Positions 1 to 64,000 of a stretch of DNA of 64,000 nucleotides are shown one piece after another. Both the position numbers and the translations under genes were made by a program. The stretch comes from a virus (Duplodnaviria > Heunggongvirae > Uroviricota > Caudoviricetes). The stretch covers positions 20,614 to 84,613 of the IMG/VR virus record IMGVR_UViG_3300038443_000757. One strand, given 5' to 3'. The number at the start of each line of letters is the position of its first letter. The stretch's first letter is position 1. The notes under the pieces were generated by a model. The model was not told where the DNA came from and made no database searches. It was given only the letters and a program-made list of their open reading frames with translations.

Positions 1-1
1 G

Positions 2-229
2 GCGCTTCTGCCTGACGCTGATACGAAGAGGTCAATACTAGGCAGGTTGATACCGTTGTGGCTTATATTCAAACACAGAGGCTTCACACATAGACTGTAT
101 GGGCTGTTCTTGTTCAGCACTGCATGCTTAGTTCTATTTGATAAAAATATAGCAGTTTCATTTTTTATTGGCTACTTATCTCATTTGATTCTTGATGCTT
201 TTACTGTCAAGGGACTCAAATGGCTATGA
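2..229 (+). CDS. 3' fragment of a membrane-bound metal-dependent hydrolase-like protein (YdjM/DUF457-like); ORF open at left window edge
   Basis: Frame open from nt 2 to stop at 229. Hydrophobic, with His motifs (FTHR, HLILD) like the YdjM family. Confidence 0.35.
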   Translation, partial: ALLPDADTKRSILGRLIPLWLIFKHRGFTHRLYGLFLFSTACLVLFDKNIAVSFFIGYLSHLILDAFTVKGLKWL

Positions 230-305
230 TAAGTAGTCTTTTTTTTGTTGTAATTTGTCGAAAAATATTTAATAGAAAAAGTTTTAAAAGATGAATAAAA
301 AGGTA

Positions 306-334
306 TTGACTTGCATACATACCGATGGTAATAT
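306..334 (+). promoter_or_regulatory. sigma-A-like promoter (TTGACT-17-TAATAT)
   Basis: -35 TTGACT at 306-311, 17-nt spacer, -10 TAATAT at 329-334. Lies upstream of the 376 ORF. Confidence 0.5.
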
Positions 335-375
335 TTAGACAAGAGATAAATGAAAGAAAAAATAAATGAAAGAGA

Positions 376-828
376 GTGAAAGTAGAAATGAAAAATTCAT
401 CAACACATAATCGTGTAATGGAGTTCATTGCTTTACTCAAAGGACATAAGAATAAAAATGGTCAAGACGCTCACGAACAAATTGAGAGTATGTTTCTAAT
501 GGGTAATTGTTATATGTTTGCCAGAACATTGAAGTTCGTTTTTCCTAGAGGTAAAATCTTGTATCGCGCATTTCCTTCTCATGCTGTTTTTAAAATTTCT
601 GGAAGGATTTATGATATTCGTGGAGATATTACAAGAAGTTATAGCGAACATTACTTTAGACCAATTACAGAAGAAGACGAAAAGAATGCTAGAACGTTTT
701 GTTACTCTGGAATAATGAATGGCCCCGTTGGACTTCAGGATGGCGAAAGGTTTATTGAAGAAGATGACTTTCTTCAAAGACTTGGAATTGAGAAAAATAC
801 TAAAATAGCGGAGGTAGTTGGCCAATGA
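376..828 (+). CDS. hypothetical protein
   Basis: 150-aa ORF after a promoter; its stop overlaps the next start (ATGA). Confidence 0.5.
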   Translation: MKVEMKNSSTHNRVMEFIALLKGHKNKNGQDAHEQIESMFLMGNCYMFARTLKFVFPRGKILYRAFPSHAVFKISGRIYDIRGDITRSYSEHYFRPITEEDEKNARTFCYSGIMNGPVGLQDGERFIEEDDFLQRLGIEKNTKIAEVVGQ

Positions 829-2027
829 GTAGATTTAAAGTTGGAGATATTATTGCGCCTAATCTTGAAACTGGTGTATTTATTCCCTATGTAATTACAG
901 GCAGAGACATGCTGAAGGCGAAAGTTGTTAAGTTGGTTATTGGTAATGATGATGATTTAATTATTAGAGTATTAGATCATATAGACAGCGAACATATTGG
1001 AACGGATTGGCCTGTAGATTCAAGATATTTCAAGCATATTGGATATGTAAGTGAAATAACTACTCTTGGTACCAGAAAGGAAGTTAAAAAAGAAGTGAAA
1101 GAATTTGATCTTAAAAAAATTAAGTCTCTTGAAGAACTAAATAATCTTAATGGTCTTGACAATGTAAAAAAGGAAATCAATGAAATCATGTTTGATGCAA
1201 AAGTTGCACAAATGCGTGAAAAGTTTAAACTTAAAAATACACCAAAGACTTTGCATATGATCTTTAAAGGAAATCCTGGCACTGGTAAAACTACAGTAGC
1301 TAGATTGGTTGGAGAGATTATGCGCGAAGCTGGTTTTTTGAAGGCAGGAAAAGATAAAGATAGTGTTCCATTTGTCGAAGTTACCCATAGTGATTTTACA
1401 AGTAAATACATGGGAGAGACAGAGCGTTATGTCAAACAGAAATTTGAAGAAGCAAAAGGAGGAATTCTATTTATTGACGAAGCATATTCATTCGTTGATA
1501 AAGGTGAAAATAACCAACTTAGGAACGCTGTAGCTTTGATTGTCAAGCTTATGGAAGATATGAGAGATCATGTCATTGTTATTGCCGCTGGATATGATGA
1601 AGACATGGAAAAATTCCTTGACTTTAATACTGGTCTTCGTTCTAGATTTGCAAATGTTTTACATTTCGAAGATTACTCTCCTGAGCAACTTGTTGGAATT
1701 GCAAAAGGATTCTGTGAAGAAAGAGATTATTCAATGTCTACAAGTTTTGTTAAACGTCTGAAACATGTAGTTTCCATTGAGATTAAAAAGAAGCATTTTG
1801 GAAATGCAAGAACTGTTCGCAATATTATTGAGAAAGCAATCAGAGCGCAAAGCAAACGAGTTTCTGAAGTTGCAGAACCTACACGTGAAAGTTTAATGGA
1901 ACTGAAGGATGAAGATATTTATTATGACGAAGAATATGCTTTAAAATTAATAAAAGAAGAGGGAGAAAGTAATATTAAAGAAGAAAAAGCTAAGTCGTTT
2001 TTCGAAAAACTTATGAAAAGTAAATAA
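825..2027 (+). CDS. AAA+ ATPase, SpoVK/CbbX-type, with N-terminal FKVGD module
   Basis: Walker A HMIFKGNPGTGKTTVARLVGEIM, Walker B ILFIDEAYS, C-terminal helical lid. GGAGGT RBS. Confidence 0.8.
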   Translation: MSRFKVGDIIAPNLETGVFIPYVITGRDMLKAKVVKLVIGNDDDLIIRVLDHIDSEHIGTDWPVDSRYFKHIGYVSEITTLGTRKEVKKEVKEFDLKKIKSLEELNNLNGLDNVKKEINEIMFDAKVAQMREKFKLKNTPKTLHMIFKGNPGTGKTTVARLVGEIMREAGFLKAGKDKDSVPFVEVTHSDFTSKYMGETERYVKQKFEEAKGGILFIDEAYSFVDKGENNQLRNAVALIVKLMEDMRDHVIVIAAGYDEDMEKFLDFNTGLRSRFANVLHFEDYSPEQLVGIAKGFCEERDYSMSTSFVKRLKHVVSIEIKKKHFGNARTVRNIIEKAIRAQSKRVSEVAEPTRESLMELKDEDIYYDEEYALKLIKEEGESNIKEEKAKSFFEKLMKSK

Positions 2028-2054
2028 AAGAATAAATAAAAGGAGGTATTAATT

Positions 2055-2738
2055 TTGAATACATTTACATTTAATCGCAATCCTCTTCAATTTGCTGGAA
2101 CGATTGAACAACCAGACAATGATCTTATTAAAAATACACTTGGCCTATGGTGTGCAAGTATTGAGGATGCAATTAGGTATGGTGGTGACATTACTAGAGA
2201 AGCCATTGGTGCAATGAATATTCGTAATGATAGGAAGTATGTTGTAGTGGATACAAAAATTACCATGCTTAAGCCGGGGTGGTGTCCAGCTATTCCCGGC
2301 TGGCATGTTGACGGCACTCCACGAACTACAGACGAAGGATTAACATATAACTTTTTTACAGGAAAACCAGATATTGAACAACAAGATATGATGCGTCCAG
2401 CTAGATTCCATTTATTGGTAACTGGTGAAGGTTGCCTTACCAACTTTGTGAATCAGAGAGTTAACATTGAACTTCCTAATAAAGATGCTAGATTGTTTCA
2501 GAAAATTTCTAAAGAAATTAATGAAAAGAGAAATGAACTTGACATTCTTACTGCTCCAAGTTGTCAAGTTGTGGAATTTGACTGGTGGGATATCCATGAA
2601 GGCGTTCTTGCAACAAAGAGTGAATGGAGATATCTTATCAGGGTTACGGAAACTGATCTTCTTGCGCCTGAAACTGATCTAAGGAAGATTATTCGTACTC
2701 AGCAACAAGTTTATGCAGAATTAAACTATGGATGGTAA
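2055..2738 (+). CDS. hypothetical protein (HxD...H metal-site-like motif; possible 2OG-Fe(II) oxygenase-like fold)
   Basis: TTG start 8 nt after AAAGGAGG. Motifs PGWHVDG ... ARFHLLV ... WRYLIRV. Confidence 0.5.
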   Translation: MNTFTFNRNPLQFAGTIEQPDNDLIKNTLGLWCASIEDAIRYGGDITREAIGAMNIRNDRKYVVVDTKITMLKPGWCPAIPGWHVDGTPRTTDEGLTYNFFTGKPDIEQQDMMRPARFHLLVTGEGCLTNFVNQRVNIELPNKDARLFQKISKEINEKRNELDILTAPSCQVVEFDWWDIHEGVLATKSEWRYLIRVTETDLLAPETDLRKIIRTQQQVYAELNYGW

Positions 2739-2753
2739 GGGAGAGGTTAATTA

Positions 2754-2990
2754 ATGGTTAAAAAAGAATTTACATTATATACAATTGGTGAAATTGTTGA
2801 TTTAATCGAAGAGGATGATCATGCTATCAATGTATCATGGTCAAGTCTTATGGGAAGCCATATTCGCATTGACAAAAAATCCAGTAAATTAATGATTAGA
2901 ACTTTGTATTCCTCCGAACATTCTTTAGAAGTGTATAAACATAAAACTCATGAACCAGAATGGATTTTAATGAAGGCAGATGAAGCGTGA
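2754..2990 (+). CDS. hypothetical protein
   Basis: 78-aa ORF, GGGAGAGG RBS. Confidence 0.5.
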   Translation: MVKKEFTLYTIGEIVDLIEEDDHAINVSWSSLMGSHIRIDKKSSKLMIRTLYSSEHSLEVYKHKTHEPEWILMKADEA

Positions 2991-3202
2991 TGAAACTTGG
3001 AGACGTTGTAAAGCATAAACGTTACGGCTACTATGGAACTGTAGAGTATTCTACATTTGGCTTTTCAATTCATACATGGAAAGATGGATATCTCACCAAG
3101 AGCCTTGGATTTGACGCTAGATATCTTTCTAAGCATTGGGAAGTCATTGAGCTTCCCGAAGGATGTAGGAAACATGAGAATGGTGGCATAGTGGATAATT
3201 AG
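2987..3202 (+). CDS. hypothetical protein
   Basis: ATGA overlap with the upstream gene; 71 aa. Confidence 0.45.
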   Translation: MMKLGDVVKHKRYGYYGTVEYSTFGFSIHTWKDGYLTKSLGFDARYLSKHWEVIELPEGCRKHENGGIVDN

Positions 3203-3364
3203 CGTTATGTTCCATTGATAAATAAAATAAATTATGATACGATTGTGGGTAAGAAGTCCTAGAGACTTTTTGCCCATATTTTTTTTACTTCAAAGTGTTA
3301 TAAAAAATGAATTTCGTGTATATACTATTATCATCAAAGAAAAAACTAAAAAGGAGATGTTGAA

Positions 3365-4168
3365 ATGATGACAAAAGTAAGCAAAGCAGAGTTCGAAGAA
3401 ACTCTTGGAAAGGTTCTTCAGGAAATCAAATTTGACAGGCACAAGGTAGAATCGGTAAAGGAAGAAATGTTCAAACACGGAGTTATGAGAGGTAAAGTTC
3501 AAAGAATTATCAATGGAACTGTCGGACTTGACAAACTTGACAATGAAGTGTTCTGTCTTCTGACAATAGCTGTTCACCATGTAACACAATTAATGATCAT
3601 CAATCCTTACGGATTTTTCTCAAAAGAAGAAATTGAAAAAGCGAAAAGCAGAATAAAGTCGAAAGATGTCGAAGTTGTCGAATATCCAATTGTTTTCAAA
3701 AATGTAATGCAGTCAAATGATAATGATTATGTGCTTCTTGAAAATGTGAAAACACTAATAAAACTTTACAACGCGAATTTGTTGAACTATAATTACGAAG
3801 TAACTAAGAATTATAAGTTTGAAAAGAATGTTGTTGGGAAAATGGTTAAAACGATTGACATCAATATGAGAGAAGTTAAAACAATTGCCAAGGATATCAT
3901 GGCGAATAAAGCAATTGTTGGACCAATTGTTGTAAATATACTACGTGATAGCTCAAATATTGCCTACAGCCCTCAACATAGAACACTGACAGTTAGCAAC
4001 GGAAAGATTGATATAATAAACGGAATTCACTATTTGAACGCTCTTGCATATGTTGTAGAAAGACAAAATGATTTTAACATGAAAGTTGAATTGGAAATAA
4101 AAAATTATAACTTGAATGAGATCAAAAGACTTTACAACATTCTCAAATTACAAGGGAGTGTCAACTAA
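3365..4168 (+). CDS. hypothetical protein with degenerate ParB/DGQHR-like motif
   Basis: RBS AAAGGAGATG. Motif SPQHRTLTVSNGKIDIINGIHYLNALAYV resembles a ParB/Srx-fold GxxHR box. Confidence 0.5.
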   Translation: MMTKVSKAEFEETLGKVLQEIKFDRHKVESVKEEMFKHGVMRGKVQRIINGTVGLDKLDNEVFCLLTIAVHHVTQLMIINPYGFFSKEEIEKAKSRIKSKDVEVVEYPIVFKNVMQSNDNDYVLLENVKTLIKLYNANLLNYNYEVTKNYKFEKNVVGKMVKTIDINMREVKTIAKDIMANKAIVGPIVVNILRDSSNIAYSPQHRTLTVSNGKIDIINGIHYLNALAYVVERQNDFNMKVELEIKNYNLNEIKRLYNILKLQGSVN

Positions 4169-5142
4169 TGGAGCTTTACAATGCAGATATCAAAGAATTG
4201 TTCTTAAATATGTATGAAAATGAAGATTCTAAATCAACCTACAAGAGAATATTCATTAAAAGTGCTGATACAGAGAGAGTTCTTGGCAAAGATTTAGCTG
4301 AATTCTCAAAGAGTGAAATAGAGGACTTTCTTTCAGATTTGGCACCATTGACAAGCGCCATATCTAGATCAAATGGCAGGATTGTAACATCTTATATATC
4401 TTGGTGCATTGATGCAGGATACAAGAAGGTTGTCATGAATCCATTGAAGCTTGTTGATTCAGAATGGTTTGACAAATTCGTTGACAAGTCTGTAAAGTTA
4501 TACTTCACTGAGAAAGAGATAACAGAGATTGAGCGATTCTGTGAGAATGCACAAGACGCAGTAATTATCAGACTATATTTCGAAGGTGTAGCGGGTAAAG
4601 ATTCTTGTGAAATCAGAAATCTAAACAAATTTGATGTTGACTTTAAAAACAACATCTTACATTTAAGAAATGAAAAAGGAATGCTCGCAAGAAGCATTGA
4701 AGTTTCTGACAGAACCATCAAATTGATCGAGGAAGCATTGAGTGAAAAAACTTACACAAAGAGAAATGGTCAAATGGAAGTCACTGAAAACATTAAAGAA
4801 TTTACAACATTAGTAGAAAATGATTATGTACTTCGTAACTCAGTTACCAAAACTGATAACTACAGTGGCGCTGTTCAATCTTCAGTTGTATACAGAAGAC
4901 TTAAAGTTATCAGTGAAACACTTGGTATTCCATACTTCACAGGAAAAAATATTCTTCGTTCAGGAATACTACACAGAGCAAAGGGGATGTTTCATAATAG
5001 AAAGTTTGATTATGAAAAGTTTAGACCACTTGCCGAAAGATTTAACATTAAAAATATTTATTCCGTTAAAGACTATTGCAACATTGAGACAATAGAAAGT
5101 CTTTATGAAGAAGATGAATATTGTGACGAATGCCGCACATAA
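4168..5142 (+). CDS. hypothetical protein, weak tyrosine-recombinase/integrase-like similarity
   Basis: TAATG overlap with the upstream gene. N-terminal SAM-like region; C-terminal LRSGILHRAK...Y patches like integrase box II. Followed by a terminator. Confidence 0.4.
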   Translation: MELYNADIKELFLNMYENEDSKSTYKRIFIKSADTERVLGKDLAEFSKSEIEDFLSDLAPLTSAISRSNGRIVTSYISWCIDAGYKKVVMNPLKLVDSEWFDKFVDKSVKLYFTEKEITEIERFCENAQDAVIIRLYFEGVAGKDSCEIRNLNKFDVDFKNNILHLRNEKGMLARSIEVSDRTIKLIEEALSEKTYTKRNGQMEVTENIKEFTTLVENDYVLRNSVTKTDNYSGAVQSSVVYRRLKVISETLGIPYFTGKNILRSGILHRAKGMFHNRKFDYEKFRPLAERFNIKNIYSVKDYCNIETIESLYEEDEYCDECRT

Positions 5143-5157
5143 TAGTGCGGTTTTTTG
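5133..5157 (+). terminator. rho-independent terminator
   Basis: CCGCAC-ataata-GTGCGG followed by TTTTTTG. Confidence 0.7.
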
Positions 5158-5185
5158 TTGTTTAAAATCCAATAGGTTATCTTTA

Positions 5186-5240
5186 TGGACTAAATATAAT
5201 ATATAATATTATTATTTATATATACTATATATTATTAAGT
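5186..5240. repeat. A/T-only low-complexity tract (TA-rich)
   Basis: About 55 nt with no G or C: aaatataatatataatattattatttatatatactatatattatta. Confidence 0.5.
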
Positions 5241-5343
5241 TATTTACCTCTATTATAATTAGTCCATTTTTGTAACCTTTTGGATTTTTTCTTTGGACTT
5301 GCATAATAAATCCGGTTTGTTCATAAAATGTTAATTTGGGGTA

Positions 5344-5372
5344 TTGACATGGTTTGGCTTATTTCTTATAAT
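5344..5372 (+). promoter_or_regulatory. consensus sigma-A promoter (TTGACA-17-TATAAT)
   Basis: Exact -35 and -10 hexamers with a 17-nt spacer. Confidence 0.65.
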
Positions 5373-5417
5373 GAGAACACGAACCAAATAAATTTCCATT
5401 GTAGGGAGAATGAAGAA

Positions 5418-5783
5418 ATGAACTTGACAAAAGAGAATAGCTGGCAATTGGGATTTTTGGTTCAAACGTCTTCCGACGAAAAGGAATTTAAAGACTTTTT
5501 CTGGCAAGGCGATGCAAGACAATTCTTCTCCATCTCTGCCTACAGAAGACACAAAATCAAGCAGATGAATATGGGCTTCGAAGAATTTCACAAGCTTTTT
5601 GACAAAAATGAAATACTCTCTATTCAAGATTTGTTTCAGCAACCTATAGACGATTACACAGCAAATAGAATATTAAATAAAATTGCTGGTGGGGATTTGA
5701 CTTCCAAGATTATCTATGATATGTTTATAGACGAAGAAAGGCAGTTAAATGTTGCAAGGCTTGTCCATGATCGGGTAAGGTAA
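5418..5783 (+). CDS. hypothetical protein
   Basis: ATG 7 nt after GGGAGAA. The ORF-track start at 5328 lies upstream of the promoter, so it was trimmed. Confidence 0.5.
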   Translation: MNLTKENSWQLGFLVQTSSDEKEFKDFFWQGDARQFFSISAYRRHKIKQMNMGFEEFHKLFDKNEILSIQDLFQQPIDDYTANRILNKIAGGDLTSKIIYDMFIDEERQLNVARLVHDRVR

Positions 5784-5876
5784 TTGTTGGTAGGAAATTT
5801 TCTGTTGACAAACCTAGCAACTTGTGCTAGAGTTTGTTTACAGGATAAATGAAAGAATAAATGAATGAGGTGATTA

Positions 5877-6104
5877 ATGTTGGAGAGCCATGAAGAGTTA
5901 AAAATTAAATGTACAAATACAGTAAAGCATTATGCAAGCGGAATTGTTTTCTTTGAAAAAGAAAAGGTTTATATAGCCTCTGTTTTTGGCAATAGCCTGA
6001 TTACCAAAGACGAAACAGGCTGTATCCGTACTGTTGCAACGAATAAAGAGAAGGATTGGATGAAAGATAAAGCGTTTAAAGAAATTTTTAAAGTTCAAGA
6101 ATAA
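5877..6104 (+). CDS. hypothetical protein
   Basis: 75-aa ORF with an RBS. Confidence 0.45.
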   Translation: MLESHEELKIKCTNTVKHYASGIVFFEKEKVYIASVFGNSLITKDETGCIRTVATNKEKDWMKDKAFKEIFKVQE

Positions 6105-6142
6105 TAAATTATACTAAACAGCGAAAGGTAGAGGGATACACA

Positions 6143-6397
6143 ATGAGTCATAACAAATACGAGGTAGAAGATTTTGTAAAGAATGCAATTTGGGAACTTT
6201 GTGATGCAGATGAAATCAAGAAGTCATCCAGACTTGTAAAAGATTTAGGATTGTCAGAAGAGGATATTGTTTATGTAGCAGATGACCTTCAAAGCGAGTT
6301 TGAGATTGATATCTATGAAGATGATATGGAAAGATGGGTAACTGTGCGGGATGTTATCAAATTCGTATTGAACAGCATTCAAGAACAGGAGTGGTAG
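6143..6397 (+). CDS. acyl-carrier-protein-like small acidic protein
   Basis: 84 aa. DLGLSEEDIVYVADDLQSEFEIDIYEDD mirrors the ACP [28 protein letters not shown] helix-2/3 region, with a candidate Ser in GLSE. Confidence 0.45.
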   Translation: MSHNKYEVEDFVKNAIWELCDADEIKKSSRLVKDLGLSEEDIVYVADDLQSEFEIDIYEDDMERWVTVRDVIKFVLNSIQEQEW

Positions 6398-6399
6398 AA

Positions 6400-6618
6400 A
6401 TGGAAGAAAAAGTGTTTGAACTCTACACGTGTATGTACGGAGCAATTCTCAAGGGAACAGCGTTTTCAATTGCAGTGTGGAGCAAAGACATGAAATCTGA
6501 TGGAGATTACAAGGTTAAAGTTACAGAATCTTCTGTTCTTGTGTACGATGAAAATGGCATTCCGTCAATGGTTATGACCAAAGGGGTTGAGCTTGTTGAA
6601 GAAGAAAATTGCAGTTGA
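6400..6618 (+). CDS. hypothetical protein
   Basis: ATG after AGGAGTGG. The ORF-track start at 6334 overlaps the upstream gene. Confidence 0.4.
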   Translation: MEEKVFELYTCMYGAILKGTAFSIAVWSKDMKSDGDYKVKVTESSVLVYDENGIPSMVMTKGVELVEEENCS

Positions 6619-7147
6619 TCTTGATTCTACGCTGAACAATCTTGATGAAGTATGGATGGCTCGTTATAACGCTGACTGGCACGACACAAAGACGGTTCTT
6701 GACATGACTGATTGGGACACGTCGAAGATTGTTAGGCCAGAATGCGGACAACGAATCTTTGAATATTTCCATGAAGAAGGATTTTTCGCCAATCTTGGTA
6801 TTCGTGAAGGTGCAAGAAATGTTATGGAATGGCTTAATGAACACTATGACATTTATATTGTAACAGCTTATCATTGGGCAAATTGTGCTGATAAAGCTAA
6901 GTGGGTTATGAAACATCTTCCATTCTTTGACATTAAAAGATTGACGTTCTTGAACGATAAATTTATGTTCAATGCTGATTATCTGGTTGATGATGGTGGA
7001 CATAATGCAGAAGTGTTTCCAAACAAAGTTTTGCTTTTCGATAATCCTTGTCCTTGGAATTGGTATCTTGGAGATAGATTCCAAAGAGCAAAAAGTTGGG
7101 AAGATGTTCATGATTTCTTTTTAAAAGAAATTATTTATGGAGAGTGA
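6587..7147 (+). CDS. 5'(3')-deoxyribonucleotidase, HAD superfamily
   Basis: N-terminal KKIAVDLDSTL (DxDxT). TTG start at 6587; alternative TTG at 6596 after AAAGGGG. Confidence 0.7.
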   Translation: MSLLKKKIAVDLDSTLNNLDEVWMARYNADWHDTKTVLDMTDWDTSKIVRPECGQRIFEYFHEEGFFANLGIREGARNVMEWLNEHYDIYIVTAYHWANCADKAKWVMKHLPFFDIKRLTFLNDKFMFNADYLVDDGGHNAEVFPNKVLLFDNPCPWNWYLGDRFQRAKSWEDVHDFFLKEIIYGE

Positions 7148-7416
7148 TTACAATGTGGTTCTGGATTGTGTATATCGTTTCTGTGATACTGGCCTACTTG
7201 GGCTTTAGGCAAATCACAGACAAGAAAATTCTTGAAGCTGATGGAATTAAATTGATAGATTTTATTATATTTTTTATAGCTGTTCTCACTCCATATTTTA
7301 ATAGTGTGGTTGCAATTATAGTAATTGTAGTAAATATTTTTGAAGTCATTGGACGTATAAATAACAGTCCTTTGTTGCTCGGAAAGATTATAAAGAAAAT
7401 AATGTTTTTTAAATAA
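7144..7416 (+). CDS. small membrane protein
   Basis: Two hydrophobic segments. Confidence 0.5.
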   Translation: MITMWFWIVYIVSVILAYLGFRQITDKKILEADGIKLIDFIIFFIAVLTPYFNSVVAIIVIVVNIFEVIGRINNSPLLLGKIIKKIMFFK

Positions 7417-7428
7417 GGAGGAATTTGA

Positions 7429-7683
7429 ATGATATTCTATATACTTTGGGGAGTGTCAACCTTGTTAACTCTCTTTATCTACAGGATTCATGCAAAATAT
7501 TTAGGAATTACTGGTAGTCTTTTTGTAGCAGTATTGTTAGCACTAATTGCTCTGATACCATTAGTAAATGTTGTTATTTCTTCACTATTACTTTTGATGG
7601 AATCAGATTTTTCGGACAATTGGAATTTGCAAGTTGCCGTAAGGAATGGAATTAAAAGAATTTTGTTTATAAAAAAACAATAA
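7429..7683 (+). CDS. small membrane protein
   Basis: AAGGAGG RBS, hydrophobic. Confidence 0.5.
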   Translation: MIFYILWGVSTLLTLFIYRIHAKYLGITGSLFVAVLLALIALIPLVNVVISSLLLLMESDFSDNWNLQVAVRNGIKRILFIKKQ

Positions 7684-7709
7684 ACCTAAAAAGGGGTAGA
7701 AAATAAACT

Positions 7710-9020
7710 ATGTATAATGCATATGTAACTAGAATCAAAAATATTCGTAAACATTCTAATGCTGATCGTCTTCAGGTGGCAACTGTGTTTGGCAATGATG
7801 TAATTGTTGGCCTGAATACACAAGAAGGTGATCTTGTAGTGTACTTCCCAACAGATGGAAAATTGGGTGAAGAGTTTGCCAAAGAAAATAAGCTTACACG
7901 TGAGCTTGGCGGATATTTGGACGATAACAAGAGACATGTAACGACTATCAAATTGCGTGGTGAGCGTTCGGACGGCCTTATTCTTGGGATTGAAAGCCTG
8001 AGCAAGTTCACTGATGTTAGCAAGCTAAAAGAAGGAGATACGATTAGTGTACTTGGAGGCGTAGAAATTTGTTCTAAATATGTACCTTATCGTAAACCAT
8101 CTAATCCTAATCCTTCTAGCAAAGTTAAGACTAAGAAGGCGGTTGAAGACAAAGAGTCTTTCCCTTTGTTCAAAGAACATAGTGATACAGCACAATTGGC
8201 TTATAACCTTGGTCAGTTTAAAGCTGGTGACGAGTGCGTTGTTACGCTTAAGATGCATGGAACTAGTCAACGCACTTCTTATACGATCAAAGAAGAAAAG
8301 GTAGAGCAAGGATTTCTTGCACGGTTGTTCAAGAGGAAAGATAAAATTAATACATCTTGGGATTACGTAACTGGAACACGTAGAGTCACGCTTAAGACGT
8401 TTGACAGTGGTTTCTACGGCTCCAACTCCTTCAGGCAACAATGGCACGATCTGTTCGTTGGAAAGCTCCACAAAGGGGAGAGTGTTTACTACGAGGTTGT
8501 AGGATACACAGACACAGGTAGTCTGATTATGGGTGAGTGTGATAACACGAAAACGAGAGATAAAGAGTTTATTAAGCAATACGGCAAAACTACACAATTC
8601 ACATATGGTTGCGAGTATGGTCAAAGTGATATTTATGTTTACCGTATGACTATGACGAATGAAGACGGTAATATTGTTGAATATCCTTGGCATCTTGTTA
8701 AAACTCGTTGTGAACAGATGGGTGTCAAGCACGTTCCAGAGCTTACAAAAGTTACATTTGGCAATTTAATTGGTGGATTTGGAGATGCAGAAGAAGATGA
8801 ACGAAAAATGTTTATGCATGTTGTAAACCTCTATGCTGATGGGCCTGATCCAATTGGCAAAAGTCACATTAGGGAAGGCGTAATTGTCCGTATTGACAAC
8901 AAAGAGAAGTTTACAGCATTCAAACACAAGTCGTTTAATTTCAAAGTTTTAGAAGGATTAATTAAAGCTGATGCTGAAGCTCCTGACATGGAAGAAAATC
9001 AAGACCAAGTAGAAGAATAA
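7710..9020 (+). CDS. RNA ligase (Rnl2/Rnl5-like nucleotidyltransferase) with N-terminal OB-like domain
   Basis: Motif I LKMHGTS (KxHGT), motif III ESVYYEVVGY, motifs IV/V REGVIVRIDNKEKFTAFKHKSFNFK. Confidence 0.6.
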   Translation: MYNAYVTRIKNIRKHSNADRLQVATVFGNDVIVGLNTQEGDLVVYFPTDGKLGEEFAKENKLTRELGGYLDDNKRHVTTIKLRGERSDGLILGIESLSKFTDVSKLKEGDTISVLGGVEICSKYVPYRKPSNPNPSSKVKTKKAVEDKESFPLFKEHSDTAQLAYNLGQFKAGDECVVTLKMHGTSQRTSYTIKEEKVEQGFLARLFKRKDKINTSWDYVTGTRRVTLKTFDSGFYGSNSFRQQWHDLFVGKLHKGESVYYEVVGYTDTGSLIMGECDNTKTRDKEFIKQYGKTTQFTYGCEYGQSDIYVYRMTMTNEDGNIVEYPWHLVKTRCEQMGVKHVPELTKVTFGNLIGGFGDAEEDERKMFMHVVNLYADGPDPIGKSHIREGVIVRIDNKEKFTAFKHKSFNFKVLEGLIKADAEAPDMEENQDQVEE

Positions 9021-9034
9021 ATGGAGGAATCCAG

Positions 9035-9853
9035 ATGAAACAAAATGATATCATGAACAAACTTGAAAAACAGAAATCTATCCTAGAGTCAATGGGCTAT
9101 AAAGTAGCATTTATAGCCCTCTATGGCTCGCAAAATTACGGCCTTGACATCTACACTGACGAATACAAGTCTGACGTAGATATGAAAGCCGTTGTAGTTC
9201 CTGATCTTGATGATCTTATCTATAACAGCAAACCTGTATCAGAAGTAATTGACACAGAGTGGGGACAGTGTGATATCAAGGATATTCGCACTTACTTTGA
9301 AATTCTGCTCAAAGCTAATCCTGCATATATTGAAACGTTGTTCACAGAATACTTCATTGTTGATGAAGATTTTGTTGATGAGTTCTCTGAAATTCTTTCG
9401 CTAAGAGAAGAAATTGTATATTCCTTGAGAGCGCAATTTGTTAGAGCAATGTACGGAATGATGTGCGAGAAAGAAAAGGCATTGTGCCATCCTTACCCTT
9501 CTATTGCAGATAAGATAGAGAAATATGGGTATGACGGCAAACAGGCTCACCATGTTCTTCGCCTTTATTTGATGATGCTTGACTACTTTTATGAGTTCAA
9601 GACTATGGAAAGATCAATGAAACCAGATAAAGAGCATTATGATTCTCTAATGGATTTGAAAACGAACAAAGAAGATTTAGATACTGTTAAAGGCTATGTT
9701 TCTTACGTCATGAATCTTGCAAAAGATGTAAAAGAAAATATTCTATCTGAAATTAATGAATCTACAATTGACTTCTCTGTCAAACATAGATTTACAATAC
9801 TTTCGCATCGCATTATTAGGAATAAGATTATTTCTGAGATTTCTAAATCGTAA
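9035..9853 (+). CDS. Pol-beta-superfamily nucleotidyltransferase (RNA-repair-associated type)
   Basis: ALYGSQNYGLDIYTDEYKSDVDM gives GS...DxD. Sits between the ligase and the kinase. Confidence 0.6.
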   Translation: MKQNDIMNKLEKQKSILESMGYKVAFIALYGSQNYGLDIYTDEYKSDVDMKAVVVPDLDDLIYNSKPVSEVIDTEWGQCDIKDIRTYFEILLKANPAYIETLFTEYFIVDEDFVDEFSEILSLREEIVYSLRAQFVRAMYGMMCEKEKALCHPYPSIADKIEKYGYDGKQAHHVLRLYLMMLDYFYEFKTMERSMKPDKEHYDSLMDLKTNKEDLDTVKGYVSYVMNLAKDVKENILSEINESTIDFSVKHRFTILSHRIIRNKIISEISKS

Positions 9854-9860
9854 TGTACAG

Positions 9861-9892
9861 CGAGAGTTGTGTGGATACATGACTCTCGCTAA
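9861..9892 (+). other. stem-loop (GCGAGAGT/ACTCTCGC) without T-run
   Basis: 8-bp inverted repeat straight after the nucleotidyltransferase gene stop. Confidence 0.35.
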
Positions 9893-9907
9893 AACTGGAG
9901 GATAAAA

Positions 9908-10123
9908 ATGAACAGAACACTTAAACAATTTTTAATTGGCTTTTCAATTATACTTATTGCATCTATTATTGCCGTTATTATATCTGAATATCCTAATATT
10001 TTTAGATGGATTCTTATGGCAATTTGTGTGGTTTTAGGCTCTTTTTTTACTGGAGCACTGGCTTTAGAATTGTATGACACATATAAATGGCATAAAGAAT
10101 GGAAGGGGAAGGAACGAAAATGA
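9908..10123 (+). CDS. small membrane protein
   Basis: GGAGG RBS; two TM helices. Confidence 0.5.
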   Translation: MNRTLKQFLIGFSIILIASIIAVIISEYPNIFRWILMAICVVLGSFFTGALALELYDTYKWHKEWKGKERK

Positions 10124-11106
10124 GTAAATTAATCGTTTCTGTTGGCTTGTGTGGTTCTGGAAAATCGACTTATGCAAGCAAACTAGAGAACACTGTAATT
10201 CTATCGTCTGATGAACTTCGTCTTGAGCTTTACGGAGACGTGAACGATCAAACGCATAATGACGAAGTATTCAAAGAGTTGCATAAACGAGCTAAAGATG
10301 CTCTTAAAGAAGGTAAAGATGTATTCTATGATGCAACAAATGTATCTGCAAAGCGTAGAAAGGCATTGGTAGATGAATTCAGATCGCATGTTGATAAACT
10401 AGTTGCAGTTTACTTTGATCTTCCATACGAAATCTGCTTGGAACGTAATGCGAAACGTGATAGAGTTGTACCAGAACGTGTCATTGAGCGTATGTATAAG
10501 ACTCTTCAAATTCCTACGTATTTAGAAGGATGGGATGATATTCAAGCAGTTTCTTACTATCAAGATGTGTTGCGTAAGCTTTATAGTAAAGAGGATTTGG
10601 AAGAAATTATTCTAAATTATGAAATGACACATGAAGAACTGTTTGGACTTCATTTGTTTCAAAGTGAAACATTTAGAAAGATTTATAACCTAGCACAAGA
10701 CAATAGTTTTCATTCGTTCAGTGTAAGTAGACACAGTTACTATGTTTGGAAAGATATTGTAGATAACTATATGACTTATGACGGATATGATAGACTTGTG
10801 CTGGTTTGGGCGGCATTGTTCCATGATACAGGTAAATATTTCTGTAAAGAATTTACAGATGGCAAACGATATGCAAGTTTCATTGGACATGAGAATGTTT
10901 CTTCGCAGTTAGCATTCAATACCCTTATGAGTCTCGGTTACTCTATTGACTTTGTTCTTGATGTTGTTGACATTGTACAGAATCATATGAAACTCTTATC
11001 AATTGGCGATTCTAGTAAAGGTAAGAAAAAATTGCTTGACTTTGTAGGAGAGCCAGTATATAATATGCTTGTACGATTCAAAGAAGCCGATACAAATGCT
11101 AAATAA
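10120..11106 (+). CDS. polynucleotide kinase-like P-loop kinase fused to HD-domain phosphohydrolase
   Basis: Walker A GLCGSGKST, DATN Walker B of the PNK/Zeta type. C-terminal H...HD...H...D (SRHSY, LFHDTGK, GHEN, EADT). Confidence 0.65.
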   Translation: MSKLIVSVGLCGSGKSTYASKLENTVILSSDELRLELYGDVNDQTHNDEVFKELHKRAKDALKEGKDVFYDATNVSAKRRKALVDEFRSHVDKLVAVYFDLPYEICLERNAKRDRVVPERVIERMYKTLQIPTYLEGWDDIQAVSYYQDVLRKLYSKEDLEEIILNYEMTHEELFGLHLFQSETFRKIYNLAQDNSFHSFSVSRHSYYVWKDIVDNYMTYDGYDRLVLVWAALFHDTGKYFCKEFTDGKRYASFIGHENVSSQLAFNTLMSLGYSIDFVLDVVDIVQNHMKLLSIGDSSKGKKKLLDFVGEPVYNMLVRFKEADTNAK

Positions 11107-11127
11107 AATGAATTGGGAGATGATTGT

Positions 11128-11991
11128 GTGAGTAATCGTGGTGCCAATAGTAAATTTAAAGTTGGAGACAAAGTAAGAATTCTTGATAAGGCTGGAAATG
11201 TTGATGACGTATTCTTTATGCGGAATGAAGAGGGATTTGAAGTTGGAACAGTTCATGAAATTTCTGGAGTTACAAATTCTATTTACTGGGCAAAAGGATA
11301 TTTCTTAAAAGATCATGATCATTCTGTAATCTGGACTGATGGCATGCTGGAACTTGTTGAACTAGAAGAAGGTTTTGATGACGATGACGAAGATAACACA
11401 GATGAAAAGGAGATTGTTAAAATGCACAAATACAAATTTGGAGACAAAGTTAAGGTCCGTAGTGATTTGAAAGTTGGAAACTATGATTCTCATGATGAAG
11501 CAGGATTGTATTGTAATCTAGATATGCTTGATTTCTCTGGAAAAACTCTTACAATTCTAAGCGCTTCCGACGATTTTGGTGATTATGTAGTAGAAGAAAA
11601 TGGTTGGTTATGGTGTGATGCAATGTTTGAAGGACTTGCTACTGAAGAAGATAATTTAGAAGAAGATGAGTTTGATGATCTGGACGATTTTCTATGGCTA
11701 GATGTAGATTACAACAAGGAAGCAAGCAAACCTGTGTCTACAAAACAAAAAGGTGAAGCAGTTGATATGACAGGTTATACGTATCAAATGACTTTGAATC
11801 TTCAACGAGTCATTTACAATGATCCAGCTACAATCATCTTTTACAACTTCAGCACTGATCCAGAAGGCACAGTTCGAAAAGCTATTGCAAAATGTTTGCC
11901 AACTGATAGATACAACAAAGATAAAGGCTTGGAAGTTGCTGTACTGAAAGCTTTCCGCAGGGAAATTCAAAACGCTTTGCGTAAACAGTAA
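11128..11991 (+). CDS. acidic protein with two FKVGD modules
   Basis: Two FKVGD-type repeats (KFKVGDKVRI, KYKFGDKVKV) and long D/E tracts. Confidence 0.5.
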   Translation: MSNRGANSKFKVGDKVRILDKAGNVDDVFFMRNEEGFEVGTVHEISGVTNSIYWAKGYFLKDHDHSVIWTDGMLELVELEEGFDDDDEDNTDEKEIVKMHKYKFGDKVKVRSDLKVGNYDSHDEAGLYCNLDMLDFSGKTLTILSASDDFGDYVVEENGWLWCDAMFEGLATEEDNLEEDEFDDLDDFLWLDVDYNKEASKPVSTKQKGEAVDMTGYTYQMTLNLQRVIYNDPATIIFYNFSTDPEGTVRKAIAKCLPTDRYNKDKGLEVAVLKAFRREIQNALRKQ

Positions 11992-12004
11992 GGTGTAAGA
12001 TAAA

Positions 12005-12139
12005 ATGAATCCTCAAGTATTATTTTCGATAGTTGGTGTGTTTTTCGTTGTTGCATGCATGATTGCACTTTTTAGAGATGAAGAATTGAAAGAAGAACAG
12101 GGAGAGGCAATGTCCTCTCCTAATAAAAAAGAACATTAA
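12005..12139 (+). CDS. small membrane protein (44 aa)
   Basis: Not in the ORF track (under 60 aa). AAGGTG RBS, hydrophobic core. Confidence 0.3.
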   Translation: MNPQVLFSIVGVFFVVACMIALFRDEELKEEQGEAMSSPNKKEH

Positions 12140-12172
12140 ACCTTAAACCCAAACTAAAAGGAGCGATTAAAC

Positions 12173-12538
12173 ATGGATTGGAAAGAAATTTTAGGAAAAG
12201 ATTTCGGAGTTAAATTGCAGGATGCAATGGCGAAACTTGCAAATGGTATTGGGGTTGCGGCTGAACATTTGTATATCGTACTAGTAAAACAACAGTTGAT
12301 AGATGGCATTGTAACAGCGATTGGATGCCTAATTGGAATGATCGTGCTTGGAATCTTTGTGTGGAAGGTGTCTAAATATTTGATCAAAAGTAATCAATCA
12401 GAATATATAGCCCTTATGCTCTTTCCTGCCGCTGGTTTTATTCTCTGTATGATCTTCTTCTTTATTGGGATTAAACACATTATCAATCCTGAATATTACG
12501 CTATCCATGAAATTATGGATACCATTAAAGGAGAATAA
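12173..12538 (+). CDS. membrane protein
   Basis: AAAGGAG RBS; 2-3 TM segments. Confidence 0.5.
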   Translation: MDWKEILGKDFGVKLQDAMAKLANGIGVAAEHLYIVLVKQQLIDGIVTAIGCLIGMIVLGIFVWKVSKYLIKSNQSEYIALMLFPAAGFILCMIFFFIGIKHIINPEYYAIHEIMDTIKGE

Positions 12539-12540
12539 AT

Positions 12541-12813
12541 ATGAATAAGGCTGATATCGCATTTTTAACATTTATTGTATTGATGATTATTGGTGGTTGT
12601 GTAATAACAAATACAGATGCTGATGCAGTAAATAAAGAATATTTTTCTACTGTTGAGAACTTTAATTCAGCCGCAGGAGTTATCGTTGACAACTATACAG
12701 GTTGCAAATATATTGTTAATTGGAAAGGTGGAATCACTCCACTTCTTAATGAAGACGGAATTCCACAAGGATGTAAAAACTTAGGAGGTACAAACAATGA
12801 CACTAATGAATAA
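12541..12813 (+). CDS. putative lipoprotein/secreted small protein
   Basis: Signal-like N-terminus with an IIGGC lipobox-like motif. Confidence 0.45.
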   Translation: MNKADIAFLTFIVLMIIGGCVITNTDADAVNKEYFSTVENFNSAAGVIVDNYTGCKYIVNWKGGITPLLNEDGIPQGCKNLGGTNNDTNE

Positions 12814-13243
12814 ACTTAACGATGATTTGAAACAGGCAATGAAAGATAAGGATAAAAATAGAAAGAATGTTATCACTATGATTAAAGCGGCTGTTAAGAA
12901 TAAGTCTATTGATCTGAAACGTGACCTTACAGACGAAGAGATTATTGAAATTGTAGCAAAACAATCTAAACAAACTAGGGAAGTTTTTCTTGAATTTATA
13001 AGTGCCAAGCGTTTTGATCTAGCCACACAAGCAGAAGACGAGATTAAAATTCTTGATAATTATCTTCCTAAGCAACTGACAGAAGAAGAACTTAATGTCA
13101 TTGTTTCTGAGATTGTTAAGAACATGACTGACGGTGCTAGAAACATTGGGAATGTCATGAAGGAACTTGCACCAAAAGTTAAAGGCAAAGCTGATGGCAA
13201 ATTGGTAAATCAAATTGTGAAGAAAGAACTGGAAGGCAGGTAG
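12797..13243 (+). CDS. GatB/YqeY-domain protein
   Basis: Full-length match to YqeY family features: KDALKAKDK, IEIVAKQ-KQ-E, KLLPKQLTEEEL, LGNVMKELAPKVKGKADGKLVNQIVKKEL. Confidence 0.75.
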   Translation: MTLMNKLNDDLKQAMKDKDKNRKNVITMIKAAVKNKSIDLKRDLTDEEIIEIVAKQSKQTREVFLEFISAKRFDLATQAEDEIKILDNYLPKQLTEEELNVIVSEIVKNMTDGARNIGNVMKELAPKVKGKADGKLVNQIVKKELEGR

Positions 13244-13248
13244 TGTCC

Positions 13249-13590
13249 ATGACAACTGCAACATTCACAATCACAGAAGAACATCTTAAATTGTTGAAGC
13301 ATATGTATGTCCGTTGGGATGATTGTGAGTTTGGTGCTCCAGCTATTGACTCCAAACGTCCTTATGGAAATGGTGATGTTATTGGAGACATGCATGAAAT
13401 TTTAACTGGACAATTCCTCGATGAAGAAGATGAAGATTACTATGACTACATTGGAGAACTGGAGAATAAATATACTAAGCTTCATGAACAAATGGAAACA
13501 GTTCTTCAAATTTGTTTAGCTACTCTCTCATTTGAAACGGGATTCTATATTAGAGAAGGATATGGCCTTAACTGGAGGAAAGTAGCATGA
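13249..13590 (+). CDS. hypothetical protein
   Basis: ATG after GGAAGGCAGG. Confidence 0.5.
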   Translation: MTTATFTITEEHLKLLKHMYVRWDDCEFGAPAIDSKRPYGNGDVIGDMHEILTGQFLDEEDEDYYDYIGELENKYTKLHEQMETVLQICLATLSFETGFYIREGYGLNWRKVA

Positions 13591-13757
13591 CATGGATGAC
13601 TCTTTTAGGAAGTGTGATTGTAGTAGGATGGTTCTTGTTGTTGTGGCTTACTCTTGACATCTTTATGGGATGGAAAAGAAAAGATAAATCGTATAAAGGA
13701 AAATTCATTTTTAACTGTGTTTGTATTCTATTATTGAGATGGGCGGGGTGGATTTAA
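13587..13757 (+). CDS. small membrane protein (56 aa)
   Basis: ATGA overlap, GGAGGAA RBS, Trp-rich TM segment. Confidence 0.35.
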   Translation: MTWMTLLGSVIVVGWFLLLWLTLDIFMGWKRKDKSYKGKFIFNCVCILLLRWAGWI

Positions 13758-13758
13758 A

Positions 13759-14091
13759 ATGTTGTTGCCAATGGTTGATGGTGGAATTTTGAGTGTGGAT
13801 TATGATAGTGAGTCTTATGGTGGATGCGATACTTGTGATTATGGCAGTTCTTACATTCGCAAATTTGATATTGGTTTAACTACGATAAACATTCATATAG
13901 AAACTGAAGAAATGTATGATTATGCCATTTCAGAATATGCCATTTCAGAAGATTTCATGATGAGAATGTTCCTTCATAATGTTGATAAAATCAGACAAAT
14001 GACGGAATTAGAGTTTTACGAATGGTTGGTAGCAATTGTAAGAGATGAAGTTGGAAGTTCTTTAGATTCATTCTATTATAACGAAGTGTAA
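13759..14091 (+). CDS. hypothetical protein
   Basis: GGGGTGGA RBS. Confidence 0.5.
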   Translation: MLLPMVDGGILSVDYDSESYGGCDTCDYGSSYIRKFDIGLTTINIHIETEEMYDYAISEYAISEDFMMRMFLHNVDKIRQMTELEFYEWLVAIVRDEVGSSLDSFYYNEV

Positions 14092-14108
14092 ATGTAATTT
14101 TTAAGTGC

Positions 14109-14137
14109 TTGACAGATGTAAGAATAAATGGTATACT
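14109..14137 (+). promoter_or_regulatory. class-A phage promoter (TTGACA-ga-TGTAAGAATAAATG-g-TATACT)
   Basis: Member of the repeated spacer-box family. Confidence 0.6.
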
Positions 14138-14168
14138 AGTAAAACATCGGTTAAGGAGGAAGAGGTAA

Positions 14169-14372
14169 ATGAAAAAAGGTAAGACAGTTAAAGGGTTTTA
14201 TATTCATGACAATGAAGGCGATGATCTTTGGGTAGAACAAAATACTGAAGTAATTTGCTTTGCATATGTAAAAAACGAAGAAGGTTACGTGACCTACTTT
14301 CCAAACTATGGAACATCTACTGTTATTGAAATGACTTTTATTAAATTTGAAGATGATCTACCAGTCTTGTAA
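14169..14372 (+). CDS. hypothetical protein
   Basis: AAGGAGGAAGAGG RBS. Confidence 0.5.
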   Translation: MKKGKTVKGFYIHDNEGDDLWVEQNTEVICFAYVKNEEGYVTYFPNYGTSTVIEMTFIKFEDDLPVL

Positions 14373-14379
14373 GAAGTTA

Positions 14380-14408
14380 TTGACATGATTGACAAGTTAT
14401 GCTATACT
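14380..14408 (+). promoter_or_regulatory. sigma-A promoter (TTGACA-17-TATACT)
   Basis: Upstream of the long SSB leader. Confidence 0.55.
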
Positions 14409-14492
14409 ATTTAAGTCTTAGAGAACAGCCAGCTAGAAAAACATAAAAAAGATTTAACTAAAACAAACAAATGTAACATAAACAAAACAACA

Positions 14493-14515
14493 GTTGGTAC
14501 ACATGAAGAATGTTT
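14493..14515 (+). promoter_or_regulatory. conserved leader box TTGGYA-ACRCATGAAGAATGYTT (copy 1, SSB leader)
   Basis: Near-identical copy at 15716-15738. Confidence 0.45.
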
Positions 14516-14576
14516 GATCTCTTGAGACTTATTTTTATGAAAATATAAAAATGAGATAACTCAGGAGGAATTAAAA

Positions 14577-15635
14577 ATGGGTAAAGAATTAGTACAAACA
14601 AAAGGTTCGTTCGTAATGAAGGGTATTGTTGATGGTCTTGCTAGGAATGGAGCATATAATGAAGGCAATGTCAATCAGGGTAAAAATGCTGGCAAAGAGT
14701 ATAAAACGATTCGCTTCCAAGTTCAAACGAGTGCAACTAATAAATTGAGTGTAGAACTGTTTGGTATGGAAATGGATCACGTATTCGCTTACAAGCATGG
14801 TAATAAGAAAAAAGGTACTAAAGGCGATACGAAACGCATTGACTTTGAAGATCGTCATGATGATCTACCTACTGGATATCAATTGATTGGTATCAATATG
14901 GGACTTGAACAAAACGAAGCTGGTAAAAATATTCGTACTACTATGGTTGCATATGATGCAGTTGAATATATCTATGACAATCTGAATGACGGAGACAGCG
15001 TTAAAGTTCAAGGCGAACTTCAATTCGGAGAATATGAGGGTAATCCTCAAATTCGTTATGTAATTAACAGCATTTATAAAGAGGCTGATATTGACTTTGA
15101 AGATGAAAAATTCGAAGAAGTAGCTGGATTCTCGCAGGAGATTGTTATTGCTGGAACGAACATCAATAGTGCTGACAAAACTCTTGAAATTACAGCATAC
15201 ACAATCCAATATGGTAATAAATTTACTCCTGCTCAATTTGTAATTCGTCCAGAAGATGACAAAGATTTGGCTAAACTTTTGAAGGCTTTCCAGAAGCTGA
15301 AATTTGGCGACTTCATCCAAGTTGAGGGTCTTTGCATGAACAATGCAGTAGTTACAGAAGTTAAGGAAGCTCCAAAAGAGAATCCATTTGGCGGCAAACG
15401 TCCAAAGGGCGTTCAGCGTGATACCGTTACAAACTATGTAACAGAACTTCAAATTACGTATGCTGATGGTGCAACTTACAAGAAAGGGTTGTACGATGAA
15501 GGAGACTTCGTTGAAGATGAATTGATTGAAGATGAAGATGAGGGCGAAGAGGAAGTTAGCTTTGGAGGCAAGAAAAAAGGTGGACTTGGCTCTGATGATG
15601 AGGAAGACATCTCGGAAGATGAATTGCCATTTTAA
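14577..15635 (+). CDS. ssb: single-stranded DNA-binding protein (two OB-like halves, acidic tail)
   Basis: C-terminal DDEEDISEDELPF acidic tip. Gly/Lys-rich linker; OB-like repeats. Confidence 0.6.
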   Translation: MGKELVQTKGSFVMKGIVDGLARNGAYNEGNVNQGKNAGKEYKTIRFQVQTSATNKLSVELFGMEMDHVFAYKHGNKKKGTKGDTKRIDFEDRHDDLPTGYQLIGINMGLEQNEAGKNIRTTMVAYDAVEYIYDNLNDGDSVKVQGELQFGEYEGNPQIRYVINSIYKEADIDFEDEKFEEVAGFSQEIVIAGTNINSADKTLEITAYTIQYGNKFTPAQFVIRPEDDKDLAKLLKAFQKLKFGDFIQVEGLCMNNAVVTEVKEAPKENPFGGKRPKGVQRDTVTNYVTELQITYADGATYKKGLYDEGDFVEDELIEDEDEGEEEVSFGGKKKGGLGSDDEEDISEDELPF

Positions 15636-15715
15636 TTTAGCACTAAATAACAGAGTAAATTAAACACACAGGAATGTCAGGTTAACAAAACAAAATAAAC
15701 TTTTAATATATTTAC

Positions 15716-15738
15716 TTGGCAACGCATGAAGAATGCTT
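15716..15738 (+). promoter_or_regulatory. conserved leader box (copy 2)
   Basis: ttggcaacgcatgaagaatgctt matches copy 1. Confidence 0.45.
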
Positions 15739-15770
15739 CCTGTGAATCTAAAAAATTCACAGGAGGAAAT
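15738..15770 (+). promoter_or_regulatory. RBS-sequestering hairpin CCTGTGAAT-ctaaaaa-ATTCACAGG(AGG)
   Basis: Perfect 9-bp inverted repeat whose 3' arm overlaps the SD of the 15774 gene. Confidence 0.45.
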
Positions 15771-15773
15771 AAT

Positions 15774-16859
15774 ATGTCTAAATTAAAAAATCTTAAAGTA
15801 AATGTACCAAAGGTTGCGATTGAAGATTATTTTTGGGTAGTTGCGGGGGTCGCTAAGGCTGGTAAGTCGTCACTGTTCGCAAAAGTTGCTGAAGAATACT
15901 TTGGAAATACTGACAGCGGATTGATTATTGGTTTTGAAAAAGGATATTCGGCCCTGAAGGTCAAAGCTGTTGATGTTGATGACTGGAATGACTGGGAGGA
16001 TATTGTTGACGATCTTGTAGAAAACAAAGAAGAATATGGACTCAAGCTCCTTGCTTTAGACACAGTTGATATTATGATGGATATGGCAATTGATCTTGTA
16101 ATTCAAGAGTGGAATGCTAAAAATCCATCTAAACGTACTAATGAAATTGGTGGAGTTGGAGCAAAGGGAAATAGTAATCAAGGCTTCGGAGTTGGGACGA
16201 ATCTGGCAAAGAAAAAAGTAAGAGATTCTATTGCCAAACTGCAAAAAGCTGGTTATGGAATTTTTGCAATTACTCATAGCAAAGATAAAAAAGTAGAAGA
16301 GAAAAATGGTGCAACATATGACCAATTGACTCTATCGCTTTCTGCAAGTGCTAATGAAGTGTTTGTTAATATGGCAGACTTTATTGTATTCCTTACTGTT
16401 GAAGCGGAGAAGAGTGGCAAAAACTTAGTATCTAAAAGGTACATCAACTTCCGTAGCGATGACTACGTTTCCATTGCTGGCTCTCGCTTTCAAAATGTTC
16501 CTAATCGTATCGAATATGATGTGCAAGAATTTCTTGAAGTCTTCCGAAATGCTGTTCAGTCTGAATTTGATTCTGGTGTAAACCTTGAACAAATCAAGCG
16601 TGAACAAGCTGAGAAGCGTGAAGCGGCGGCACAAGAGTATATTGATTCTTATAAATCCGAAAGCGGAAGTGATTCTGCAACCGCTGAAGAGCTAATTGAA
16701 TCTCTCAATACTGCTGTTAAAGCTCTTGATTCCAAGCAAAAAGTAAAAGTCACATCTGGTTTTAAAACAATTCTTGGAGGTACGGCTAATTATTCTAAGA
16801 TTGATGATGTTGAACTTCTTCAGAAATGCCTTGACTTAGTAGGGGAAATTGTGGGATAA
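15774..16859 (+). CDS. RecA-like/AAA_24-type ATPase (Sak4-like recombination/repair ATPase)
   Basis: Walker A VVAGVAKAGKSSLF, Walker B LLALDTVD. ATG after AGGAGG. Confidence 0.5.
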   Translation: MSKLKNLKVNVPKVAIEDYFWVVAGVAKAGKSSLFAKVAEEYFGNTDSGLIIGFEKGYSALKVKAVDVDDWNDWEDIVDDLVENKEEYGLKLLALDTVDIMMDMAIDLVIQEWNAKNPSKRTNEIGGVGAKGNSNQGFGVGTNLAKKKVRDSIAKLQKAGYGIFAITHSKDKKVEEKNGATYDQLTLSLSASANEVFVNMADFIVFLTVEAEKSGKNLVSKRYINFRSDDYVSIAGSRFQNVPNRIEYDVQEFLEVFRNAVQSEFDSGVNLEQIKREQAEKREAAAQEYIDSYKSESGSDSATAEELIESLNTAVKALDSKQKVKVTSGFKTILGGTANYSKIDDVELLQKCLDLVGEIVG

Positions 16860-16912
16860 TCTACCTCTAACATCATGTTTTAACAAAAACTTAATAGATT
16901 TGAGGGTAGCAT

Positions 16913-17671
16913 ATGAATAGAAAGAACGTAGTTATTGCGCTAGTTGTTTCATTGGCTGTGACGAGCGGTACGCTTTTTACAACCAATCCTACAAATGTAG
17001 GCAGTAATGAAGTTTCTGAAGTTCCTAGCATTGTTGCTGATGTACCAACAATGCTAGAACTACCTCTCTTTAAGTACAGTCATGTGAATGAGATGGCGTT
17101 AAACGTACAAAAGGGAAAAGCAGAAGCTACAAAAAAGGAAACAGAAGTGAAGAAAGCTCAGCCGAATATTAAGACTGTCGAAACTGTTAAAAGAGTGGCA
17201 ACAGTAAAAAAGGTTGAATCTTTCAGAAAGTATGAAATTCCTTTACCAAGCTCTATGCAATCCTTTATTTGGGATTTGTGTAAAAAGGAAAATGTTGATT
17301 ATGAATTGGTATTGGCAATTATATCATCTGAAAGCTCGTTTAATGCAAAAACAGTTTCATATGACAATTCAAGCCGTGGATTAATGCAAGTCAATACACG
17401 CACAACCTTCTATCCTATGGCTAAGAAATTAGGCATAAGAAATCCTGATGTATTTAATGCTGAAGACAATATTCGTGTTGGTATTCATTACATAGCGACA
17501 CTTATTGACGCTTGGGACAGTAAATATTCAGGTATTGAGTTAGAGAAGCGTGTTATTTTAAGTTATCGCTTTGGTGTTGCTGGTGCAAAGAGGCATAGTG
17601 TTAATCATGCATATGTCAAGAAGGTTAGAGGAATTCAGAATAGCCTTCGGACGAAAGGTAAATTAAGTTAA
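16913..17671 (+). CDS. lytic transglycosylase (SLT domain) with N-terminal TM anchor
   Basis: ESSFNAKTVSYDNSSRGLMQVN SLT signature; N-terminal hydrophobic segment. Confidence 0.7.
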   Translation: MNRKNVVIALVVSLAVTSGTLFTTNPTNVGSNEVSEVPSIVADVPTMLELPLFKYSHVNEMALNVQKGKAEATKKETEVKKAQPNIKTVETVKRVATVKKVESFRKYEIPLPSSMQSFIWDLCKKENVDYELVLAIISSESSFNAKTVSYDNSSRGLMQVNTRTTFYPMAKKLGIRNPDVFNAEDNIRVGIHYIATLIDAWDSKYSGIELEKRVILSYRFGVAGAKRHSVNHAYVKKVRGIQNSLRTKGKLS

Positions 17672-17726
17672 TTTTTTTAGGCGTAGACTTTATTGGTTGC
17701 GCCTAATTCTTTAGGTAGGTGACTGT

Positions 17727-18251
17727 GTGAATAAAAGCGGATTCAGTATTGTTTTGGAGGGTAATGAATGTAATTATAAGACAACTGTAGCAAATAAACT
17801 TAGTAATTATTTTGGATTTGATCTAGTGAAAGGTTCATCTTTTGAATTGGCAACTGGCAGTAATGAGGATTTATTTAATCATTTTAAAAGCATATCACTA
17901 AAACAAAATATTGTAATAGATAGATTTATTTATAGTAATTTAATCTATGCTACACTATATCCGAAGTATACAATCATAACTTCAGAACAGGCAATTGAAT
18001 TAGAAGAGCAAATGAATAAAAATAATTTTATTGTTATACACTTATATTCTAATGATGAAGCCATAAAAGAAAGATTGTTAGAGCGTGGAGATGAATATAT
18101 TAAAAAGGAAGAGATTTCCAAGATCAATGAAATGCATTATGATAAATTTATCAATAATAAGACCGATACTTTTGTTATAAATATTGATACTACCAAAAAA
18201 ACCTCTGATCAAGTATTTAAAGAAATACTAAAGGAGTTATCAATTTGGTAG
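17727..18251 (+). CDS. deoxynucleoside/thymidylate-kinase-like protein with degenerate P-loop
   Basis: IVLEGNECNYKTT where GxxGxGKT is expected; LLERGDEY lid-like motif. GTG start. Confidence 0.45.
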   Translation: MNKSGFSIVLEGNECNYKTTVANKLSNYFGFDLVKGSSFELATGSNEDLFNHFKSISLKQNIVIDRFIYSNLIYATLYPKYTIITSEQAIELEEQMNKNNFIVIHLYSNDEAIKERLLERGDEYIKKEEISKINEMHYDKFINNKTDTFVINIDTTKKTSDQVFKEILKELSIW

Positions 18252-18277
18252 GCGTAAAACTATTTCCAAAGAAACTA

Positions 18278-18306
18278 TTGACAAGTGTAAGAATAAATGG
18301 TAGAAT
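18278..18306 (+). promoter_or_regulatory. class-A phage promoter (TTGACA-ag-TGTAAGAATAAATG-g-TAGAAT)
   Basis: Spacer box conserved. Confidence 0.6.
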
Positions 18307-18344
18307 AGAACTTGTCAGATAAACTAATAATGGAGTGATAAACA

Positions 18345-18647
18345 ATGATTATGGAATCTAAGAATAAGAACACCTATGATTTGACAATTACTGATGAAAA
18401 TTCTTCTACAAGAGTTGATATCTCTTTGAATTACACTGATTTTGAAGATACTGCAAAATATTCTAATGATACAGGATTGTATAGCAAGCCATTTTTTATT
18501 GGTGTAAGGGATTCTGTTGACGAATCTCCAGTTGGAAGCGTAGCTTCAATCAATATTGAAGAAGCGGAATGTCTTGCAAATGGATTGCTGTTTATGATTA
18601 AACAACTTAAAGCTAAACAGGCAGAGAGGAATGGTCAACATGAGTAA
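18345..18647 (+). CDS. hypothetical protein
   Basis: ORF with an RBS. Confidence 0.5.
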   Translation: MIMESKNKNTYDLTITDENSSTRVDISLNYTDFEDTAKYSNDTGLYSKPFFIGVRDSVDESPVGSVASINIEEAECLANGLLFMIKQLKAKQAERNGQHE

Positions 18648-18894
18648 AGAAATTGTTATTACTGAAATCAATGATATGGAAAAACAGAAATATGATTTGT
18701 TGAATCAATTTTATTATCTAACAAAAGAAGGACTTATTGCAGAGGACAACGGAGAAGAAGATAAGGCAGTAACAATTGCAGAAGAGCTTTCATATGTAAT
18801 TATTGCAATCGAAGACCTTGATGAAGAACTTAGACATGTAGGAGAAATGCACAGTTTTGATTACAAAATTAATATTTCTGTGGAGGAAGTGTAA
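18640..18894 (+). CDS. hypothetical protein
   Basis: ATG 9 nt after GAGAGGAA. Confidence 0.45.
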   Translation: MSKEIVITEINDMEKQKYDLLNQFYYLTKEGLIAEDNGEEDKAVTIAEELSYVIIAIEDLDEELRHVGEMHSFDYKINISVEEV

Positions 18895-18896
18895 AT

Positions 18897-19136
18897 ATGG
18901 AAATCATCAATATGCTTGACGACAAAAAACCTGAGGCAAATCTTGGAGATTTGATTATTGATCAATCGGAAAATTATCACATGATTGTTCAGTATGAAGA
19001 TTTATATTACAGTCTTGATCTTAGAACAATTGTTGTTGATCAAGAAGGATTTGAAGAAATTGATGATCTTATTGATTATTTTGGATATGGAATTAAAATT
19101 GTTCCGAAAGAACGGCTTTCACTTACATTAAAATAA
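18897..19136 (+). CDS. hypothetical protein
   Basis: GGAGGAAG RBS. Confidence 0.45.
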   Translation: MEIINMLDDKKPEANLGDLIIDQSENYHMIVQYEDLYYSLDLRTIVVDQEGFEEIDDLIDYFGYGIKIVPKERLSLTLK

Positions 19137-19168
19137 ACAAATAAAAACAAAACAAGGGAGATGTTAAA

Positions 19169-19408
19169 ATGTTTAAATTCAAACTGTTTTCTATTAAATT
19201 AGGAAAAGCAAGGAGATTGGCTGGTTCTGCAACAAATATGTTTGCAAAGGCTCATTCGAAACTTGGTAAGGCAATTGATATTCTGAACAAGGATCGTCAA
19301 ACTGCTATTGAACATGCTGAAGAACTGCAAAGACAGATTCGTGAAGCTGAATTGGTAATGGATAGTCACAAGAAAGCACAAGACAAGTTGAAAGAATTTT
19401 TCGAATAG
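19169..19408 (+). CDS. hypothetical protein (coiled-coil)
   Basis: Conserved GGGAGATGTTAAAATG initiation box. Confidence 0.45.
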   Translation: MFKFKLFSIKLGKARRLAGSATNMFAKAHSKLGKAIDILNKDRQTAIEHAEELQRQIREAELVMDSHKKAQDKLKEFFE

Positions 19409-19494
19409 CAAATGACAGAATAAATAAAAGGGTAGATTAATTTGTAATAAAATTCTTCTACCCTTTCTACTTGAAGGGAGAAGGATGATCAAAG

Positions 19495-19923
19495 ATGGAA
19501 GAACGGGAAGTTGAATACTCCACTGTAGGAAATCATATTACAGTTGATTTTTGGGGAGTAGACTTTGATAAAACAAATAATTTAAAGTATCTTGAAGGAT
19601 TGTTGATATGTGCCGCTGAAGATGCAGGAGCAACGGTTTTGGATGTAGTTTCAAGACAGTTTGAACCAAACGGATGTACTGTATTAATTCTCTTGTCAGA
19701 GTCACATGCATCATTTCATACCTATCCGCAAAAAGGCTATATTTCGTTTGATTGTTATACGTGTGGAGAAACAGTTGATCCCTACAGGGCTTTCAAGTTC
19801 GTAAAGAGCGTTATTAAACCATCCCGCGTTCACATTAAACAACTTAAAAGAGGTCTTGGGGAAGATTCACCAATCCAGATAATTAATATAGTGGGTGAGT
19901 GGAATGGCAATAGTAAAGTGTAA
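19495..19923 (+). CDS. speH: S-adenosylmethionine decarboxylase proenzyme (SpeH/class I)
   Basis: LSESHASFHTYPQ autoprocessing site (ES|H) and overall match to the short bacterial/archaeal AdoMetDC form. Confidence 0.8.
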   Translation: MEEREVEYSTVGNHITVDFWGVDFDKTNNLKYLEGLLICAAEDAGATVLDVVSRQFEPNGCTVLILLSESHASFHTYPQKGYISFDCYTCGETVDPYRAFKFVKSVIKPSRVHIKQLKRGLGEDSPIQIINIVGEWNGNSKV

Positions 19924-20512
19924 TTTTTGTAACCTCAAAGACACTGACAAGAAAGAAATGGAATGTGACACAATTGAATATGATAGTGGTTCAGTTGTTC
20001 GCAAGTATTATCATAAAGGTGAATGCTGGAATCAGTTTCTTGCAGAGAAAGAATTTCTTAAAAAAGAAAACGAAGAACGCGACTACTTAAACGAGGTTAT
20101 AAAAGATATTCATGGTCTAGATATAGTTCCAAGTCAATTCTTCAGCGGTTATCTTCAAGGATTGCGTAATGGCAACTTCAAGATGGGCAAGAAAGTTAAG
20201 AAAAGTAAAGAAGGATTCTCTTACAAGTTAATTGCTGACACTTATGTTTTCTGCAAAGACAATATCAAATACTGGCGAGAGAATAAGAAATTTGATGGAA
20301 CTGTAGCAGAGTTAAGGTATTGTCTTTCAATTGTTGTAGATAAAATCTCATTGGTCAAGAAAAAACAAGAACGTGCTATTCTGAAGAAACAAATTGAAGA
20401 AGAAAAAGCTTCTGCTAAATTTACAGATGATGATGCAGTAGAATTTGAACAACGTGAAGTCAAGTTTAAGAAACAGAAAGATGTAAATGATATTTCAGAA
20501 TTTCTTGATTAA
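19904..20512 (+). CDS. hypothetical protein
   Basis: ATG after GGGTGAGTGG; Cys pair near the N-terminus. Confidence 0.45.
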   Translation: MAIVKCNFCNLKDTDKKEMECDTIEYDSGSVVRKYYHKGECWNQFLAEKEFLKKENEERDYLNEVIKDIHGLDIVPSQFFSGYLQGLRNGNFKMGKKVKKSKEGFSYKLIADTYVFCKDNIKYWRENKKFDGTVAELRYCLSIVVDKISLVKKKQERAILKKQIEEEKASAKFTDDDAVEFEQREVKFKKQKDVNDISEFLD

Positions 20513-20524
20513 GGAGATGAAGAA

Positions 20525-20932
20525 ATGGACAACAACAAAGTATTTAATAATATCCTTAACACTTTAGAGTTAATTGGGCTTAAAAGAAATTTGGAATTAA
20601 GCGAAACACCAATTAATGAAAGAATTGTACGATTAGATCGTGAAACTGAATCTGAAATAAAATTAAGTCTTCCTAGTAGAAATGTTTGTAATTACGCTAC
20701 AACTCTAGGTGTTTTACATGAAGGTAAAATTTATATTGTCAAATGGAGACTTGACTGGCCTGTGACAGCCAGATTAAAGGACAGAGAATTTTATATTGTT
20801 TGTTTAGATGAAATTACTTGGAGAGATGATTGTAGTTTCTTGATAGGAATGAATATTCTTGTAAAATATGATGAGCTTAATTGGCGTGGGAAAGAAGCAC
20901 TTGATAACTTTTTAAGGAGAGAACAAAAATGA
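20525..20932 (+). CDS. hypothetical protein
   Basis: AAGGAGATGA RBS. Confidence 0.5.
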   Translation: MDNNKVFNNILNTLELIGLKRNLELSETPINERIVRLDRETESEIKLSLPSRNVCNYATTLGVLHEGKIYIVKWRLDWPVTARLKDREFYIVCLDEITWRDDCSFLIGMNILVKYDELNWRGKEALDNFLRREQK

Positions 20933-21162
20933 AAACAATTGAAGTAATTGAGTTTAAACTATCTAAAGACATTATGTTTACTGATGATATTGTATATCAT
21001 GCTGTAAAAGCCGAAAGTGGAGATTATCTTGTATTCTTTAATAGTAAAATTAATCCAAGGCCTTATCCTAGCTTTACAGCATATGCTTGTGAAGAAGTTG
21101 AGAAATATTTTGAAGAAGGCGGATGGATTATAGTAAAGAGACATGAAAGTGAGATTTGGTAA
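20929..21162 (+). CDS. hypothetical protein
   Basis: ATGA overlap with the upstream gene. Confidence 0.45.
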   Translation: MKTIEVIEFKLSKDIMFTDDIVYHAVKAESGDYLVFFNSKINPRPYPSFTAYACEEVEKYFEEGGWIIVKRHESEIW

Positions 21163-21341
21163 TGGGCGAACTTCAACCATATCTTGATTTCTTCTTGATT
21201 TATGAAGGAGAAGCAGATAAACGTCGTGCTATGATTGAGATGTTTAAGACAATTATTGATGATGATAAATCAACGACTGAACAGAAGATTACTGGCGTTA
21301 ATAACTTTACATTAGCTTATCTTACTAGCCTAAAATGGTGA
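21162..21341 (+). CDS. hypothetical protein
   Basis: Short ORF with a weak RBS. Confidence 0.35.
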   Translation: MGELQPYLDFFLIYEGEADKRRAMIEMFKTIIDDDKSTTEQKITGVNNFTLAYLTSLKW

Positions 21342-21529
21342 GAACAATGCTTAAAACTAACGATAAAGTTGTTCTTCTCGATTCTCCATTCAATCAATCT
21401 AGAAATGTTGTTAGCCTAACTGGAACTATTAAGTTTGATACTATTGGTAAATTTGTCTATACAGATTGTGGAAAGTGGATTTATTATTTTGTGAACGAAG
21501 TAAACCAAAACATTAAAAAGGCGGAATAA
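21335..21529 (+). CDS. hypothetical protein
   Basis: Overlapping short ORF. Confidence 0.4.
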   Translation: MVRTMLKTNDKVVLLDSPFNQSRNVVSLTGTIKFDTIGKFVYTDCGKWIYYFVNEVNQNIKKAE

Positions 21530-21533
21530 ACAA

Positions 21534-21815
21534 ATGAACTATAAGAGACTTGACAAAATGAATAGCGATGAACTTAGCGAAATGGTGATGTCTAACTTTG
21601 ACCATGAGGTTAATAGAGATGTTGAATTTACTCTTCGAACGAATGAGTCAACTTATGCTGGATATCCAGCATGGAATTTCTATGGATCAGTTTGGTATGA
21701 AGATTCTATGTTCCATTGTGAAATTATGGTTTACGGAAGTTACAGGGAAACAATCTCTGCCGAAACTCTTGAAGAGATTATGGAAATAGCTTCCAACAAA
21801 TATGGATGGGAATAA
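21534..21815 (+). CDS. hypothetical protein
   Basis: 93-aa ORF. Confidence 0.45.
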   Translation: MNYKRLDKMNSDELSEMVMSNFDHEVNRDVEFTLRTNESTYAGYPAWNFYGSVWYEDSMFHCEIMVYGSYRETISAETLEEIMEIASNKYGWE

Positions 21816-21824
21816 TAAAACCGA

Positions 21825-21853
21825 TTGACAATCTAGTAAATTAGTGCTATAAT
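21825..21853 (+). promoter_or_regulatory. sigma-A promoter (TTGACA-17-TATAAT)
   Basis: Exact hexamers. Followed by a GATAAAATAAA block and a GGGAGATGTT initiation box. Confidence 0.6.
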
Positions 21854-21899
21854 TCTTTACAGATGGAAGATAAAATAAAAATATGGGAGATGTTAAAAC

Positions 21900-22223
21900 A
21901 TGAAATTTGAAGAAAAAGTAGAATTTATCGCTGGTAAGCTTGCAGAACTTGAAGAGTTTGTTCAAAATAATGAGATTGCTACAACAGAAGATTTGCTTGA
22001 ACATGCTTATAATGTAGTGCATGATCTTAGATATAATCCAGTATATGGTGCGTATGTTGAACCACAAGTTCCATTCCATGTCTATTCTGATGATCTTGTA
22101 GCTAAGTATCGTGATGATGTTTGGGAAGAGGAAGAAAGTTCTTCTTATTACGAGGATGAAGATAGTTACTATGATGAGGATTATGAAGATGAGTACGATC
22201 CAGAAGACGAAGAACACAATTAA
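21900..22223 (+). CDS. acidic hypothetical protein
   Basis: D/E/Y-rich C-terminus. Confidence 0.5.
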   Translation: MKFEEKVEFIAGKLAELEEFVQNNEIATTEDLLEHAYNVVHDLRYNPVYGAYVEPQVPFHVYSDDLVAKYRDDVWEEEESSSYYEDEDSYYDEDYEDEYDPEDEEHN

Positions 22224-22243
22224 TTAGAAGGGAGATAAAGCAG

Positions 22244-23245
22244 ATGATAGCTATTGGTTCAAAGGCAATGCTTGTTAATAGACAAGGCGATAAACGATTT
22301 ATTAGCTCCGATTTTGATGTCATCATGAGCGTTGAAGACTTCCAGAAGTGGAGCAATGACAATCAAGATTTCATCAAGAAGATTTATCCAACTGGAAACA
22401 ATAAATTTAAAGCTATTGTTTATACAAAAGACGGTTCTGAGAAACAATATGAGATTGAACTTGGATTAAAAGGAACATCATCTGCTTTTCTTCTTGACAA
22501 CATGACTGAAACTTGTTCTTCTCTAGAAGTACATGGAGTGTTCGGAGAAGTTTATAATACAATCTATCTGGAATATCAATTCTTGACAAAGAAGTCTCAC
22601 ATTATTTATCCAGTTCACTTTGAGAAGAATATTGCAGATTATCATCACATTCTTGAACTTCTTAAATACAATTATGACAACTTCAATTACCAGCAAGACA
22701 AATTTATGGAGAAATATTACGAACTTCGCAGTGATGAAGCTAAAGAACGTTACAAAAAGTTTAAGACTCCTAAACTGAATGTAACTAATGAAGATTTCTT
22801 TAGTTCCAAGCTTGCGGTTAAACGGTACTTCATTCACGATGATATCCATCAGATGGTTAAACATCATGACAAGCCAGTGTATGAGATGATGAAGAGGGAT
22901 TTTGACAAGGCTTGGTGCGAGAAGGATATGTTCTTTGCGCTTCCAAAGGAAATGCAGATTCAATGTGTACAGGAAGAGGCGTACACTATCTCTCTTGAAC
23001 GATACATCATTCCACATGCAGAAGGATGGCAAGACCCACTTGACTGTTACAAACGTGCTGTGAAGCGTATATGCACTACGCTATGTTCTGGATGGTTCAG
23101 AGACTTTGCAATCGAAAATTATCCAGAGATTATTGCACGATACGATAAAGATTTTGTAAAAAAGTTTAAACAGAAATTTGAAAATGGTGAGATTAAATTG
23201 GTTGAAGGAAAGACAATCGAAGACTTGCCTGAAATTGTAGTTTAA
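22244..23245 (+). CDS. hypothetical protein with nucleotidyltransferase-like GS...SDFDV motif
   Basis: N-terminal IGSKAMLVNRQGDKRFISSDFDVIM; His-rich FIHDDIHQMVKHHD patch downstream. Confidence 0.45.
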   Translation: MIAIGSKAMLVNRQGDKRFISSDFDVIMSVEDFQKWSNDNQDFIKKIYPTGNNKFKAIVYTKDGSEKQYEIELGLKGTSSAFLLDNMTETCSSLEVHGVFGEVYNTIYLEYQFLTKKSHIIYPVHFEKNIADYHHILELLKYNYDNFNYQQDKFMEKYYELRSDEAKERYKKFKTPKLNVTNEDFFSSKLAVKRYFIHDDIHQMVKHHDKPVYEMMKRDFDKAWCEKDMFFALPKEMQIQCVQEEAYTISLERYIIPHAEGWQDPLDCYKRAVKRICTTLCSGWFRDFAIENYPEIIARYDKDFVKKFKQKFENGEIKLVEGKTIEDLPEIVV

Positions 23246-23252
23246 TTATGGC

Positions 23253-23285
23253 GAGACTGGCTGAAAAGCTAGTCTCTTTTATTTA
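23253..23285 (+). terminator. rho-independent terminator
   Basis: GAGACTGGCT-gaaa-AGCTAGTCTC followed by TTTTATTTATT. Confidence 0.6.
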
Positions 23286-23301
23286 TTGAAAGGGTGATTG
23301 T

Positions 23302-24918
23302 ATGGCTACAAGAAATACAAAAACAACTAAACCAACTAAAAAGCCAAATCCAAACAAAGAAATTATTGATAAACTTAAAGAGGAAGTAATTATTCCAGAG
23401 GCATATATAACAGCACTATTTTGGAATGATCCAGCACAATATGATTTTACTCCAAAAGAAAAACTTGATACAGAATCGTTTTTGAATCCAAATTGGGGAT
23501 TTTGGTTTGGACTTGGACGATATATGTACTCTGAAAAACATATTAAAAAGTTTGATGACATTTCTATCATGAAATGTATTCAAGAACTTAAGCTTGAAAA
23601 GCATTTCGATAAATACGGAGGCTTTGAATCAGTTAGAGAGGTTCAAGAAGAAGTAGAGGGGTTTGAAGAAAACCTTGATGGATACTACAAAGAGGTAAAG
23701 AAGTATGGAATGGTTATCCAGCTACTTAATATGTTTGGCCCGCAAGTTGTTGAATGCACTGATAAGTATGATTATAAACGAATGAATAAAGATCAATTGC
23801 ACACTTACTGGCTTGACAAGGTTAATAAACTTGCAATGGATGGAGACGCAAGATACGAAGAACACTTCTTACTTGACAAACAGAAAATGCGTGAATCACT
23901 AGAGAATTGGGATAAGAATCCTAGCATTGGACTTCCATTCTATGACAGCAGAATGTGGACTAATATTTCTACAGGATGGGATTTAGGATGTCTATATATC
24001 TATGGAGGTTTTGGTGGCTCTGGTAAGACAAGTTTGATTTTTAATAAAGTTATTATGTCATGTATTGACAAGAAAGAAAAGCTGTTAATCATTGCGAATG
24101 AACAAGGCATAGAAGATTTCAGGAAGCTCATGGTTGCAACTGTTCTAGGTATTAAAAAGGTATTCTTGAAACGTCAACGTATGAATGAAGGCGAATTTAC
24201 TGAAGACGAAAGAAAGAAAATTGAAGATGCAATAGCATGGCTTGAAGGACTTCAAAATTTCGACGAAAAAGTTGTAGCCTTCACTTTTATGGAAGATTAC
24301 ATCATGAGCGACGTGAAGAAGCTTATTCGTCACTATGCTAACCGTGGATATAAATCTGTGCTCATTGATACAGGTAAACCGTCTGAAGGCGATGGAGCAT
24401 TCTCTATGGCAAGATGGGAACGCTTCACTGAAGACTTTAAAGAGTTGTATAAACTTTGCCGTCCTAACGGTGGTGGCTTAAACCTTAGAATGTGGGTTAA
24501 TGTACAACTTGCCGACACTGCATTGACACGTAGGTTTTTGAATGAACATGCTCTTGGAGACTCTAAGAAGATAAAAAACGAAGCATCTGTTATGTTTATG
24601 GGTAGAGCACTTTGGGATGATGAATATGAAGGCGGAGACAACGCAATTGAAGCTTGGAAATATGTAAAAACTGACCCTGATAATCCATTCCATGACCAAA
24701 CAAAAGACTATAATCCAGAGACATTTAAGCTTCCTAGATTCACAGAACATAAGGGTAAGAAATATGAGAATATCTATTATGCCATTTTCACTCCAAAAAA
24801 TCGTCGTGGCAAAGACAATAAGATGGGTCAGGATATTCTTATTCTCAGGGCTGATTTGAATAATAATTCGTGGCATGAGGTTGGTTGGTGTAAAATATTT
24901 GATGATAGAGCTTATTAA
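23302..24918 (+). CDS. DnaB-like replicative helicase
   Basis: Walker A GGFGGSGKTS, then IIANEQGIEDFRKLM and SVLIDTGKP boxes in DnaB order. Confidence 0.6.
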   Translation: MATRNTKTTKPTKKPNPNKEIIDKLKEEVIIPEAYITALFWNDPAQYDFTPKEKLDTESFLNPNWGFWFGLGRYMYSEKHIKKFDDISIMKCIQELKLEKHFDKYGGFESVREVQEEVEGFEENLDGYYKEVKKYGMVIQLLNMFGPQVVECTDKYDYKRMNKDQLHTYWLDKVNKLAMDGDARYEEHFLLDKQKMRESLENWDKNPSIGLPFYDSRMWTNISTGWDLGCLYIYGGFGGSGKTSLIFNKVIMSCIDKKEKLLIIANEQGIEDFRKLMVATVLGIKKVFLKRQRMNEGEFTEDERKKIEDAIAWLEGLQNFDEKVVAFTFMEDYIMSDVKKLIRHYANRGYKSVLIDTGKPSEGDGAFSMARWERFTEDFKELYKLCRPNGGGLNLRMWVNVQLADTALTRRFLNEHALGDSKKIKNEASVMFMGRALWDDEYEGGDNAIEAWKYVKTDPDNPFHDQTKDYNPETFKLPRFTEHKGKKYENIYYAIFTPKNRRGKDNKMGQDILILRADLNNNSWHEVGWCKIFDDRAY

Positions 24919-24934
24919 GAAAGGATGAATAAAC

Positions 24935-25360
24935 ATGTACGTCTGTATGGATTGTTTTGAACATTATGATGTTCGTTTTATTGCCAAAACAGAACGCAAA
25001 GAATACCTTTGTCCAAAAGCTGATTGTCAAGGAGATGTAGTTTGGTTAGATGAGCTAATTGCTCCAGCAATCATTGTACTAAATAAAAAAGGATATACAA
25101 CTAAGTACTGTTGCAGTGGACATTGGTATGAGAACTATTCTTATATGTATATCTATTTCAATGATTGGGTATTGTTGCCAGAAAAACTTCCAGATGGATT
25201 TGTCAAAGATAAAGGAGATAAAATAACAATTAGAAATACAAATGATAATTTTAAAAATTATTCTGTAGAAGAGAAGTTCAAGTTTGTTACTGAGTCTAAT
25301 CTAAGACTACTCGAATGGGTAAATGCTTTGCCAGATTGTTATGAAAGAGAGGGTGATTAA
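24935..25360 (+). CDS. Cys-rich (zinc-finger-like) hypothetical protein
   Basis: CxxC...C...C at the N-terminus. Confidence 0.45.
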   Translation: MYVCMDCFEHYDVRFIAKTERKEYLCPKADCQGDVVWLDELIAPAIIVLNKKGYTTKYCCSGHWYENYSYMYIYFNDWVLLPEKLPDGFVKDKGDKITIRNTNDNFKNYSVEEKFKFVTESNLRLLEWVNALPDCYEREGD

Positions 25361-25361
25361 T

Positions 25362-25715
25362 ATGTGCTTTAAATGTCCTAAAAATATTTCAGATGCAAAA
25401 TTTTATGATCTTGAGACTGGTGAAGAGATTGGGTCAATTAGCGATTTTAATGTTTCAAACGTTAGTGTAGAGTTTGAAAAAGAATATGAAAGCACCTTCT
25501 TTTCACCTTCAAGTTTTAGTGATGGAATCACATTAACAGCAGATGATGTCTATATTAGTGCAAAAGGAATTAAATATCTTTTTGGATTTGATATGGCATA
25601 TCATCCTTCAGTCATTGAATCTTTTAGACTTGAAAAAATTATGAATCGCACAAAGAATAGACGAATTAAGAAAAAGCTTGAAAAAAGAATTAAAAAATTG
25701 GGAGTATGGTATTAA
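25362..25715 (+). CDS. hypothetical protein
   Basis: ATG after GAGAGGGTGA; CxxC at the N-terminus. Confidence 0.45.
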   Translation: MCFKCPKNISDAKFYDLETGEEIGSISDFNVSNVSVEFEKEYESTFFSPSSFSDGITLTADDVYISAKGIKYLFGFDMAYHPSVIESFRLEKIMNRTKNRRIKKKLEKRIKKLGVWY

Positions 25716-25724
25716 TGGAACCAC

Positions 25725-25753
25725 TTGACAAGTAACGCCACAAATGATATAAT
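25725..25753 (+). promoter_or_regulatory. sigma-A promoter (TTGACA-17-TATAAT)
   Basis: Exact hexamers. Confidence 0.55.
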
Positions 25754-25786
25754 AAACGAACCGAGCCGATAGGAGTTGATTCGTTT

Positions 25787-25942
25787 ATGAGAAAGATTAA
25801 AAAGAAAAATGACACTTTGTTATCTGCAATCAAACAAACTCGCAGTAGAGATTGGGGATTTAAGCCAACTAACAGAGTCATTGCAGATAAAAGAAAGAAG
25901 CAAAAGAGGGAAGCATGTCGGATTCGAATAGATGAAGAATAA
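25787..25942 (+). CDS. small basic protein (51 aa), speculative
   Basis: Lys/Arg-rich ORF under 60 aa, lying between a promoter and a large-loop hairpin. Confidence 0.25.
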   Translation: MRKIKKKNDTLLSAIKQTRSRDWGFKPTNRVIADKRKKQKREACRIRIDEE

Positions 25943-25979
25943 GCTTCCCTTTCTTTTTTGAGTAAAGGAGGACAGATCA

Positions 25980-26216
25980 ATGAAAGAAGAAGACAAACAA
26001 CTGAAACAAGAAATAGTAAATAAAATAAATGAACACAGAAACAAAATCAGAGAACTCCAAAGAGAAGTTGAAACACTAGAAAGACAGCTAAAACAAGTAG
26101 ATGTAAAATGTAAACATGAAAATTACTATTTAGTTGAGAAATATAAAAAACATGGTACAGGGAAAATGGTTAGTGAGTTTCAATGCAAAGACTGTCCTCA
26201 TTATTGGATCGTGTAG
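25980..26216 (+). CDS. zinc-ribbon protein
   Basis: CKHEN...CKDCPH spaced Cys/His; coiled-coil N-terminus. Confidence 0.45.
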   Translation: MKEEDKQLKQEIVNKINEHRNKIRELQREVETLERQLKQVDVKCKHENYYLVEKYKKHGTGKMVSEFQCKDCPHYWIV

Positions 26217-26227
26217 GTGTATGAGAT

Positions 26228-27340
26228 ATGAACGATTTGCAGAAAATTAAACAAAGGCTATACGAAGAAGATAAGATAGAAGAATTACTTACCAAGCTTG
26301 GCTGTCACGATATTAAATATGTTGGAGGAAGGTTTGAAGCAAGACTCCCTAACGGAAAAGATAAACGTTCAGTGCAAGTTTACAATCAAGAAAAGCTCTC
26401 TTCTGCAATAAGAACAAGAGGTGTTAGCGGAGAAGATATTTATTCAATTGTCAGTTACATTAAATTTGAATGCGAAACCGCACAAGCTCGTCAAGATAAT
26501 CTATCAAATGCAAAGATGTGGATTATTGAAGAGTTTGGGTATCATGACATTCTTGACAAACACAAGAACAGAAAAGACACAAAGGATTACAATAAATGGC
26601 TTAAGGATTTGAAGAAGAAACGTAAGAAGAAAAGAAAGATTCAAGATGTCAGGCCAAACACTGCTCTTGATGAATCCATAATCAAAAGCTACTTAATGAT
26701 TCCTTATACAGCTTGGGTTGAAGAGGGAATTGACTGTGACACTCAGGATGAATGGGAGATTGGATTTGACTGGCAATCTAAGCGCATCGTTACAATGGTT
26801 AGGAATATCAATGGAGAGCTTATTGGCGTTAAAGGCAGAACGCTGGACAAGAATTACAAGGAAAAAAATATTCCTAAATACATTTATGTTGAAAGAATGG
26901 ATAAGAGCATTGAGTTATTTGGTTTACACAAGACATTGCCTTTTATCTTAGATAAGAAAGAGTTGATATTGTTTGAAGGTTATAAGAGTGTATTCAAATC
27001 TTGGCAGTACAACTTTCGTAACTGTGCCAGCATTGAAGGTGATGACTTGTCCGATTTGCAAGTCAATCTCATTAAAAGCTTTGGATTAGATTGCTCTATT
27101 ATCCTATGTTACGACAAAGATAAAACTCCTGATGAAATCATAGAGCAAGCTAACAAGTTGACAAATAGGAAAGTTTATATTGTTTATGATTTTATGGACT
27201 GGTTAGAAGGGGAAAAATCTTCTCCTGTCGATGAAGGAGAATTTCTTTGGTCTGAATTGTATAGTGAAAAGATGTTATTAGAAGATTTCATTACTTGGAA
27301 TAATAAACAGAAAGATAAGAAAAAGAAAAAGGAGAGGTAA
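26228..27340 (+). CDS. DnaG-like primase (TOPRIM domain)
   Basis: TOPRIM-like LILFEGYKSV ... IILCYDKD acidic motifs. Follows the helicase, as primase genes usually do. Confidence 0.5.
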   Translation: MNDLQKIKQRLYEEDKIEELLTKLGCHDIKYVGGRFEARLPNGKDKRSVQVYNQEKLSSAIRTRGVSGEDIYSIVSYIKFECETAQARQDNLSNAKMWIIEEFGYHDILDKHKNRKDTKDYNKWLKDLKKKRKKKRKIQDVRPNTALDESIIKSYLMIPYTAWVEEGIDCDTQDEWEIGFDWQSKRIVTMVRNINGELIGVKGRTLDKNYKEKNIPKYIYVERMDKSIELFGLHKTLPFILDKKELILFEGYKSVFKSWQYNFRNCASIEGDDLSDLQVNLIKSFGLDCSIILCYDKDKTPDEIIEQANKLTNRKVYIVYDFMDWLEGEKSSPVDEGEFLWSELYSEKMLLEDFITWNNKQKDKKKKKER

Positions 27341-27342
27341 AC

Positions 27343-27585
27343 ATGGGCAACTATGAAAAGGCAGTTAAAATAGTTGAAAAACATGAAGCATTGACATTAG
27401 AATTAGATCAATTGTATGATAAAATTAATAATGAGAAGGAGTCAATTAATATTGATGAATTGAAGTTGCTACTCGATGGCATGACTCTGAGTGAAGGTAC
27501 TAAATTTTATCGTTCGTTACAAGATAGTGATTTGAAATTTGAGTTATTTTTATATATCAAATCCCGGTCTGAATCTACTAAATAA
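27343..27585 (+). CDS. hypothetical protein
   Basis: GGAGAGG RBS. Confidence 0.45.
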   Translation: MGNYEKAVKIVEKHEALTLELDQLYDKINNEKESINIDELKLLLDGMTLSEGTKFYRSLQDSDLKFELFLYIKSRSESTK

Positions 27586-27617
27586 TGCTTGACTTACCAT
27601 CAAGCATTTGATATACT
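27584..27617 (+). promoter_or_regulatory. class-B promoter AATGCTTGACTTA (TTGACT-17-TATACT) with 9-bp palindrome AATGCTTGA/TCAAGCATT spanning the -35
   Basis: -35 at 27589-94, -10 at 27612-17; inverted repeat at 27584-92 and 27600-08. Confidence 0.5.
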
Positions 27618-27662
27618 TATAAATGTCAGATAAAACAAATACAAATTATTGGAGGAAGTAAA

Positions 27663-27923
27663 ATGGCAAAATTTTATTCGACTGGTGTACAAAAGCAAGA
27701 CAAAAGTGAACGTTCGGTGGTAATTTATCTGGAATCAACTACGCGCCTTCTGGCAATCAAAGAAGCACGTGAAATTGCAAAGCAAGATAATGTAAAGCTT
27801 GATGCTCTTGAGGTTCACTTGGTTCAAGGAACTAATGTAGGCCGCCCAGAAATCATTCCTACTGTTCGTTTGAAAGATCGTATCAAAGCTCAACGTGCCG
27901 CTGAACTGAAACGTAAAAAATAA
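27663..27923 (+). CDS. basic small protein (possible nucleic-acid binding)
   Basis: GGAGGAAG RBS; K/R-rich C-terminus. Confidence 0.5.
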   Translation: MAKFYSTGVQKQDKSERSVVIYLESTTRLLAIKEAREIAKQDNVKLDALEVHLVQGTNVGRPEIIPTVRLKDRIKAQRAAELKRKK

Positions 27924-27945
27924 TAACAACTAGGATGTGACATGA

Positions 27946-28155
27946 ATGAAAGATAAAATTAAAGTAGACATTGTTACATTTGCTAAACACAGAGATTATC
28001 TTGGCTTTCATCTTTTCAGTTATGAGGAAGTTCAATTAAAAAACTACGAAGAATCAATGAATTGGGCTTCTTATTATGAGTGGGTTAAACCACCTGAAAA
28101 GCATCAACGAACTTATCAGATTTGGAAACAGTATCAAGAATATCTAAATAAATAA
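27946..28155 (+). CDS. hypothetical protein
   Basis: 69-aa ORF. Confidence 0.45.
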   Translation: MKDKIKVDIVTFAKHRDYLGFHLFSYEEVQLKNYEESMNWASYYEWVKPPEKHQRTYQIWKQYQEYLNK

Positions 28156-28168
28156 GGAGGAATTAAAA

Positions 28169-28375
28169 ATGAAAGTTGGAGATCGCGTAATTACTACAAA
28201 TGGTGACATTCCATTCTACACAATTGGCGCAGAAGGAGTCATTGTTGAAATTATTGATGGAATGGCTGATGTTGATTTTTATGGATGTAACACTGATTTA
28301 TATATGGTACAAGAAACTGAAGATGAAGAATATCATTCTTGGTTTGTGCCACTTGAAGATTTGAAATTAATTTAA
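28169..28375 (+). CDS. hypothetical protein (FKVGD-type module)
   Basis: MKVGDRVITTNGD N-terminus; AAGGAGG RBS. Confidence 0.45.
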   Translation: MKVGDRVITTNGDIPFYTIGAEGVIVEIIDGMADVDFYGCNTDLYMVQETEDEEYHSWFVPLEDLKLI

Positions 28376-28390
28376 AAGGAGCTTAACATC

Positions 28391-28645
28391 ATGAGTCGTA
28401 GAAATCCAAAGAGTCAAAGAAAAGTAGAAACACAAAAAGTGGAAGCAGAATCCAAACCCCTACCCTGTCAAGATATGACCAAATTTGTTGAGCAGTTGAA
28501 AGAAATTGAAACAACCAATAGTGGTAAAGCGCATAATGAAGCGGACGGAATTATTATGAATGCGCTGACTGAACTTGGATACGCAGAACTTGTTGAAGCT
28601 TGGCGTGAAGTATCTAAAAAATCAGGAGGTTTTCACTATGTCTGA
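28391..28645 (+). CDS. hypothetical protein
   Basis: AAAGGAG RBS. Confidence 0.45.
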   Translation: MSRRNPKSQRKVETQKVEAESKPLPCQDMTKFVEQLKEIETTNSGKAHNEADGIIMNALTELGYAELVEAWREVSKKSGGFHYV

Positions 28646-28988
28646 AATCAAACGTATTACTCCAGAAGAAGTTGTTCAAGCATTTGAAGATACTGGTCTT
28701 AAGCCGCATCAAGGCACATATTTTGGAGAACGTGATGATGCATATATCATTCCAGAAGGTGATAATTGCGCTTGTGCAATGGGTGCAATCTATTACAAGG
28801 AATTTGGAGTAAAGAGTAATGAGGCTCACGATTATTTTGTAAATAAATTCACTAGAAATTATCAACTTGGATTTGCCTGTGGTTTTGACAATAGCGATAA
28901 ATTGTTTGAAGGACAAGAACTATTTGATATTGGTTACGAAGATGGAGAAAACGCTCGTTTGACACTTGTAGCAAAAGGAATGATGTAA
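28638..28988 (+). CDS. hypothetical protein
   Basis: ATG after AGGAGG. The ORF-track start at 28575 overlaps the upstream gene. Confidence 0.45.
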   Translation: MSEIKRITPEEVVQAFEDTGLKPHQGTYFGERDDAYIIPEGDNCACAMGAIYYKEFGVKSNEAHDYFVNKFTRNYQLGFACGFDNSDKLFEGQELFDIGYEDGENARLTLVAKGMM

Positions 28989-28989
28989 T

Positions 28990-29250
28990 TTGACAACTCA
29001 TTATATCTACTTCTCTGAAGATGATCACTTTATTGGCGCAGGAAGTTGTGACGTGGAAAAAGAAGATTTATATAAAGAGATTTATAATGCAATTCAAAAA
29101 GATACTGATGGTGCAAGTTCATACTTGCACTTTGGTATCATAACTAGTACAAAAACAGATTTCTTGAAAGAAGCCAAACAACATGGTGATGTCGTAGCTT
29201 ATCTTAGAGGAATTATAAACCAAATTTATAACGATGGAGATGAAGAATAA
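28990..29250 (+). CDS. hypothetical protein
   Basis: TTG start after AAAGGAA. Confidence 0.4.
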   Translation: MTTHYIYFSEDDHFIGAGSCDVEKEDLYKEIYNAIQKDTDGASSYLHFGIITSTKTDFLKEAKQHGDVVAYLRGIINQIYNDGDEE

Positions 29251-29415
29251 ATGTTTTCGATCATACTTTTTGCACTTTTTGCTTTGCTAACGGTTTATAT
29301 TGCAAATAATGAATATAAAAAAGGAGAACAATTTAAGGCTGGAATGTGGTTTGGACTTTCTATATCTTTTGCTCTTAGTCTTGTCTTCGCTGTACTTGAT
29401 TTGATTGTAAATTAA
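29251..29415 (+). CDS. small membrane protein (54 aa)
   Basis: Not in the ORF track; two hydrophobic helices. Confidence 0.35.
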   Translation: MFSIILFALFALLTVYIANNEYKKGEQFKAGMWFGLSISFALSLVFAVLDLIVN

Positions 29416-29438
29416 AATAAATAAAGGTTGTGATTGTC

Positions 29439-31058
29439 ATGAAATGGGTTAAAAGAGAGGTTTCTATCAAACCCAATAAAAGTGACAACATCGTAGCCAA
29501 GCTTCTTAAGATTAGAGGAATTTCTGACCAAAAGCAATTCCTCAATCCAACATCAAAAGTCTTAAATGATCCTTGTCTGCTTGCAAATATTAAAGAAGCG
29601 GCAGACAAGATTGTTGAGGCTATTAAAAACAATAAAAAGATTGCTATTAGCTTTGACGTTGACGTTGACGGTGTAACCAGTGGTGCAATTATGTACAGGT
29701 ACTTAAAACCATTTACAGATAATTTGCATATTGTCTACCATCAACGCGAAGACGGACATGGAGTTGAAAACCAACAAGTTCCAGATGATACAGAATTGCT
29801 AATCATTCTTGATTCATCTACGAACTCAACAGAAGCTTGTAAAGAGTTGTCAGAAAAAGGTGTTGATATTGTTATTATAGATCACCATTCATTTGAGGAA
29901 GATAATCCTTATGCTCTAATTGTAAATCCTCAATTGGATAATTCTCCAAATAAAAGTTTGAGTGGTGCAGGAGTAACATATAAAGTTATTCAAATTATTG
30001 ACGATACGATTGGATCAGGTACAGTCGAAGATTATTTGGATTTAGTTGCAGTTGGTATGTACGCCGACATGATGGATGTATCAGTTCTTGAGAATAGATA
30101 TCTTATTACTCAAGGACTTAAGAATATCAAGAACACTGGTATTCTTGCCGTTCTTCAAATGAACGGAACTAATTTGAAAGATATTAATTCTCAGACAATT
30201 GGTTTTGGTATTGCTCCACTCATAAATGGAGTAGCACGTATGGGTAAGATTGAACTTGCTATAGATTTACTGATAACTGATGACATGCAAACATGTCTTG
30301 ACATAGCATCTGAAATGAAGCTTGTTAATGAACAGCGCAAAGATATTGAGAAGGAGTTGTACGAAAAATTTGTTGCAACAGTTAATCCTAACGATAAAGT
30401 TATCATATGTATTCATGATGTTGAAAGTAAGAGCTTTAATGGTCTTATTGCGAACAAAATAGCGCAGGAGTTTCAAAGGCCAACATTGGTCATGCGTGAT
30501 CATGGAGGCTCTTTGGCTGGCAGTTACAGGTCTTATAGCGGATTTCCAATGAGGGAGTTTCTTAATGATAAATCTATTAAAAAGTATACTCAGTATTCAG
30601 TAGGCCACGAATTCGCAGGAGGAATTGGCCTAAAATCTGTTAATCTTGAGAAGCTTAAAAAGGTTTTTAATGAGAAACTTGAAGGATATGAGTTTGAATC
30701 AAAGATTGTTTACGATCTTGAACTAGACGCTAATGACGTTACTCCTTCATTGATTAAAGATATAGAAAAGTTTGATTACCTGACTGGAGAGGGATTCCCA
30801 GTCGCTACCATTCTTGTCAAGGATTTATTTGTCGAAGAAAACCCTAAAGTCTTAGGTAAGACGAAAGAAACAGTTAAGATCAAGTGTGATGGCATTGACG
30901 TTATCAAGTTCAAAGTAGACGAAGATTGGGCTAATGATGTCGGAGTCCTTGATTCTATTGAAGTTATTGGACAATTGAAGTTGAATAATTGGCAGAACTG
31001 GAAGAAAGAGATAATTACCACGATGCAGATAGTTGCTGACGATTACAGGCTCGGTTAA
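29439..31058 (+). CDS. RecJ-like DHH-family ssDNA exonuclease
   Basis: DHH motif I ISFDVDVDGVTSG and motif III DIVIIDHH; DHHA1-like C-terminal half. Confidence 0.75.
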   Translation: MKWVKREVSIKPNKSDNIVAKLLKIRGISDQKQFLNPTSKVLNDPCLLANIKEAADKIVEAIKNNKKIAISFDVDVDGVTSGAIMYRYLKPFTDNLHIVYHQREDGHGVENQQVPDDTELLIILDSSTNSTEACKELSEKGVDIVIIDHHSFEEDNPYALIVNPQLDNSPNKSLSGAGVTYKVIQIIDDTIGSGTVEDYLDLVAVGMYADMMDVSVLENRYLITQGLKNIKNTGILAVLQMNGTNLKDINSQTIGFGIAPLINGVARMGKIELAIDLLITDDMQTCLDIASEMKLVNEQRKDIEKELYEKFVATVNPNDKVIICIHDVESKSFNGLIANKIAQEFQRPTLVMRDHGGSLAGSYRSYSGFPMREFLNDKSIKKYTQYSVGHEFAGGIGLKSVNLEKLKKVFNEKLEGYEFESKIVYDLELDANDVTPSLIKDIEKFDYLTGEGFPVATILVKDLFVEENPKVLGKTKETVKIKCDGIDVIKFKVDEDWANDVGVLDSIEVIGQLKLNNWQNWKKEIITTMQIVADDYRLG

Positions 31059-31075
31059 AACTTTGAAAATACTTG

Positions 31076-31104
31076 TTGACAAGTAAAAGAATAAATGATA
31101 GAAT
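31076..31104 (+). promoter_or_regulatory. class-A phage promoter (TTGACA-ag-TAAAAGAATAAATG-a-TAGAAT)
   Basis: Spacer box conserved. Confidence 0.55.
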
Positions 31105-31151
31105 AATACTTGTAGATGAGGAAAACAAATAAAACAATGGGAGATGTTGAA

Positions 31152-31439
31152 ATGTCAGTAATGAAAATTACTAGAATGGTTCAGCCAGATGTGGAATTGC
31201 CAGTAGAGAGAATTGAATTTTTTGATGAACTATATGAAGGCACACTTGTGGTTAGTCAAAATTATGGAACTCTTGCATCAGCAAAACGATTTTATCAAGA
31301 ATGCCCTAGTACCAAGGAAGGGATTGTATGTTTTAGGGCGACTGAGGATGATGAATCAGTTTTGATAGCTTTGACACTAGACGATACAAAACAACTTGCC
31401 AAGGCTCTTCAGTCAATGGTAGATTATATCGAATGTTAA
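31152..31439 (+). CDS. hypothetical protein
   Basis: Conserved GGGAGATGTTGAAATG initiation box. Confidence 0.45.
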   Translation: MSVMKITRMVQPDVELPVERIEFFDELYEGTLVVSQNYGTLASAKRFYQECPSTKEGIVCFRATEDDESVLIALTLDDTKQLAKALQSMVDYIEC

Positions 31440-31452
31440 GGAGTGTAATAAA

Positions 31453-31554
31453 ATGTTCTCACTTCTTGTAGGAATTATCTTAGTTCTTATAGGTGCTGGA
31501 TTGGTAGTTACAGCAATTTATAAGATGGCAAAAGTTTTTACAAAAAACAAATAA
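31453..31554 (+). CDS. small membrane protein (33 aa)
   Basis: AAGGAG RBS, single TM helix. Confidence 0.35.
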   Translation: MFSLLVGIILVLIGAGLVVTAIYKMAKVFTKNK

Positions 31555-31583
31555 AACAAAAACAAATCGGAGGAATTTAAACA

Positions 31584-32423
31584 ATGAACGCAAAAGTAAT
31601 TGGAGCAATTGGTGCAGTAGTAGTATTTGGTGGAATTATCCTTGGTGCAATGTCATTCACGTCGATTGGTGCTGGTCATGCTGGTGTAGTTTGGAGTCGT
31701 AATGGTGGAATTGAAGATAAGCCGCTAGGTCAAGGTTGGCACTTTGTAAACCCACTGGTACATGTTACTGAATATCCTGTAGCAACAGAAACTGTTCAGT
31801 ATGAAGACATTCGTTTGGGAACGAGTGATGGAAAGCCAATTCAGACTACAATCTCTTACAGCTATCACATTGAACTCGACAAGCTTCCACAGGTGTTCAA
31901 TAAGTTTCGTGGTCAAGGTACTGGAGTAATTGAACAAGGATTTTTGAAACAGCGTTTGATTGAAGCGGCTAAAGATGTGACTACGAAATACTCTGTACTT
32001 GAGGTTCTTGGTGAAAAGTCTCAGGAAGTATCTCTTGCAATCCAAAAAGGGTTTGCTGAAGATGCTAAAGTTGTAGCGGCTGGATTCGTTATTGAATCTG
32101 TAACATTCCAAACGCCTACTCCTGACGATCAAACACAAAAGGCTATTCAAGCAAAAGTTGATGCAGAGCAAAAGCTTGAACAAGAAAAGATTAACCTTGA
32201 AAAAGAAAAAATCATGGCTGATCAAAAGCGTGTAACTGCTCAAGGTGAAGCTGACTCTGCTCTGATTGTCGCTCAAGGTCAAGCTAAGGCAAATGCACTG
32301 TTGAATCAATCCCTTACCGACAAAGTTATCCAGAATAAAACTATCGATAAATGGGATGGTAAATTGCCTGCTGTAAGTGGAAGCAATTCGATGGTTCAAG
32401 TTCCTCTACCTAACTCCAAGTAA
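31584..32423 (+). CDS. SPFH/band-7 (prohibitin/HflC-like) membrane protein
   Basis: N-terminal TM followed by an SPFH core (GHAGVVWSR...DIRLGTSDGKPIQT...) and a coiled-coil tail. Confidence 0.7.
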   Translation: MNAKVIGAIGAVVVFGGIILGAMSFTSIGAGHAGVVWSRNGGIEDKPLGQGWHFVNPLVHVTEYPVATETVQYEDIRLGTSDGKPIQTTISYSYHIELDKLPQVFNKFRGQGTGVIEQGFLKQRLIEAAKDVTTKYSVLEVLGEKSQEVSLAIQKGFAEDAKVVAAGFVIESVTFQTPTPDDQTQKAIQAKVDAEQKLEQEKINLEKEKIMADQKRVTAQGEADSALIVAQGQAKANALLNQSLTDKVIQNKTIDKWDGKLPAVSGSNSMVQVPLPNSK

Positions 32424-32579
32424 TTGCATCTTTGACAAGAGGATATAAGTGTGATATAATATAAGTTACCATTAGAGAATATGGTATTCTTATAAACGTG
32501 TCATCTCCAAAGTGAGGTGGCACGTTTATTCATCTTATAGTACATATTACACAAATGACAAGAAGGGAATGGATTGACA

Positions 32580-34853
32580 ATGGAAGTTATCAAGAGAAGT
32601 GGTCAGAAAGAATCTTTCAATTTCGATAAAATTATGAAGGTTCTAAAATACGCAATTCAAGATGAGGATATGTATAATGAATTTGCAGATGATTTGCAAA
32701 TGAATGTTAAAAAAGATATGACTACTACGGAGATTCAGAATATCTTAATTAAAATTGCCGCAGAAAAAACTAGTGTTGAAAATACCAAATGGCAATTTGT
32801 AGCATCTAGACTATTGGCATATAATTTATATAAAGAAGCTAGTCGTAATAGAGGGCATAAAAAGAAATTTGGTTATCATGGATATCCCAAAATGGTCAAA
32901 GAACTTGTTGCAAGCGGCTTATATGGTTCATACATGACAAAATCTTACACTCACTCTGAGTTAGAAGAATTGGGTAAATATATTAAACCTGAACGTGATG
33001 AGCTTTTAAACTATGGTGGAATTGATATGCTTTATCAAAAATACTTGGTCAAAAGTAGAAAAGGTGATGTCATTGAACTTCCACAAGAACGCTTCATGGC
33101 TGTTGCAATGACTCTGGCTACTGTTGAGAAGAAGGGTGAACGTGTATACTGGGCTAAAAAGTTCTATGATGTAATTTCCAAGCTTGACGTTATGGTAGCT
33201 ACACCAACACTTTTGAATGCTGGTAGACCGCTTACACAAATGAGTAGTTGTTTCATTCTTACAGCAGGAGATAATCTTTGGAGTATTAAAGATGTTGATC
33301 AAAATGCCGCACAACTTTCTAAATACTCTGGTGGTATTGGAATTTATGTGGGCAAAATCAGAAGTCGAGGGGCTAAAATTCAAGGTATCAAAGGCTTAAG
33401 CAATGGTATCATTCCTTGGTTGAAAGGATATGGAATTACAGCTAAATCTGTTGACCAACTTGGTTCTCGTAGTGGTGCAATCGCTGTTTATGTTGATTGC
33501 TGGCATCCAGACATTTTTGAAGTTCTTGGTATGAGTAAACCAAATGGTGATGAGAGAACACGTGTTCTTGACTTGTTCCCTGCAATGTGTGCATCTGATT
33601 ACTTTATGGAACAAGTAAGAGCGCGTGGCAAATGGTGGCTTATTGATCCTCACGAAGTATATGACAAGAGGGGTTATTATCTTGCTGACTTCTACGGAGA
33701 AGAGTGGACTGAAATTTATAAATCTCTTGTTGAAGACGAGACAATTGAAAAAACAGAAGTTAACGCAATTGATGTAATGCGAAAATTCCTTGAGAGCGCT
33801 TCAGAAACTGGTAAGCCATTCATGTTCTATCGTGATACAGTAAACAAAATGAATCCCAATAAACATGCTGGAATGATTTATTCATCCAATCTATGCACAG
33901 AGATTAAACAAAATATGAGTGAGACTACATTTGATGAGCAATATGTTGATAGACATGGTAAATTGCATACGGTTAAAAATGTTGGTGATACAGTAGTTTG
34001 TAATCTATCTTCTTTTAACATGGACAGAGCAAATCATCTGACAGAAGAAGAATTTGAAGAAACATTATATCTACAAATGCGTATGCTTGACAATGTTATT
34101 GATGTAAACTTCTATCCTATCAAAGAAGCAGAAGTGACGAATAAGAAATATCGTGCTGTTGGTGCTGGTATTATGAACTATCACGCTTACATGGCTAATA
34201 AGGGTATTGTTTGGGAATCTGAAGCACATATTGCAGAAGCAGACAGGTTCTTTGCAAAGTGGAATTACTATATCGTAAAAGCAAGTTATCTTTTGGCTCA
34301 AGAACGTGGAGCTTACTCTGTATTTGAAGGCTCTGACTATAATACTGGAGATTATTTCGTTATTCGTGGACTCTGTACACGTGATGAAGAAGGGAATTTG
34401 CAACCAGTCGAAGGCAATGAACACTGGTACGATCTTGCGGTTAATATTGTGGAAAATGGTGTACGTAACGGCTGGATGGAAGCGATTGCTCCAACTGCAA
34501 GCATTTCTGTAATCTCTGGAACAACGGCTGGAACTGACCCAATCTTCAGCAAATTCTTCTTTGAAGAAAAGAAGTATGGTATGATTCCGCAAGTTGCTCC
34601 TAATCTTAACGAAGACAATTTCTTTTACTATAAAGAAGCTAATACAATTAATCAAACTTACTCTATTAGAGCGCAAGGAGCTAGACAAAAGCATATTGAT
34701 CAAGGAAATTCTTTCAATCTTTATGTTAATCAAAATACGACTCCTAAAGAAATGCTTGACTTCTATGATCTTGCATGGCAAGAAGGTTTGAAATCTGTTT
34801 ACTACATGCGTACAAAGACACTAAGCGTTGAAGAGTGCTTGAGTTGCCAATAA
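32580..34853 (+). CDS. nrdA: ribonucleotide reductase class I large subunit (ATP-cone-containing)
   Basis: N-terminal VIKRSGQKESFNFDKI ATP-cone, ATPTLLNAGRP motif, NLCTEI active site, and YMRTK C-terminus. Confidence 0.9.
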   Translation: MEVIKRSGQKESFNFDKIMKVLKYAIQDEDMYNEFADDLQMNVKKDMTTTEIQNILIKIAAEKTSVENTKWQFVASRLLAYNLYKEASRNRGHKKKFGYHGYPKMVKELVASGLYGSYMTKSYTHSELEELGKYIKPERDELLNYGGIDMLYQKYLVKSRKGDVIELPQERFMAVAMTLATVEKKGERVYWAKKFYDVISKLDVMVATPTLLNAGRPLTQMSSCFILTAGDNLWSIKDVDQNAAQLSKYSGGIGIYVGKIRSRGAKIQGIKGLSNGIIPWLKGYGITAKSVDQLGSRSGAIAVYVDCWHPDIFEVLGMSKPNGDERTRVLDLFPAMCASDYFMEQVRARGKWWLIDPHEVYDKRGYYLADFYGEEWTEIYKSLVEDETIEKTEVNAIDVMRKFLESASETGKPFMFYRDTVNKMNPNKHAGMIYSSNLCTEIKQNMSETTFDEQYVDRHGKLHTVKNVGDTVVCNLSSFNMDRANHLTEEEFEETLYLQMRMLDNVIDVNFYPIKEAEVTNKKYRAVGAGIMNYHAYMANKGIVWESEAHIAEADRFFAKWNYYIVKASYLLAQERGAYSVFEGSDYNTGDYFVIRGLCTRDEEGNLQPVEGNEHWYDLAVNIVENGVRNGWMEAIAPTASISVISGTTAGTDPIFSKFFFEEKKYGMIPQVAPNLNEDNFFYYKEANTINQTYSIRAQGARQKHIDQGNSFNLYVNQNTTPKEMLDFYDLAWQEGLKSVYYMRTKTLSVEECLSCQ

Positions 34854-34947
34854 ACAATTTAAAAGTTTCGTGGTATCGTTTTTAATAATCTAAGAATAAA
34901 TAGTGTGGCGTTTAATAGCGCCACACTGACATAAAAGGAGAATGAAC

Positions 34948-35982
34948 ATGAATTTAGATAAAAAGAAACTATTTAATGAGAATGGTGATCGTGGCACAAA
35001 ACGTATGATTGGTGGCTCCACTACAAATATTCGTGAATGGAATCGTGCCAAATATCCTTGGGCTAATCAACTTAGAGTAGTTATGGAGAAAAACTTTTGG
35101 GTAGCTGATAACGTTTCTATGACTCAGGACAAGACTGACTTTAAAATGTTAAGTACTGCTGAACGTAGAGCATTTGACAAGTTTATTTCATTCCTCAATT
35201 TCCTTGATTCATTGCAATGTGAGAACCTTGACTTCCTTAAGTCTTATATCACAGCACCAGAAGTATCTAGTTTGCTTACACGACAAGCATTCCAAGAAGA
35301 GGTTCATGCCCAAAGTTATTCTGTTGTAATTGACACTGTTTGCGATTGGGAAACACAGGAGAAGATTTATGATGAGTGGCGTAACGATCCCCTTATGTTT
35401 GAGCGCAATAAGATGATTGCTGATCTGTATCAGAATTTCATTGATGATCCAACTGATGCAAACTTTGTCAAATCCTGTATGGCTAACTATTTACTTGAAG
35501 GAATCTATTTCTATTCTGCATTCACGTTCTTTTATTCTCTTGCTAGGAATAAGAAGATGATTAATACTGCTAGTATGATTAAAGAGATTCAAAAAGATGA
35601 GATTACTCATGTTGTTATGTTCGAAAACATTTTGAAAGAGCTTCAAAAAGAAAATCCTGAACTGTTTACTCCTGAGTTTATTGAAGAGTTGCGTGAAATG
35701 GCACGTACTGCTGTCAAATGGGAAGTTGCATTTGGATTCCATGTTATGAATGATGAAATTGACGGAATCACAAATGTACAACTTGAAGCGTACATTAAAT
35801 TCCTTGCAAACAATCGTATGAAGCGTATTGGATGGGAAGACTTGTATCCAGAAGTAGGACATAAGAATCCTATGAAATGGGTAGAGAGTTATGAAGATCA
35901 AAACAATACTAAACAGGACTACTTTCAAACGACTGTTACAAATTACCAGAAGACTCATGATAAAAATTGGGGAGACCTGTAA
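34948..35982 (+). CDS. nrdB: ribonucleotide reductase class I small subunit
   Basis: Di-iron/tyrosyl radical motifs (FQEEVHAQSYS, EGIYFYSAF, DEITHV). Confidence 0.9.
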   Translation: MNLDKKKLFNENGDRGTKRMIGGSTTNIREWNRAKYPWANQLRVVMEKNFWVADNVSMTQDKTDFKMLSTAERRAFDKFISFLNFLDSLQCENLDFLKSYITAPEVSSLLTRQAFQEEVHAQSYSVVIDTVCDWETQEKIYDEWRNDPLMFERNKMIADLYQNFIDDPTDANFVKSCMANYLLEGIYFYSAFTFFYSLARNKKMINTASMIKEIQKDEITHVVMFENILKELQKENPELFTPEFIEELREMARTAVKWEVAFGFHVMNDEIDGITNVQLEAYIKFLANNRMKRIGWEDLYPEVGHKNPMKWVESYEDQNNTKQDYFQTTVTNYQKTHDKNWGDL

Positions 35983-35994
35983 GGAGAGATTTAA

Positions 35995-36300
35995 ATGATT
36001 ATTAATATTAAAGATAAAGATGAATTTATGAAATTGAAAAAAGGCGAGACTATCGTTAAATTCGGTGCTCCGTGGTGTGGTCCATGTAAATCTGTTGATG
36101 GGTTACTGGATACACTTTCTTTGGATACTATTGCCAATATTCTGAAGGTTAATGTTGATGAAAATCCAGATATTGCAGGAGATTTTAAAATTATGTCTAT
36201 CCCTGTCGTAATTCTGTTTGATGCTGAAGGAAATGAAATAAGGCGATCAAATGGATTTAAGCCGGGAGAGCTTCAAGAAATTATCGATCTTACAAAATAA
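35995..36300 (+). CDS. trxA: thioredoxin
   Basis: APWCGPCK active site; about 100 aa. Confidence 0.8.
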   Translation: MIINIKDKDEFMKLKKGETIVKFGAPWCGPCKSVDGLLDTLSLDTIANILKVNVDENPDIAGDFKIMSIPVVILFDAEGNEIRRSNGFKPGELQEIIDLTK

Positions 36301-36303
36301 TCA

Positions 36304-36332
36304 TTGACAGATGCAAGAATAAATGATATAAT
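36304..36332 (+). promoter_or_regulatory. class-A phage promoter (TTGACA-ga-TGCAAGAATAAATG-a-TATAAT)
   Basis: Spacer box conserved. Confidence 0.6.
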
Positions 36333-36414
36333 AACTTATGTAATTGAGAAACAAAGAAAGCGCTTTCATAAGCTTATCTTATATAAACCACATACTAAAG
36401 GAGATGCATTTAAC

Positions 36415-37065
36415 ATGGCTAAACGCTACTACAAATTGCAAGAAACGATCTGGATCAAAGAACTTAAGAAAACTGGTGTTGTTCAAAAACTTGACATTCC
36501 TAACCTTCAAGCAGAAGTTACTTATGTTGCAAGCCGCGAAGGTGGCAATACGGTAATTAATCGTCAAACATTCAAATTTGAACAGATTGACAAGCTGAAG
36601 CGTAAAGATGAGGTAGCTAAGACTGATGAGAAACCGCTTACAATTCTCGTTAAATACTTTGATGGGGACTCAGAAGAAATTACGAAAATTCCTAATGGAG
36701 ACTGGATTGATCTTCGTTCTGCTGTGTCAATGGAATATAAAGCAGGAGAATCTATTAAATTACCTCTTGGAGTTGCGATGTCTCTTCCATTCACTTACGA
36801 AGCCCATGTTGCTCCGCGTGGTAGCACATTTAAGAATTACGGAGTTATTCAAACAAACTCTGTTGGTATTGTAGATGAGAGTTATAAAGGGCCAGATGAT
36901 CAATGGTTCTTGCCATTGTACGCATTGCGCGATGGAAAGATTGAGAAAGGTGATCGCGTTTGTCAATTCCGTATTATGAAGAAAATGGAAAAAGTTAACC
37001 TTGTTAGAGTAGAAGAACTGAAGAGTCCTAATAGAAATGGTTATGGCTCTACTGGAACAAAATAA
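36415..37065 (+). CDS. dut: dUTP pyrophosphatase (dUTPase) with N-terminal extension
   Basis: Motif II APRGST, motif [15 protein letters not shown], and C-terminal RNGYGSTG motif V. ORF-track start 36304 trimmed to the ATG after GGAGATG. Confidence 0.7.
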
Positions 37066-37791
37066 ATGAAGGAAATAGAAACAAAGAAAGGATATGTACT
37101 CGTAGATGACCATGTTTATGAGTACATATCTCAATGGAGATGGCAAATAGGTAAAAACGGCTATGCTTGCAGAGACTTTTATGAAAGAGGAAAAAGAAAA
37201 ACAGTAAACTTGCATAGACTTATTTGGGAAAAATTTGTTGGTACAATTTCTGACGGCCTTTATGTAGATCATATTAATAGGGATAGGCTAGATAATACGT
37301 TAGATAATTTAAGACTTGTGACTCCTCATCAAAACAGTCTGAATTCTAGCAAGCAATCAAACAACTTGTCTTCTAAATATAAAGGTGTAACAAAAAATAA
37401 GCAAACTGGTAATTGGGTAGCCTATATAACAAAGCACAAGAAAAGGAATTGTATTGGCTCCTTTACAAATGAAGAAGCCGCCGCCAATGCCTACAACTAT
37501 CATGCAGAAAAAGAATTTGGAGATTTTTCTAGTCTTAATGAAGTTGAAATTGTGATGAGTTACAGTGAGTGGAATAAATTTATGTTACCAAAAAGAGGTT
37601 TAAATAATTACTCTGGCATATCTTTTAGAAAAGATAATGGCAAATGGAGGGTTTTATTGTACGATCTTCAAAAAAATAAAATCAATGTTGGTCATTATAA
37701 CTCTGAAAGAGAAGCATTGATTGCAAGAAATAATTATGTAACAAATCATCTAGAGCTTGCTGATAAATATCCAATTGAAGAGTATGAGTAA
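37066..37791 (+). CDS. HNH homing endonuclease with AP2-type DNA-binding repeats
   Basis: YVDHINRDRLDNTLDNLRLVTPHQN (HNH_3); YKGV...GNWVA and SGISFRKDNGKWRV AP2-like repeats. Confidence 0.8.
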   Translation: MKEIETKKGYVLVDDHVYEYISQWRWQIGKNGYACRDFYERGKRKTVNLHRLIWEKFVGTISDGLYVDHINRDRLDNTLDNLRLVTPHQNSLNSSKQSNNLSSKYKGVTKNKQTGNWVAYITKHKKRNCIGSFTNEEAAANAYNYHAEKEFGDFSSLNEVEIVMSYSEWNKFMLPKRGLNNYSGISFRKDNGKWRVLLYDLQKNKINVGHYNSEREALIARNNYVTNHLELADKYPIEEYE

Positions 37792-37806
37792 ATGTAAGAT
37801 AAAATA

Positions 37807-37842
37807 AGGCTAAGAGGTCATGAACTTCTTAGCCAAACTTTT
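37807..37842 (+). other. stem-loop GGCTAAGA/TCTTAGCC followed by T-run (terminator-like)
   Basis: 8-bp inverted repeat then AAACTTTTTC. Confidence 0.35.
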
Positions 37843-37858
37843 TCTAAGGAGTGATAAT

Positions 37859-38134
37859 ATGGAACTTAAATTTACAGAAAAAGAACTTAAAGATATTATG
37901 TGGAGTGATTCAGATCATGAACTTGTTTATGAGGGCGACTGGGAGGATCAGGGCAAATATCAGATTTCCGAAGTAGTATTTCGTCATGCAGAAGATGGAA
38001 AGTTTTATATGTTCGCACCAGTCAGAACGGGAAATCATTATAGTGGTTATGAGCTAGAGTTTTGGGACACTGACGTATGGGAAGTTGAACAAAAAGAAAT
38101 TGTAGTTACAAAATGGGTTGAAGTAAATGGCTAA
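37859..38134 (+). CDS. hypothetical protein
   Basis: ATG after AAGGAGTGA. Confidence 0.45.
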   Translation: MELKFTEKELKDIMWSDSDHELVYEGDWEDQGKYQISEVVFRHAEDGKFYMFAPVRTGNHYSGYELEFWDTDVWEVEQKEIVVTKWVEVNG

Positions 38135-38306
38135 AATGTGCGAGAACGGATGTCATATTATTTGTGATTTTTGTATTTATTATAAAGATAATTATGAAGA
38201 TAATGAATTTTGTGGAGAAGGAATTTGTACAAAAACAAATACAGAAACAAGCTTCTCAGGAGCATGTGAAGAATTTGAGTGTTTTAATTATAGAAAAGGT
38301 GAGTGA
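38127..38306 (+). CDS. Cys-rich small protein (59 aa)
   Basis: Eight Cys in CxxC-like pairs; not in the ORF track. Confidence 0.35.
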   Translation: MAKMCENGCHIICDFCIYYKDNYEDNEFCGEGICTKTNTETSFSGACEEFECFNYRKGE

Positions 38307-38311
38307 ACAAA

Positions 38312-38974
38312 ATGGCAAATTATAGTTTTATTAAAGACAATGGTATTGTGTTGAACGTAATCAAAGCATCTCCAAACAATATTATCCTTAAAGCAATTAA
38401 CAGCAACGTTCTGTCTACAACTGATTTTGGAATAAATGGTGGATTTTTTTACAATACTGATTTGTTATCCATTGCAGTAAACAACGACGTTCCAGTTAAA
38501 GGGGTAGCTGATGGCTATGGTTCTGGTTGGTTTAATGAAAAATATAAGCGTGGAACACTTGTTTGGGATAAATCTGCAAGCAAATATAGTGTGCAAGTTG
38601 TAAGTTCTGCAAGTGATATTCAAGTTACTAGTCGTATTTCCTATTGGGCACAAGGTGGCATTAGTATGGGGCTTCAAAATGAGTCTGGTTGGTATGATCA
38701 AGCGTCTGCTGAAGGCATGCCAAATATCGACGGCAAAACGACTCGTACAGCGTTGGTTTACAACAGTGGTCTTAACATCTGGCTGGTAGTTACAGAGACG
38801 CCATGTACAGCAGAAGCGTTTAGGAGCGCTATCAAAGGTCAAATTGGTTCGGGAACATTGGTTGACGGCGTATTTCTCGACTCTGGTGGAAGTTCTCAGA
38901 TGAGATGTGCTGAAGTAAGCATTGATGGAGATGGGAGAACTGTTAGGCAAATGATTGCGCTTATTAATAAATAA
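38312..38974 (+). CDS. phosphodiester-glycosidase-like (NAGPA/DUF2233-like) protein
   Basis: NGGFF and LDSGGSS motifs. Confidence 0.4.
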   Translation: MANYSFIKDNGIVLNVIKASPNNIILKAINSNVLSTTDFGINGGFFYNTDLLSIAVNNDVPVKGVADGYGSGWFNEKYKRGTLVWDKSASKYSVQVVSSASDIQVTSRISYWAQGGISMGLQNESGWYDQASAEGMPNIDGKTTRTALVYNSGLNIWLVVTETPCTAEAFRSAIKGQIGSGTLVDGVFLDSGGSSQMRCAEVSIDGDGRTVRQMIALINK

Positions 38975-38986
38975 GGTGGAGATAAA

Positions 38987-39280
38987 ATGGGTGTAGATTG
39001 GTATTCTTGTAGAAATTGTGGAGACACGTTCCCTGACTGTGGCCCACATGAAAGTTGTGAATGTGGAGAACATTGGTGCTGTAGCAGTTGTGCTGAAGAA
39101 GATGGAATAAATTATAAATACGATGAAGAAGATGACTATGAAACAATCAGTTGCAATTATTGTCGCGAAGAAGATTTCGAAGATTATGAACTTCTATATT
39201 TTCTTTTTGAAAAGCATAACACTTCCAGACAAAAAGTAATTGAGCAATATAAGCAATGGAAGGAAGATGACAATGAGTAA
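38987..39280 (+). CDS. Cys-rich acidic zinc-binding protein
   Basis: CRNCGD...CGPHESCECGEHWCCSSC...CNYC motifs. Confidence 0.45.
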   Translation: MGVDWYSCRNCGDTFPDCGPHESCECGEHWCCSSCAEEDGINYKYDEEDDYETISCNYCREEDFEDYELLYFLFEKHNTSRQKVIEQYKQWKEDDNE

Positions 39281-39785
39281 ATTATACGAACTTTCAGAAT
39301 CATTTCGTAAGCTATACGAAATATTTGAAGATGCTCTTGACAATGATGAACTTGATGCTGATTCTGAAGAAATGTTTCTAGATACGCTCGAAAGTCTTGA
39401 AGGTGAAATCAGTTTCAAAGTAGAAAATATCTGTAAATTTATAAAAAATATTGATGGTGACATTAAGGCTCTTAAGGCTGAAGAAGATCGTCTAAGCAAA
39501 AAACGTAAGGCAATGGAAAACAAAGTTGAATCTCTTAAGAAATATATGTCTGATATGCTTATCAATGCCAAAATCAAGGAAGTTAAAGCTGGAAATTTCA
39601 AAGTAAAATTTCAAGCAAGTCCTCCAAGCGTTGAAATTCTTAATCCTGAGCTTATTCCTGCTCAATATCGTGAGCCACAAGAAGATAAAATTCTAAAGTC
39701 TGAAATTATGAAAGAATTGAAAGACAAAAAAGAAGTTGCTGGTGCTAAACTAGTAGATGACAAAGTTCATTTACGCATCACTTAA
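39273..39785 (+). CDS. Gp157-family protein (siphovirus Gp157-like)
   Basis: N-terminal MSKLYELSESFRKLYEIFED, central coiled coil, C-terminal FKVKFQASPPSVEI. Confidence 0.55.
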   Translation: MSKLYELSESFRKLYEIFEDALDNDELDADSEEMFLDTLESLEGEISFKVENICKFIKNIDGDIKALKAEEDRLSKKRKAMENKVESLKKYMSDMLINAKIKEVKAGNFKVKFQASPPSVEILNPELIPAQYREPQEDKILKSEIMKELKDKKEVAGAKLVDDKVHLRIT

Positions 39786-39797
39786 GGAGGCTAAAAC

Positions 39798-40133
39798 ATG
39801 AGTGTAGAACGCAAGGATTATATTGTTCTTGGCACAAACATTAGAGATCACTATGATGCTAACTATGACGAGTGGTGGGAAGATGACGAAATGGTTCTCT
39901 ATCTTGAAGGTTCTTCAGAGGTAGAATTTCAAATTATTCCATCTTGTTATGATAGTAGTTATGCTATTGCTGGCAAAATTCTAGGAGAATATGATTACCA
40001 TGAAGGATTGCCAATGATTAATCTTGCTAATTTTAATTTTGATGCTGAAGACTATTTCAAAGTTGAAAAGTTTTTGCATAAGTTTAGTTTAAATCTAAAG
40101 CCAGAGCTTTTAATTTTCACACATTGGTACTAA
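39798..40133 (+). CDS. hypothetical protein
   Basis: AAGGAGG RBS. Confidence 0.45.
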   Translation: MSVERKDYIVLGTNIRDHYDANYDEWWEDDEMVLYLEGSSEVEFQIIPSCYDSSYAIAGKILGEYDYHEGLPMINLANFNFDAEDYFKVEKFLHKFSLNLKPELLIFTHWY

Positions 40134-40149
40134 TCGTAGGAGGTCAGAT

Positions 40150-40353
40150 ATGAAAGAATATTTTGTTGTAGTAGTAAATGCTCAATTTAACATAAAAACT
40201 TCTGATTATTCTGTAGGTAATTTTGACAATTATCCAACACTTGACCAAATTAAAGATGCCATACTAAGTATTGACGGAACAGGAACTGAACATTCGAAAT
40301 TTAGAGCTAATTATGCAAGAGTTGAAAAACGATATAACTTACAGGAGGAATAA
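40150..40353 (+). CDS. hypothetical protein
   Basis: GTAGGAGG RBS. Confidence 0.4.
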   Translation: MKEYFVVVVNAQFNIKTSDYSVGNFDNYPTLDQIKDAILSIDGTGTEHSKFRANYARVEKRYNLQEE

Positions 40354-40356
40354 AAA

Positions 40357-40614
40357 ATGATAGATAAATCTAATTATGGCAAAGTTGGAGACGCACTTTA
40401 TGTTAAAATGACAGAAAAAACTTTTTCTGATAAAGCAAGCAGAGGATTTCATTTAATTAAAGATATGACCGTCTTTACGCCAGAACAAATTAATTCTGGA
40501 TTTTTTGGAGCTATTGCCACTGGTATTCCTATTTGTATTGACAATAATACTCAGGGTGATTATGAAGTTGTTTGTGAATACGGAATTGAAATTCATGAAT
40601 GGGATGATAAATAA
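40357..40614 (+). CDS. hypothetical protein
   Basis: CAGGAGG RBS. Confidence 0.4.
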   Translation: MIDKSNYGKVGDALYVKMTEKTFSDKASRGFHLIKDMTVFTPEQINSGFFGAIATGIPICIDNNTQGDYEVVCEYGIEIHEWDDK

Positions 40615-40615
40615 A

Positions 40616-40912
40616 ATGAAAAAATACGCTATTTATTATGGTCTTGGTGGAGGATTTGGTGGAGCACGGTTCAGCCATATCGAAAGTTTTTATAATTATG
40701 ACTCTGCAATGGATTACGCTTATGAGTATGCTTTAGAAGAGTATATTAATTACACAGGACTTCATGGACTACGTAGTTATGAAGAGATTATGGAAGAAGA
40801 AGGCGTAGATCAATTCGATGCAGAAGAAATTATGCTTCAAGATGCTGAATCATGGCTTGACTACTATGTAAAAGAAGTATTAGATGATCAAACAGAAGAG
40901 GATTTTGAATAA
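40616..40912 (+). CDS. hypothetical protein
   Basis: ATG straight after the upstream stop; GLGGGFGGARF Gly-rich N-terminus. Confidence 0.4.
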   Translation: MKKYAIYYGLGGGFGGARFSHIESFYNYDSAMDYAYEYALEEYINYTGLHGLRSYEEIMEEEGVDQFDAEEIMLQDAESWLDYYVKEVLDDQTEEDFE

Positions 40913-40924
40913 GGGTGATTAGAG

Positions 40925-41491
40925 ATGGGTAGTATTTATGCCATTGTAAATAAAATAAATGGAAGAATGTATATTGGTAGAACAAAAAAATTTAAATCCA
41001 GATTGGCTCAACATAATCATATGTTGAGCCAAGGAGAGCATGAAAATAGATTGATTAATGAGGATTTACAAAAATACGGAAAAATAAGTTTTGAAATATA
41101 TGAAATAGAAAATGTATCTGATAATAACAAATTATATCAATTAGAAATAGATTATATAAAAAAGCATAATACCTGTGTGTCTGATGGAGGATTTGGTTAT
41201 AACATTTCTTCTGGAGGTGAATTTTCTTCGGGCGGAGTTAAATTATCTGATGAAATAAAAAATGAAATTAGTAAAAAAATGAAGGGTAGAAAATTCTCTA
41301 AAGAACACTCTAGAAAAAAATCTGAAGCACAAATTGGAAGCAGTAATCCTATTGCTAAAAGAGTTAGCGTAAATGGTAAAATATATGAATGTATTAAGTA
41401 TGTCTCTGTTGAATTAAGCTTAAAGCATAATACTGTTATTTACAGGCTCAATTCTAAAAGTGAAAGATTTAAAGATTGGTTTTATTTGTAG
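40925..41491 (+). CDS. GIY-YIG homing endonuclease (freestanding)
   Basis: GSIYAIVNKINGRMYIGRT...RLAQHN GIY-YIG core; C-terminal NUMOD-like DNA-binding region. Confidence 0.8.
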   Translation: MGSIYAIVNKINGRMYIGRTKKFKSRLAQHNHMLSQGEHENRLINEDLQKYGKISFEIYEIENVSDNNKLYQLEIDYIKKHNTCVSDGGFGYNISSGGEFSSGGVKLSDEIKNEISKKMKGRKFSKEHSRKKSEAQIGSSNPIAKRVSVNGKIYECIKYVSVELSLKHNTVIYRLNSKSERFKDWFYL

Positions 41492-41503
41492 GAGGAATAA
41501 TTT

Positions 41504-42325
41504 ATGAATAGCAATGAACAACAATACCTTAATGCTTTGAGAGATATTTTAAATAATGGACTTGATACTGGAGACAGAACTGGCACAGGGATGCGTAGTA
41601 AATTTGGTGTGACAATGACATTTGACTTGTCAGATGGGAGATTTCCATTGTTGACTACTAAGAAAATGTTTACACGTGGAGTGTTTGGAGAGTTGATTTG
41701 GTTTTTATCTGGCTCTACATCCAATACAGAACTTGAAGAGAAGTACAATGTTAAGTTCTGGAGAGAATGGGCAAATGAAGCTGGAATGCTACCAAATATA
41801 TATGGAAAACAATGGGTTAGATGGGAAGATTCAAAAGGAAATATTTTTAATCAAATTAAATATGTGATTAACGAGATTAAAACCAATCCTCATAGCAGAC
41901 GAATTCTATTCACTGGATGGAATGCTCCTGAAATGCAATATGAAGATACTGCATTGCCCTGTTGCCATAGTACAGTTGTACAATTCTATGTGCGTGGTGA
42001 GTATCTTGACATGTATCATTATCAACGCAGTGGAGACTTCTTCTTAGGCGTTCCAGTTAATATTGCCTCATATGCGGCACTGCTTCAAATGATTGCTGAT
42101 CAAACTGGGTACAAGGCTGGAGTTATGACTCATACAGTTGGTGTAGCTCATATTTATCACAATCATATAGATCAAGTCATTGAACAACTATCAAGAGAGC
42201 CCTATGAAGCTCCAAAGTTAATTATAATGAATAAACCTGAGACTATTTTTGAATATGAGGTATCTGATTTCGCGCTGATTGAATACGAACACCATCCACT
42301 TATCAAGGGAGATGTTGCAGTGTGA
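41504..42325 (+). CDS. thyA: thymidylate synthase
   Basis: DRTGTG, LPCCHS..QFYV, QRSGDFFLGVPVNIASYAALL, AHIYHNH. Confidence 0.92.
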   Translation: MNSNEQQYLNALRDILNNGLDTGDRTGTGMRSKFGVTMTFDLSDGRFPLLTTKKMFTRGVFGELIWFLSGSTSNTELEEKYNVKFWREWANEAGMLPNIYGKQWVRWEDSKGNIFNQIKYVINEIKTNPHSRRILFTGWNAPEMQYEDTALPCCHSTVVQFYVRGEYLDMYHYQRSGDFFLGVPVNIASYAALLQMIADQTGYKAGVMTHTVGVAHIYHNHIDQVIEQLSREPYEAPKLIIMNKPETIFEYEVSDFALIEYEHHPLIKGDVAV

Positions 42326-42828
42326 CAATTAATATCATTGTGGCAATGGATAAGAACGGTTTGATTGGAGCGAATAATAAACTACCTTTCCATCTTCCTG
42401 CTGATCTTTCTTATTTCAAGCGTATGACCAGTGACAATGTTGTTATCATGGGCAGAAAGACTTATGAATCTATTGGAAAGCCTTTACCAAATAGAACAAA
42501 CGTTGTATTGACGAGACAGCATATTTATCATGAAGGATATCACTTTATTCATTCCATTGACGATGCTCTTGAAATGGATGCTATATCTTCATATGAGAGA
42601 GATATCTTCATAATTGGCGGAGAGGATATTTACAGACAATTTCTACCCTATGCAGAGAACCTTTTCATTACTGAAATTGATCATGAATTTGAGGGAGATT
42701 CATATTTTCCAAAATTTGACAAAAATGATTGGGATTTGATCGGTCAAAAAAACGGTGTAAAAAATGATGCCAATCCATATAATTATTGTTTCAAAATATA
42801 TACAAGAAGCTTGACAGATGAAAGATAA
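42322..42828 (+). CDS. folA: dihydrofolate reductase
   Basis: INIIVAMDKNGLIGANNKLPFHLPADLSYFKRMT...VIMGRKTYESIG. Confidence 0.88.
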   Translation: MTINIIVAMDKNGLIGANNKLPFHLPADLSYFKRMTSDNVVIMGRKTYESIGKPLPNRTNVVLTRQHIYHEGYHFIHSIDDALEMDAISSYERDIFIIGGEDIYRQFLPYAENLFITEIDHEFEGDSYFPKFDKNDWDLIGQKNGVKNDANPYNYCFKIYTRSLTDER

Positions 42829-42842
42829 AGTAGTATACTATA

Positions 42843-42873
42843 GGTAGCGGTGGAGAACTGCTACCTCTTTTTA
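42843..42873 (+). terminator. rho-independent terminator
   Basis: GGTAGC-ggtggagaact-GCTACC followed by TCTTTTT. Confidence 0.6.
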
Positions 42874-42901
42874 TAACTCAAACAAAAGGGAGATAAAACG
42901 A

Positions 42902-43042
42902 ATGAAGAATCAACTGAATGTAATTGTTACAGATGAATTGATTGATTATTGTGCTGAAAGATTTCTTAAATCTCCATATCAAAATCAAATGACATTTCAA
43001 GCTTATTTCGACAAGATGGTTCAGGAGGAATTGAAATGAAAC
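42902..43042 (+). CDS. small hypothetical protein (46 aa)
   Basis: AAAAGGGAG RBS; ATGA overlap with the next gene. Confidence 0.35.
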
Positions 43043-43461
43043 TCTATCTTGACGATCTTCGTCCATGTCCTGAAGGATTTACAATTGCCAGAACAGTAGA
43101 AGAGGCAATTGATATTTATAAAAAGCATGCATTATCAGAAGAGTCTAAGATTATCTCTCTTGATCATGATCTTGGAGGACTTGACGGAACTTATAAACGT
43201 ACTGGCTATGATTTTTGCAAATGGCTTGTAGAAGAATACTATAATCATTCTGAAGATGGATGGCTTTTTCCTGATATTATTTACTTGCATACAAGCAATC
43301 CTGTCGGCAGAAATAATATGTTTCAATTGTTAGAAAGATATGCTCCAAGTTACACTTTTATTAGCAGAGCACCTATGCCGCACTATGAATCTGATGGTTC
43401 AGTATACAAAGAAGATATTGGTATTGCAAAACTAGAAGAAGACGATGAGTTCTTTAAATAA
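43036..43461 (+). CDS. hypothetical protein with conserved LDHDLG...HTSNPVG motifs (receiver/Rossmann-like fold?)
   Basis: MKLYLDDLRPCP...ISLDHDLG...GYDFCKWL...LHTSNPVGRNNM. Confidence 0.45.
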   Translation: MKLYLDDLRPCPEGFTIARTVEEAIDIYKKHALSEESKIISLDHDLGGLDGTYKRTGYDFCKWLVEEYYNHSEDGWLFPDIIYLHTSNPVGRNNMFQLLERYAPSYTFISRAPMPHYESDGSVYKEDIGIAKLEEDDEFFK

Positions 43462-43506
43462 ATGTAAGATAAAATAAATTAACTAAACAAAAGGAGAATG
43501 CCAAAA

Positions 43507-43779
43507 ATGAAAAAAATCTTTAAGTATAAACTTGTAGCCGATGGTGAGCAATCTATCCTTATGCCTAGACATGCTGAAGTAACATCTGTTATTGAGCAAA
43601 ATGGTGATATTATTGTCTATGCCATTGTTGATGTTAACAATCAGGAAGTTCCTCATAAGTTTTGTGTTCTTGGCACTGGTTGGGATGCTAGTATTATTGC
43701 TGAGAAACGATATGCTTTCCTTCAGACGGTTAAAGTTGGGACATATGTTTGGCATGTGTTTGTTGGTACAAATGTATAA
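43507..43779 (+). CDS. hypothetical protein
   Basis: ATG after AAAGGAGAA. Confidence 0.45.
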   Translation: MKKIFKYKLVADGEQSILMPRHAEVTSVIEQNGDIIVYAIVDVNNQEVPHKFCVLGTGWDASIIAEKRYAFLQTVKVGTYVWHVFVGTNV

Positions 43780-43808
43780 AATAATAACTTTTAAAGAGGT
43801 TGATTACA

Positions 43809-44081
43809 ATGGGGTTGTTTAATATCGACGATTATTCGTCATTGATTTGGGCTAAAGACAAACAAGAGGCTATTGATATCTTTCATGGCCTTTACGATGA
43901 AGTGCTTGGTAAAGTTACGCAAATTCATGAAAATGAAATTGTGTACTTTGTACAAGATGAAAGTACTGGAGACATTGAGTGGAGTATTCAACAAGGAGCA
44001 AAATTTCAGTCACCTAAGCCTAAAGCCTTAACAGTGTCTAAGTTTGAAAATAGAATACTGTCTTCACTTGGCAAGGTGTAA
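43809..44081 (+). CDS. hypothetical protein
   Basis: ATG after AAAGAGG. Confidence 0.45.
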   Translation: MGLFNIDDYSSLIWAKDKQEAIDIFHGLYDEVLGKVTQIHENEIVYFVQDESTGDIEWSIQQGAKFQSPKPKALTVSKFENRILSSLGKV

Positions 44082-44132
44082 ACCTTGCTTTTTTAGCATA
44101 ATTAAAAATACAAATAATGGTAGGTGAGTGTC

Positions 44133-44504
44133 ATGAAAAATATTGAAGTTAAGTTTGCTGTTGGTGACAAAGTAAGAGTTAAAGATTATAAAGGTGTATT
44201 TACAGTTTTTTCTGTAGTTGCTGAAATGACTGGCGATGATATTATTTGTAGTTATACGCTTGTACAAGGAACTAGCTTTATGATTGACATTATGGATGAA
44301 GAAGATATTGAAGGCGTAGATGTCGATGAACTGGATGAACTGCTTGTTGATGACAAGAAGCTATCTAAAAAGGATGTAAATTTCCTACTTGACACTTACA
44401 ATAAATACAAAGACTTGGAAACTCTCTACGCTTCACTTGGTCATAAAACTGAATATTCTGAAAAATGCGAAAAGATTGTGTCGTACTTGAAAACGCATAC
44501 ATGA
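44133..44504 (+). CDS. hypothetical protein (FKVGD-type module)
   Basis: VKFAVGDKVRVKDYKG N-terminus. Confidence 0.45.
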   Translation: MKNIEVKFAVGDKVRVKDYKGVFTVFSVVAEMTGDDIICSYTLVQGTSFMIDIMDEEDIEGVDVDELDELLVDDKKLSKKDVNFLLDTYNKYKDLETLYASLGHKTEYSEKCEKIVSYLKTHT

Positions 44505-44592
44505 AAGGTTGTGATTATCAAATAAGATTATAATTAGTTGTTGCTTTTCGGTCAGTCAACTTAGAAAATACATCATGAAAAGAGGAATTTGT

Positions 44593-45264
44593 ATGTTACA
44601 ACAATTTGAGAATTTTATTAAAATTAAAGATGGTCACAATGTCAATTTTAGAACACAACCTGTAGTTGGTGATAATGTTATTGCTGTTGCTAAAAGTGGA
44701 GAAGTATTCCAAACATTTTCTGTTACTGGAACTTGGTGTGTAGCTAGAAGAGAGTCCACTGGACAGCTTGGTTATATTACTACACTCGAACAATACGTTG
44801 AGCCATTTGAGCCTGAATGGTTGAAGAAGGCTAAAAGACTTATTAATTATGGTGAAAAATATCTTGGAACACCATACGTGTTTAGCTCTAGTAGATCAAA
44901 TGATAATAGCTTCGACTGTTCTGATTTTGTAAAGTGGTGTTATGGCGAAGAGCTTGGAATTACACTTCATTCCGATAGCAGATCGCAATTTGCTAATGAT
45001 GGAGTTGCTATTGGTAATGGTTACGACATCCTGAGAACTGGTGATGTAATTTTCTTTGACACGAATCATGACGGAATCGTTAATCATGTTGGTATTTATG
45101 TTGGAGCTTATAAGATTCTTCATACTTATAATACTACATGCGATATATTTGACAAGAACATGGTTAAGATTAAAGATAATTGCGGTGGAGTAACTTACTC
45201 TGAATATAAAGATGGTACAAGCTGGAGAAAAAATACCGTTGGTGTAAAAAGAATACTGCTGTAA
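44593..45264 (+). CDS. NlpC/P60-family peptidoglycan endopeptidase with N-terminal SH3b-like domain
   Basis: Cys box FDCSDFVKWCYG, His box NHVGIYVG. ATG after AAAAGAGGAA. Confidence 0.7.
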   Translation: MLQQFENFIKIKDGHNVNFRTQPVVGDNVIAVAKSGEVFQTFSVTGTWCVARRESTGQLGYITTLEQYVEPFEPEWLKKAKRLINYGEKYLGTPYVFSSSRSNDNSFDCSDFVKWCYGEELGITLHSDSRSQFANDGVAIGNGYDILRTGDVIFFDTNHDGIVNHVGIYVGAYKILHTYNTTCDIFDKNMVKIKDNCGGVTYSEYKDGTSWRKNTVGVKRILL

Positions 45265-45311
45265 ACATTGGGTCTGCTAGATTAATTTCTAGCAGATTTT
45301 TTATTTTATGC

Positions 45312-45340
45312 TTGACTTACTGGATAATATAGGTTATAAT
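45312..45340 (+). promoter_or_regulatory. class-B promoter (ATGCTTGACTTA; TTGACT-17-TATAAT)
   Basis: Shares the AATGCTTGACTTA -35 context with the 27589 promoter. Confidence 0.5.
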
Positions 45341-45382
45341 TCTATTTGTGGTTAAGAAAACCGGATTAATAGAAAATAATGC

Positions 45383-45411
45383 TTGACTTATTGGTAAATG
45401 TAAGATAAAAT
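45383..45411 (+). promoter_or_regulatory. class-B promoter (AATGCTTGACTTA...TGTAAGA-TAAAAT)
   Basis: TTGACT-17-TAAAAT; contains the 19-mer TAAATGTAAGATAAAATAA. Confidence 0.5.
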
Positions 45412-45441
45412 AAAAACATAACAAACAAGGGAGATGTTGAA

Positions 45442-45891
45442 ATGAATAAGTTTAAAGTTGGAGATATTGTAACTGGACTAACTAATTACGAGTGTCATGG
45501 AGAAGAGAATCCATATGGAATTACTGATCATAAAATGACCAAGGGAAAAGTCATTGATTTAGAAGAAGAAGGCTGTATTAAAATTGAAATTTTAGAGCAT
45601 GAAAGTAGCGCATACGTTGGAAAATATTTTTATGTCCGAGAAAAATACTTTAAACTGGTGAAAGGGGAACCAAGTAAACCAGTAGAAAAAGTAGAAGTCT
45701 CTGCTAATCCATCTGGTGGACGAATTAAAGTTATAGAAGAAGTTGGCAAAACATTCTTGATCATCGACAAGAAATATACTATCTGCCTTGAAGGTAATTT
45801 CTCTATTAGCATCCTGAACAAAGACGAAGATGTATACAATGAAGAAATTGGAAAAGCTCTGGCTTACCTCCGTTTCGAACAAAACAAATAA
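45442..45891 (+). CDS. hypothetical protein, FKVGD-module paralog A
   Basis: MNKFKVGDIVTG N-terminus; GGGAGATGTTGAAATG initiation box. Confidence 0.5.
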   Translation: MNKFKVGDIVTGLTNYECHGEENPYGITDHKMTKGKVIDLEEEGCIKIEILEHESSAYVGKYFYVREKYFKLVKGEPSKPVEKVEVSANPSGGRIKVIEEVGKTFLIIDKKYTICLEGNFSISILNKDEDVYNEEIGKALAYLRFEQNK

Positions 45892-45920
45892 AAGAAGATA
45901 AAACTAAAGGAGAATGTAAA

Positions 45921-46418
45921 ATGGAGAACAAATTTAAAGTTGGAGATATTGTAACTGGCAACGAATTGAGTAATGGGGAATATGGAATAATATCAACAGA
46001 TATGCTAAAAGGGGAAGTTGTTGACATTCTTGGTCGTGAAATGACTATTCGGGTTTTAGAGCATAATTGCCCTCAGTATTACGGCGATGAATATGTTGTT
46101 AAACAAGAATGCTTTGATCTTGTAGAAGATAAAAAAGAAGTTAATTCATCAAAAGATAAAGAAGATATTAAAGCAGAAACACCGAAGAGTGATGCCAAAA
46201 TTACTCTTGAAGATATGATTATTGTTGCGGCAGTTGGCGAATTCCTTGAACGGAATTATGAAGATTCTGTTGCAGAAGTGGCAGGCGTTAGAGAACTTAT
46301 TCTATTCACAATGGAGTCTATTAAAGCTACCAAAAGAATTCAAGAAGAAGATAAAAACTTTAACGAAGTTGAAGAAATTAGAAAAATCCTTCGTAAGTAT
46401 GTAAAAAAAGCTCTATAA
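45921..46418 (+). CDS. hypothetical protein, FKVGD-module paralog B
   Basis: MENKFKVGDIVTG N-terminus; tandem to paralog A. Confidence 0.5.
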   Translation: MENKFKVGDIVTGNELSNGEYGIISTDMLKGEVVDILGREMTIRVLEHNCPQYYGDEYVVKQECFDLVEDKKEVNSSKDKEDIKAETPKSDAKITLEDMIIVAAVGEFLERNYEDSVAEVAGVRELILFTMESIKATKRIQEEDKNFNEVEEIRKILRKYVKKAL

Positions 46419-46483
46419 GTGAAAGATAAAATAAATGGGGTGCGGATTGATTTCTGCACTCCAAAAACGAAAGGATGAACTGA

Positions 46484-47863
46484 ATGTTAAAAGATTTATT
46501 TTCTAATCCTCTTATTTTGACTGATACGTACAATCTATCTCATCAATTTCTCAAGTTCAATAATGACTGGGAAGTTAGCCATGTTTATAATAGAAAGCGT
46601 CCAATGGTACTTTATGGGGTTTCTGAAGCTGTAAATCGTGTTCTTTCTATTAAAATTGAAATGTGGATGGTTGACGAAGCTGAACAATATGCAAAAGAAA
46701 AAAGTATGCCATTCCCAAGAGAGTTGTGGGAACGAGTTGTAAATGAATTCAATGGCTATGCACCAATCATGATTGAATCTCTTCCTGAAGGATCATATAT
46801 TCCTGCTGGTACACCATTCATGCAGATTCGTAATACCGTTGAAGGATTTGGCGAATTAAAGGATTGGTGGGAAGGTATTATTCTTCAAAATGCTTTTGCC
46901 TCTGGTTGCGCTACACGTGCATATGAAATGGCAAAGTATCTTAAAGACAACGATCTTCCAATGATTCGTTTTCATAGTTTTGGATGGCGTGGGCATCAAT
47001 GTCCAGAAAGTGGATATTGGGCTGGTACTGCTTGGAATCTATTCCTTGTAGGAACTGATGATTTCCATACTAAAAAGCATACACCAAAAGCCAAGATTGG
47101 TAGCATTCCTGCACTTGCACATAAGGTAACTCAGCAATTCGATAAAGAATATGATTGTTATATTCGTGCAATTGATTTTGCTGTCAATACGCCACTTCGA
47201 ACTGTGGCATTAGTTATTGATACTTATGATGCTAATCGTTTTATTAATCAGTATCTTATTGGCCTTGCTCGCTATGCACTTGACAAAGGTGTCCATATTG
47301 TTTGCCGTCCTGACAGTGGAGATGTTCTTGATCAAGCTATTGAGATTTACAAAGTATGTATTGAAAACAATCTTGCAAACGTCTCTGTGATCATTGGAGA
47401 AGGCATTACGTTTGAGGTGGTCAAAGCATATGATGCAAAGCTTAAAGATGCTGGAGTGCCATTGGCGTTCGTCTCTTATGGTATTGGTGCTGGATTCTAC
47501 AAGGACATTGACCGTGACTACCTTGGATTTGCAATGAAGGTTGCATTCTCTAATGGTAAGCCACGTATGAAATTTGGAATGACAGCGTTGAAGCGCAGTA
47601 TTCCCGGCAAGGTTTCTATCATTAAAAAAGACGGAGATTTGCTCGTCATTCCTGAAGGAAGTCTTATGTCCTATACGTACAATGATCTTTATGAGATTAT
47701 TTATGTTCATGATGACACTACTGAAGAGCCAATTATCAAAACAACTGAATGGAATGAAATTTATGATCGTGTTCAAGAAGTTGATGATCATCAAAAAGTA
47801 ATCTACATTTCTCAGGAAATTGAAAATATGATTGCTGAATTCAAAGAACAATATAAAGGGTGA
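46484..47863 (+). CDS. nadV: nicotinamide phosphoribosyltransferase (NAMPT/NadV)
   Basis: N-terminal NPLILTDTYNLSH (cf. NAMPT ..TDSYKVTH); about 460 aa type II PRTase. Confidence 0.8.
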   Translation: MLKDLFSNPLILTDTYNLSHQFLKFNNDWEVSHVYNRKRPMVLYGVSEAVNRVLSIKIEMWMVDEAEQYAKEKSMPFPRELWERVVNEFNGYAPIMIESLPEGSYIPAGTPFMQIRNTVEGFGELKDWWEGIILQNAFASGCATRAYEMAKYLKDNDLPMIRFHSFGWRGHQCPESGYWAGTAWNLFLVGTDDFHTKKHTPKAKIGSIPALAHKVTQQFDKEYDCYIRAIDFAVNTPLRTVALVIDTYDANRFINQYLIGLARYALDKGVHIVCRPDSGDVLDQAIEIYKVCIENNLANVSVIIGEGITFEVVKAYDAKLKDAGVPLAFVSYGIGAGFYKDIDRDYLGFAMKVAFSNGKPRMKFGMTALKRSIPGKVSIIKKDGDLLVIPEGSLMSYTYNDLYEIIYVHDDTTEEPIIKTTEWNEIYDRVQEVDDHQKVIYISQEIENMIAEFKEQYKG

Positions 47864-47868
47864 TATGT

Positions 47869-48642
47869 ATGGAAATGAATATGAACAATAAAGATGCAAA
47901 TGGAGATATTATTAGCGCAACACCGCCTAGGCCTTGGACAATTGGCGATCCTCCACCATATAATCATGAAAAAAATAACACAATCTGGACTGGGCCATCA
48001 ACTTTCCCATATCTTACACCTATGCCTAAAAAACCATTTAAATTTGGTTTTTTGCTTGGACGATTCCAGCATATTCATATTGGTCATGAACAAATGATTG
48101 ATAGAGCGCTTGATGTTTGCGAGAAGGTTTTGGTCATTGTTGGCTCTGCACAAGATGATGCACGAATTACCAATCCAATTCGCAATCCGTTTGAAACTCA
48201 TTTTCGCATTAGGCTTATCAATGAGATTTATAAAGACAAGCCAAATCTCTTTGTAACGTCTATGCCTGATTTGACTCACGAAAATGATCATAGCTGGGCA
48301 TGGGGCAACTTTGTTCTTCAAAATGTTGCACTGCGAGCTAATCAGTATGATATCAAAGAAAGTCCTGATATTATGGTTTTTGGTAATGACGAAGAAAGAA
48401 TGTCGTGGTTTAATCCAGACGATATCAAGACAGTTAATCAACTGATTGTTGCGCGTGGAAACATTGACATTAGTGCTACTCAAATGCGCAATTATCTTGT
48501 TGAAAATAATTTTTGGAAATGGCGGCAGTATGTAAACTTGAAACTTTCACCATTGTTCCCTGTAATTCGTGAAGAACTTTTCAAAGTAGAACACTACAGA
48601 AAGTTGGCTGAAGAAAATGGAACAATCAATGCCCACAAGTAA
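47869..48642 (+). CDS. nicotinamide-nucleotide adenylyltransferase (NadM/NatV-type)
   Basis: GFLLGRFQHIHIGHEQMI (HxGH nucleotidyltransferase motif); ISATQMR C-terminal motif. Confidence 0.75.
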   Translation: MEMNMNNKDANGDIISATPPRPWTIGDPPPYNHEKNNTIWTGPSTFPYLTPMPKKPFKFGFLLGRFQHIHIGHEQMIDRALDVCEKVLVIVGSAQDDARITNPIRNPFETHFRIRLINEIYKDKPNLFVTSMPDLTHENDHSWAWGNFVLQNVALRANQYDIKESPDIMVFGNDEERMSWFNPDDIKTVNQLIVARGNIDISATQMRNYLVENNFWKWRQYVNLKLSPLFPVIREELFKVEHYRKLAEENGTINAHK

Positions 48643-49174
48643 ACTTTGCAAGGAAAATTATAAAGGTGCCATTTACACTGATCGAACTGAAGAAATTTCA
48701 TTTCCAGACGGAAAGAAAATTACTAGAGATGTTATTGTAAAAAATGAAGTGGCGGTCGCACTGGTTCATAATATTGACACTGATACTGTAGTTCTTATTA
48801 GAGAATTTAGAGTTGGTTCTATGAAGTATGAACTTGGTGGCGTTGCTGGCATTGTTGAAGTTGGTGAATATCCCATGAATGCAATTGTTAGAGAACTTGT
48901 TGAAGAAACTGGGTATAGTGATACAGTTATTGTACAATCCCTTGGAACAACTATGACTTCCTCTGGCTTTACCAATGAAAAAGTTCATCACTTTTACATT
49001 AAAGTGAGGGGCTTGAGAGGCGATCAGAATCTTGATGCAGATGAATCTATTGAAGTTATTGAGCGTCCTTTTGAAGATATTGCTATTATGATGGCAAATG
49101 GTGAAATTACTTCTAATCATTTACACGCTTGCTTGTTAAAACTTATGATGAATAATGGATATGAATTGGTATGA
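48617..49174 (+). CDS. Nudix hydrolase (ADP-ribose pyrophosphatase-like)
   Basis: Nudix box GGVAGIVEVGEYPMNAIVRELVEETGY. Confidence 0.8.
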   Translation: MEQSMPTSKLCKENYKGAIYTDRTEEISFPDGKKITRDVIVKNEVAVALVHNIDTDTVVLIREFRVGSMKYELGGVAGIVEVGEYPMNAIVRELVEETGYSDTVIVQSLGTTMTSSGFTNEKVHHFYIKVRGLRGDQNLDADESIEVIERPFEDIAIMMANGEITSNHLHACLLKLMMNNGYELV

Positions 49175-49177
49175 TGA

Positions 49178-49342
49178 ATGGGAATGATTAAATTTGAATA
49201 TAAAGAAGTACCTTTTCATTCACTGTCGCCTCATCATGGGCAACTTAGTATAAAATTATTAAATGAATTAGGTGCCCAAGGTTGGGAACTTGTAACTATT
49301 ATCAGTGGAGAATGTATCTTTAAACGACAAATAAAAGAATAA
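49178..49342 (+). CDS. DUF4177-like small protein (54 aa)
   Basis: KFEYKEV...LNELGAQGWELVTI resembles the DUF4177 family. Not in the ORF track. Confidence 0.4.
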   Translation: MGMIKFEYKEVPFHSLSPHHGQLSIKLLNELGAQGWELVTIISGECIFKRQIKE

Positions 49343-49349
49343 ACAACTA

Positions 49350-49400
49350 TTGACATTTGGCACTCTATATGGTAAAATGGATTTTACTTGCTAGAGTGCC
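49350..49400 (+). promoter_or_regulatory. sigma-A promoter (TTGACA-17-TAAAAT) embedded in 9-bp inverted repeat GGCACTCTA/TAGAGTGCC (operator-like)
   Basis: IR arms at 49359-67 and 49392-400 bracket the -10 and the start site. Confidence 0.5.
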
Positions 49401-49423
49401 ATTTATTTTAAGGAGGTTAAAAG

Positions 49424-49807
49424 ATGTTTTGGAACAAAGATGATAATGCAGAAAAAGTTAAAGGTAGAAGTGTAAAATATTTTATTGATGATGTTATTAA
49501 AAATATTGGAATTGATAAGACTATTACAATTAACAATGTTAAATTTCATGTAGCGAATGATCCTTGGTATCGTATTAGCGGAAAATCTGCATCTGAATCT
49601 ATATCCATTATAATTACTCTGATCAATGATGATGATGAACTTGTTGTATTTAAAGATGATGAATGGCTCTATCAAGGATCATGGTGCGATAAGATTTACA
49701 AGATCATTGACGATATTAAAGAACAAAAGCAAAGAGCAAAAGTAAGGAAAGATAAAGAATTTGCAGATAAATTAGAGAGATTTGAAAAAGCGTTTGGTGA
49801 TGAGTAA
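49424..49807 (+). CDS. hypothetical protein
   Basis: AAGGAGG RBS. Confidence 0.5.
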   Translation: MFWNKDDNAEKVKGRSVKYFIDDVIKNIGIDKTITINNVKFHVANDPWYRISGKSASESISIIITLINDDDELVVFKDDEWLYQGSWCDKIYKIIDDIKEQKQRAKVRKDKEFADKLERFEKAFGDE

Positions 49808-50064
49808 TGAGTGATTTCTACAATTGGAAATTAGTTAAAAAGACAAGAAAGGATCATAATTGCTTTGGTTGTTGTGAAAAAATCCCTTCTGGTTCATCTG
49901 CACATTATTATGCTGGAGTATTCGAAGGATATTTTTCAACTTCTTATTATTGTATTCCATGTAAAAAATACGTTGATGAGAATCCTGAAGATTGGTCAGA
50001 AGGATTTTATTATGGGGACATTGGTGAGTCAAGAAGAAGGTTGGAAAAAATGAATGGAAGATAA
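49807..50064 (+). CDS. Cys-rich zinc-ribbon protein
   Basis: CFGCC...CIPCKKY. Confidence 0.45.
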   Translation: MSDFYNWKLVKKTRKDHNCFGCCEKIPSGSSAHYYAGVFEGYFSTSYYCIPCKKYVDENPEDWSEGFYYGDIGESRRRLEKMNGR

Positions 50065-50509
50065 AATAATTATATATACAGACGGAAGTGTAGATCACAA
50101 AGATAGAGTTGGCGGAATTGGTATTGTAATGTCTTACAAAGGAAATGTAAAAGAAGTCTATGAAGGTTATGAAGATACCACAATCAGCCGAATGGAATTG
50201 CAAGCTTGCATTAGTGCAATTAAGCAACTTAAACGAAATGACATTCCTGTTGAAATATATTCGGACAGTGCCTATGTAGTAAATTGTTTTAAAGATAAGT
50301 GGTATGTGAATTGGCGTTCAAACGGTTGGAAGAATGCAAAGAAGAAGCCAGTTGAAAATCAGGATTTATGGGTTGAATTGCTTGATCTTTATGAGAAGCA
50401 TGGGAATGTTAGTCTTTGTAAGGTGAAAGGACACATTGGTGTTCCTGAGAACGAAAGAGCAGATGTTCTTGCTAATATGGGAAGGAGATTGATTTTGGAT
50501 GCAAAATAA
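50054..50509 (+). CDS. rnhA: ribonuclease HI
   Basis: DEDD residues in order (YTDGS, MELQA, YSDSAYV, ERADVLA), with the basic protrusion KWYVNWRSNGWKNAKKKPVEN. Confidence 0.85.
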   Translation: MEDKIIIYTDGSVDHKDRVGGIGIVMSYKGNVKEVYEGYEDTTISRMELQACISAIKQLKRNDIPVEIYSDSAYVVNCFKDKWYVNWRSNGWKNAKKKPVENQDLWVELLDLYEKHGNVSLCKVKGHIGVPENERADVLANMGRRLILDAK

Positions 50510-50687
50510 TTGTGAATGTAATAGAAGTTTTTACATTGACTCTATGTGCAAACCATGCCTTGAACGAGTTAGAAAGAGCGCCTTAGAGAAAATTGAGCAA
50601 CTAGAAGAAGAAATACTTGATATTGATGCCGTTCTTGATGAAATCAACTTCTATTTATACGATGAAGATGATGAGGGGGAAGAATAA
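50499..50687 (+). CDS. hypothetical protein
   Basis: Cys-containing N-terminus and acidic tail. Confidence 0.4.
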   Translation: MQNNCECNRSFYIDSMCKPCLERVRKSALEKIEQLEEEILDIDAVLDEINFYLYDEDDEGEE

Positions 50688-50897
50688 ATGGAATTAAATG
50701 GGTGGTATGTTGTAATATTCAAGAAACCCTACTCAATCTATAATAGTACAATAAAAACTGGGAATACCATGCAATTCGTAGGTAAATGTGAAAACTTTAA
50801 TCCTACTGGATTGTGTGCATTCAGTAATGATAAAAATGAAATGTTGTTAGTTCATTATATTGATATATTACAAATGATTCCTACAGAAAAACAATAA
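50688..50897 (+). CDS. hypothetical protein
   Basis: 69-aa ORF. Confidence 0.4.
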   Translation: MELNGWYVVIFKKPYSIYNSTIKTGNTMQFVGKCENFNPTGLCAFSNDKNEMLLVHYIDILQMIPTEKQ

Positions 50898-50912
50898 GGG
50901 AGAAGTGATAAA

Positions 50913-51140
50913 ATGAAATCATTGTTGTCTATTCTTGGAGTATTGATTGTTATCGGAGGATTTTGTGCTGGATTCTATATTGACATCTACATGCTGATCA
51001 AAGCAATCATTGACATTGTACATGGTGGGAATATTGCATGGGATGTATTCATGATTATTATTAGAGAAGTTGTTGGATTTCTGGTAATTGTCTTCTGTTG
51101 GTTTGTTGGCATTGCACTGCTTGCGGCGGCGAATGATTAA
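50913..51140 (+). CDS. small membrane protein
   Basis: Three hydrophobic helices. Confidence 0.45.
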   Translation: MKSLLSILGVLIVIGGFCAGFYIDIYMLIKAIIDIVHGGNIAWDVFMIIIREVVGFLVIVFCWFVGIALLAAAND

Positions 51141-51232
51141 GTGATGAAAGAATAAATTAGAGATAACAAATTAGTCAATCTGATTGCAATAAAGTGACAA
51201 CTTGATTTGCCAGAAGACAAGGGAGAGATTCT

Positions 51233-53539
51233 ATGGAATTAAATGTAATTGATAATTGTGCTTGTTGTGCAACTGAAGATGGATTTGTAAATCTCCATTT
51301 ACACACAGCATATTCGCTTCTCGATGCACTTAGTAAGCCAGAAGATATTATAGCAAAAGTAAAAGGTTTAAATCAAAGAGGATTTGCTTGTACGGAACAC
51401 GGCAACGTTCATAGTTCTGTAAAAGCTTATAAATTGGCTAAAGAAAATTCTTTGAAGTTTATTTATGGATTAGAGGCATATATCACTGAAGATAGATTTA
51501 TCAAAGATAAAACAAATAAATACTATCATCTAACTATCCTAGCAAAAAATGAACAGGGTAGACAGAACATCAATAAGCTTGTAACAATCTCCAATCTTGA
51601 AGGATTTTATTTTAAACCTCGTATTGACTTTAAATTGCTTGAAGAATTTGGTGATGGCTTAATCATCATGTCAGGATGTATGGCCTCTGAATTGCAACAA
51701 GCATTAGCTGGAGGAAAGATTGGTAATGGTGATGTTGAAATAACATCTGGCAACATTGAGAGAGCCAAAGAAATTGCAAGACGTTATCGTAATGCATTTG
51801 GTGAGGATTATTATCTTGAAGTTCAATCACACAGAGATAAGCGTCAACAGCAATTAAATCGTGCGATAGTTGACATTGCAAAAGACTTAGGCATTCAATG
51901 GGTTGCTACTGCTGACAGTCATTTTGTCAATGAAGAAGATTTAGATTTGCACAGGGTTTTCATTGGTATCAACCGTAACAAAGACGATTTTGAATCTGAC
52001 GAAACATATCAAGACACACAGATTCAAAGTGAAAAAGAGGCATGGAATCTTCTTATGTCTTTGACTGAAGATGAGCGTAATGTTGCAATTAGGAATACTC
52101 TGAACATAATGGATAAATGCAATGCTCCATTGCCACTTTCAGCACCTTTAATTCCTCATGTTAAAGTTCCAGAAGGTTTTGAAACTGAGGAAGATTACTT
52201 GCAACATTTGTGTAACGAGGGATGGAAGTTTAGGAAGATTGGATATAAATCAAAGAAGCTTCAACAAGAATATAGGGACAGACTTATTTATGAATTTAAT
52301 GCGATCAAGGATATGGGATTCACAGGATACTATCTCCTTGTTTATGGATACGCAACATCTGTTCGCAGAAGAGGTATTGCACGTGGTTCTGGTGGAGGTT
52401 CGCTTGTAGCTTATCTGATTAATATTGTAGATATTGATCCAATTGAACATGGATTGTATTTTGAGCGCTTTATTGATGTTGCCCAACTTGATTTAATCAA
52501 GAGTGGAGAGCTTAAGCCTGAAGAGATTAAAATACCAGATTTTGATTTGGATTTCGGCACAAAAGAACGCGATCTTGTCTATAACAATATCGTTACTGAA
52601 CATGGGTATGAGCATGTTGTAGCTCTTGGTCAATTTGGTTACATCTGGACCAAGAGCGCTATCAAGGATGTTGGTAGAGTGCTTGGAGTGCCATTTGAAG
52701 TAACGAATGAGATAACGAAGCTACTAGGAGAGGATACGATTGCAGAAGGGCTTACAAGTGGCATTCTGAAGCCCTATCAGCGTCAATATCCAAGACTGTT
52801 TGAGTATGCAATGAAACTAGAAGGATTACCCCGCTCATATGGAATGCATCCATGCGGTAAGGTAGTAACGATTGATCCTGCTGTTTATTATACAGGATTA
52901 TCACAGAAGGAAGGTCAGCTTGTCTTACAAGTTGACATGAAAGATGCAGAAGCACTTGGTTTAGTTAAGGTAGATTTACTTGGACTTCGTACAGTTGATG
53001 TAATCTATGACACACTAGATATGATTGGCAAGGACACTGAATATATCCGTAACATCACATACGATTGTGCTGAGATGTTAGAAATCTTTAAAAATGGATT
53101 TACTGACGGAGTTTTCCAGTTCGAGAGCGAAGGTATGAAGCAAACATTGATAAATATGATTCCTACCCATTTAGATGATCTAGGAGTTGTAAATGCTCTG
53201 TATAGGCCAGGAAGTTTGAAATATATCAAAAACTACATTGATAGGAAGCACGGAAGAGAACAATTTGAATATCTTCACCCTGATCTTGAACGTATTCTTA
53301 AAATCTCTTATGGCATTATTGTATATCAAGAACAACTGATTGAGATTGGACGAATGGCTGGCATGCGTAATCCAGACCTTTTACGTCAAGCTACAGGTAA
53401 AAAAGATATGAAGAAACTTGCGAAAGCTGAGCCTGAACTTCGTGATGGCTTGTACAAAAGAGGTTGGACAAAGGAGCAGGTAGATCAATTGTGGGAAGAT
53501 ATGCTGAACTTCGCCAAATATTCATTTAATAAAGCCCAT
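51233..53539 (+). CDS. dnaE: DNA polymerase III alpha (DnaE-type) exon 1: PHP domain, palm and fingers up to FNKAH
   Basis: PHP motif VNLHLHTAYSLLDAL; ends in the conserved YSFNKAH fingers motif. The 3' boundary is inferred. Confidence 0.7.
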
Positions 53540-53714
53540 AAAATGTGTGTGGCTTAGTGTGGCGACATACTAAGAAAATCCTTCTAATTGCGGGGAACTC
53601 CTAAAGACTTCAATACCAACTTAATATGGTGACATGATTAAGGGCGTTGCTAACTACAACGATATGGTAAAAAGTTGAAGTATAAATAATATGGACAATC
53701 CGCATCGAGACTTC

Positions 53715-53743
53715 TTGAAATAATTTACATCCCATGATACAAT
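53715..53743 (+). promoter_or_regulatory. promoter for intron ORF (TTGAAA-17-TACAAT)
   Basis: Inside the intron, upstream of the AAAGGAGG RBS of the HEG. Confidence 0.4.
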
Positions 53744-53766
53744 AGAAAGAAAGGAGGTTATAAATT

Positions 53767-54771
53767 ATGGCAAAAAAATATACTCAAAAACAAAAAGAAC
53801 TTATTTTAAAATTATATCAAGAGGCACAAGACTTGGATGAGGCTATATTAAGATTAAAAGAACAAGGAATAGTCATGACTAGGCAGGCAATGGCTGATAT
53901 GGCTCACGATAATGGTATAAAAAGAAAAAGAATTTATACAAAACAAAACAAATTATCAGTCATAGAGATAAGGCAATTAGTTTCAGATTATGAGTCTGGT
54001 ATTTTTACTATGGAAGAATTGATAAAAAAGTATGGTTTTAAAACAAGAAAATCAATAACAGATAAAGTTAAACTTTATAATGGCAAAATGAGAACGCAAG
54101 ATGAAGCTAATAAAATGAGAAAAACTTATGAAGAAACAATGTTTAATAAGCTTGATGCGGAATGGAAAGCTTATATGGTTGGACTGCTTCTTACCGATGG
54201 TTATATTACCAATGATCAAATAGGACTTGATTTAACCGATGAAGATGCAATAAGTTATCTTGCAGAAATGACTGGAAAGGGTAATTACACGACAATTGTT
54301 GATAGTTGTAAAAGTAAAAAGGCAAAATATAGACTAACTCTTAATTCTAAAACAATTATAGATGATTTGACTAGATTTGGGGTTGTGCCAAGAAAATCTC
54401 TAACATTAAAGGGGCCGTTGCTCAATGAAGATGAAAGAAATTATATTCCACATATCTTTAAAGGAATTATTGATGGAGACGGCTGGATTAGAAGTGATGG
54501 CAAAGAATTTTTTATCGTTTCTGCTTCAAGAGATTTTCTTGAGTGGTGCATAAAAGAGTTAATTCTATTAGGAATGAGTAATTTAAAAATTACTCAAAAA
54601 ACATTTGATAATGAAAAGTGGAATGACTGTTTTCTTGTTAGGACTGCTCTTAAATCAAATATAACTATTTTAAAAGAGAAAATATACGTCTATGACTTAG
54701 GGATGGGTCGTAAACGTGAAAAATTATTTCAAGAAGGGCGTTCAGAGACTACCACAAGGAAATCTCAATAA
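53767..54771 (+). CDS. LAGLIDADG homing endonuclease (double-motif) with N-terminal helix-turn-helix region
   Basis: Two LAGLIDADG motifs: MVGLLLTDGYI and FKGIIDGDGWI. Confidence 0.8.
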   Translation: MAKKYTQKQKELILKLYQEAQDLDEAILRLKEQGIVMTRQAMADMAHDNGIKRKRIYTKQNKLSVIEIRQLVSDYESGIFTMEELIKKYGFKTRKSITDKVKLYNGKMRTQDEANKMRKTYEETMFNKLDAEWKAYMVGLLLTDGYITNDQIGLDLTDEDAISYLAEMTGKGNYTTIVDSCKSKKAKYRLTLNSKTIIDDLTRFGVVPRKSLTLKGPLLNEDERNYIPHIFKGIIDGDGWIRSDGKEFFIVSASRDFLEWCIKELILLGMSNLKITQKTFDNEKWNDCFLVRTALKSNITILKEKIYVYDLGMGRKREKLFQEGRSETTTRKSQ

Positions 54772-54844
54772 ACTTTGAGATTATGGTATAGTCCAGACCA
54801 CAACGTATATATAATGCGACTAAGGAAATCTTAGTGTGGTAAAG

Positions 54845-55735
54845 TCACAAGCTTATGCAATTATTGCAATGATCTGTGCATATCTGAAAGCATTCCACCC
54901 AACTGAGTTTATGTGTGCATGGCTTAACTCCTTAGTAGATCATCACGATAAAATTGAAACTGCTTTCAAAGAGGCTAAACGAATGGGAGTTAAAATAAAG
55001 CCATTAAATTTCAAAGATGCAAATGCTTTATGTAAAGTGGTTGATGGAGAGCTTGTCTACGGAATCTCTTTGATTAAACACTGTAACGCTCAGATTGCAG
55101 AAGATATTGCAAAGCTTCAGCCAGCAAATCGTTTTGTTGATATGATCATTCAAATCAAAGAACTTACTTCAATCAACTCTAAACAACTTGATATCCTTAT
55201 CAAACTTGATTTCTTCTCTGAGTATGGAAGCAAAGAACTATTGCTTACAATCCTTAAAGAAGTCAACGATGGCAAGAGCAGATATAACAAGACGCACAAG
55301 GAGGCAACTAAGCTCAAACGAATTGCGGCACTTCATGAATATGAGGACGAGCTTAGACAGGGACAAGTTGACTTGTCCATTAAACCATATGAACAAATTG
55401 CATTTGAACTTGATCATTATGGTTTCATCAAAACAACTTTTAAAGAAATTCCTAAAACAATACTAGCTGTAATGGATATCGACATGAAGCCTAAAACAGC
55501 TTATATTGCAGTTAAGTCATTCTGCTATAAAACTGGAGACACGTTTGAGTTCAGAGTCAAGAAGGATAAGTTTTATGGCAAAAAAGATATTGAATCTTTT
55601 GAAGTTGGAGATTCCATTAAGATCAAAAATCTTTCTGAAAAAGCTAGAGTACGTAAAGATGAAACTACTGGCAAATGGATTGAAACTGGAGTAAATGATT
55701 ATTATCTTGAGAAAGCAATAAAAATAAAACTATAA
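54845..55735 (+). CDS. dnaE: DNA polymerase III alpha (DnaE-type) exon 2: rest of fingers, HhH and C-terminal OB region
   Basis: SQAYAIIAMICAYLKAFHPTEFMCAWLNS aligns to DnaE ([25 protein letters not shown]). Confidence 0.65.
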   Translation, partial: SQAYAIIAMICAYLKAFHPTEFMCAWLNSLVDHHDKIETAFKEAKRMGVKIKPLNFKDANALCKVVDGELVYGISLIKHCNAQIAEDIAKLQPANRFVDMIIQIKELTSINSKQLDILIKLDFFSEYGSKELLLTILKEVNDGKSRYNKTHKEATKLKRIAALHEYEDELRQGQVDLSIKPYEQIAFELDHYGFIKTTFKEIPKTILAVMDIDMKPKTAYIAVKSFCYKTGDTFEFRVKKDKFYGKKDIESFEVGDSIKIKNLSEKARVRKDETTGKWIETGVNDYYLEKAIKIKL

Positions 55736-55751
55736 AAGGGAGATATTTTGA

Positions 55752-56162
55752 ATGGTATGGTATCCTTATAAAGACCGCTTTAATGTTGATGTTGAAGAAT
55801 TGCTTGGAAAGATTATTGTTAATATTGAATTGCGTGACGATGGTGAAGATGATTATATTATTTTCACAACTTCAGAAGATGATAAATATGTTATGTTTCA
55901 TGATCAAAATTGTTGTGAATCTGTTTCAATTGAAGATATCTCTGGAGATTTGAATGATTTGATTGGGACTCCTATTCTGATGGCAGAAGAGATTAGCGAA
56001 GACGGAAGCATAAATGACGAATATAGTTATGAAAGTTCTACTTGGACGTTCTATAAGTTCGCTACAATTAAAGGATATGTAACCATTCGTTGGTACGGCT
56101 ATTCCAATGGCTACTATTCGGAATCGGTTGACTTTATTCGCCTCCTTAACCAAGATAATTAA
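55752..56162 (+). CDS. hypothetical protein
   Basis: AAAGGGAG RBS. Confidence 0.5.
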   Translation: MVWYPYKDRFNVDVEELLGKIIVNIELRDDGEDDYIIFTTSEDDKYVMFHDQNCCESVSIEDISGDLNDLIGTPILMAEEISEDGSINDEYSYESSTWTFYKFATIKGYVTIRWYGYSNGYYSESVDFIRLLNQDN

Positions 56163-56169
56163 AAAAGTT

Positions 56170-56198
56170 CTTGACATTTTAACAAATATAAGATAAAA
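56170..56198 (+). promoter_or_regulatory. promoter (TTGACA-17-TAAAAT) with TATAAGA-TAAAAT box
   Basis: Followed by a GGGGAGATGTAAATTATG initiation box. Confidence 0.5.
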
Positions 56199-56233
56199 TA
56201 GATTTACATTGAAAAACAGGGGAGATGTAAATT

Positions 56234-56500
56234 ATGGATTCTTATTATGATTCTTATAATGATGTTTACTATAAAATTTATCAAATGAGGAATGGCTTGT
56301 TAACAGTCGCATGCGTGCAATGGTTTGATGAATACGATTATGATCAAGAAAGATTTTTTACAGATGATTTGGATAATCAACTTCAATTCAAGACAGAAAG
56401 AGAAGCTGATATTTGGCTTAATAACAATATTAAGCCAGAACTTATTGATCCTGAACATCGTAGAATAACAAAAATGACAAAAAGAGATTATTTTATTTAA
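56234..56500 (+). CDS. hypothetical protein
   Basis: 88-aa ORF. Confidence 0.45.
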   Translation: MDSYYDSYNDVYYKIYQMRNGLLTVACVQWFDEYDYDQERFFTDDLDNQLQFKTEREADIWLNNNIKPELIDPEHRRITKMTKRDYFI

Positions 56501-56522
56501 AATTTGGGAGGCATTAAACCTA

Positions 56523-56789
56523 ATGCAAAGAGAAGAAGCTAAAAAACTGCTAGAAAAAATTAATGAGTTGTCAAGTCGTGATTTATTCATTGAAACTTAT
56601 CTTAAGCTTGCAATTGTGCAAGCAAAAGAAGAACTTGGCTCTGGTAATGCTAGTCAAGAATTCATTGATGACGTAATTATAAATAAATATCTTCTTAATT
56701 TGGCAAAGGATTTGCTCTTTATTCAAACAGCAAGGGTAGAAGCATTACAAAGTGAATTGGCTATATACAAATCGAATGGAGGTTGTTGA
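56523..56789 (+). CDS. hypothetical protein
   Basis: GGGAGG RBS. Confidence 0.45.
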   Translation: MQREEAKKLLEKINELSSRDLFIETYLKLAIVQAKEELGSGNASQEFIDDVIINKYLLNLAKDLLFIQTARVEALQSELAIYKSNGGC

Positions 56790-56792
56790 TTG

Positions 56793-57002
56793 ATGATTAG
56801 AGTTAGTGGAGATGCAAGATTTATGGTTTACTTTAATGTTGAAATCGACATGACCGAAGAAGAGTGGGAAGGGTTGTCATACGGATATCAAGAGGCAATT
56901 ATTGATCAACATATTGGCTACGAAGAAATGAAGAATGCCGAAATGACTGATTGTGACGTTGATGATGTTATTGAAGTAGATGATGAAAATAGAAACTTTT
57001 AA
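56793..57002 (+). CDS. acidic hypothetical protein
   Basis: ATG after GGAGG. Confidence 0.4.
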   Translation: MIRVSGDARFMVYFNVEIDMTEEEWEGLSYGYQEAIIDQHIGYEEMKNAEMTDCDVDDVIEVDDENRNF

Positions 57003-57348
57003 AGTTGTAATTGCTGGCTCAAGAGGATTTAATGATTATAATCTTTTAAAAAAGAAACTTGATTTAATCCTAAATGATATCTCAATTCCCATTGAAATTG
57101 TTTCAGGTGGAGCAAGGGGAGCAGATAAATTAGGAGAAAGATATGCTAAAGAAAAAAGGTATTTGATCAAAAGATTTATTCCTGATTGGAATATTGGTAA
57201 ACATGCTGGACTTATTCGAAATGAAGAAATGGCTAAATATGCTGATGCTTGTATATGCTTTTATGATGGTGAAAGTAATGGGACTGGACACATGATAAAA
57301 ATGGCTAAAAAATACAATTTAAAACTAAGGGTGATAAACTATGGATGA
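56980..57348 (+). CDS. SLOG/DprA-LOG-like Rossmann-fold protein (DUF2493-like)
   Basis: VVIAGSRGF...IVSGGARGADKLGERYA motif pattern of the Smf/DprA/LOG superfamily. Confidence 0.45.
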   Translation: MMKIETFKVVIAGSRGFNDYNLLKKKLDLILNDISIPIEIVSGGARGADKLGERYAKEKRYLIKRFIPDWNIGKHAGLIRNEEMAKYADACICFYDGESNGTGHMIKMAKKYNLKLRVINYG

Positions 57349-57586
57349 TAAAATTACTATTAATGGTGTAACATATGTCCGTGAAGATTCTATTGAAAAA
57401 GAATTTTCAAGTGATGATGTTATTAAATATTTGAGAGAATTGCCAAGTTGGGAGTACATCAACATTGTTGAAGACTCTATTGCTCAAATTGTAAAAAAAG
57501 GATGGTATGACAACTCTGATATTGCCAATGGAGATATTGATCTTCATGAAAGACAAATTCTTGCAATTTACCTTGCCGTAAACTAA
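57341..57586 (+). CDS. hypothetical protein
   Basis: ATGA overlap with the upstream gene. Confidence 0.4.
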   Translation: MDDKITINGVTYVREDSIEKEFSSDDVIKYLRELPSWEYINIVEDSIAQIVKKGWYDNSDIANGDIDLHERQILAIYLAVN

Positions 57587-57615
57587 TAAAAACACTTACT
57601 AAGGAGACTGTACAA

Positions 57616-57882
57616 ATGAAATATAAAATCGTCAGCGTTATCAATCTTGAAACACTTGAACCTTGTGAAGTAGCAATTCATCGTAATCGAATTGGCAGAG
57701 AAGTAGAATTGATGTTTGCACCAGAAGAGGGAAGCGTAATCATTTTTGTTAATCCTGATTATAGCACTACGCAAACTACCAAAGTTCAAGAGATTATTAT
57801 TAACGACGAAGATTATTTAATTTTCGAAACTAAAAATTCCCGCTATACCTTGGAGGTATTGAAAGATGGAGAATCTAAATAA
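57616..57882 (+). CDS. hypothetical protein
   Basis: AAGGAGA RBS. Confidence 0.45.
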   Translation: MKYKIVSVINLETLEPCEVAIHRNRIGREVELMFAPEEGSVIIFVNPDYSTTQTTKVQEIIINDEDYLIFETKNSRYTLEVLKDGESK

Positions 57883-58033
57883 AAATATTGTCAAAGAAGT
57901 ATTAAGAGAAATGTTCAGCACTGGCGAAATCACAATTGACATTAGTGAAGTATATGCTTGGTATGATTCTGATCCTGATCATATTTTGTCAGTTCGAATT
58001 GATGGAGAAGTAGTTCATAACGTATATTTTTAA
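57866..58033 (+). CDS. small hypothetical protein (55 aa)
   Basis: GGAGGT RBS 8 nt upstream; not in the ORF track. Confidence 0.35.
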   Translation: MENLNKNIVKEVLREMFSTGEITIDISEVYAWYDSDPDHILSVRIDGEVVHNVYF

Positions 58034-58067
58034 TATCACATACAAAAATAGAGAGAAGGAATTTACT

Positions 58068-58634
58068 ATGGCAGTTACAACATCTGGAAATAGACTCCTT
58101 ATACTTGGAGAATACGTAAATAACAGCACTGTTAACAGTCTGGTGAAAAGTATTATCGAATATAATATGGAAGATGATGCTTATGAGAAAGATGCTAAAA
58201 ACTTTGAACGTAAACCTATTGTAATTATCATTAACTGCTACGGTGGTGTTGTATATGATGGGTGGGCACTTATTGCGGCTATTGAAATGTCTGGAACACC
58301 AATTGTCGGATTGGCTATTGGAAGTGTTATGAGTATGGCCCTCCCAATTTTCTTGTCTTGCCATACGCGACTTGCACACAAGCGAGCTACTTTTATGTAT
58401 CATGAAGTTATTACTGGTGCTCAAGGATCAATCACAGAAGTTAAAGAGGGACTTGAGAATGCAGAAGTTCTTCAAGACAGAAATGATGCTTACATTCTTG
58501 AGAAGACTACAGTTTTAAGAGATAAACTTCTTTCTGTCCGCGAACGTAAAATCAATTGGTTTATTCCTGCCGAGGAAGCAGTTAAATACGGAATCATTGA
58601 CGAAGTTATTACTGAGCCTGTAGCTTGGATATAA
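58068..58634 (+). CDS. ClpP-family serine protease
   Basis: NCYGGVVYDG, GLAIGSVMSMA (Ser box), FMYHEV (His box), GIIDEVI (Asp box) in ClpP order. Confidence 0.65.
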   Translation: MAVTTSGNRLLILGEYVNNSTVNSLVKSIIEYNMEDDAYEKDAKNFERKPIVIIINCYGGVVYDGWALIAAIEMSGTPIVGLAIGSVMSMALPIFLSCHTRLAHKRATFMYHEVITGAQGSITEVKEGLENAEVLQDRNDAYILEKTTVLRDKLLSVRERKINWFIPAEEAVKYGIIDEVITEPVAWI

Positions 58635-58647
58635 AGGGGGAATTAAC

Positions 58648-59187
58648 TTGAACAATCTGTTCCTTATCGTTGGGCCTTCTGGCAGTGGAAAAACCACTGT
58701 CATGAGGTCTGTAATGAAAAATGAGATCGTATCCTGTACAACTAGAGAACAACGAGAAGGCGAAGTTAATGGAGTAGATTACGTGTTTGTTACTGAGGAT
58801 GAATTCAAATCTGCTTTTGACGATGGTCTTCTTATAGAACATACTAAATATTCTGGAAACTACTACGGCCTATCATACCATGAAATTGAATCAAAGCTTA
58901 AAAAAGATCATGCATTTGCTATTGTTGACATTAATGGACTTCAACAGCTTAAAGCTATTTATCCTTACTGTACTTCTATCTTCATCAAGACAACCAAAGA
59001 ACATTGCACAAGAGCTATGATTGAAAGAGGCGATTCTTTAATCAAAGTTCACCAGCGTTTAGAGACTTTCGAAGACGAACAATATGATGCATTAGAAAAT
59101 TGCGATTATGTTGTTAAGAATGAATATGGCGACATAAGTAAGGCAATCTGTGTCATCACATCAATCATTGAAGTGCATACTGTTTGA
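58648..59187 (+). CDS. gmk: guanylate kinase
   Basis: P-loop GPSGSGKTT; CTTREQREGEVNGVDYVFV; EHTKYSGNYYG. Confidence 0.85.
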   Translation: MNNLFLIVGPSGSGKTTVMRSVMKNEIVSCTTREQREGEVNGVDYVFVTEDEFKSAFDDGLLIEHTKYSGNYYGLSYHEIESKLKKDHAFAIVDINGLQQLKAIYPYCTSIFIKTTKEHCTRAMIERGDSLIKVHQRLETFEDEQYDALENCDYVVKNEYGDISKAICVITSIIEVHTV

Positions 59188-59212
59188 CAAATATAAGAAT
59201 AAATGATATAAT
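59184..59212 (+). promoter_or_regulatory. class-A phage promoter (TTGACA-aa-TATAAGAATAAATG-a-TATAAT)
   Basis: Spacer box conserved; overlaps the gmk stop. Confidence 0.55.
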
Positions 59213-59226
59213 ATAGTTATAAATTA

Positions 59227-59265
59227 AAGCGAACTATCCTGAAAGGGGGTTCGCTTATTTTCATT
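59227..59265 (+). terminator. rho-independent terminator
   Basis: AAGCGAAC-tatcctgaaaggggg-GTTCGCTT followed by ATTTTCATTT. Confidence 0.55.
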
Positions 59266-59286
59266 TCAGAGAAAAAGGTGATTATC

Positions 59287-59880
59287 ATGGAATTAAAATT
59301 AGTACTGCCCTTGCCTGTTAGCCTTAACCAATTATATATTAATAAATATTCGTACAATCCCAAGACGAAAAGAAGTGAGCCTACAGGTGCAAGAATATTA
59401 AGCAAGGCTGGAATGATGTCCAAGAAGCTTATTCAAAAAGCTGCTAATAAGCAAATAACTAAACAAACTTGGGATTATGAATGGACTAAAAATAATTTCC
59501 TGTACATGGATGCTACCATATATTTCAATCGTACCAACAGAGACGATAATAATATCTATAAGTTACTCTGTGACGCTCTGGAGAAGATTGTATACGACAA
59601 TGACTCACGCATCCTGATTAGGACTCAGCGTATCTACTACACGACTACAGAGCCGCGTGTAGAGCTTTATATCCACGCTGTAGACTACATTGGTATCTTC
59701 GATGACGAGGCTCAGTTACACTCATTTGAAAGCGTTTGCAAATCATGCAAGAGATATGGAAATAATTGCTCTATCTTATCGAAGGCCAAAGAAGGAAGAA
59801 TACAAGAAGAGATTGTTGATATGGTATGTGGTAAATATACAAAGAAATCAGAAACAAAGAAAGCCACTAAATCTAAATGA
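59287..59880 (+). CDS. rusA: RusA-family Holliday junction resolvase with Cys-rich C-terminal extension
   Basis: LVLPLPVSLNQLY, NRDDNNIYKLLCDAL, DNDSRIL match RusA catalytic Asp positions; C-terminal CKSCKRYGNNC. Confidence 0.75.
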   Translation: MELKLVLPLPVSLNQLYINKYSYNPKTKRSEPTGARILSKAGMMSKKLIQKAANKQITKQTWDYEWTKNNFLYMDATIYFNRTNRDDNNIYKLLCDALEKIVYDNDSRILIRTQRIYYTTTEPRVELYIHAVDYIGIFDDEAQLHSFESVCKSCKRYGNNCSILSKAKEGRIQEEIVDMVCGKYTKKSETKKATKSK

Positions 59881-59896
59881 TTTAGTGGCTTTTTAT
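59862..59896. terminator. bidirectional terminator between convergent gene blocks
   Basis: AGCCACTAAATC-taaat-GATTTAGTGGCT flanked by an A-run and a T-run. Confidence 0.65.
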
Positions 59897-59902
59897 TTAT
59901 AA

Positions 59903-62089
59903 TTAAACCTCTGCTCTCCAATTTAGCGTTACATTATTTGTTCCTGCAATTGGTGCAGTTGCAAATGTTATCGTTAGATTTGTTGAATCAGCAGTTACAC
60001 GCTTAACTACAGCATTGCCAGCATCAATACTAACAGCTTGTACAAAGTACGCGGTAGGCGTAGCTGAAAGTCCATGAGCAATTGTTTTTGTTGTACTTGA
60101 ACCATCTCCATTATAAACCAATTGACCTGATCTTTGTTGTTTGACGGAGCCAAATTCAACCCATGTTCCAACTTTTCCACTAGCAGTACATACCCAACCA
60201 ATAGAACCTCCTTGAGATGGAGCAGTATTAAAAATAATGTCTCCCCTGTAATATTGTTTAACAGTTCCTGTTGGAACTGCTGAAGCATACATAATACGTT
60301 TGCCAAAAATACTATTGCCAGAAATTGTTGTAAATTGTGGTTTATCATCGTTGTTCAATGATGCAAATTGTCCTCCGTAAGCAAGCTCATTACCAGTAAT
60401 GACGCAGTTAACAACGTAATCAACAGTAGAAGGAAGGTTCATGGCGTTTTGACCAACTTTTTTACCAAGTGGAAGTCCAGTAGAAATGATAATAGTATTG
60501 TCAGTATCTTGATAAACGCTATTACCCACAGCGGTTAAAGATTGAATTCTAGTGTTTGAACCAAAATCAATACCACTATACAATGTATAGCTTGAACCAT
60601 CAGCGTAATTATAACCAGTTTGATAATTATTAATAACGTTTTCACTCAAAGTTACTTGATTTATTCTTGTTAGAAGATTTGCATTAATATATATACCTTG
60701 TCTGTGAACCTGATAAATATTGTTTCCTTGTAAAGTCAGGTTGTTCATAGTCTCGCCAAGATCACCCATTTTCCAAATGTCCACATTAATACCAAGCTTC
60801 CCGCCGCCAATAATTGTATTATCCTGAATTGTGCAAGTATAGGCTCTAGCTACACTAATACCACTTCCTGTTGATGTTCCTCCATTGCTTGGAATGTTGA
60901 AATCATAAATTGGAGCATGGATATAATTATCGGAAATCTTTACATAATGTCCAGTAATTGAAATTGCATGATAATTTGTTCCGTCGCCAGCAACCTCAGT
61001 TCCATAGTTATAAATGATATTTTCAGTTACAACCATAGATGACTTGTCATTCTGTTCAAGGAATACCCCATATTGCCCACAGTTACGAATTACATTGTTA
61101 CTAACTTTGATTTTAGCCATGTTTGATGAAGAGTGAGTAATAGCACTATGAGGATGATCATAGATAAAGTTTGAAATAATGCTGATATCGCCGGGAATGT
61201 CATTCCCAACATTATCATCTTGAGTATCAGTTGTTGTATACCCAATATCTCCTTCAATACCTTTATCTCCATTGTTATGTACTGTATTGCCAATGATAAG
61301 AAGTCTTTTTTGATATGAATACATAATTCCTTCGTCAATATTGTCGTGTACAATATTATTTGAAACAGTATAATCATATGAATAAGGCTTTTCTTGAATA
61401 CTTTGAACGCCTAAGTATCCGCCAGCTAATGAAATACCATTACGATTGACTCCATTTGCATATGTGTATCCATTGAATCCATTGTATACAAATTGTCCAT
61501 TGTGATGAACATGATTTTTATCAATTGTTACTTGGGTACATCCAAAAGTATATATTCCTGATCCAATAAAATTTCTTGCTTCACAATTTGTAATACTCAA
61601 TTTTTTAACATACAAACATTTAAATCCAAAGCTATTTGCTTCTTTCAAAAAACCAGTTTGATCAATCATGCTATAATTCCCATCAAGAACTAATCCATCA
61701 AAATGAATATTGTAGCCAAATGCATCCTTTGTAAAAGCATTTTTATTGTTATATGTCCCGGGGACAAATATTGAATTTATTCCTTTATAAAAATAATTTG
61801 GATCATTCTTAACAGTTGTTGGAATAATTTTAATTACACTTAATCCCTTGTTGCCAAAAAGCTTCATGTTAGACGGAACAATTATTGGCTTACTTACATC
61901 TACCATATATGCTACTGATGGAGTAGGAAAATAAACAGCATTAATTCCCTTCTTATTTGCTTCGATGATTGCATCTTGGATTGCATTAGTGTCATCTGCT
62001 ATTCCATTACCTATAGCGCCATGAAGTGTAACACTAATTATATTTTCATTCTCTTTGATAGTATCAAACTTTTTTGAAAACAATCCCAT
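59903..62089 (-). CDS. tailspike/tail fibre protein with pectate-lyase-like right-handed beta-helix
   Basis: N-terminal VTLHGAIGNGIADDTNAIQDAI (Pectate_lyase_3-type). Gly/Asn-rich repeats through the body. Start trimmed to the ATG after GAGGAGG. Confidence 0.65.
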   Translation of the reverse strand: MGLFSKKFDTIKENENIISVTLHGAIGNGIADDTNAIQDAIIEANKKGINAVYFPTPSVAYMVDVSKPIIVPSNMKLFGNKGLSVIKIIPTTVKNDPNYFYKGINSIFVPGTYNNKNAFTKDAFGYNIHFDGLVLDGNYSMIDQTGFLKEANSFGFKCLYVKKLSITNCEARNFIGSGIYTFGCTQVTIDKNHVHHNGQFVYNGFNGYTYANGVNRNGISLAGGYLGVQSIQEKPYSYDYTVSNNIVHDNIDEGIMYSYQKRLLIIGNTVHNNGDKGIEGDIGYTTTDTQDDNVGNDIPGDISIISNFIYDHPHSAITHSSSNMAKIKVSNNVIRNCGQYGVFLEQNDKSSMVVTENIIYNYGTEVAGDGTNYHAISITGHYVKISDNYIHAPIYDFNIPSNGGTSTGSGISVARAYTCTIQDNTIIGGGKLGINVDIWKMGDLGETMNNLTLQGNNIYQVHRQGIYINANLLTRINQVTLSENVINNYQTGYNYADGSSYTLYSGIDFGSNTRIQSLTAVGNSVYQDTDNTIIISTGLPLGKKVGQNAMNLPSTVDYVVNCVITGNELAYGGQFASLNNDDKPQFTTISGNSIFGKRIMYASAVPTGTVKQYYRGDIIFNTAPSQGGSIGWVCTASGKVGTWVEFGSVKQQRSGQLVYNGDGSSTTKTIAHGLSATPTAYFVQAVSIDAGNAVVKRVTADSTNLTITFATAPIAGTNNVTLNWRAEV

Positions 62090-62112
62090 TTTAAATTCCT
62101 CCTCATGATGTA

Positions 62113-62152
62113 TAAAAAGAGGATGAATAATAAAATTCATCCTCTTTTATTT
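62113..62152 (-). terminator. terminator hairpin (AAGAGGATGAAT/ATTCATCCTCTT)
   Basis: 12-bp stem flanked by an A-run and a T-run, between two minus-strand genes. Confidence 0.55.
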
Positions 62153-62158
62153 ATTTTA

Positions 62159-62419
62159 TTAGTGTGCGCCAATCCAGTTGTAGTCGATGCCAGATTCAAC
62201 AATAATGAAAGATTTAATCTTTGCATCTTCAACTCCACTTTCAAATCCTTGACCAGCACGGAGAGGAATTGCACCAGAGCCATTAATTTTCACAGTACAA
62301 GCCTGCTCATTGTAAAAAGAAAATTTGTAGAATACTACAGGGGACCAACCAGTAGGAGCTACCACCAATTCAAGATTTGCCGTGCTTGTTCCACCATTAC
62401 CAAGATATCCATTTGCCAT
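62159..62419 (-). CDS. hypothetical protein (possible virion or lysis-associated)
   Basis: AGGAGG RBS on the minus strand; 86 aa. Confidence 0.5.
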   Translation of the reverse strand: MANGYLGNGGTSTANLELVVAPTGWSPVVFYKFSFYNEQACTVKINGSGAIPLRAGQGFESGVEDAKIKSFIIVESGIDYNWIGAH

Positions 62420-62446
62420 TATAAAAACCTCCTAATATTATTTAAA

Positions 62447-62854
62447 TTATTTATTTGTAGCAGGAAGACTATTTACAGCGCTTTCAATTCCAACTTCAAT
62501 CAAGTGCTTAATTTCATCTGTAAGCTCAATATTGAGTTGTGCAAGAATTTGCTCAACAGTACTAACTGCATACTCCTTTTTCTTACTATTGTCTTCAGTA
62601 GTCATTGTCTGCTCAACATACTTTACAGAAGTTTCAGTAATTTCAAAAATAAGATTTACTTTATCTTGCAAATTCTTATTATTAAAATCAACATTTTTAA
62701 GAATTGCACCAATAAGCTCCATCAGTTGTGTCGTACCTTTTGCATCTTCAGTACTGAACCATCCCTTTCTTTTCAGGAAAGGAATTAAGAAATACCCTAT
62801 TCCAAGAACAGCAATTACAATCAAGGCAATAAGTCCAATTGTCATCAGTTCCAT
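62447..62854 (-). CDS. membrane protein (single N-terminal TM; possible holin-like or spanin-like lysis accessory)
   Basis: Start trimmed to the ATG after AAAGGTGGA; hydrophobic N-terminus. Confidence 0.45.
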   Translation of the reverse strand: MELMTIGLIALIVIAVLGIGYFLIPFLKRKGWFSTEDAKGTTQLMELIGAILKNVDFNNKNLQDKVNLIFEITETSVKYVEQTMTTEDNSKKKEYAVSTVEQILAQLNIELTDEIKHLIEVGIESAVNSLPATNK

Positions 62855-62855
62855 A

Positions 62856-63740
62856 TTATTTATCCACCTTTTCAATTACTCGTTTCATAAGCTCCAACAT
62901 CAGCCAGACTGGAGCATTGTCATTAAGCTTATCTTTCCAAGTATCGTAATCAATCATCGCTTCACCACTTACTTGCTTATAACTTGCGAGCTTCTTCAAC
63001 GTGTCAAGTTTCCACTGTTCCATTTTTACCGCCTCAACTTTCAATATACTTTTCCCTTTAGAGTCAATGTACTTCATTAGAAGTGTAATATCTGATTTGA
63101 ATTTGGACCAAAGATTTTCACCCTGAATACCATCAATCTTTAAGTTATTTTGAATCCATACTCTATCAGTATCAGACCATCCAACACCTTTAAAATGGTT
63201 GTTGTCATAGACCATATCAAGCATTGGCATAGGACAATCTTTGTGTGTTACATCGTAATGTCTAAGAATATCTTCATTTGGACTAAACCCATATACTTTA
63301 CACAAGTAAGCCATTGTCCAAACTGCTCTTTTATAAGACTCTCTGAAATTGCCATCTTTATTTACACACATTTCATATCCAATACTTCCATCATTAGGAT
63401 AACTACCAAATTGCTTTGTATAATATGTATTAGCACCTACATGATAAGCCTGTTCTACATCATTTGGCATATATGGCAATGCGGCAATAATCTCTCTGGA
63501 GTCTCCAACTAAGTGAGCGGAACCATAAGTTCCTGTCCTGTTATTGAAGAAATTTCTATTGGCTTGTGCCGTAGCACCAGAACTTGTATTTGCTGTCCAA
63601 TGAATTACGAGTCCTTTTGGAACAATTCTTTTTTGCGTTCTAGTCCATTGTGACGGTTTGATAAAATCATTTCTAACAAAATAGTTGTTATAAGCTAGAA
63701 TCTCATCAACAATTAAATTCCCTGTAGTCATATCTAGCAT
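62856..63740 (-). CDS. endolysin: N-acetylmuramoyl-L-alanine amidase (Amidase_2/PGRP) with C-terminal domain of unknown type
   Basis: LVIHWTA...SAHLVGD...AYHVG...SIGYEMC...HYDVTHKDCP zinc-amidase motifs. Confidence 0.85.
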   Translation of the reverse strand: MLDMTTGNLIVDEILAYNNYFVRNDFIKPSQWTRTQKRIVPKGLVIHWTANTSSGATAQANRNFFNNRTGTYGSAHLVGDSREIIAALPYMPNDVEQAYHVGANTYYTKQFGSYPNDGSIGYEMCVNKDGNFRESYKRAVWTMAYLCKVYGFSPNEDILRHYDVTHKDCPMPMLDMVYDNNHFKGVGWSDTDRVWIQNNLKIDGIQGENLWSKFKSDITLLMKYIDSKGKSILKVEAVKMEQWKLDTLKKLASYKQVSGEAMIDYDTWKDKLNDNAPVWLMLELMKRVIEKVDK

Positions 63741-63748
63741 CTCCTTTC

Positions 63749-63991
63749 TTAGATTACTGGCTTTTGTTCGTCCTCTGTTTCTACTGGAATATCACCAGTT
63801 GTAGTAGTATTTGAACTGTTGCCAGAAATAATAGTTTTAATTCCATTGACAGCGGTAACTCCGCCTACAGTGTACACAAGTCCTTCTGCTAAAGTTAAAA
63901 GATTTCCATTTATATCTCCAAGCAAGAAACAAGAAACAAGACAAGCTGTAACAACAGCAATCAAACAAATAACAAGTGCTGAAACTCTCAT
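63749..63991 (-). CDS. holin-like small membrane protein (N-terminus may extend past window end)
   Basis: Hydrophobic N-terminal helix. Lies just upstream of the endolysin. Frame remains open to nt 64000. Confidence 0.4.
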   Translation of the reverse strand: MRVSALVICLIAVVTACLVSCFLLGDINGNLLTLAEGLVYTVGGVTAVNGIKTIISGNSSNTTTTGDIPVETEDEQKPVI

Positions 63992-64000
63992 TTCATCAAC

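Follow-up and report, generated by a model that had tools for sequence, protein, structure and literature searches.

A predicted phage RNA heal-and-seal repair cassette combining an Rnl5-type ligase, an RlaP-family nucleotidyltransferase and a kinase-HD end-healing enzyme

Do three adjoining genes of a large phage of Bacillus-type hosts constitute an RNA repair module and, if so, of what kind? Phage RNA repair is a classic answer to host anticodon nucleases, and to our knowledge only the Pnkp/Rnl1 pair of T4 is understood in vivo. The genes span positions 7710-11106 of the 64-kb window, the whole stretch of DNA that we analyzed. The first-pass annotation had read them as an RNA heal-and-seal cassette, and we found the three neighbouring genes together with all of the motifs that it quoted. 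Domain searches largely agreed with this reading, identifying, at scores well above chance level, an RNA ligase, a Pol-beta nucleotidyltransferase and a Pnk-type kinase fused to an HD domain. The three ORFs are closely packed on the + strand in one direction, with gaps of 14 nt and 54 nt plus one ATGA overlap, and no + strand terminator was found within 6400-12400. NT5C is encoded upstream. No tRNA genes were found and no target nuclease was identifiable in the window, and defence-system models gave no significant match.

The product of the first gene (7710..9020, + strand, 436 aa) contains the ligase motifs LKMHGTS and EGVIVRIDNKEKFTAFKHKSFNF, with motif I corresponding to K181-MHG and motifs IV/V to EGVIVR...FKHK. 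It matched phrog_968 'RNA ligase' (E 3.7e-77), the PHA02142 OB-fold of Pfam PF21189 (31.3 bits, gathering 27, residues 5-92), Pfam RNA_ligase PF09414 (25.9 bits) and TIGR02306 RNA_lig_DRB0094 (E 7e-17), the last at 61 bits and thus far short of the equivalog cut-off of 151. When the PDB was searched with a profile built from alignment A2, which comprises the ligase and homologous sequences, the sole match was Naegleria NgrRnl (E 4e-22). A2 positions 5-184 aligned to NgrRnl residues 8-176, K181 paired with the motif I lysine (KLDG), and EGVIVR...FKHK paired with EGLVFK...FKAIS. All A2 sequences share K181, E389, G390 and R394, and ligases of relatives (among them phage Kirov, the Lysinibacillus phage LC76P1 locus L001, L004 and L007) are 52-71% identical to the window protein. 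The polypeptide stops about 30 residues past motif V in an acidic, low-complexity tail, without a C-terminal appendage.

These features identify the protein as an Rnl5-type ATP-dependent RNA ligase, with an N-terminal OB domain and a nucleotidyltransferase domain but no C-terminal domain. This architecture, the motif I lysine and alignable motifs IV/V are shared with Deinococcus DraRnl and NgrRnl, whereas the window ligase exceeds them in length by about 100 aa and has insertions in its nucleotidyltransferase domain. The enzyme had initially been described as Rnl2-like. We rejected the Rnl2 family because the ligase is without a C-terminal domain, because T4 Rnl2 (2hvq) gave a non-significant E of 0.61 by single sequence, and because T4 Rnl2 was missing from the profile matches at E<=1. 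Rnl5 ligases seal 3'-OH(RNA)/5'-PO4 nicks in duplex, and the characterised members favour duplex nicks over single-stranded loop breaks, so that an anticodon-loop break is not a textbook Rnl5 substrate (PMC4408790). In the present case, genomic context points to an Rnl5 enzyme directed toward repair of healed RNA breaks.

The second gene (9035..9853, + strand, 272 aa) encodes a protein containing YGSQNY...SDVDMK. G31-S32, the catalytic residues D47 and D49, and a conserved D80/D83 segment are followed by a helical C-terminal domain, and all of these residues are invariant in our nucleotidyltransferase alignments (A3, A4). The match to Pfam RlaP PF10127 was just over threshold (25.1 bits, gathering 23) and spans only the N-terminal part of the profile (positions 10-159 of 249), while phrog_388 'nucleotidyltransferase' was matched with an E of 5.7e-15. 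A search returned 1952 homologues; among those listed, roughly one in two has a precomputed PF10127 match. An AF2 model (pLDDT 94.3) folds as a Pol-beta nucleotidyltransferase plus a helical domain, its best folds, among PDB structures that include no RlaP, being ANT(4'), Hailong HalB and 3c18, all of which show this same two-part layout. Judged from sequence, the product falls in the RlaP family ("RNA ligase-associating Pol-beta"), a name reportedly given by Burroughs and Aravind in 2016. The first-pass annotation had suggested CCA-like rebuilding of 3' ends, for which we found no support; the characterised members of this family, PfRlaP and PaRlaP, add 1-2 NMP onto a damaged RNA 3'-OH according to a 2025 preprint, in which RlaP is proposed to restore nucleotides excised by RloC-type nucleases (PMC12776372).

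A small predicted membrane protein of 71 aa (9908..10123, + strand) is encoded between the RlaP and Pnk-HD genes. Its ORF has a strong RBS (GGAGG 6 nt upstream) and a TGA that overlaps ATG 10120 as ATGA. Database matches were weak and to membrane proteins only. No counterpart was found in relatives; the RlaP and Pnk-HD genes abut in L007, L028 and L001, and an unrelated 78-aa ORF occupies this position in L004. It is doubtful that the small protein is a member of the module.

The third gene (10120..11106, + strand) encodes the putative Pnk-HD enzyme, which is 328 aa from ATG 10120 in an ORF that is open from 10099 (335 aa). Because of the ATGA overlap, the preceding GGAAGGGGAAGG RBS and the agreement with homologue starts (MSKLIV...), ATG 10120 is most likely the true start. 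The protein contains GSGKST, DATN and H205...H242-D243...H264...H296...D331; numbered on the 335-aa ORF, the kinase comprises residues 8-150 and the HD domain residues 195-335. In 26 homologues, kinase residues G16, G21, K22, S23, D38, R41, D78, T80 and R120 are invariant, as are HD residues H205, H242, D243, H264, H296 and D331, the latter keeping a conservation of 90% or more in a broader sample of 60 sequences. The kinase half has the Walker A motif GxxxxGK[ST], the catalytic Asp/Arg of DxxR and the lid arginines of the Pnk clade, and is closest to known Pnks; DxxR, the 5'-OH-binding motif, is invariant in the family. Polynucleotide kinases consistently led the kinase matches, with gluconate, APS and other small-molecule kinases scoring lower, and the closest structure was CthPnkp, crystallised with DNA (4mde). 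The top matches of the cassette were RNA ligase and polynucleotide kinase rather than DNA ligase or dNMP kinase. The HD half matched PF01966 (27.9 bits, gathering 22), and domain searches gave no match to a HAD or Metallophos domain in the protein, for which an AF2 model has a pLDDT of 91.5 and a pTM of 0.91. The N-terminal half is predicted to be a 5'-OH polynucleotide kinase and the C-terminal half an HD metal-dependent phosphoesterase.

Full-length homologues of this protein occur in the Bacillus and Lysinibacillus phages Tsamsa, Kirov, PBC2 and LC76P1, where the deposited labels read "polynucleotide kinase", ATPase or hypothetical. Clustered at 50% identity, the family falls into more than 100 groups, nearly all from large phages or prophage-like regions of Bacillales. 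Both domain orders occur in phages: phrog_6931, which has the HD-Pnk order, aligns with the kinase (E 2.4e-30) and the HD domain (E 2.5e-10) of the window protein in swapped order. The kinase-HD fusion had been thought undescribed. Given the Runella HD-Pnk and the deposited Bacillus phage homologues that idea does not stand in general, but the Pnk(N)-HD(C) order does appear to lack laboratory characterisation.

Gene order was compared across 58 distinct Pnk-HD loci whose upstream sequence was long enough, drawn from viral contigs, GenBank phages and Bacillales genomes. An RNA ligase lies directly upstream of Pnk-HD in 48 of the 58, elsewhere in the locus in 7, and was not detected in 3. The upstream ligase is Rnl1-type in 28 loci, Rnl5-type in 15, a short PF09414 type of about 300 aa in 4, and a full Pnkp in 1. 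In Tsamsa-like relatives the partner of Pnk-HD is an Rnl1-type ligase. That the ligase position is kept while its family is swapped argues for a healing/sealing partnership. The three genes adjoin in related genomes, the identical order being present in Lysinibacillus phage LC76P1, in the IMG/VR loci L007 and L028, and in locus L072 of Virgibacillus profundi. In 10 distinct loci, this one included, the RlaP gene separates the RNA ligase gene from Pnk-HD, and each of the four ligase types is represented among them. In one related viral locus, L035, RlaP accompanies a full Pnkp, and the Pnk-HD gene is disrupted. RlaP is missing from the closest relative, L004, whose Pnk-HD is 81% identical, and is therefore an accessory rather than a core part. 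Tight co-directional packing and a conserved ligase/Pnk-HD neighbourhood with ligase exchange accompany the domain folds, family assignments and conserved catalytic residues described above. ATP-dependent RNA ligases in phages have been found accompanied by RlaP, Pnk and phosphatases, and HD-like phosphatases are mentioned in phage RNA repair (PMC7824862). The cassette of L016 is interrupted by a LAGLIDADG gene.

We consider it probable that the cassette carries out phage RNA heal-and-seal repair, with tRNA cut by a host ribonuclease as the most plausible substrate; the enzymatic activities, the preference for RNA over DNA and the counter-defence role are what we infer. The break left by the ribonuclease would have a 2',3'-cyclic phosphate (or 3'-phosphate) and a 5'-OH. 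The C-terminal HD domain of Pnk-HD would strip the 2',3'-cyclic or 3'-phosphate, yielding a 3'-OH, and the N-terminal P-loop kinase would phosphorylate the 5'-OH. If a nucleotide had also been excised, RlaP may add one or two nucleotides at the healed 3'-OH, and the Rnl5-type ligase, via lysyl-AMP on K181, would then seal the 3'-OH/5'-PO4 break.

It is unlikely that the cassette instead mends nicks outside tRNA, for example those with 3'-phosphate/5'-OH ends in DNA or in RNA-DNA hybrids, or gaps patched with RNA during phage replication or after host nuclease attack, with Pnk-HD healing and Rnl5 sealing 3'-OH(RNA)/5'-PO4 duplex nicks. Rnl5 does seal duplex nicks with an RNA 3'-OH strand, and Deinococcus without DraRnl is more radiation-sensitive (PMC4408790, PMC5397189). 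Moreover, the nearest kinase structure was solved with DNA, Runella HD-Pnk is by its published title a DNA/RNA end-healing enzyme (cited in PMC6097658), and the surroundings include genes of nucleotide and DNA metabolism (NT5C upstream; in Kirov and Tsamsa, the second gene downstream encodes an ATP-dependent DNA ligase). The use of DNA-containing substrates by DraRnl and Pnkp-type kinases counts against an RNA-only reading. However, about half of the related loci carry at the same position an Rnl1-type ligase (PF09511), the T4 tRNA-repair ligase family, the relatives' separate DNA ligase is available for DNA nicks, and RNA alone was modified by RlaP among cellular macromolecules (PMC12776372).

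Even less probable is a role in the phage's own RNA processing, in which the cassette would rejoin RNAs that a phage-encoded endoribonuclease has cut, or take part in processing the tRNAs or introns of the phage. Genes for tRNAs and homing endonucleases are frequent in large phages of this group, and the LAGLIDADG gene within the L016 cassette fits such a role; however, tRNA introns of bacteria and phages normally splice themselves, and the window is without tRNA genes. tRNA splicing uses identical heal-and-seal chemistry (PMC6379707), but the patchy occurrence of RlaP and the exchange of ligase types resemble arms-race turnover rather than fixed housekeeping. We give very little credence to the idea that adjacency is non-functional, with Pnk-HD acting on small molecules (for example as a nucleotide kinase plus nucleotide or signal phosphohydrolase) and the Pol-beta enzyme modifying a small molecule or protein, as do aminoglycoside nucleotidyltransferases or the Hailong signal synthase HalB. 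The best structural matches of the nucleotidyltransferase included no RNA enzyme, HD domains hydrolyse many small phosphoesters, and the kinase fold also matches small-molecule kinases. Nevertheless, those kinases score below polynucleotide kinases, DxxR is invariant, most Pnk-HD genes adjoin an RNA ligase, and the nucleotidyltransferase both clears the RlaP gathering score and recurs between ligase and Pnk-HD.

RNA repair being the preferred reading, the locus places the recently characterised RlaP in a compact phage operon beside a chemically compatible 5'-phosphate ligase, offers a tractable system for the idea of RlaP as an antidote to nucleotide-excising nucleases, and provides Rnl5 ligases with a concrete genomic context. 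It also highlights a sizeable family of putative Pnk-HD healing enzymes that so far lacks laboratory characterisation. A more specific conjecture, offered tentatively and in our view unlikely, is that Pnk(N)-HD(C) is a distinct phage lineage of RNA end healers made as one polypeptide, whose HD domain derives from that of CCA-adding enzymes, and that cassettes combining RlaP with a duplex-nick-preferring Rnl5 are specialised against RloC-like 'cut-and-excise' ribotoxins of Bacillales, the lost nucleotide being restored before sealing. If true, nucleotide re-addition would for the first time be an obligatory step of repair in a natural phage system.

T4 Pnkp and Rnl1 repair tRNA to counter the PrrC anticodon nuclease, and the window cassette would share this counter-defence role. 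The T4 Pnkp phosphatase is of the HAD/DxDxT type and the T4 ligase is Rnl1, as opposed to HD and Rnl5 here; T4 also encodes an RlaP, NrdC.11 (PMC12776372), whereas in the window RlaP lies within the cassette. Bacterial Pnkp (Clostridium thermocellum), Pnkp/Hen1 and Pnkp1/Rnl/Hen1 likewise repair RNA, combining a healing kinase with a phosphoesterase and an adenylyltransferase. Unlike the window cassette, bacterial Pnkp has a calcineurin-type phosphoesterase and unites kinase, phosphatase and ligase in one protein, and the Hen1 methyltransferase of the Pnkp/Hen1 systems is absent from the cassette. With RlaP of RNA ligase operons, the window protein shares PF10127 membership, Pol-beta catalytic motifs, a place beside RNA ligase and end-healing enzymes, and the predicted restoring of excised nucleotides before ligation. 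PfRlaP and PaRlaP belong to another sequence cluster and lie in RtcB-RtcA operons of Pseudomonas (PMC12776372), whereas the partner here is a 5'-phosphate ligase, compatible with the 3'-OH product of RlaP. The nearest parallel to Pnk-HD is Runella slithyformis HD-Pnk (Munir & Shuman 2017, J Bacteriol 199:e00739-16), described where it is cited (PMC6097658) as a characterised bifunctional enzyme, encoded beside a ligase, that heals 5'-OH and 2',3'-cyclic, 3'- or 2'-phosphate ends. By that description, both loci have an HD 2',3'-phosphoesterase and a P-loop 5'-OH kinase in one polypeptide and an adjacent ATP-dependent ligase. The Runella protein has HD at the N terminus and Pnk at the C terminus, the reverse of the window protein, and its described cluster contains Tpt1 and an MTase-HIT protein in place of an Rnl5-type ligase and RlaP; it is also bacterial-chromosomal rather than phage-borne. 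We conclude that the cassette is real and is probably an RNA repair module of the ordinary, known counter-defence kind, involving no new principle, and that its end-healing enzyme variant, the Pnk-HD layout, is the new element relative to laboratory-studied systems.

Four tightly packed + strand ORFs were found within 7710-11106: a ligase ORF (7710-9020, +, 436 aa), an RlaP-family nucleotidyltransferase ORF (9035-9853, +, 272 aa), a small predicted membrane protein ORF with a strong RBS (9908-10123, +, 71 aa) and an ORF encoding a protein with an N-terminal polynucleotide kinase and a C-terminal HD phosphoesterase, here called Pnk-HD (10099-11106, +, 335 aa). The motifs quoted in the first-pass annotation were all present in the window ORFs. 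Because the homologues of Pnk-HD begin at the methionine equivalent to the ATG at 10120 (MSKLIV...), its true start is probably this codon, which overlaps the TGA of the 71-aa ORF (ATGA) and has GGAAGGGGAAGG just 5′ of it. Gaps of 14 nt and 54 nt separate the first three ORFs. The scan of 6400-12400 for promoters and terminators gave no terminator-like sites on the + strand, and promoter-like sites did not exceed their frequency in shuffled sequence. Since the genes are tightly packed and no + strand terminator intervenes, they are probably co-transcribed inside a long early or middle gene array. An 8-bp inverted repeat with a 16-nt loop, AGCGAGAG / CTCTCGCT, lies directly after the RlaP stop codon (9859-9890); it has no T-run and is not a canonical terminator.

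In an alignment of 26 full-length Pnk-HD homologues, the P-loop residues G16, G21, K22 and S23, the kinase residues D38, R41, D78, T80 (DATN) and R120, and the HD ligands H205, H242-D243, H264, H296 and D331 were invariant. The structural model was confident (pLDDT 91.5, pTM 0.91), which suggests that the kinase and HD domains are held in a fixed arrangement. A search with full-length Pnk-HD gave 240 cluster representatives (E ≤ 1e-5). Almost all of them are 315-360 aa long and have both domains; most are encoded on 130-170 kb contigs and a few in Bacillales genomes. Full-length homologues of 39-46% identity were found in Bacillus phages vB_BcoS-136, Tsamsa, Thrax1-5, PBC2, Kirov, Izhevsk and others, as well as in Lysinibacillus phage LC76P1; the phage proteins are annotated as 'polynucleotide kinase', 'AAA family ATPase' or 'hypothetical'. 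When the HD half alone was searched against 1.84 billion representatives, 685 matches were obtained at E ≤ 1e-3, 112 of them below 1e-10. The nearest ~110 are proteins of 300-350 aa with the HD domain at the C-terminus, and among 60 sampled matches AAA_33 was found in 50 and HD in 56; CCA/poly(A)-polymerase-type proteins enter the list from about E 1e-9. Positions 12-152 of phrog_6931 matched the window HD half (E 2.5e-10), and positions 185-337 matched the kinase half (E 2.4e-30). The halves are swapped in this match. Both domain orders thus exist in phages, with the window protein as the swapped-order counterpart of HD-Pnk.

The N-terminal region of the ligase matched the PHA02142 OB-fold (Pfam; residues 5-92, 31.3 bits, gathering 27), and residues 174-403 matched RNA_ligase PF09414 at 25.9 bits, just below the gathering score of 27. 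The best NCBIfam match was TIGR02306 RNA_lig_DRB0094 (E 7e-17, far below the equivalog cut-off), the model of the Deinococcus ligase DraRnl. Among PHROGs, phrog_968 'RNA ligase' matched at E 3.7e-77. When a profile of ten ligase homologues was searched against 177,635 PDB sequences, the Naegleria ligase NgrRnl was the only match (E 4e-22), with K181 (LKMHGTS) aligned to its motif I lysine and EGVIVR...FKHK aligned to its motifs IV/V; T4 Rnl2 was not among the matches. Rnl5 enzymes consist of an N-terminal domain and a C-terminal nucleotidyltransferase domain without a C-terminal appendage (PMC4408790), and all three defining features were found in the window ligase. Thus the ligase, previously called Rnl2-like, is instead of the Rnl5 type. 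It is ~100 aa longer than NgrRnl or DraRnl owing to insertions in the nucleotidyltransferase domain. Mycobacteriophages commonly encode homologues of ~30% identity, and homologues from some Bacillus and Lysinibacillus phages are 56-64% identical. We also considered whether the first gene encodes a DNA ligase; this was ruled out, as it has no DNA_ligase_A match and the relatives carry a separate ATP-dependent DNA ligase.

The product of 9035-9853 matched RlaP PF10127, the Pfam 'RNA repair pathway DNA polymerase beta family' (25.1 bits, gathering 23, with positions 10-159 of the 249-position profile aligned), and phrog_388 'nucleotidyltransferase' (E 5.7e-15). Homologues numbered 1952 at E ≤ 1e-3, many of the closest with a precomputed PF10127 match, and G31-S32, D47, D49 and D80/D83 were invariant in the alignments. 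The AlphaFold model (pLDDT 94.3) has a Pol-beta nucleotidyltransferase domain followed by a helical C-terminal domain. In Foldseek, against a comparison set without an RlaP structure, the solved folds closest to the model were those of ANT(4′), Hailong HalB and 3c18, a structural-genomics protein, all generic Pol-beta nucleotidyltransferases. Single-sequence and profile searches returned nothing meaningful from a PDB set that does not include the PfRlaP crystal structure described in PMC12776372. CCA addition was rejected, as neither a PolyA_pol head domain nor a tRNA_NucTran match was found and RlaP was matched instead; the earlier proposal of CCA-like rebuilding of 3′ ends therefore finds nothing in its support. 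The name RlaP reflects an association with RNA ligases, and T4 NrdC.11 is a family member (PMC12776372). Two Pseudomonas RlaPs attach one or two NMPs to the 3′-OH of preferentially damaged RNA and are proposed to restore nucleotides lost to 'smart' ribotoxins such as RloC (PMC12776372). In jumbo phages the distribution of RlaP parallels that of RNA ligases (PMC7824862).

Loci encoding Pnk-HD were collected from IMG/VR (54) and from bacterial genomes (16, all Bacillales). Neighbors were scored by phmmer and Pfam, and the counts cover the 58 distinct loci that have 2.5 kb or more of upstream sequence. An RNA ligase gene lay directly upstream of Pnk-HD, either abutting it or with one gene between, in 48 of the 58 loci, and elsewhere in the locus in 7; none was detected by phmmer and Pfam in the other 3. 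The upstream ligase was Rnl1-type in 28 of the 48 loci, Rnl5-type in 15, a short ~300-aa PF09414 type in 4 and a full Pnkp kinase-phosphatase-ligase in 1. One of the 48 (L027) was assigned by hand because overlapping stop-to-stop segments were misread by the script. Among named phages, LC76P1 has the ligase, RlaP and Pnk-HD genes in the window's order, all three annotated as hypothetical, whereas in Kirov an Rnl5-type ligase and in Tsamsa an Rnl1-type ligase ('RNA ligase and tail fiber protein attachment catalyst') is followed directly by Pnk-HD. Of the evidence gathered, the exchange of ligase families at an unchanged position argues most strongly for a partnership between Pnk-HD and the ligase. 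RlaP was found between the two in 10 loci, with all four ligase types represented. In the closest relative, L004 (Pnk-HD 81% and ligase 71% identical), RlaP and the small membrane ORF are absent and an unrelated soluble 78-aa ORF (1597-1833) is found instead. Because RlaP occurs in only 10 loci and is missing from L004, the core module is the ligase plus Pnk-HD, with RlaP as a recurrent accessory. No counterpart of the 71-aa membrane ORF was present in any related cassette examined.

Several loci showed further arrangements. On one viral contig (L035, 3542-7977), a complete bacterial-type Pnkp (kinase-calcineurin phosphatase-ligase, 860 aa) is followed by RlaP and then by a Pnk-HD gene split between two reading frames (6998-7255 and 7252-7977). 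The split may be a frameshift from sequencing or a sign that a redundant healing enzyme is decaying. A Tsamsa-like contig (L016) has a LAGLIDADG homing-endonuclease-like gene (6116-6988) between the Rnl1-type ligase and Pnk-HD. Immediately before the ligase and Pnk-HD, Kirov/Tsamsa-like phages conserve a small 197-aa Pol-beta nucleotidyltransferase (weak NTP_transf_2 and RlaP matches) and an S8 subtilase (L002, 2238-3695; L003, 620-2747; ~12 further loci), and this four-gene block is also found on a Halobacillus rhizosphaerae genome contig (L065).

The window is AT-rich (~34% GC). Nearly all of its genes up to ~60 kb share the + strand, a layout like that of a large phage genome. A change in the sign of the GC skew at ~59900-64000, where long ORFs lie on the minus strand (59903-62140 and 62856-63740), marks a boundary of divergently oriented gene blocks. 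An MrpR-type tyrosine recombinase is encoded at 4168-5142 (+; N-terminal core-binding E 3e-25, C-terminal catalytic E 1e-16). An NT5C-type 5′(3′)-deoxyribonucleotidase gene (6587-7147, +; Pfam E 1.4e-31) precedes the ligase by ~550 bp, with two small membrane-protein-like ORFs in between. A YqeY/GatB-like domain protein (12797-13243, +; Pfam PF09424 E 4e-43) is encoded 1.7 kb downstream of the cassette; it resembles the GatB tRNA-binding tail, and a link to tRNA metabolism is conceivable. No tRNA genes were found in the 64-kb window, and PADLOC models of defence systems gave only insignificant matches. No match was obtained when 7000-12000 was compared by megablast with 50,697 phage genomes; the phage itself has no GenBank entry, and its relatives are detectable only at the protein level.

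We consider RNA repair to be the probable function of the cassette, and we infer the order of the steps and the substrate as follows. The HD domain would strip a 2′,3′-cyclic phosphate or 3′-phosphate, the kinase domain would phosphorylate the 5′-OH, RlaP could then attach one or two nucleotides to the healed 3′-OH, and the Rnl5 ligase would close the break via a K181-AMP intermediate. This chemistry is coherent: the 3′-OH product of RlaP suits a 5′-phosphate ligase; the same product is awkward for RtcB (PMC12776372). The chief reservation is that the Rnl5 enzymes characterised so far favour nicks in duplexes (PMC4408790). The break to be repaired may therefore lie inside a stem, or in a structured RNA, and not in an anticodon loop. 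We judge it unlikely that the cassette acts in the repair of nicks in DNA or RNA-DNA hybrids, and other readings are less likely still.

The cassette is real and coherent, with the ligase family and the role of the nucleotidyltransferase now corrected. This kind of system, heal-and-seal RNA repair in phages or bacteria with RlaP as an accessory, is well known. T4 Pnkp/Rnl1, bacterial Pnkp/Hen1 and Runella HD-Pnk with its ligase are precedents, as are the surveys by Burroughs & Aravind and by Iyer et al. In connection with phage RNA repair, HD-like phosphatases are mentioned in passing (PMC7824862). In the searchable literature, neither the Pnk(N)-HD(C) order nor a pairing of such a protein with Rnl5 and RlaP was found to be described or studied biochemically, a weak negative with the two most relevant papers outside its scope. 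The cassette offers a compact test bed for the biology of RlaP and Rnl5. The first-pass annotation had regarded the kinase-HD fusion as undescribed, which appears to hold for the order of the domains but not for the fusion: a passage in PMC6097658, citing Munir & Shuman 2017, presents Runella HD-Pnk as a characterised end-healing enzyme with an N-terminal HD and a C-terminal Pnk domain, its gene overlapped upstream by a ligase gene. As outlined in that passage, the Runella enzyme has the same two domains as the window protein in swapped order, the window protein having the kinase first and the HD domain last.

Follow-up and report, generated by a model that had tools for sequence, protein, structure and literature searches.

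The conserved block found in many promoters of this phage is an independent, asymmetric A/T-rich box of ~20-24 bp rather than a feature of promoter spacers. It is probably the lineage-specific operator of the phage's own MrpR/SroF-type repressor (ORF 4168-5142), a counterpart of SPBRE in Bacillus phage SPbeta and Phi3TRE in Bacillus phage phi3T that would shut early sigma-A promoters. All coordinates refer to the window, that is, the whole 64,000-nucleotide stretch of DNA analysed here.

A preliminary description of the window had reported a 14-mer, a 19-mer and relatives of the latter. These repeats are real: every one is on the + strand, nearly all are intergenic, and their number is far higher than chance would give. 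They belong to a box with the consensus, roughly, (T/A)(G/A)ACARATGnAAGA(AT/TA)AAAT(G/A)A, of which the 64-kb window contains 17 strong and ~10 weaker copies, always in the direction of transcription. The box, its statistics, its registers and its orientation were observed directly. The 14-mer TGTAAGAATAAATG is present in exact or near-exact form at 14117, 18286, 31084, 36312 and 59192, and a window scan with ≤2 mismatches returned 11 matches (2.4 expected), 11/11 on the + strand. The 19-mer TAAATGTAAGATAAAATAA occurs in three exact copies, as reported, but at 37789, 43459 and 45395, each one nucleotide away from the position first given (37790, 43460 and 45394); with ≤3 mismatches the window scan found 10 matches against 0.3 expected. 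Its relatives at 46416 and 56183 are genuine, whereas that at 51140/51145 is weak and falls below the 12-bit threshold of the matrix scan. The degenerate core ATGNAAGAWWAAAT, which was not fitted to the data, gave 11 matches compared with 0.17 expected, again 11/11 on the + strand. A position weight matrix at ≥16 bits yielded 28 matches on the + strand, none on the - strand and none in Markov simulations, but the matrix was trained on its own matches and the 28-versus-0 figure is therefore circular. The box is not equally frequent inside genes: in a region that is 90.5% coding, intergenic positions account for 18 of the 28 matrix matches (P = 2e-12) and for 15 of the 17 strong ones.

The box occupies at least five registers: within the 17-bp spacer of sigma-A promoters (register A, six copies), moved by 9 bp so that its own hexamer is the -10 (register B, two copies), just 3' of the promoter at -1 to +10 (register D, four copies), upstream of the -35 (one copy), and alone at gene junctions, where some sites adjoin ribosome-binding sites. 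The copies are as follows.

14109-14137, +: register A, box 14110-14133 in spacer of TTGACA-17-TATACT
18278-18306, +: register A, box in spacer of TTGACA-17-TAGAAT
31076-31104, +: register A, box in spacer of TTGACA-17-TAGAAT; kept in relative L001, upstream flank diverged
36304-36332, +: register A, box in spacer of TTGACA-17-TATAAT
42811-42839, +: register A, variant GATGAAAGATAAAGTAG, TTGACA-17-TATACT
59184-59212, +: register A, box in spacer of TTGACA-17-TATAAT; orthologous promoter in relative L007
45383-45415, +: register B, box 45392-45415, its TAAAAT being the -10 of TTGACT-17-TAAAAT
56171-56203, +: register B, box 56180-56203, giving the -10 of TTGACA-17-TAAAAT
306-367, +: register D, box 344-367, 3' of TTGACT-17-TAATAT (306-334); heads the gene block whose last gene is the repressor gene
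5805-5866, +: register D, box 5843-5866, 3' of TTGACA-17-TAGAGT
21825-21880, +: register D, box 21857-21880, 4 nt past the -10 of a consensus TTGACA-17-TATAAT
27589-27640, +: register D, box 27617-27640, touching the -10 of TTGACT-17-TATACT
49325-49378, +: upstream register, box 49325-49348, 1 nt before the -35 of TTGACA-17-TAAAAT
2018-2041, +: stand-alone, over the stop codon of an AAA-ATPase gene and touching the GGAGG of the next gene
19406-19429, +: stand-alone, directly followed by hairpin 19430-19463
37786-37809, +: stand-alone, exact 19-mer, over the stop codon of an HNH-AP2 endonuclease gene, then terminator-like hairpin 37808-37834
43456-43479, +: stand-alone, exact 19-mer, no -35, next gene 28 nt on
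46413-46436, +: stand-alone, at a gene end, then hairpin 46437-46462; NAMPT gene downstream
50048-50071, +: over the start codon of gene 50054-50509
9003-9026, +: weaker copy (16.8 bits) spanning a ribosome-binding site and a stop codon; possibly a chance match
11987-12010, +: weaker copy (18.1 bits), intergenic
27940-27963, +: weaker copy (17.3 bits), overlapping the gene start at 27946

Five TTGACA promoters carrying the block had been recognised before, and their starts (14109, 18278, 31076, 36304 and 59184) are correct, but one has TATACT as its -10 instead of TA(T/G)AAT and a sixth, at 42811, had been missed. The block had also been said to supply the -10 in a separate, shifted set. This is the case only at 45383 and 56171. 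No -35 accompanies the copies at 37789 and 43459, and the shifted and spacer sets are one element. The core AcAAATGnAAGAwwAAATaAa is common to registers A, B and D and to the stand-alone copies while the flanks are not conserved, and the box is therefore independent of the sigma-A hexamers. Conservation at its 3' end (ATG-R before TAnAAT) is partly that of an extended -10 TGn. A proposed third class, sharing AATGCTTGACTTA, is a real but small sub-family of -35 contexts. It has four matches against 0.33 expected at ≤1 mismatch, two of them being promoters in tandem at a distance of 71 bp, but loses significance when 2 mismatches are allowed.

In the part of the window with early, replication and nucleotide-metabolism genes, 17 promoters are strong, intergenic and sigma-A-like, and 11 of them (about two thirds) carry a box between -25 and +38. 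The idea that spacer conservation marks a factor-bound class survives in part: the conservation is unlike that of a free sigma-A spacer and points to a sequence-specific factor for an early promoter set, but it is a property of a ~20-bp box that changes register and also occurs without a promoter.

With reasonable confidence, this factor can be named as the MrpR/SroF-type repressor encoded at 4168-5142. The relevant genes are:

4168-5142, +: MrpR/SroF (YopR)-family integrase-fold repressor, 324 aa; predicted box binder
3365-4168, +: yopQ/sroE-like gene immediately 5' of the repressor gene (phmmer E=2.2e-12 to SPbeta YopQ)

The presence and family of the repressor gene are direct observations. 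Its product scores 88.9 bits for Pfam MrpR_N_CB and 61.4 bits for MrpR_C_cat (cut-off 27 for both), and its best solved relative is PDB entry 9rd5 (E=6e-33), with YopR/MrpR entries 8bjv and 8a0a at E about 1e-26. We take 9rd5 and 9rgl, deposited as 'Core-binding (CB) domain-containing protein', to be the phi3T SroF chain, because they have the residues that a preprint (bioRxiv 10.1101/2025.11.27.690993) names as SroF contacts. As in MrpR, the E, K and Y equivalents of the active site are kept and Arg-I and His-II are lost. The two genes stand in the yopQ-yopR order of SPbeta. We infer that the protein binds the box and represses by binding.

In SPbeta, MrpR (also YopR or SroF; Kohm et al., NAR 2023, PMC10516654) binds the SPbeta repeated element SPBRE (Lazarevic 1999, as cited in PMC10516654) in ChAP-seq and EMSA experiments, and represses PaimR and PyosX (PMC10516654). 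Architecture, a 9-nt common core and the fact that the window encodes the repressor suggest that the window box corresponds to SPBRE and Phi3TRE. The repressors of SPbeta and the window phage belong to the same Pfam families and each is preceded by a yopQ-like gene, and both phages have many co-oriented, asymmetric, A/T-rich, intergenic boxes in early clusters; SPBRE and the window box both begin ACAAAT. Placements also agree, with boxes filling the 17-bp spacer, in the interval from promoter to ribosome-binding site, or 5' of the -35. We found all three placements when reading the SPbeta and phi3T genomes, the spacer placement in SPbeta being TAGACA-AATACAAATAATATGTA-TATAAT at yonP, yorZ, yosX and yorE. 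The box at 14110 corresponds in position and register to the SPBRE of PyorE, and the genes after the 14109 promoter, at 14169, 14577 (Pfam YorF) and 15726 (AAA_24, as in yorG), mirror yorE-yorF-yorG. However, the repressors are just 29% identical over their full length, the boxes have different sequences (ACAAATACAAAWAATATGTATA versus ACAAATGTAAGAWWAAATRA), and matrix cross-scans of the window box with SPBRE and Phi3TRE gave no cross-matches. The window phage (uncultured, ~169 kb) has a Tsamsa/PBC2-like gene order and is not a Spbetavirus. Unlike SPbeta, it shows no aimR or LexA box in the window (64 of ~169 kb), where we also found no Sar-like antirepressor or integrase.

SroF of phi3T, for which a crystal structure with its box is available, sits as a monomer on a 26-bp box, contacting 24 bp and reading A-tracts partly by shape (bioRxiv 10.1101/2025.11.27.690993). 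Monomeric binding of this kind would explain an asymmetric, orientation-specific box. The reverse complement of Phi3TRE (gene orientation), CATTAAGAATAAAAATAAAATTACTG, has AAGAATAAA and an A-tract character in common with the window box. Many Phi3TRE copies adjoin ribosome-binding sites or the -35, as in the window, and many are placed like the box at 49325-49348, just upstream of the -35. None of the Phi3TRE copies listed (77 kb scanned) fills a promoter spacer, most lying outside, whereas eight window copies are fused into the core promoter. Most of the DNA-reading residues also differ: K233/F234/H237 are S/S/Y and Q300/K304 are Y/D in the window protein, while R238 and Y26 are kept.

The box is observed, in the same registers, in relative L001 (~75% identical) and in two phages of ~167-170 kb that are ~65% identical; relatives also have opposite-strand copies with the box facing the other way. 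At the orthologous promoter 31076/L001:11796, the -35-box-(-10) block is kept and the upstream flank has diverged. Each lineage has a different box with almost no cross-matches between lineages, as expected for co-evolving repressor-operator pairs. Phage IMGVR_3300047472_000155, which has the same box, encodes a SroF 51% identical to that of the window, and the positions that read DNA in phi3T SroF have the same residues in both (S-S-Y-R in alpha13, Y-D in alpha18). No such box was found in 21 kb of L103, whose SroF is 52% identical but has K-A-Y-R/F-N. A Paenibacillus larvae replicon (P0007) shares S-S-Y-R/Y-D with the window, yet its 21-kb locus contains no match ≥16 bits, and covariation of residues and box is therefore imperfect.

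Among cultured phages, those nearest to the window phage in gene order (repressor homologue, SSB, helicase, primase, RecJ, RNR) are Bacillus phage PBC2 (Haetaevirus, Andregratiavirinae) and Tsamsa-like phages, whose SroF homologues are 38-40% identical to the window's. Judged from sequences alone, ~15 of the 19 TTGACA-17-TATAAT promoters of PBC2 have a common spacer, AGCGCAAAAATTAATGA, and IMG/VR relatives behave likewise; this conserved spacer is unlike the window box. We know of no description of conserved-spacer promoters in PBC2/Tsamsa-like phages.

We consider it unlikely that the box is instead a phage-specific promoter or activator element of a middle/late class. TAAAAT/ATAAAT would then act as the -10, and the upstream ACAAATGnAAGA would recruit either a sigma-appropriating factor or a sigma or RNA polymerase encoded by the phage; where the box overlaps a sigma-A promoter, the two together would allow use at two different times. 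The box is indeed strictly co-oriented with genes, intergenic and 5' of genes, its -10-like hexamer serves as the -10 in two promoters, and stand-alone copies without a -35 resemble factor-dependent promoters. However, six copies have the -10-like part in mid-spacer of a consensus sigma-A promoter. At 2018 and 9003, and at L002:422, L004:1492, L005:948 and L007:7164 in relatives, the ribosome-binding site starts 1-6 nt past the box; transcription starting 6-8 nt past the hexamer would begin within that site or even after it. phmmer searches with SPbeta YonO and the 'sigma factor' gene of phage Sundance revealed no homologue in the window (64 of ~169 kb), and the homologous SPbeta/phi3T elements are experimentally repressor sites. 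T4 middle promoters, which combine a MotA box at -30 with a sigma-70 -10, offer an analogy only: there too an element specific to the phage takes the place of, or is superimposed on, the -35/spacer region of promoters of the host type and sets a temporal class apart, but the window promoters have an intact consensus -35, the element moves relative to the hexamers, its family precedent is repression rather than activation, and MotA/AsiA-like genes were not identified.

Quite improbable, in our judgement, is that no separate factor is involved and the copies derive from a single strong sigma-A promoter cassette that duplication or recombination has spread and that requirements of the promoter itself maintain (an extended -10 TG, curvature of A-tracts, the shape of the spacer). 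The 3' ATG-R-TAnAAT is such an extended -10, spacers rich in A/T are nothing unusual, single chance occurrences of the full promoter pattern are seen in 100 unrelated bacterial contigs, and PBC2 promoters too have a common spacer. Against this, the flanks of the copies are unrelated, and the copies are therefore not recent duplications; the core is kept without a promoter and at shifts of 9, 28-38 and -25 bp, where a spacer role is impossible; six strong promoters of the same region work with spacers unrelated to the box; and the box is retained at ~65% genome identity. Very improbable is action in RNA, as a 5'-UTR or intercistronic motif for a translational repressor or nuclease: the box is on the coding strand only and many copies adjoin Shine-Dalgarno sequences or hairpins, but register A/B copies lie upstream of their own promoter's predicted start site, neither an Rfam match nor a consistent pairing partner in core and flanks was found, and the family precedent is DNA binding.

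If the box is the operator of the MrpR/SroF-type repressor, the protein, with its tyrosine-recombinase fold and degenerate active site, would clamp one box as a monomer, like phi3T SroF. Bound in the spacer or over a box-supplied -10, it would cover the -35/-10 and exclude sigma-A RNA polymerase; bound at -1 to +10 or beside ribosome-binding sites, it would block escape, or read-through from upstream. The strong copies at 37786, 43456, 46413 and 19406 have no sigma-A promoter nearby, and three of the four are followed by a hairpin; plain promoter occlusion does not account for them. Given a box at about two thirds of the strong early-region promoters, the system would keep early lytic genes silent, during a temporal switch or in lysogeny, for as long as the repressor is in place; in phi3T and SPbeta a Sar antirepressor removes it. 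As the box is most likely the docking site of a MrpR/SroF-type repressor, it would be a further case of a switch known from SPbeta and phi3T and not a new kind of promoter.

Alignment of all copies on AAGA gave a single core, approximately AcAAATGnAAGA(AT/TA)AAATaAa, with unrelated flanks. This asymmetric A/T-rich box is present in 17 strong and about 10 weaker copies across 59 kb, all co-oriented with transcription and none on the opposite strand. The preliminary description had seen it in two guises, as a 14-mer conserved in promoter spacers and as a repeated 19-mer. The five promoters it named are indeed TTGACA-17-TAnAnT sequences with the block in the spacer, and a sixth, at 42811, had been overlooked; the 19-mer does occur in three exact copies, at coordinates that had been given one base off. 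The observation is confirmed, and its interpretation is borne out only in part: the block is not a spacer feature, as the same core occurs in several registers and also stand-alone.

Registers of the box in the window
14110, 18279, 31077, 36305, 42812 and 59185, + strand: register A, box begins with the G of TTGACA and occupies the spacer
45392 and 56180, + strand: register B, box moved by 9 bp, so that its TAAAAT is the -10
344, 5843, 21857 and 27617, + strand: register D, box begins 28-38 bp past the -35 of another promoter, at about -1 to +10
49325, + strand: register U, box ends 1 nt ahead of a -35
2018, 19406, 37786, 43456, 46413 and 50048, + strand: stand-alone, at gene junctions without a sigma-A promoter

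The 14-mer has 11 matches in the window at two or fewer mismatches (2.4 expected), and the 19-mer has 10 matches at three or fewer (0.3 expected), in both cases on the + strand only. The core pattern ATGNAAGAWWAAAT, which was not derived by fitting to the data, has 11 matches against 0.17 expected. A position weight matrix, the scan originally proposed, gave 28 matches of at least 16 bits on the + strand of the window and none on the - strand, a figure that is circular because the matrix was trained on its own matches. The refutation proposed at the outset, equal frequency in coding regions, does not hold: of the 28 matrix matches, 18 fall between genes, as do 15 of the 17 strong ones, in a region that is 90.5% coding (P = 2e-12). 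What had been described as a third class, AATGCTTGACTTA, proves to be real though small (four matches at one mismatch or fewer against 0.33 expected), two members of which are tandem promoters.

In register A, the TGACA of the box doubles as the -35 and its ATG as the extended -10; the TG of the extended -10 is present at six in-spacer sites. Eight box-bearing sites agree with the Firmicutes sigma-A promoter (TTGACA, 17-bp spacer, TATAAT-like) at 10-12 of 12 positions. Among 17 strong intergenic sigma-A-like promoters predicted from the sequence, 11 have a box and the other six have unrelated spacers. A perfect TTGACA-17-TATAAT without a box lies at 5344-5372, just past the terminator (5132-5151) of the gene 4168-5142 discussed below and upstream of a 121-amino acid ORF (5418-5783), which may be a gene escaping repression.

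Some of the stand-alone boxes adjoin a Shine-Dalgarno sequence. Three lie directly 5' of G+C-rich hairpins (19430-19463, 37808-37834 and 46437-46462), with tails that are T-rich in two and A-rich in one. These hairpins are not explained by promoter occlusion, and they may be connected with termination or roadblocking. We also considered that the box is a mere A-tract of terminators; this was rejected, since conservation extends over the whole 19-mer and hairpins are missing from most copies. One of the exact 19-mers overlaps the stop codon of a homing endonuclease-like ORF with HNH_3 and AP2 domains (37066-37791) and is followed by a terminator-like hairpin; this ORF separates a dUTPase gene (36415-37065), 60% identical to SPbeta YosS, from the operon that follows. 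Six genes (19156, 21885, 31139, 42307, 45429 and 56220), four of them downstream of a box-bearing promoter, are preceded by the conserved ribosome-binding leader (A)GGGAGATGT(T)..ATG, which is also kept in L001, a metagenomic relative that is ~75% identical.

Which factor, if any, reads the box? A phage-specific promoter class, recognised by a phage sigma factor or RNA polymerase (compare SPO1 gp28 or gp33/34, T4 gp55 and SPbeta YonO), is a possible explanation for the copies that have no -35. Against it, other copies are buried within consensus spacers, and boxes located 1-6 nt from ribosome-binding sites are difficult to reconcile with a downstream start site. Moreover, phmmer searches of the window detected no homologue of SPbeta YonO or of the 'sigma factor' of Sundance.

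Conservation intrinsic to the promoter, or duplication of a promoter cassette, would require no separate factor; it does not explain the register shifts and the stand-alone copies. Related phages bear on the same point. Three relatives emerged from pattern scans of IMG/VR, L001 and two phages of ~167-170 kb (~65% identical), and all of them carry TGACAAATGTAAGATAAAATRAWA in the registers seen in the window. Their placements include TTGACA followed by the box without a -10, and the box followed immediately by a ribosome-binding site; in one of these relatives, a box is on the opposite strand, facing the other way. At the orthologous promoters 31076 and L001:11796, the block from -35 through box to -10 is nearly intact and the upstream flank is scrambled. 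The consensus promoter at 25725-25753 has a decayed box (AGTAACGCCACAAATGA) and its L001 orthologue (5758-5786) an intact one (AGTAATAGAATAAATGG), suggesting that boxes turn over between close relatives. Together, the shared registers, the preserved block at 31076 and the decayed box at 25725 speak against the copies being recent duplicates and against their acting purely as spacers. A role in RNA does not suit copies that lie upstream of their own promoter's start site, and Rfam has zero matches in the window.

The explanation that we favour, an operator for a dedicated repressor, comes from the phage's distant kin. The window has a G+C content of 34%, and its genes, which include those for ribonucleotide reductase, a DnaE-type polymerase, RecJ, a helicase, a primase, thymidylate synthase and NAMPT along with many small ORFs, lie on the + strand until about 59.9 kb and are reversed beyond. 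No tRNA genes were found in the window. Megablast with 8 kb of the window found no DNA-level relative in the phage collection; metagenomic contigs of up to 169,219 bp carry window sequence. At the protein level, the nearest cultured relatives are Brevibacillus phage Sundance (58% identity in PolIII-alpha) and the 160-170-kb Bacillus siphoviruses FADO, PBC2 and Tsamsa (42-44% in RecJ/YorK), and SPbeta is more distant. In gene order, the phage is Tsamsa/PBC2-like. It was the Sundance match and those of the YorK/YosS type that pointed to SPbeta as a comparison.

Several other features of the gene map may be recorded here. The orientation flip coincides with a bidirectional terminator with a 16-bp stem (59858-59894), beyond which the - strand encodes a β-helix (tail-spike-like) protein (59903-62140) and an Amidase_2 endolysin-like protein (62856-63740). 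The DnaE-type polymerase gene (51233-55735) is in two pieces, encoding the PHP, NTPase and finger domains (51233-53557) and the HHH_6 domain (54836-55735); SPbeta YorL, by contrast, is a single ORF of 1305 amino acids. Between the pieces is a LAGLIDADG_3 ORF (53767-54771) with a promoter-like TTGAAA-17-TACAAT at 53715 ahead of it. Since Rfam shows no group I intron at the split gene, this ORF may be a free-standing homing endonuclease interrupting the polymerase gene. A putative RNA-repair module (7710-11106) consists of an RNA ligase with a PHA02142 OB domain, an RlaP nucleotidyltransferase and a fusion of AAA_33 kinase and HD phosphatase. NAD-salvage genes (46484-48642) encode a NAMPT-like protein (46484-47863) and a cytidylyltransferase-like protein of the NMNAT type (47860-48642); the related phage locus L103 has an NMN transporter gene.

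The master repressor of SPbeta is MrpR (YopR/SroF), which has a tyrosine-recombinase fold and is monomeric. ChAP-seq, EMSA and reporter assays established that its operator is SPBRE, an element repeated in SPbeta early promoters (PMC10516654). In the sequences upstream of ten SPbeta ChAP-seq targets, SPBRE reads ACAAATACAAAWAATATGTATA. It occupies the spacer at yonP, yorZ, yosX and yorE (TAGACA-AATACAAATAATATGTA-TATAAT). At yopV, yopM and yonX it follows the promoter and precedes the ribosome-binding site, and at aimR it is upstream of the -35. In phi3T, the SroF box is 26 bp long; a 2.5-Å complex shows the monomer encircling the DNA and contacting 24 of the 26 bp; two A-tracts are recognised through the major groove and through their shape (bioRxiv 10.1101/2025.11.27.690993). 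The phi3T element, Phi3TRE, reads CATTAAGAATAAAAATAAAATTACTG in gene orientation and is present in about 30 co-oriented copies, many of them adjoining a -35 or a ribosome-binding site.

The registers of the window box match these placements. The box at 14110 precedes a small gene followed by YorF-like and YorG-like genes, and is thus the positional equivalent of the SPBRE-bearing SPbeta promoter PyorE. A binder that acts as a monomer explains the asymmetry of the box and its orientation specificity. In sequence, the window box shares AAGAATAAA with Phi3TRE and ACAAAT with SPBRE; matrix and consensus cross-scans are essentially empty, as expected if specificity has diverged.

A candidate for the binder is encoded by ORF 4168-5142 (324 amino acids). 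In a tblastn comparison of all window ORFs with SPbeta, it was identified as the homologue of yopR, aligning along its full length at 29% identity (E=3e-25). Pfam scores it at 88.9 bits for MrpR_N_CB and 61.4 bits for MrpR_C_cat (cut-off 27 in each case), and its PDB matches are the YopR/MrpR structures and, better, 9rd5 (E from 1e-26 to 6e-33). The residues of 9rd5 agree with those named for SroF in the phi3T preprint (bioRxiv 10.1101/2025.11.27.690993). Just upstream, 3365-4168 encodes a YopQ-like protein (phmmer, E=2.2e-12), so that a yopQ/sroE-like gene precedes the repressor gene as in the SPbeta sro operon; phmmer detected no homologues of the sro genes YopM-P in the window. In the repressor alignment, yopR of the SPBc2 record (L033, 31280-32257) has E at MrpR position 136, which is G or S in all homologues; this is the published heat-sensitive c2 mutation G136E, and its recovery serves as a check on the alignment. 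By alignment alone, mapped onto Table 3 of PMC10516654, the active site of the window protein is degenerate like that of MrpR, with V/A at Arg-I and K at His-II; E, K, R258 and Y304 are kept.

Relatives of the repressor in IMG/VR were found by a profile search and a back-translated peptide pattern; a search of IMG/VR with a single repressor protein returned none, and an exact DNA probe from the sroF genes of loci L108/L109 had zero matches there. The closest homologues in cultured genomes are in a 128-kb Paenibacillus larvae replicon, a 'plasmid' with phage-like genes (L105, CP020558.1; 52% identity), and in a Paenibacillus agricola contig (L106; 44%). Their location is a hint that the window lineage has a Paenibacillus-type host and lives as a prophage or phage-plasmid. 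A separate search for a prophage or host with the full promoter-box pattern in 596 Gb of bacterial genomes returned 100 loci with one match each and zero clusters, which corresponds to chance.

Other lineages appear to have boxes of their own. In PBC2 (L035, 25001-75000), about 15 of the 19 TTGACA-17-TATAAT promoters have a common spacer, TTGACA-AGCGCAAAAATTAATGA-TATAAT, also written A(A/G)nGCAAAAAnTAATGA, and PBC2_076, annotated as a 'DNA breaking-rejoining enzyme', is an MrpR/SroF homologue (38% identity). From its sequence, the PBC2 spacer, which has no apparent annotation, is probably an operator of the same kind. Tsamsa-like and phi3T-like IMG/VR loci each have their own repeated word. 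Crude k-mer motif discovery recovered the boxes of these loci; it failed on the SPbeta-like loci and the first 21 kb of the window, and its output was kept out of the statistics. Cross-scans between lineages are essentially empty.

The SroF of IMGVR_3300047472_000155, which has the same box as the window, is 51% identical to the window protein and has the same residues at the DNA-reading positions of phi3T SroF (S-S-Y-R in α13, Y-D in α18). The SroF of L103 is 52% identical and has different residues there; the window-type box is absent from its 21 kb. These comparisons are suggestive of covariation between repressor residues and box sequence, which is not clean because the P. larvae replicon repressor (P0007, locus L105) is an exception.

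On the evidence of sequence and analogy, the window element is best placed in the SPBRE/Phi3TRE class, the operators of MrpR/SroF repressors, as a lineage-specific member from an uncultured phage of ~169 kb. A single molecule of the ORF 4168-5142 protein would sit on each box. Bound in register A or B, it would cover the promoter from -35 to -10 and keep sigma-A polymerase out; bound in register D or at a stand-alone site, it would stop escape or read-through. Autoregulation, as at SPbeta PyopM, is suggested by the box downstream of promoter P306, which is at the head of a gene block whose last gene is the repressor gene. The Sar antirepressor, under LexA control, lifts the repression in phi3T and SPbeta. 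In the window, 64 of the ~169 kb, no Sar-like antirepressor gene with an SOS box and no integrase gene were found, phmmer detected no homologue of AimR, YosL or YonR, and the one match to a LexA box (one mismatch, inside a gene) is at chance level.

This kind of system is already known, and no new principle of promoter recognition is revealed. Mildly new are the extent to which the box is fused into the core promoter in the window phage and the fact that the system appears to extend to Tsamsa/PBC2-like phages. Given the operator fused into the core promoter and the promoter-less boxes at junctions and hairpins, the integrase-fold repressor might be more than a lysogeny lock, a single monomeric protein setting both initiation and read-through or termination across the early region, or acting positively at boxes without a -35; we regard this as unlikely. 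On the same unlikely reading, should the conserved spacers of PBC2/Tsamsa-like phages turn out to be equivalent, MrpR/SroF switches would regulate large Bacillales siphoviruses in general, well beyond the arbitrium phages.

An unexplained conserved spacer thus becomes a testable regulon, in which a single predicted repressor gene is paired with about 20 mapped boxes; the phage itself is known from metagenomes only. Lineage-own box sequences provide natural specificity variants for studying how an integrase fold reads long A/T-rich DNA, and would be useful for predicting hetero-immunity groups. The findings suggest that far larger, distantly related phages share the unusual repressor system, monomeric and with an integrase fold, that is known from SPbeta and phi3T.

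Follow-up and report, generated by a model that had tools for sequence, protein, structure and literature searches.

What function is served by two nearly identical short sequence boxes that stand in front of the SSB gene and the Sak4-like ATPase gene of a phage, and do they act as DNA, as a linear operator or as part of a folded leader RNA? The stretch analyzed, hereafter the window, is a 64 kb (64,000-nucleotide) portion of a genome of ~169 kb, in which the two genes and their promoter are laid out as follows:

14380-14408, plus strand: sigma-A-type promoter, TTGACA-17-TATACT with a TG extension, an 11/12 match
14577-15635, plus strand: SSB gene, 352 aa, YorF family (PF27337), with an OB-fold and an acidic C-terminal tail ending in DELPF
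15774-16859, plus strand: ATPase gene, 361 aa, AAA_24 / PHROG "Sak4-like"

Exact string location places box 1, TTGGTACACATGAAGAATGTTTG, at 14494-14516, one base away from its position in the initial annotation, and box 2, TTGGCAACGCATGAAGAATGCTTC, at 15716-15739. The near-identity claimed for them is borne out: TTGG, AC, the exact 11-mer CATGAAGAATG and TT are common to both, giving 19 identical positions with one indel. Their assignment to the leaders of the two genes likewise holds, with 60 nt between the end of box 1 and the SSB ATG (14577) and 34 nt between the end of box 2 and the ATPase ATG (15774). The two boxes are the sole copies of CATGAAGAATGYTT on either strand of the 64 kb window, and neither the string search nor a covariance model revealed there the scatter over non-leader positions that had been named as the observation to weigh against a leader function. 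A repeated 11-mer is by itself unremarkable for 64 kb. The SSB and ATPase leaders align over nearly their full length, with a score of 42 against 27.3 +/- 3.0 for shuffled sequences, beating 1000/1000 shuffles.

The element recurs in at least 8 phage or prophage lineages and at least 12 instances among the matches listed, several of the 12 being close relatives, such that the independent lineages number ~5-8. It precedes the AAA_24/Sak4-like ATPase gene in 8/8 lineages and also the SSB gene in 4/8 (the window, L370, L455 and L459). In L038, L039, L370 (equivalent to L061/L092), L453 (Paenibacillus sp.) and L458, the ATPase gene is preceded by the exact core GCAACGCATGAAGAATGC with a CYTGTGA... 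arm after it, and compensated variants of the core are found in L455 and L459 (P. alvei). This core is nearly identical across the box-positive lineages though their ATPases are only 52-67% and their SSBs 46-69% identical; judged by this comparison, the box core is evidently under strong selection. The junction-closing pairs and the AC joiner, defined below, are almost invariant in the ATPase-type copies. The SSB-type joiners vary (AC, G or UAA; UUGA, UUG or AAGG).

Other searches returned little. Scanning collections of viruses, metagenomes and genomes with sequence patterns gave almost entirely chance hits, with L061 and L092 as the sole real new copies among the matches listed; an exact 19-mer match in L029 was rejected as it lies inside a coding region. 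Nothing relevant emerged among INPHARED phages, by megablast of 14000-17000 or by distant blastn of 14373-14580 and 15700-15776. The L453 leader had no match in phage and plasmid collections, and a profile-based search of IMG/VR for ATPase loci recovered mostly distant relatives devoid of the element. Rfam 15 gave only chance snoRNA-type matches elsewhere in 13500-17000 (E <= 10) and nothing at the leaders of seven box-positive loci (E <= 1). The core sequence was found in no paper in the literature.

Secondary structural analysis predicts, around each box, a cis-acting leader RNA of ~80-115 nt that has the box as its conserved core and a three-way junction, P1-P2-P3, as its modeled fold; the box would thus be only the core of this junction and not a free-standing operator. 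The parts of the two leaders are:

14415-14427, plus strand: SSB-leader P1 5' strand, GTCTTAGAGAACA, an interrupted helix, from the MFE of the aptamer part and RNAalifold on three SSB-type leaders
14428-14498, plus strand: SSB-leader P2, GCCAGCT (14428-14434) paired to AGTTGGT (14492-14498) around a 57-nt loop of 67% A
14494-14516, plus strand: box 1, made up of the P2 3' strand, the AC joiner, the P3 hairpin ACAT-GAAGA-ATGT (14501-14513) and the bases just past P3
14515-14528, plus strand: SSB-leader P1 3' strand, overlapping the sequestor 5' arm (14518-14526)
14527-14568, plus strand: SSB-leader expression platform, with an inner hairpin (14527-14555), the sequestor 3' arm CTCAGGAG (14560-14567) and the SD AGGAGG (14563-14568)
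15667-15674, plus strand: ATPase-leader P1 5' strand, CACAGGAA, the anti-sequestor, nearly identical in sequence to the SD-side arm CACAGGAG
15675-15721, plus strand: ATPase-leader P2, TGTCAGGT (15675-15682) with ACTTGGCA (15714-15721), closing an A-rich 31-nt loop free of G
15716-15739, plus strand: box 2, made up of the last part of the P2 3' strand, the AC joiner (15722-15723), P3 GCAT-GAAGA-ATGC (15724-15736) and the first part of the P1 3' strand
15737-15747, plus strand: ATPase-leader shared strand; the junction fold pairs TTCCTGTG (15737-15744) with the P1 5' strand, and the sequestor fold pairs 15737-15747 with 15755-15765
15755-15766, plus strand: ATPase-leader sequestor 3' arm ATTCACAGGAG and SD AGGAGG (15761-15766), ahead of the start codon at 15774

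Across the 12 instances, P1 has 7-9 bp and P2 has 5-8 bp closing an A-rich, G-poor loop of 26-57 nt (58% A and 6% G, versus 38% A and 19% G in the intergenic DNA of the window), while P3 is a 4-bp hairpin whose GAAGA loop, closed by a U-A pair, is invariant (12/12). RNAalifold predicts P1, P2 and P3 from an unguided MAFFT alignment of eight ATPase-type aptamers, in which 92.1% of the cells pair, versus 33-51% with slid partners, and changes on both sides are seen in 13/20 pairs, a number reached by 0/500 shuffles. The stem of P3 alone exists as GCAT:ATGC, ACAT:ATGT, GTAT:ATAC, GCAT:GTGC and GTGT:ATGC. RNAalifold on three SSB-type leaders yields the same junction as in the ATPase type; from the unguided alignment of all 12 full leaders it recovers P3 alone, MAFFT being unable to bring P1 and P2 of the two subtypes into register. 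Folded on their own, the aptamer parts of 11/12 instances adopt the P1-P2-P3 junction. A strict definition of the junction topology is satisfied by 7/12 natural leaders, as against 0-8/300 runs (~1%) with the upstream half shuffled; the other five fail because of bulges.

Within the window, the covariance model gives good scores at the two leader sites alone, both on the plus strand, the ATPase leader scoring 78.9 bits over 15665-15746 (model R1). A third match (22738-22805, 21.9 bits) lies inside an ORF, has no P3 and was treated as chance. A structural descriptor found just the ATPase copy, with ~0.25 matches expected per shuffled window. The ATPase aptamer folds with z = -4.21 and the full ATPase leader with z = -4.61 (0/200 shuffles); the SSB-type aptamer of the window is thermodynamically weak when alone (z = -1.56), and the SSB-leader platform has z = -3.62. 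The window shows no enrichment of GAAGA loops on stems of 4 bp or more (10/326 GAAGA sites, ~6 expected). Checked by eye, a pseudoknot between GAAGA and UCUUC had no conserved partner.

These compensatory changes bear on the proposal that the boxes work as DNA, be it as promoters for a phage polymerase or sigma factor or as an operator, or else as coding features, namely an upstream ORF or an N-terminal extension with the box ATG as its start. A conserved 23-bp box in front of genes does recall phage-polymerase promoters, the JGI gene caller puts the ATPase start at the box ATG (P0043, 377 aa) and the ATG of box 1 opens a 4-codon ORF; yet compensatory change in three helices points to RNA structure and the matches fall on one strand only, making a DNA-level or coding role extremely improbable. 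As regards particular forms of it, the promoter reading was rejected for want of a -35/-10 match at the boxes and for wrong sigma-54 GG/GC spacing, and the upstream ORF or 16-aa extension was rejected because the box ATG has no SD, is in frame in 3/12 instances and is GTG in one. The ATPase start given in public data is hence likely misannotated, and the leader analysis corrects it.

The junction is physically tied to the SD. The perfect 9-bp inverted repeat that the initial annotation described over the ATPase SD is confirmed (CCTGTGAAT, 15739-15747, with ATTCACAGG, 15755-15763) and a G-U pair lengthens it to 11 bp (15737-15747 / 15755-15765), taking in AGGAG of the SD. The SSB leader has its own SD-sequestering hairpin (14518-14526 / 14560-14567), which had been missed. 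The SSB and ATPase genes rank 8th and 9th among the 110 window genes for SD pairing. In 12/12 instances, the P1 3' strand is also the sequestor 5' arm, and the junction and sequestor folds are therefore mutually exclusive. The MFE structure of the full leader is the sequestor hairpin in all 12, with the SD paired at 4-5/5 positions; forcing the junction lowers this to 0-2/5 positions in 10/12 leaders. The sequestor fold is the more stable by 1.4-9.9 kcal/mol.

Translational control is the best reading of a leader-RNA box that is physically coupled to an SD-burying hairpin, and we infer that translation is the regulated process. The conserved leader RNA looks like a new family of translational switch, most likely a riboswitch-like ON/OFF device that would coordinate synthesis of the SSB and the ATPase. 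The junction, being transcribed first, would form first; it would leave the SD free and translation on, while the sequestor fold would pair the SD and turn translation off. The time for which the junction resists invasion by the SD-side arm would then set the output of SSB and Sak4-like ATPase from their shared transcript, and a trans-acting effector may stabilize one of the folds. Sak4-type proteins act together with a cognate SSB (PMC5928155, PMC5499656), which makes co-regulation of the two genes plausible. We place the probability of the explanation as a whole, a junction/sequestor leader RNA controlling translation of the SSB and Sak4-like ATPase, at roughly 0.6.

One architectural parallel is the add adenine riboswitch, a translational ON type with a three-way-junction aptamer in which the P1 3' strand is common to the SD-sequestering helix. 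The phage leaders share with such riboswitches the P1-P2-P3 junction and the logic by which P1 formation frees the SD; they differ in having no L2-L3 loop-loop contact, joining strands of 0, 2 and 0 nt, a long unstructured P2 loop and no Rfam match. This raises the possibility that the junction is a small-molecule aptamer, for example for a nucleotide or dNTP-pool signal, with the ligand locking P1 and thereby switching on translation of replication and recombination proteins. In its favor is the classic riboswitch layout, in which a conserved aptamer with covarying helices is joined to a variable platform that uses one P1 strand and is exclusive with the aptamer helix (12/12). The near-invariance of the closing pairs and AC joiner in the ATPase type also speaks for it, as do the nucleotide-metabolism genes of the phage (RNR, dNMP kinase and NAD salvage). 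However, the 2-nt joiner and 5-nt loop leave few conserved unpaired nucleotides from which to form a pocket, the SSB-type joiners differ though the signal would presumably be the same, the long P2 loop is atypical of aptamers and no Rfam class matches. On balance this reading is rather doubtful.

The constant tip of P3 brings a different system to mind. In lambda boxB, the N protein recognizes a GNRNA loop with its closing U-A pair (bioRxiv 10.1101/2025.04.11.648485), and the apical seven nucleotides of P3, U-GAAGA-A, present in 12/12 instances, are those of wild-type lambda boxB (bioRxiv 10.1101/2025.04.11.648485). Two leader copies per genome region also recall nutL and nutR, and both systems have the site in a long leader. 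P3 could accordingly be the hairpin of a nut-like site where an N-like antiterminator modifies RNA polymerase, with control at the level of transcription. Yet a scan of 10-20 kb detected no intrinsic terminator-like sites downstream of either copy, the P3 stem is only 4 bp, AU-rich and embedded in a junction, and no boxA-like conserved element was noticed in the leader alignments, where no conserved linear element besides the helices stood out. No arginine-rich small protein is encoded in the window, where no ORF exceeds 4 Arg per 15 aa; the best lead for an N-like protein is a basic 51-aa ORF at 25787-25942. Antitermination would also not require the coupling to the SD sequestor seen in 12/12 instances, and at these sites it is very improbable. 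Compared with lambda nutL boxB, the leaders further differ in their alternative pairing directly on the SD and in their Gram-positive (Paenibacillus-type) host. As a parallel on the side of translation, lambda N bound at nutL represses translation of N from afar, with a structured leader in between (PMC5725501).

Returning to the junction/sequestor switch, we consider it nearly an even bet that its effector is a phage or host RNA-binding protein reading the boxB-like P3 hairpin or the junction. A small metabolite, making it a true riboswitch, is possible if on the unlikely side, and a purely kinetic or stability device with no effector is unlikely. No genes co-occurred with the motif in the short flanks examined, and no ATPase or SSB residues tracked its presence or absence across lineages. 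ACAGGAUG, in the P1 5' strand, could conceivably be given a CsrA-like reading.

An element without an effector could serve as a 5' stabilizer, as a processing signal (protection from RNase J1/Y, or a site for a host or phage endonuclease) or as a co-transcriptional timer that permits a burst of translation before refolding. With transcription predicted from promoter spacing to start near 14415, the SSB element would stand at the extreme 5' end of the mRNA; in the window and L370, P1 of the SSB copy begins at the predicted +1 of a strong promoter, so that the 5' end would be base-paired. Kinetic control without a ligand is plausible given that the sequestor fold is the favored one throughout. 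A promoter/terminator scan found no terminator or strong promoter between SSB and ATPase; a processing site could uncouple their levels. Nevertheless, a stabilizer or timer needs neither the invariant GAAGA nor near-invariant junction pairs at 52-67% protein identity, and the SSB-leader copy of L459 lies ~85 nt downstream of its likely promoter, hence the 5'-terminal position is not general. We find such a simple role improbable.

The initial annotation had compared the boxes with the translational operators of T4 gp32 and RegA. Its notion of a translational operator survives with respect to the leader site and the physical tie to the SD-burying hairpin; what fails is the linear operator, which gives way to a covarying three-way junction. 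The gp32 operator has a 5' H-type pseudoknot ~67 nt upstream that seeds cooperative binding over an unstructured A+U tract extending to the RBS, the RegA operator is A+U-rich, unstructured and overlaps the AUG, and the gp43 operator includes, ahead of the start, a small hairpin whose loop is specific (PMC3014915). The same T4 review records no riboswitch system known to its authors there (PMC3014915). The leaders resemble the gp32 operator in that a phage SSB leader combines structure with a long unstructured A-rich tract, and in that control would act at translation initiation and tie SSB supply to demand. They depart from it in both defining features: in place of the pseudoknot, folding restricted to nested pairs shows a covarying junction with no match to an Rfam pseudoknot family, and the A-rich tract, far from running into the RBS, is shut in the P2 loop, with P3 and the sequestor in between and the RBS blocked by an explicit hairpin. 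With gp43 and RegA the common theme is repression of phage replication genes at the RBS. The RegA model finds no footing, as unstructured A+U-rich sequence over the AUG is absent and the box is base-paired 34 and 60 nt upstream, and the gp43 hairpin and its flank directly overlap the RBS without an alternative-pairing switch.

A gp32-like autogenous circuit can still be envisaged, in which SSB present in free excess would bind all along the A-rich tract and open up P2 and the junction, leading to the sequestor fold. The A-rich, G-poor P2 loops would suit a binder of ssDNA or ssRNA, the element stands in the SSB gene's own leader in four lineages and gp32 offers a precedent (PMC3014915). On the other side, the window-type element is obligatory at the ATPase gene and missing from the SSB leader in 4/8 lineages, so SSB autoregulation is not its obvious logic; pseudoknot and A+U tract into the RBS are lacking, generic coating of ssRNA leaves the strict conservation of P3 and GAAGA unexplained and no SSB residues co-vary with presence of the motif. 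The odds of this circuit are accordingly poor.

Outside T4, structured phage leader RNAs controlling replication and recombination genes are rare. Tentatively, the element may represent an undescribed class of phage regulatory RNA, either a new riboswitch sensing a replication-related metabolite or the first Gram-positive-phage counterpart of lambda N-boxB, re-used as a translational activator or repressor coordinating SSB and the Sak4-like recombinase. It is small and has a clear two-state design, which makes it a test case for how a large Firmicute phage balances its SSB and Sak4-like ATPase; should its effector prove to be a metabolite or some small peptide-like protein, the element would also make a compact new regulatory part.

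The SSB gene (start 14577) and the ATPase gene (start 15774) are each preceded by a near-identical box, which the initial annotation had noticed. Exact string location places both, the position given there for box 1 being off by one base, and a search of both strands of the 64 kb finds the core CATGAAGAATGYTT only at these two boxes. The distance from the end of the box to the start codon is 60 nt for SSB (box 1) and 34 nt for the ATPase (box 2). A repeated 11-mer by itself is unremarkable in 64 kb, but the two leaders align over nearly their full length, with a score beating 1000/1000 shuffles.

Features of the SSB and ATPase leaders
14380-14408, + strand: sigma-A promoter, near-consensus with TG extension (promoter scan)
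14415-14427 with 14515-14528, + strand: SSB helix P1
14428-14434 with 14492-14498, + strand: SSB helix P2
14494-14516, + strand: box 1, TTGGTACACATGAAGAATGTTTG (sequence read, exact string match)
14501-14513, + strand: SSB helix P3
14518-14526 with 14560-14567, + strand: SSB sequestor, TCTCTTGAG with CTCAGGAG, enclosing an inner hairpin (folding)
15667-15674 with 15737-15744, + strand: ATPase helix P1, CACAGGAA with TTCCTGTG (folding)
15675-15682 with 15714-15721, + strand: ATPase helix P2, TGTCAGGT with ACTTGGCA (folding)
15716-15739, + strand: box 2, TTGGCAACGCATGAAGAATGCTTC (sequence read, exact string match)
15724-15736, + strand: ATPase helix P3, a 4-bp hairpin in mid-box with loop GAAGA

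In every instance (eight ATPase-type and four SSB-type leaders), P1 joins the bases directly 3' of the box to a segment lying 60-100 nt upstream, and P2 joins the first part of the box to the segment immediately 3' of the P1 5' strand. The box therefore consists of P3, the 3' strand of P2 and the 2-nt joiner AC between them, and in this model it makes up the conserved centre of a three-way junction. The layout of the SSB copy is that of the ATPase copy, with helices of its own. When each leader was folded alone up to the P1 3' strand, the junction was the minimum-energy structure in 11/12, and a strict topology (contiguous P1 and P2, each of at least 4 bp and correctly placed) was found in 7/12 natural leaders against ~1% of upstream-shuffled versions. 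RNAalifold recovers P1, P2 and P3 from a MAFFT alignment of the eight ATPase-type aptamers (the leader up to the P1 3' strand) made with no structural guidance, and the same junction from three SSB-type leaders. In the ATPase-type alignment, 92.1% of pairing cells are paired, versus 33-51% with partners slid by 1-3 columns, and both sides have changed in 13/20 pairs, values matched by 0/500 shuffles. P3 occurs as GCAT:ATGC, ACAT:ATGT, GTAT:ATAC, GCAT:GTGC, GCAT:GTGT, GCAT:ATGT and GTGT:ATGC around a GAAGA loop that is invariant in all instances.

The ATPase aptamer of the window is much stabler than its shuffles (z = -4.21), whereas the 57-nt loop of the SSB aptamer leaves that one just marginally stabler (z = -1.56); on the reverse strand the latter does worse (z = +0.29), and the full ATPase leader gives z = -2.79 versus -4.61 forward. 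Searched with an ATPase-type covariance model, 15665-15746 reaches 78.9 bits and the SSB copy 30.6 bits. The sole other match with E <0.1 (22738-22805, 21.9 bits, E = 0.011) falls within a DUF7275 ORF; helices like P1 and P2 flank AATGAAGAT there, but a proper P3 is missing, and the match is probably due to chance. A DNA-level signal is rejected, as the helices covary and the matches are strand-specific; so are a promoter, which finds no match at the boxes, and a coding feature, the box ATG being in the gene's frame in only 3/12 instances. The P2 loops (26-57 nt) are 58% A and 6% G, versus 38% A and 19% G in the window's intergenic sequence, and are evidently maintained unstructured. That SSB itself coats this A-rich loop, a form of the SSB autoregulation initially proposed, we regard as improbable.

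The P1 3' strand also serves as the 5' arm of a hairpin that sequesters the Shine-Dalgarno (SD) sequence. The inverted repeat CCTGTGAAT/ATTCACAGG first described in the ATPase leader is indeed perfect and reaches 11 bp (15737-15747/15755-15765), taking in AGGAG of the SD AGGAGG (15761-15766). Folding supports the SD-sequestering role suggested for it, and its counterpart in the SSB leader had been overlooked. This sequestor is the minimum-energy fold in 12/12 full leaders, with 4-5 of 5 SD positions paired in each; with the junction forced, 0-2 of 5 are paired in 10/12. The SSB and ATPase genes rank 8th and 9th in SD pairing among the window's 110 crude gene calls. The sequestor stems vary by lineage in sequence and length, always using the strand adjoining P3, and the P1 5' strand of the ATPase type (CACAGGAA) all but repeats the SD-side arm (CACAGGAG), which in the folding model makes it a decoy competing with that arm for one partner. 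The sequestor is favored over the junction by 1.4-9.9 kcal/mol; a timer or stabilizer working without any effector is nevertheless an improbable reading.

DNA around SSB and ATPase homologs was retrieved and compared with the window, giving a family sample of few independent sequences. The box precedes the ATPase gene in seven other lineages, L038, L039, L370 (also L061/L092/L369), L453 (Paenibacillus sp. FSL R7-0302), L455, L458 and L459 (Paenibacillus alvei), either exactly (GCAACGCATGAAGAATGC) or as variants in which every change preserves base pairing. It also precedes the SSB gene in L370, L455, L459 and the window. Thus, the ATPase gene is preceded by the element in all eight lineages, including L038, where two small ORFs separate it from the SSB gene and the element remains with the ATPase. 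The motif-positive lineages are far apart (ATPases 52-67%, SSBs 46-69% identical), whereas the motif-negative L032, L034, L035, L037 and L469 are more closely grouped (ATPases 66-94%), and the L453 ATPase is nearer to them (66-71%) than to those of most motif-positive lineages. On this pattern the element would be ancestral, with replacement in one branch; its core, judging by these comparisons, is better conserved than the proteins encoded 3' of it. Among the matches listed from scans of metagenome and genome collections, most were due to chance. The motif-negative SSB-ATPase spacers (L032 3940-4000 and 5081-5170; L034, L035, L037, L469, L371) are equipped differently, with a GC-rich hairpin that lacks a T-run and has GGAG/CUCC in its stems (e.g., GGAGTGTTG...CAACACTCC and ACTCCGGTT...AACCGGAGT), which may be an SD-mimic/anti-SD switch in place of the GAAGA element; L032, L034 and L035 have another box, ACAAATAKAAGATAAAAT..ACATGGAG, common to both leaders. 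In the distant relatives L375 (~2170-2500) and L372 (~2740-3000), non-coding sequence that looks structured, perhaps a group I intron, breaks the ATPase gene just 5' of its Walker A motif, and protein P0079 begins with unrelated residues.

The product of the upstream gene (352 aa) is an OB-fold protein assigned to the YorF family (PF27337), and its acidic tail, ...DELPF, is SSB-like. The downstream gene specifies an AAA_24 or 'Sak4-like' ATPase. The two are probably co-transcribed, because neither a terminator-like site nor a good promoter lies between them. In the JGI gene calls the ATPase begins at an ATG within box 2 (15726-16859; 377-aa product P0043, beginning MKNASCESKKFTGGNN-MSKL...); this ATG has no preceding SD and the homologs begin at the downstream ATG, and that start is probably mis-annotated. 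Near-consensus TTGACA-17-TATAxT promoters on the + strand (12686-12714, 14109-14137, 14380-14408, 18278-18306), most with a TG extension, suggest strong early transcription units dependent on host sigma-A. Early and replication genes make the window a region of that kind in a large Firmicute siphophage of AT-rich composition (34.5% GC), coding for Pol III alpha, RNR, RecJ, a primase-like Toprim protein, an RNA-repair cluster and NAD salvage genes; its protein relatives are in large Bacillus, Brevibacillus and Lactococcus siphophages (~35% identity or less), with closer ones in uncultured contigs and Paenibacillus genomes. The regions 7710-11106 and 46484-48642 hold the RNA-repair-type cluster, made up of an RNA ligase that has a PHA02142 OB domain, an RlaP nucleotidyltransferase and an AAA_33 kinase + HD phosphatase, and the NAD-salvage genes, NAMPT/NAPRTase-like and for an NMNAT-like cytidylyltransferase, all probably counter-defence functions. 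The Pol III alpha gene (51233-55735) looks split: its PHP, NTPase and finger domains are encoded in 51233-53557 and a C-terminal HHH_6 part in 54836-55735. Between the pieces sits a LAGLIDADG homing-endonuclease-like ORF (53767-54771), which makes an intron or a mobile insertion likely.

Neither the window region nor seven motif-positive loci match any Rfam 15 family, blastn found no match in 50,697 phage records and 72,556 plasmids, and our literature search found no paper with the core sequence and, for SSB/Sak4 leader regulation, only the T4 and lambda precedents. We favor a protein as the effector, because the joiners of the two subtypes differ, leaving mainly the P3 hairpin and the topology in common, and because the hairpin tip is a known peptide-binding fold; a metabolite riboswitch is a less probable, though not negligible, reading. 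The P3 tip, U-GAAGA-A, is the same as that of wild-type lambda boxB, in which the GNRNA loop and closing U-A pair determine N binding (bioRxiv 10.1101/2025.04.11.648485), and lambda N represses its own translation via nutL (PMC5725501). We take these resemblances as leads, not tests. A terminator scan found no terminators downstream of the elements, and the window encodes no arginine-rich protein. Its most arginine-rich product (16% Arg) is a small, very basic 51-aa ORF (25787-25942; MRKIKKKND...ADKRKKQKREACRIRIDEE), speculatively a candidate RNA-binding factor.

From these computational results we propose, with a probability of about 0.6, that the element is a cis-acting translational switch. 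The junction would form before the sequestor during transcription and leave the SD free, the sequestor fold would block it, and a factor recognizing the conserved junction or the GAAGA hairpin would set how long the junction holds.
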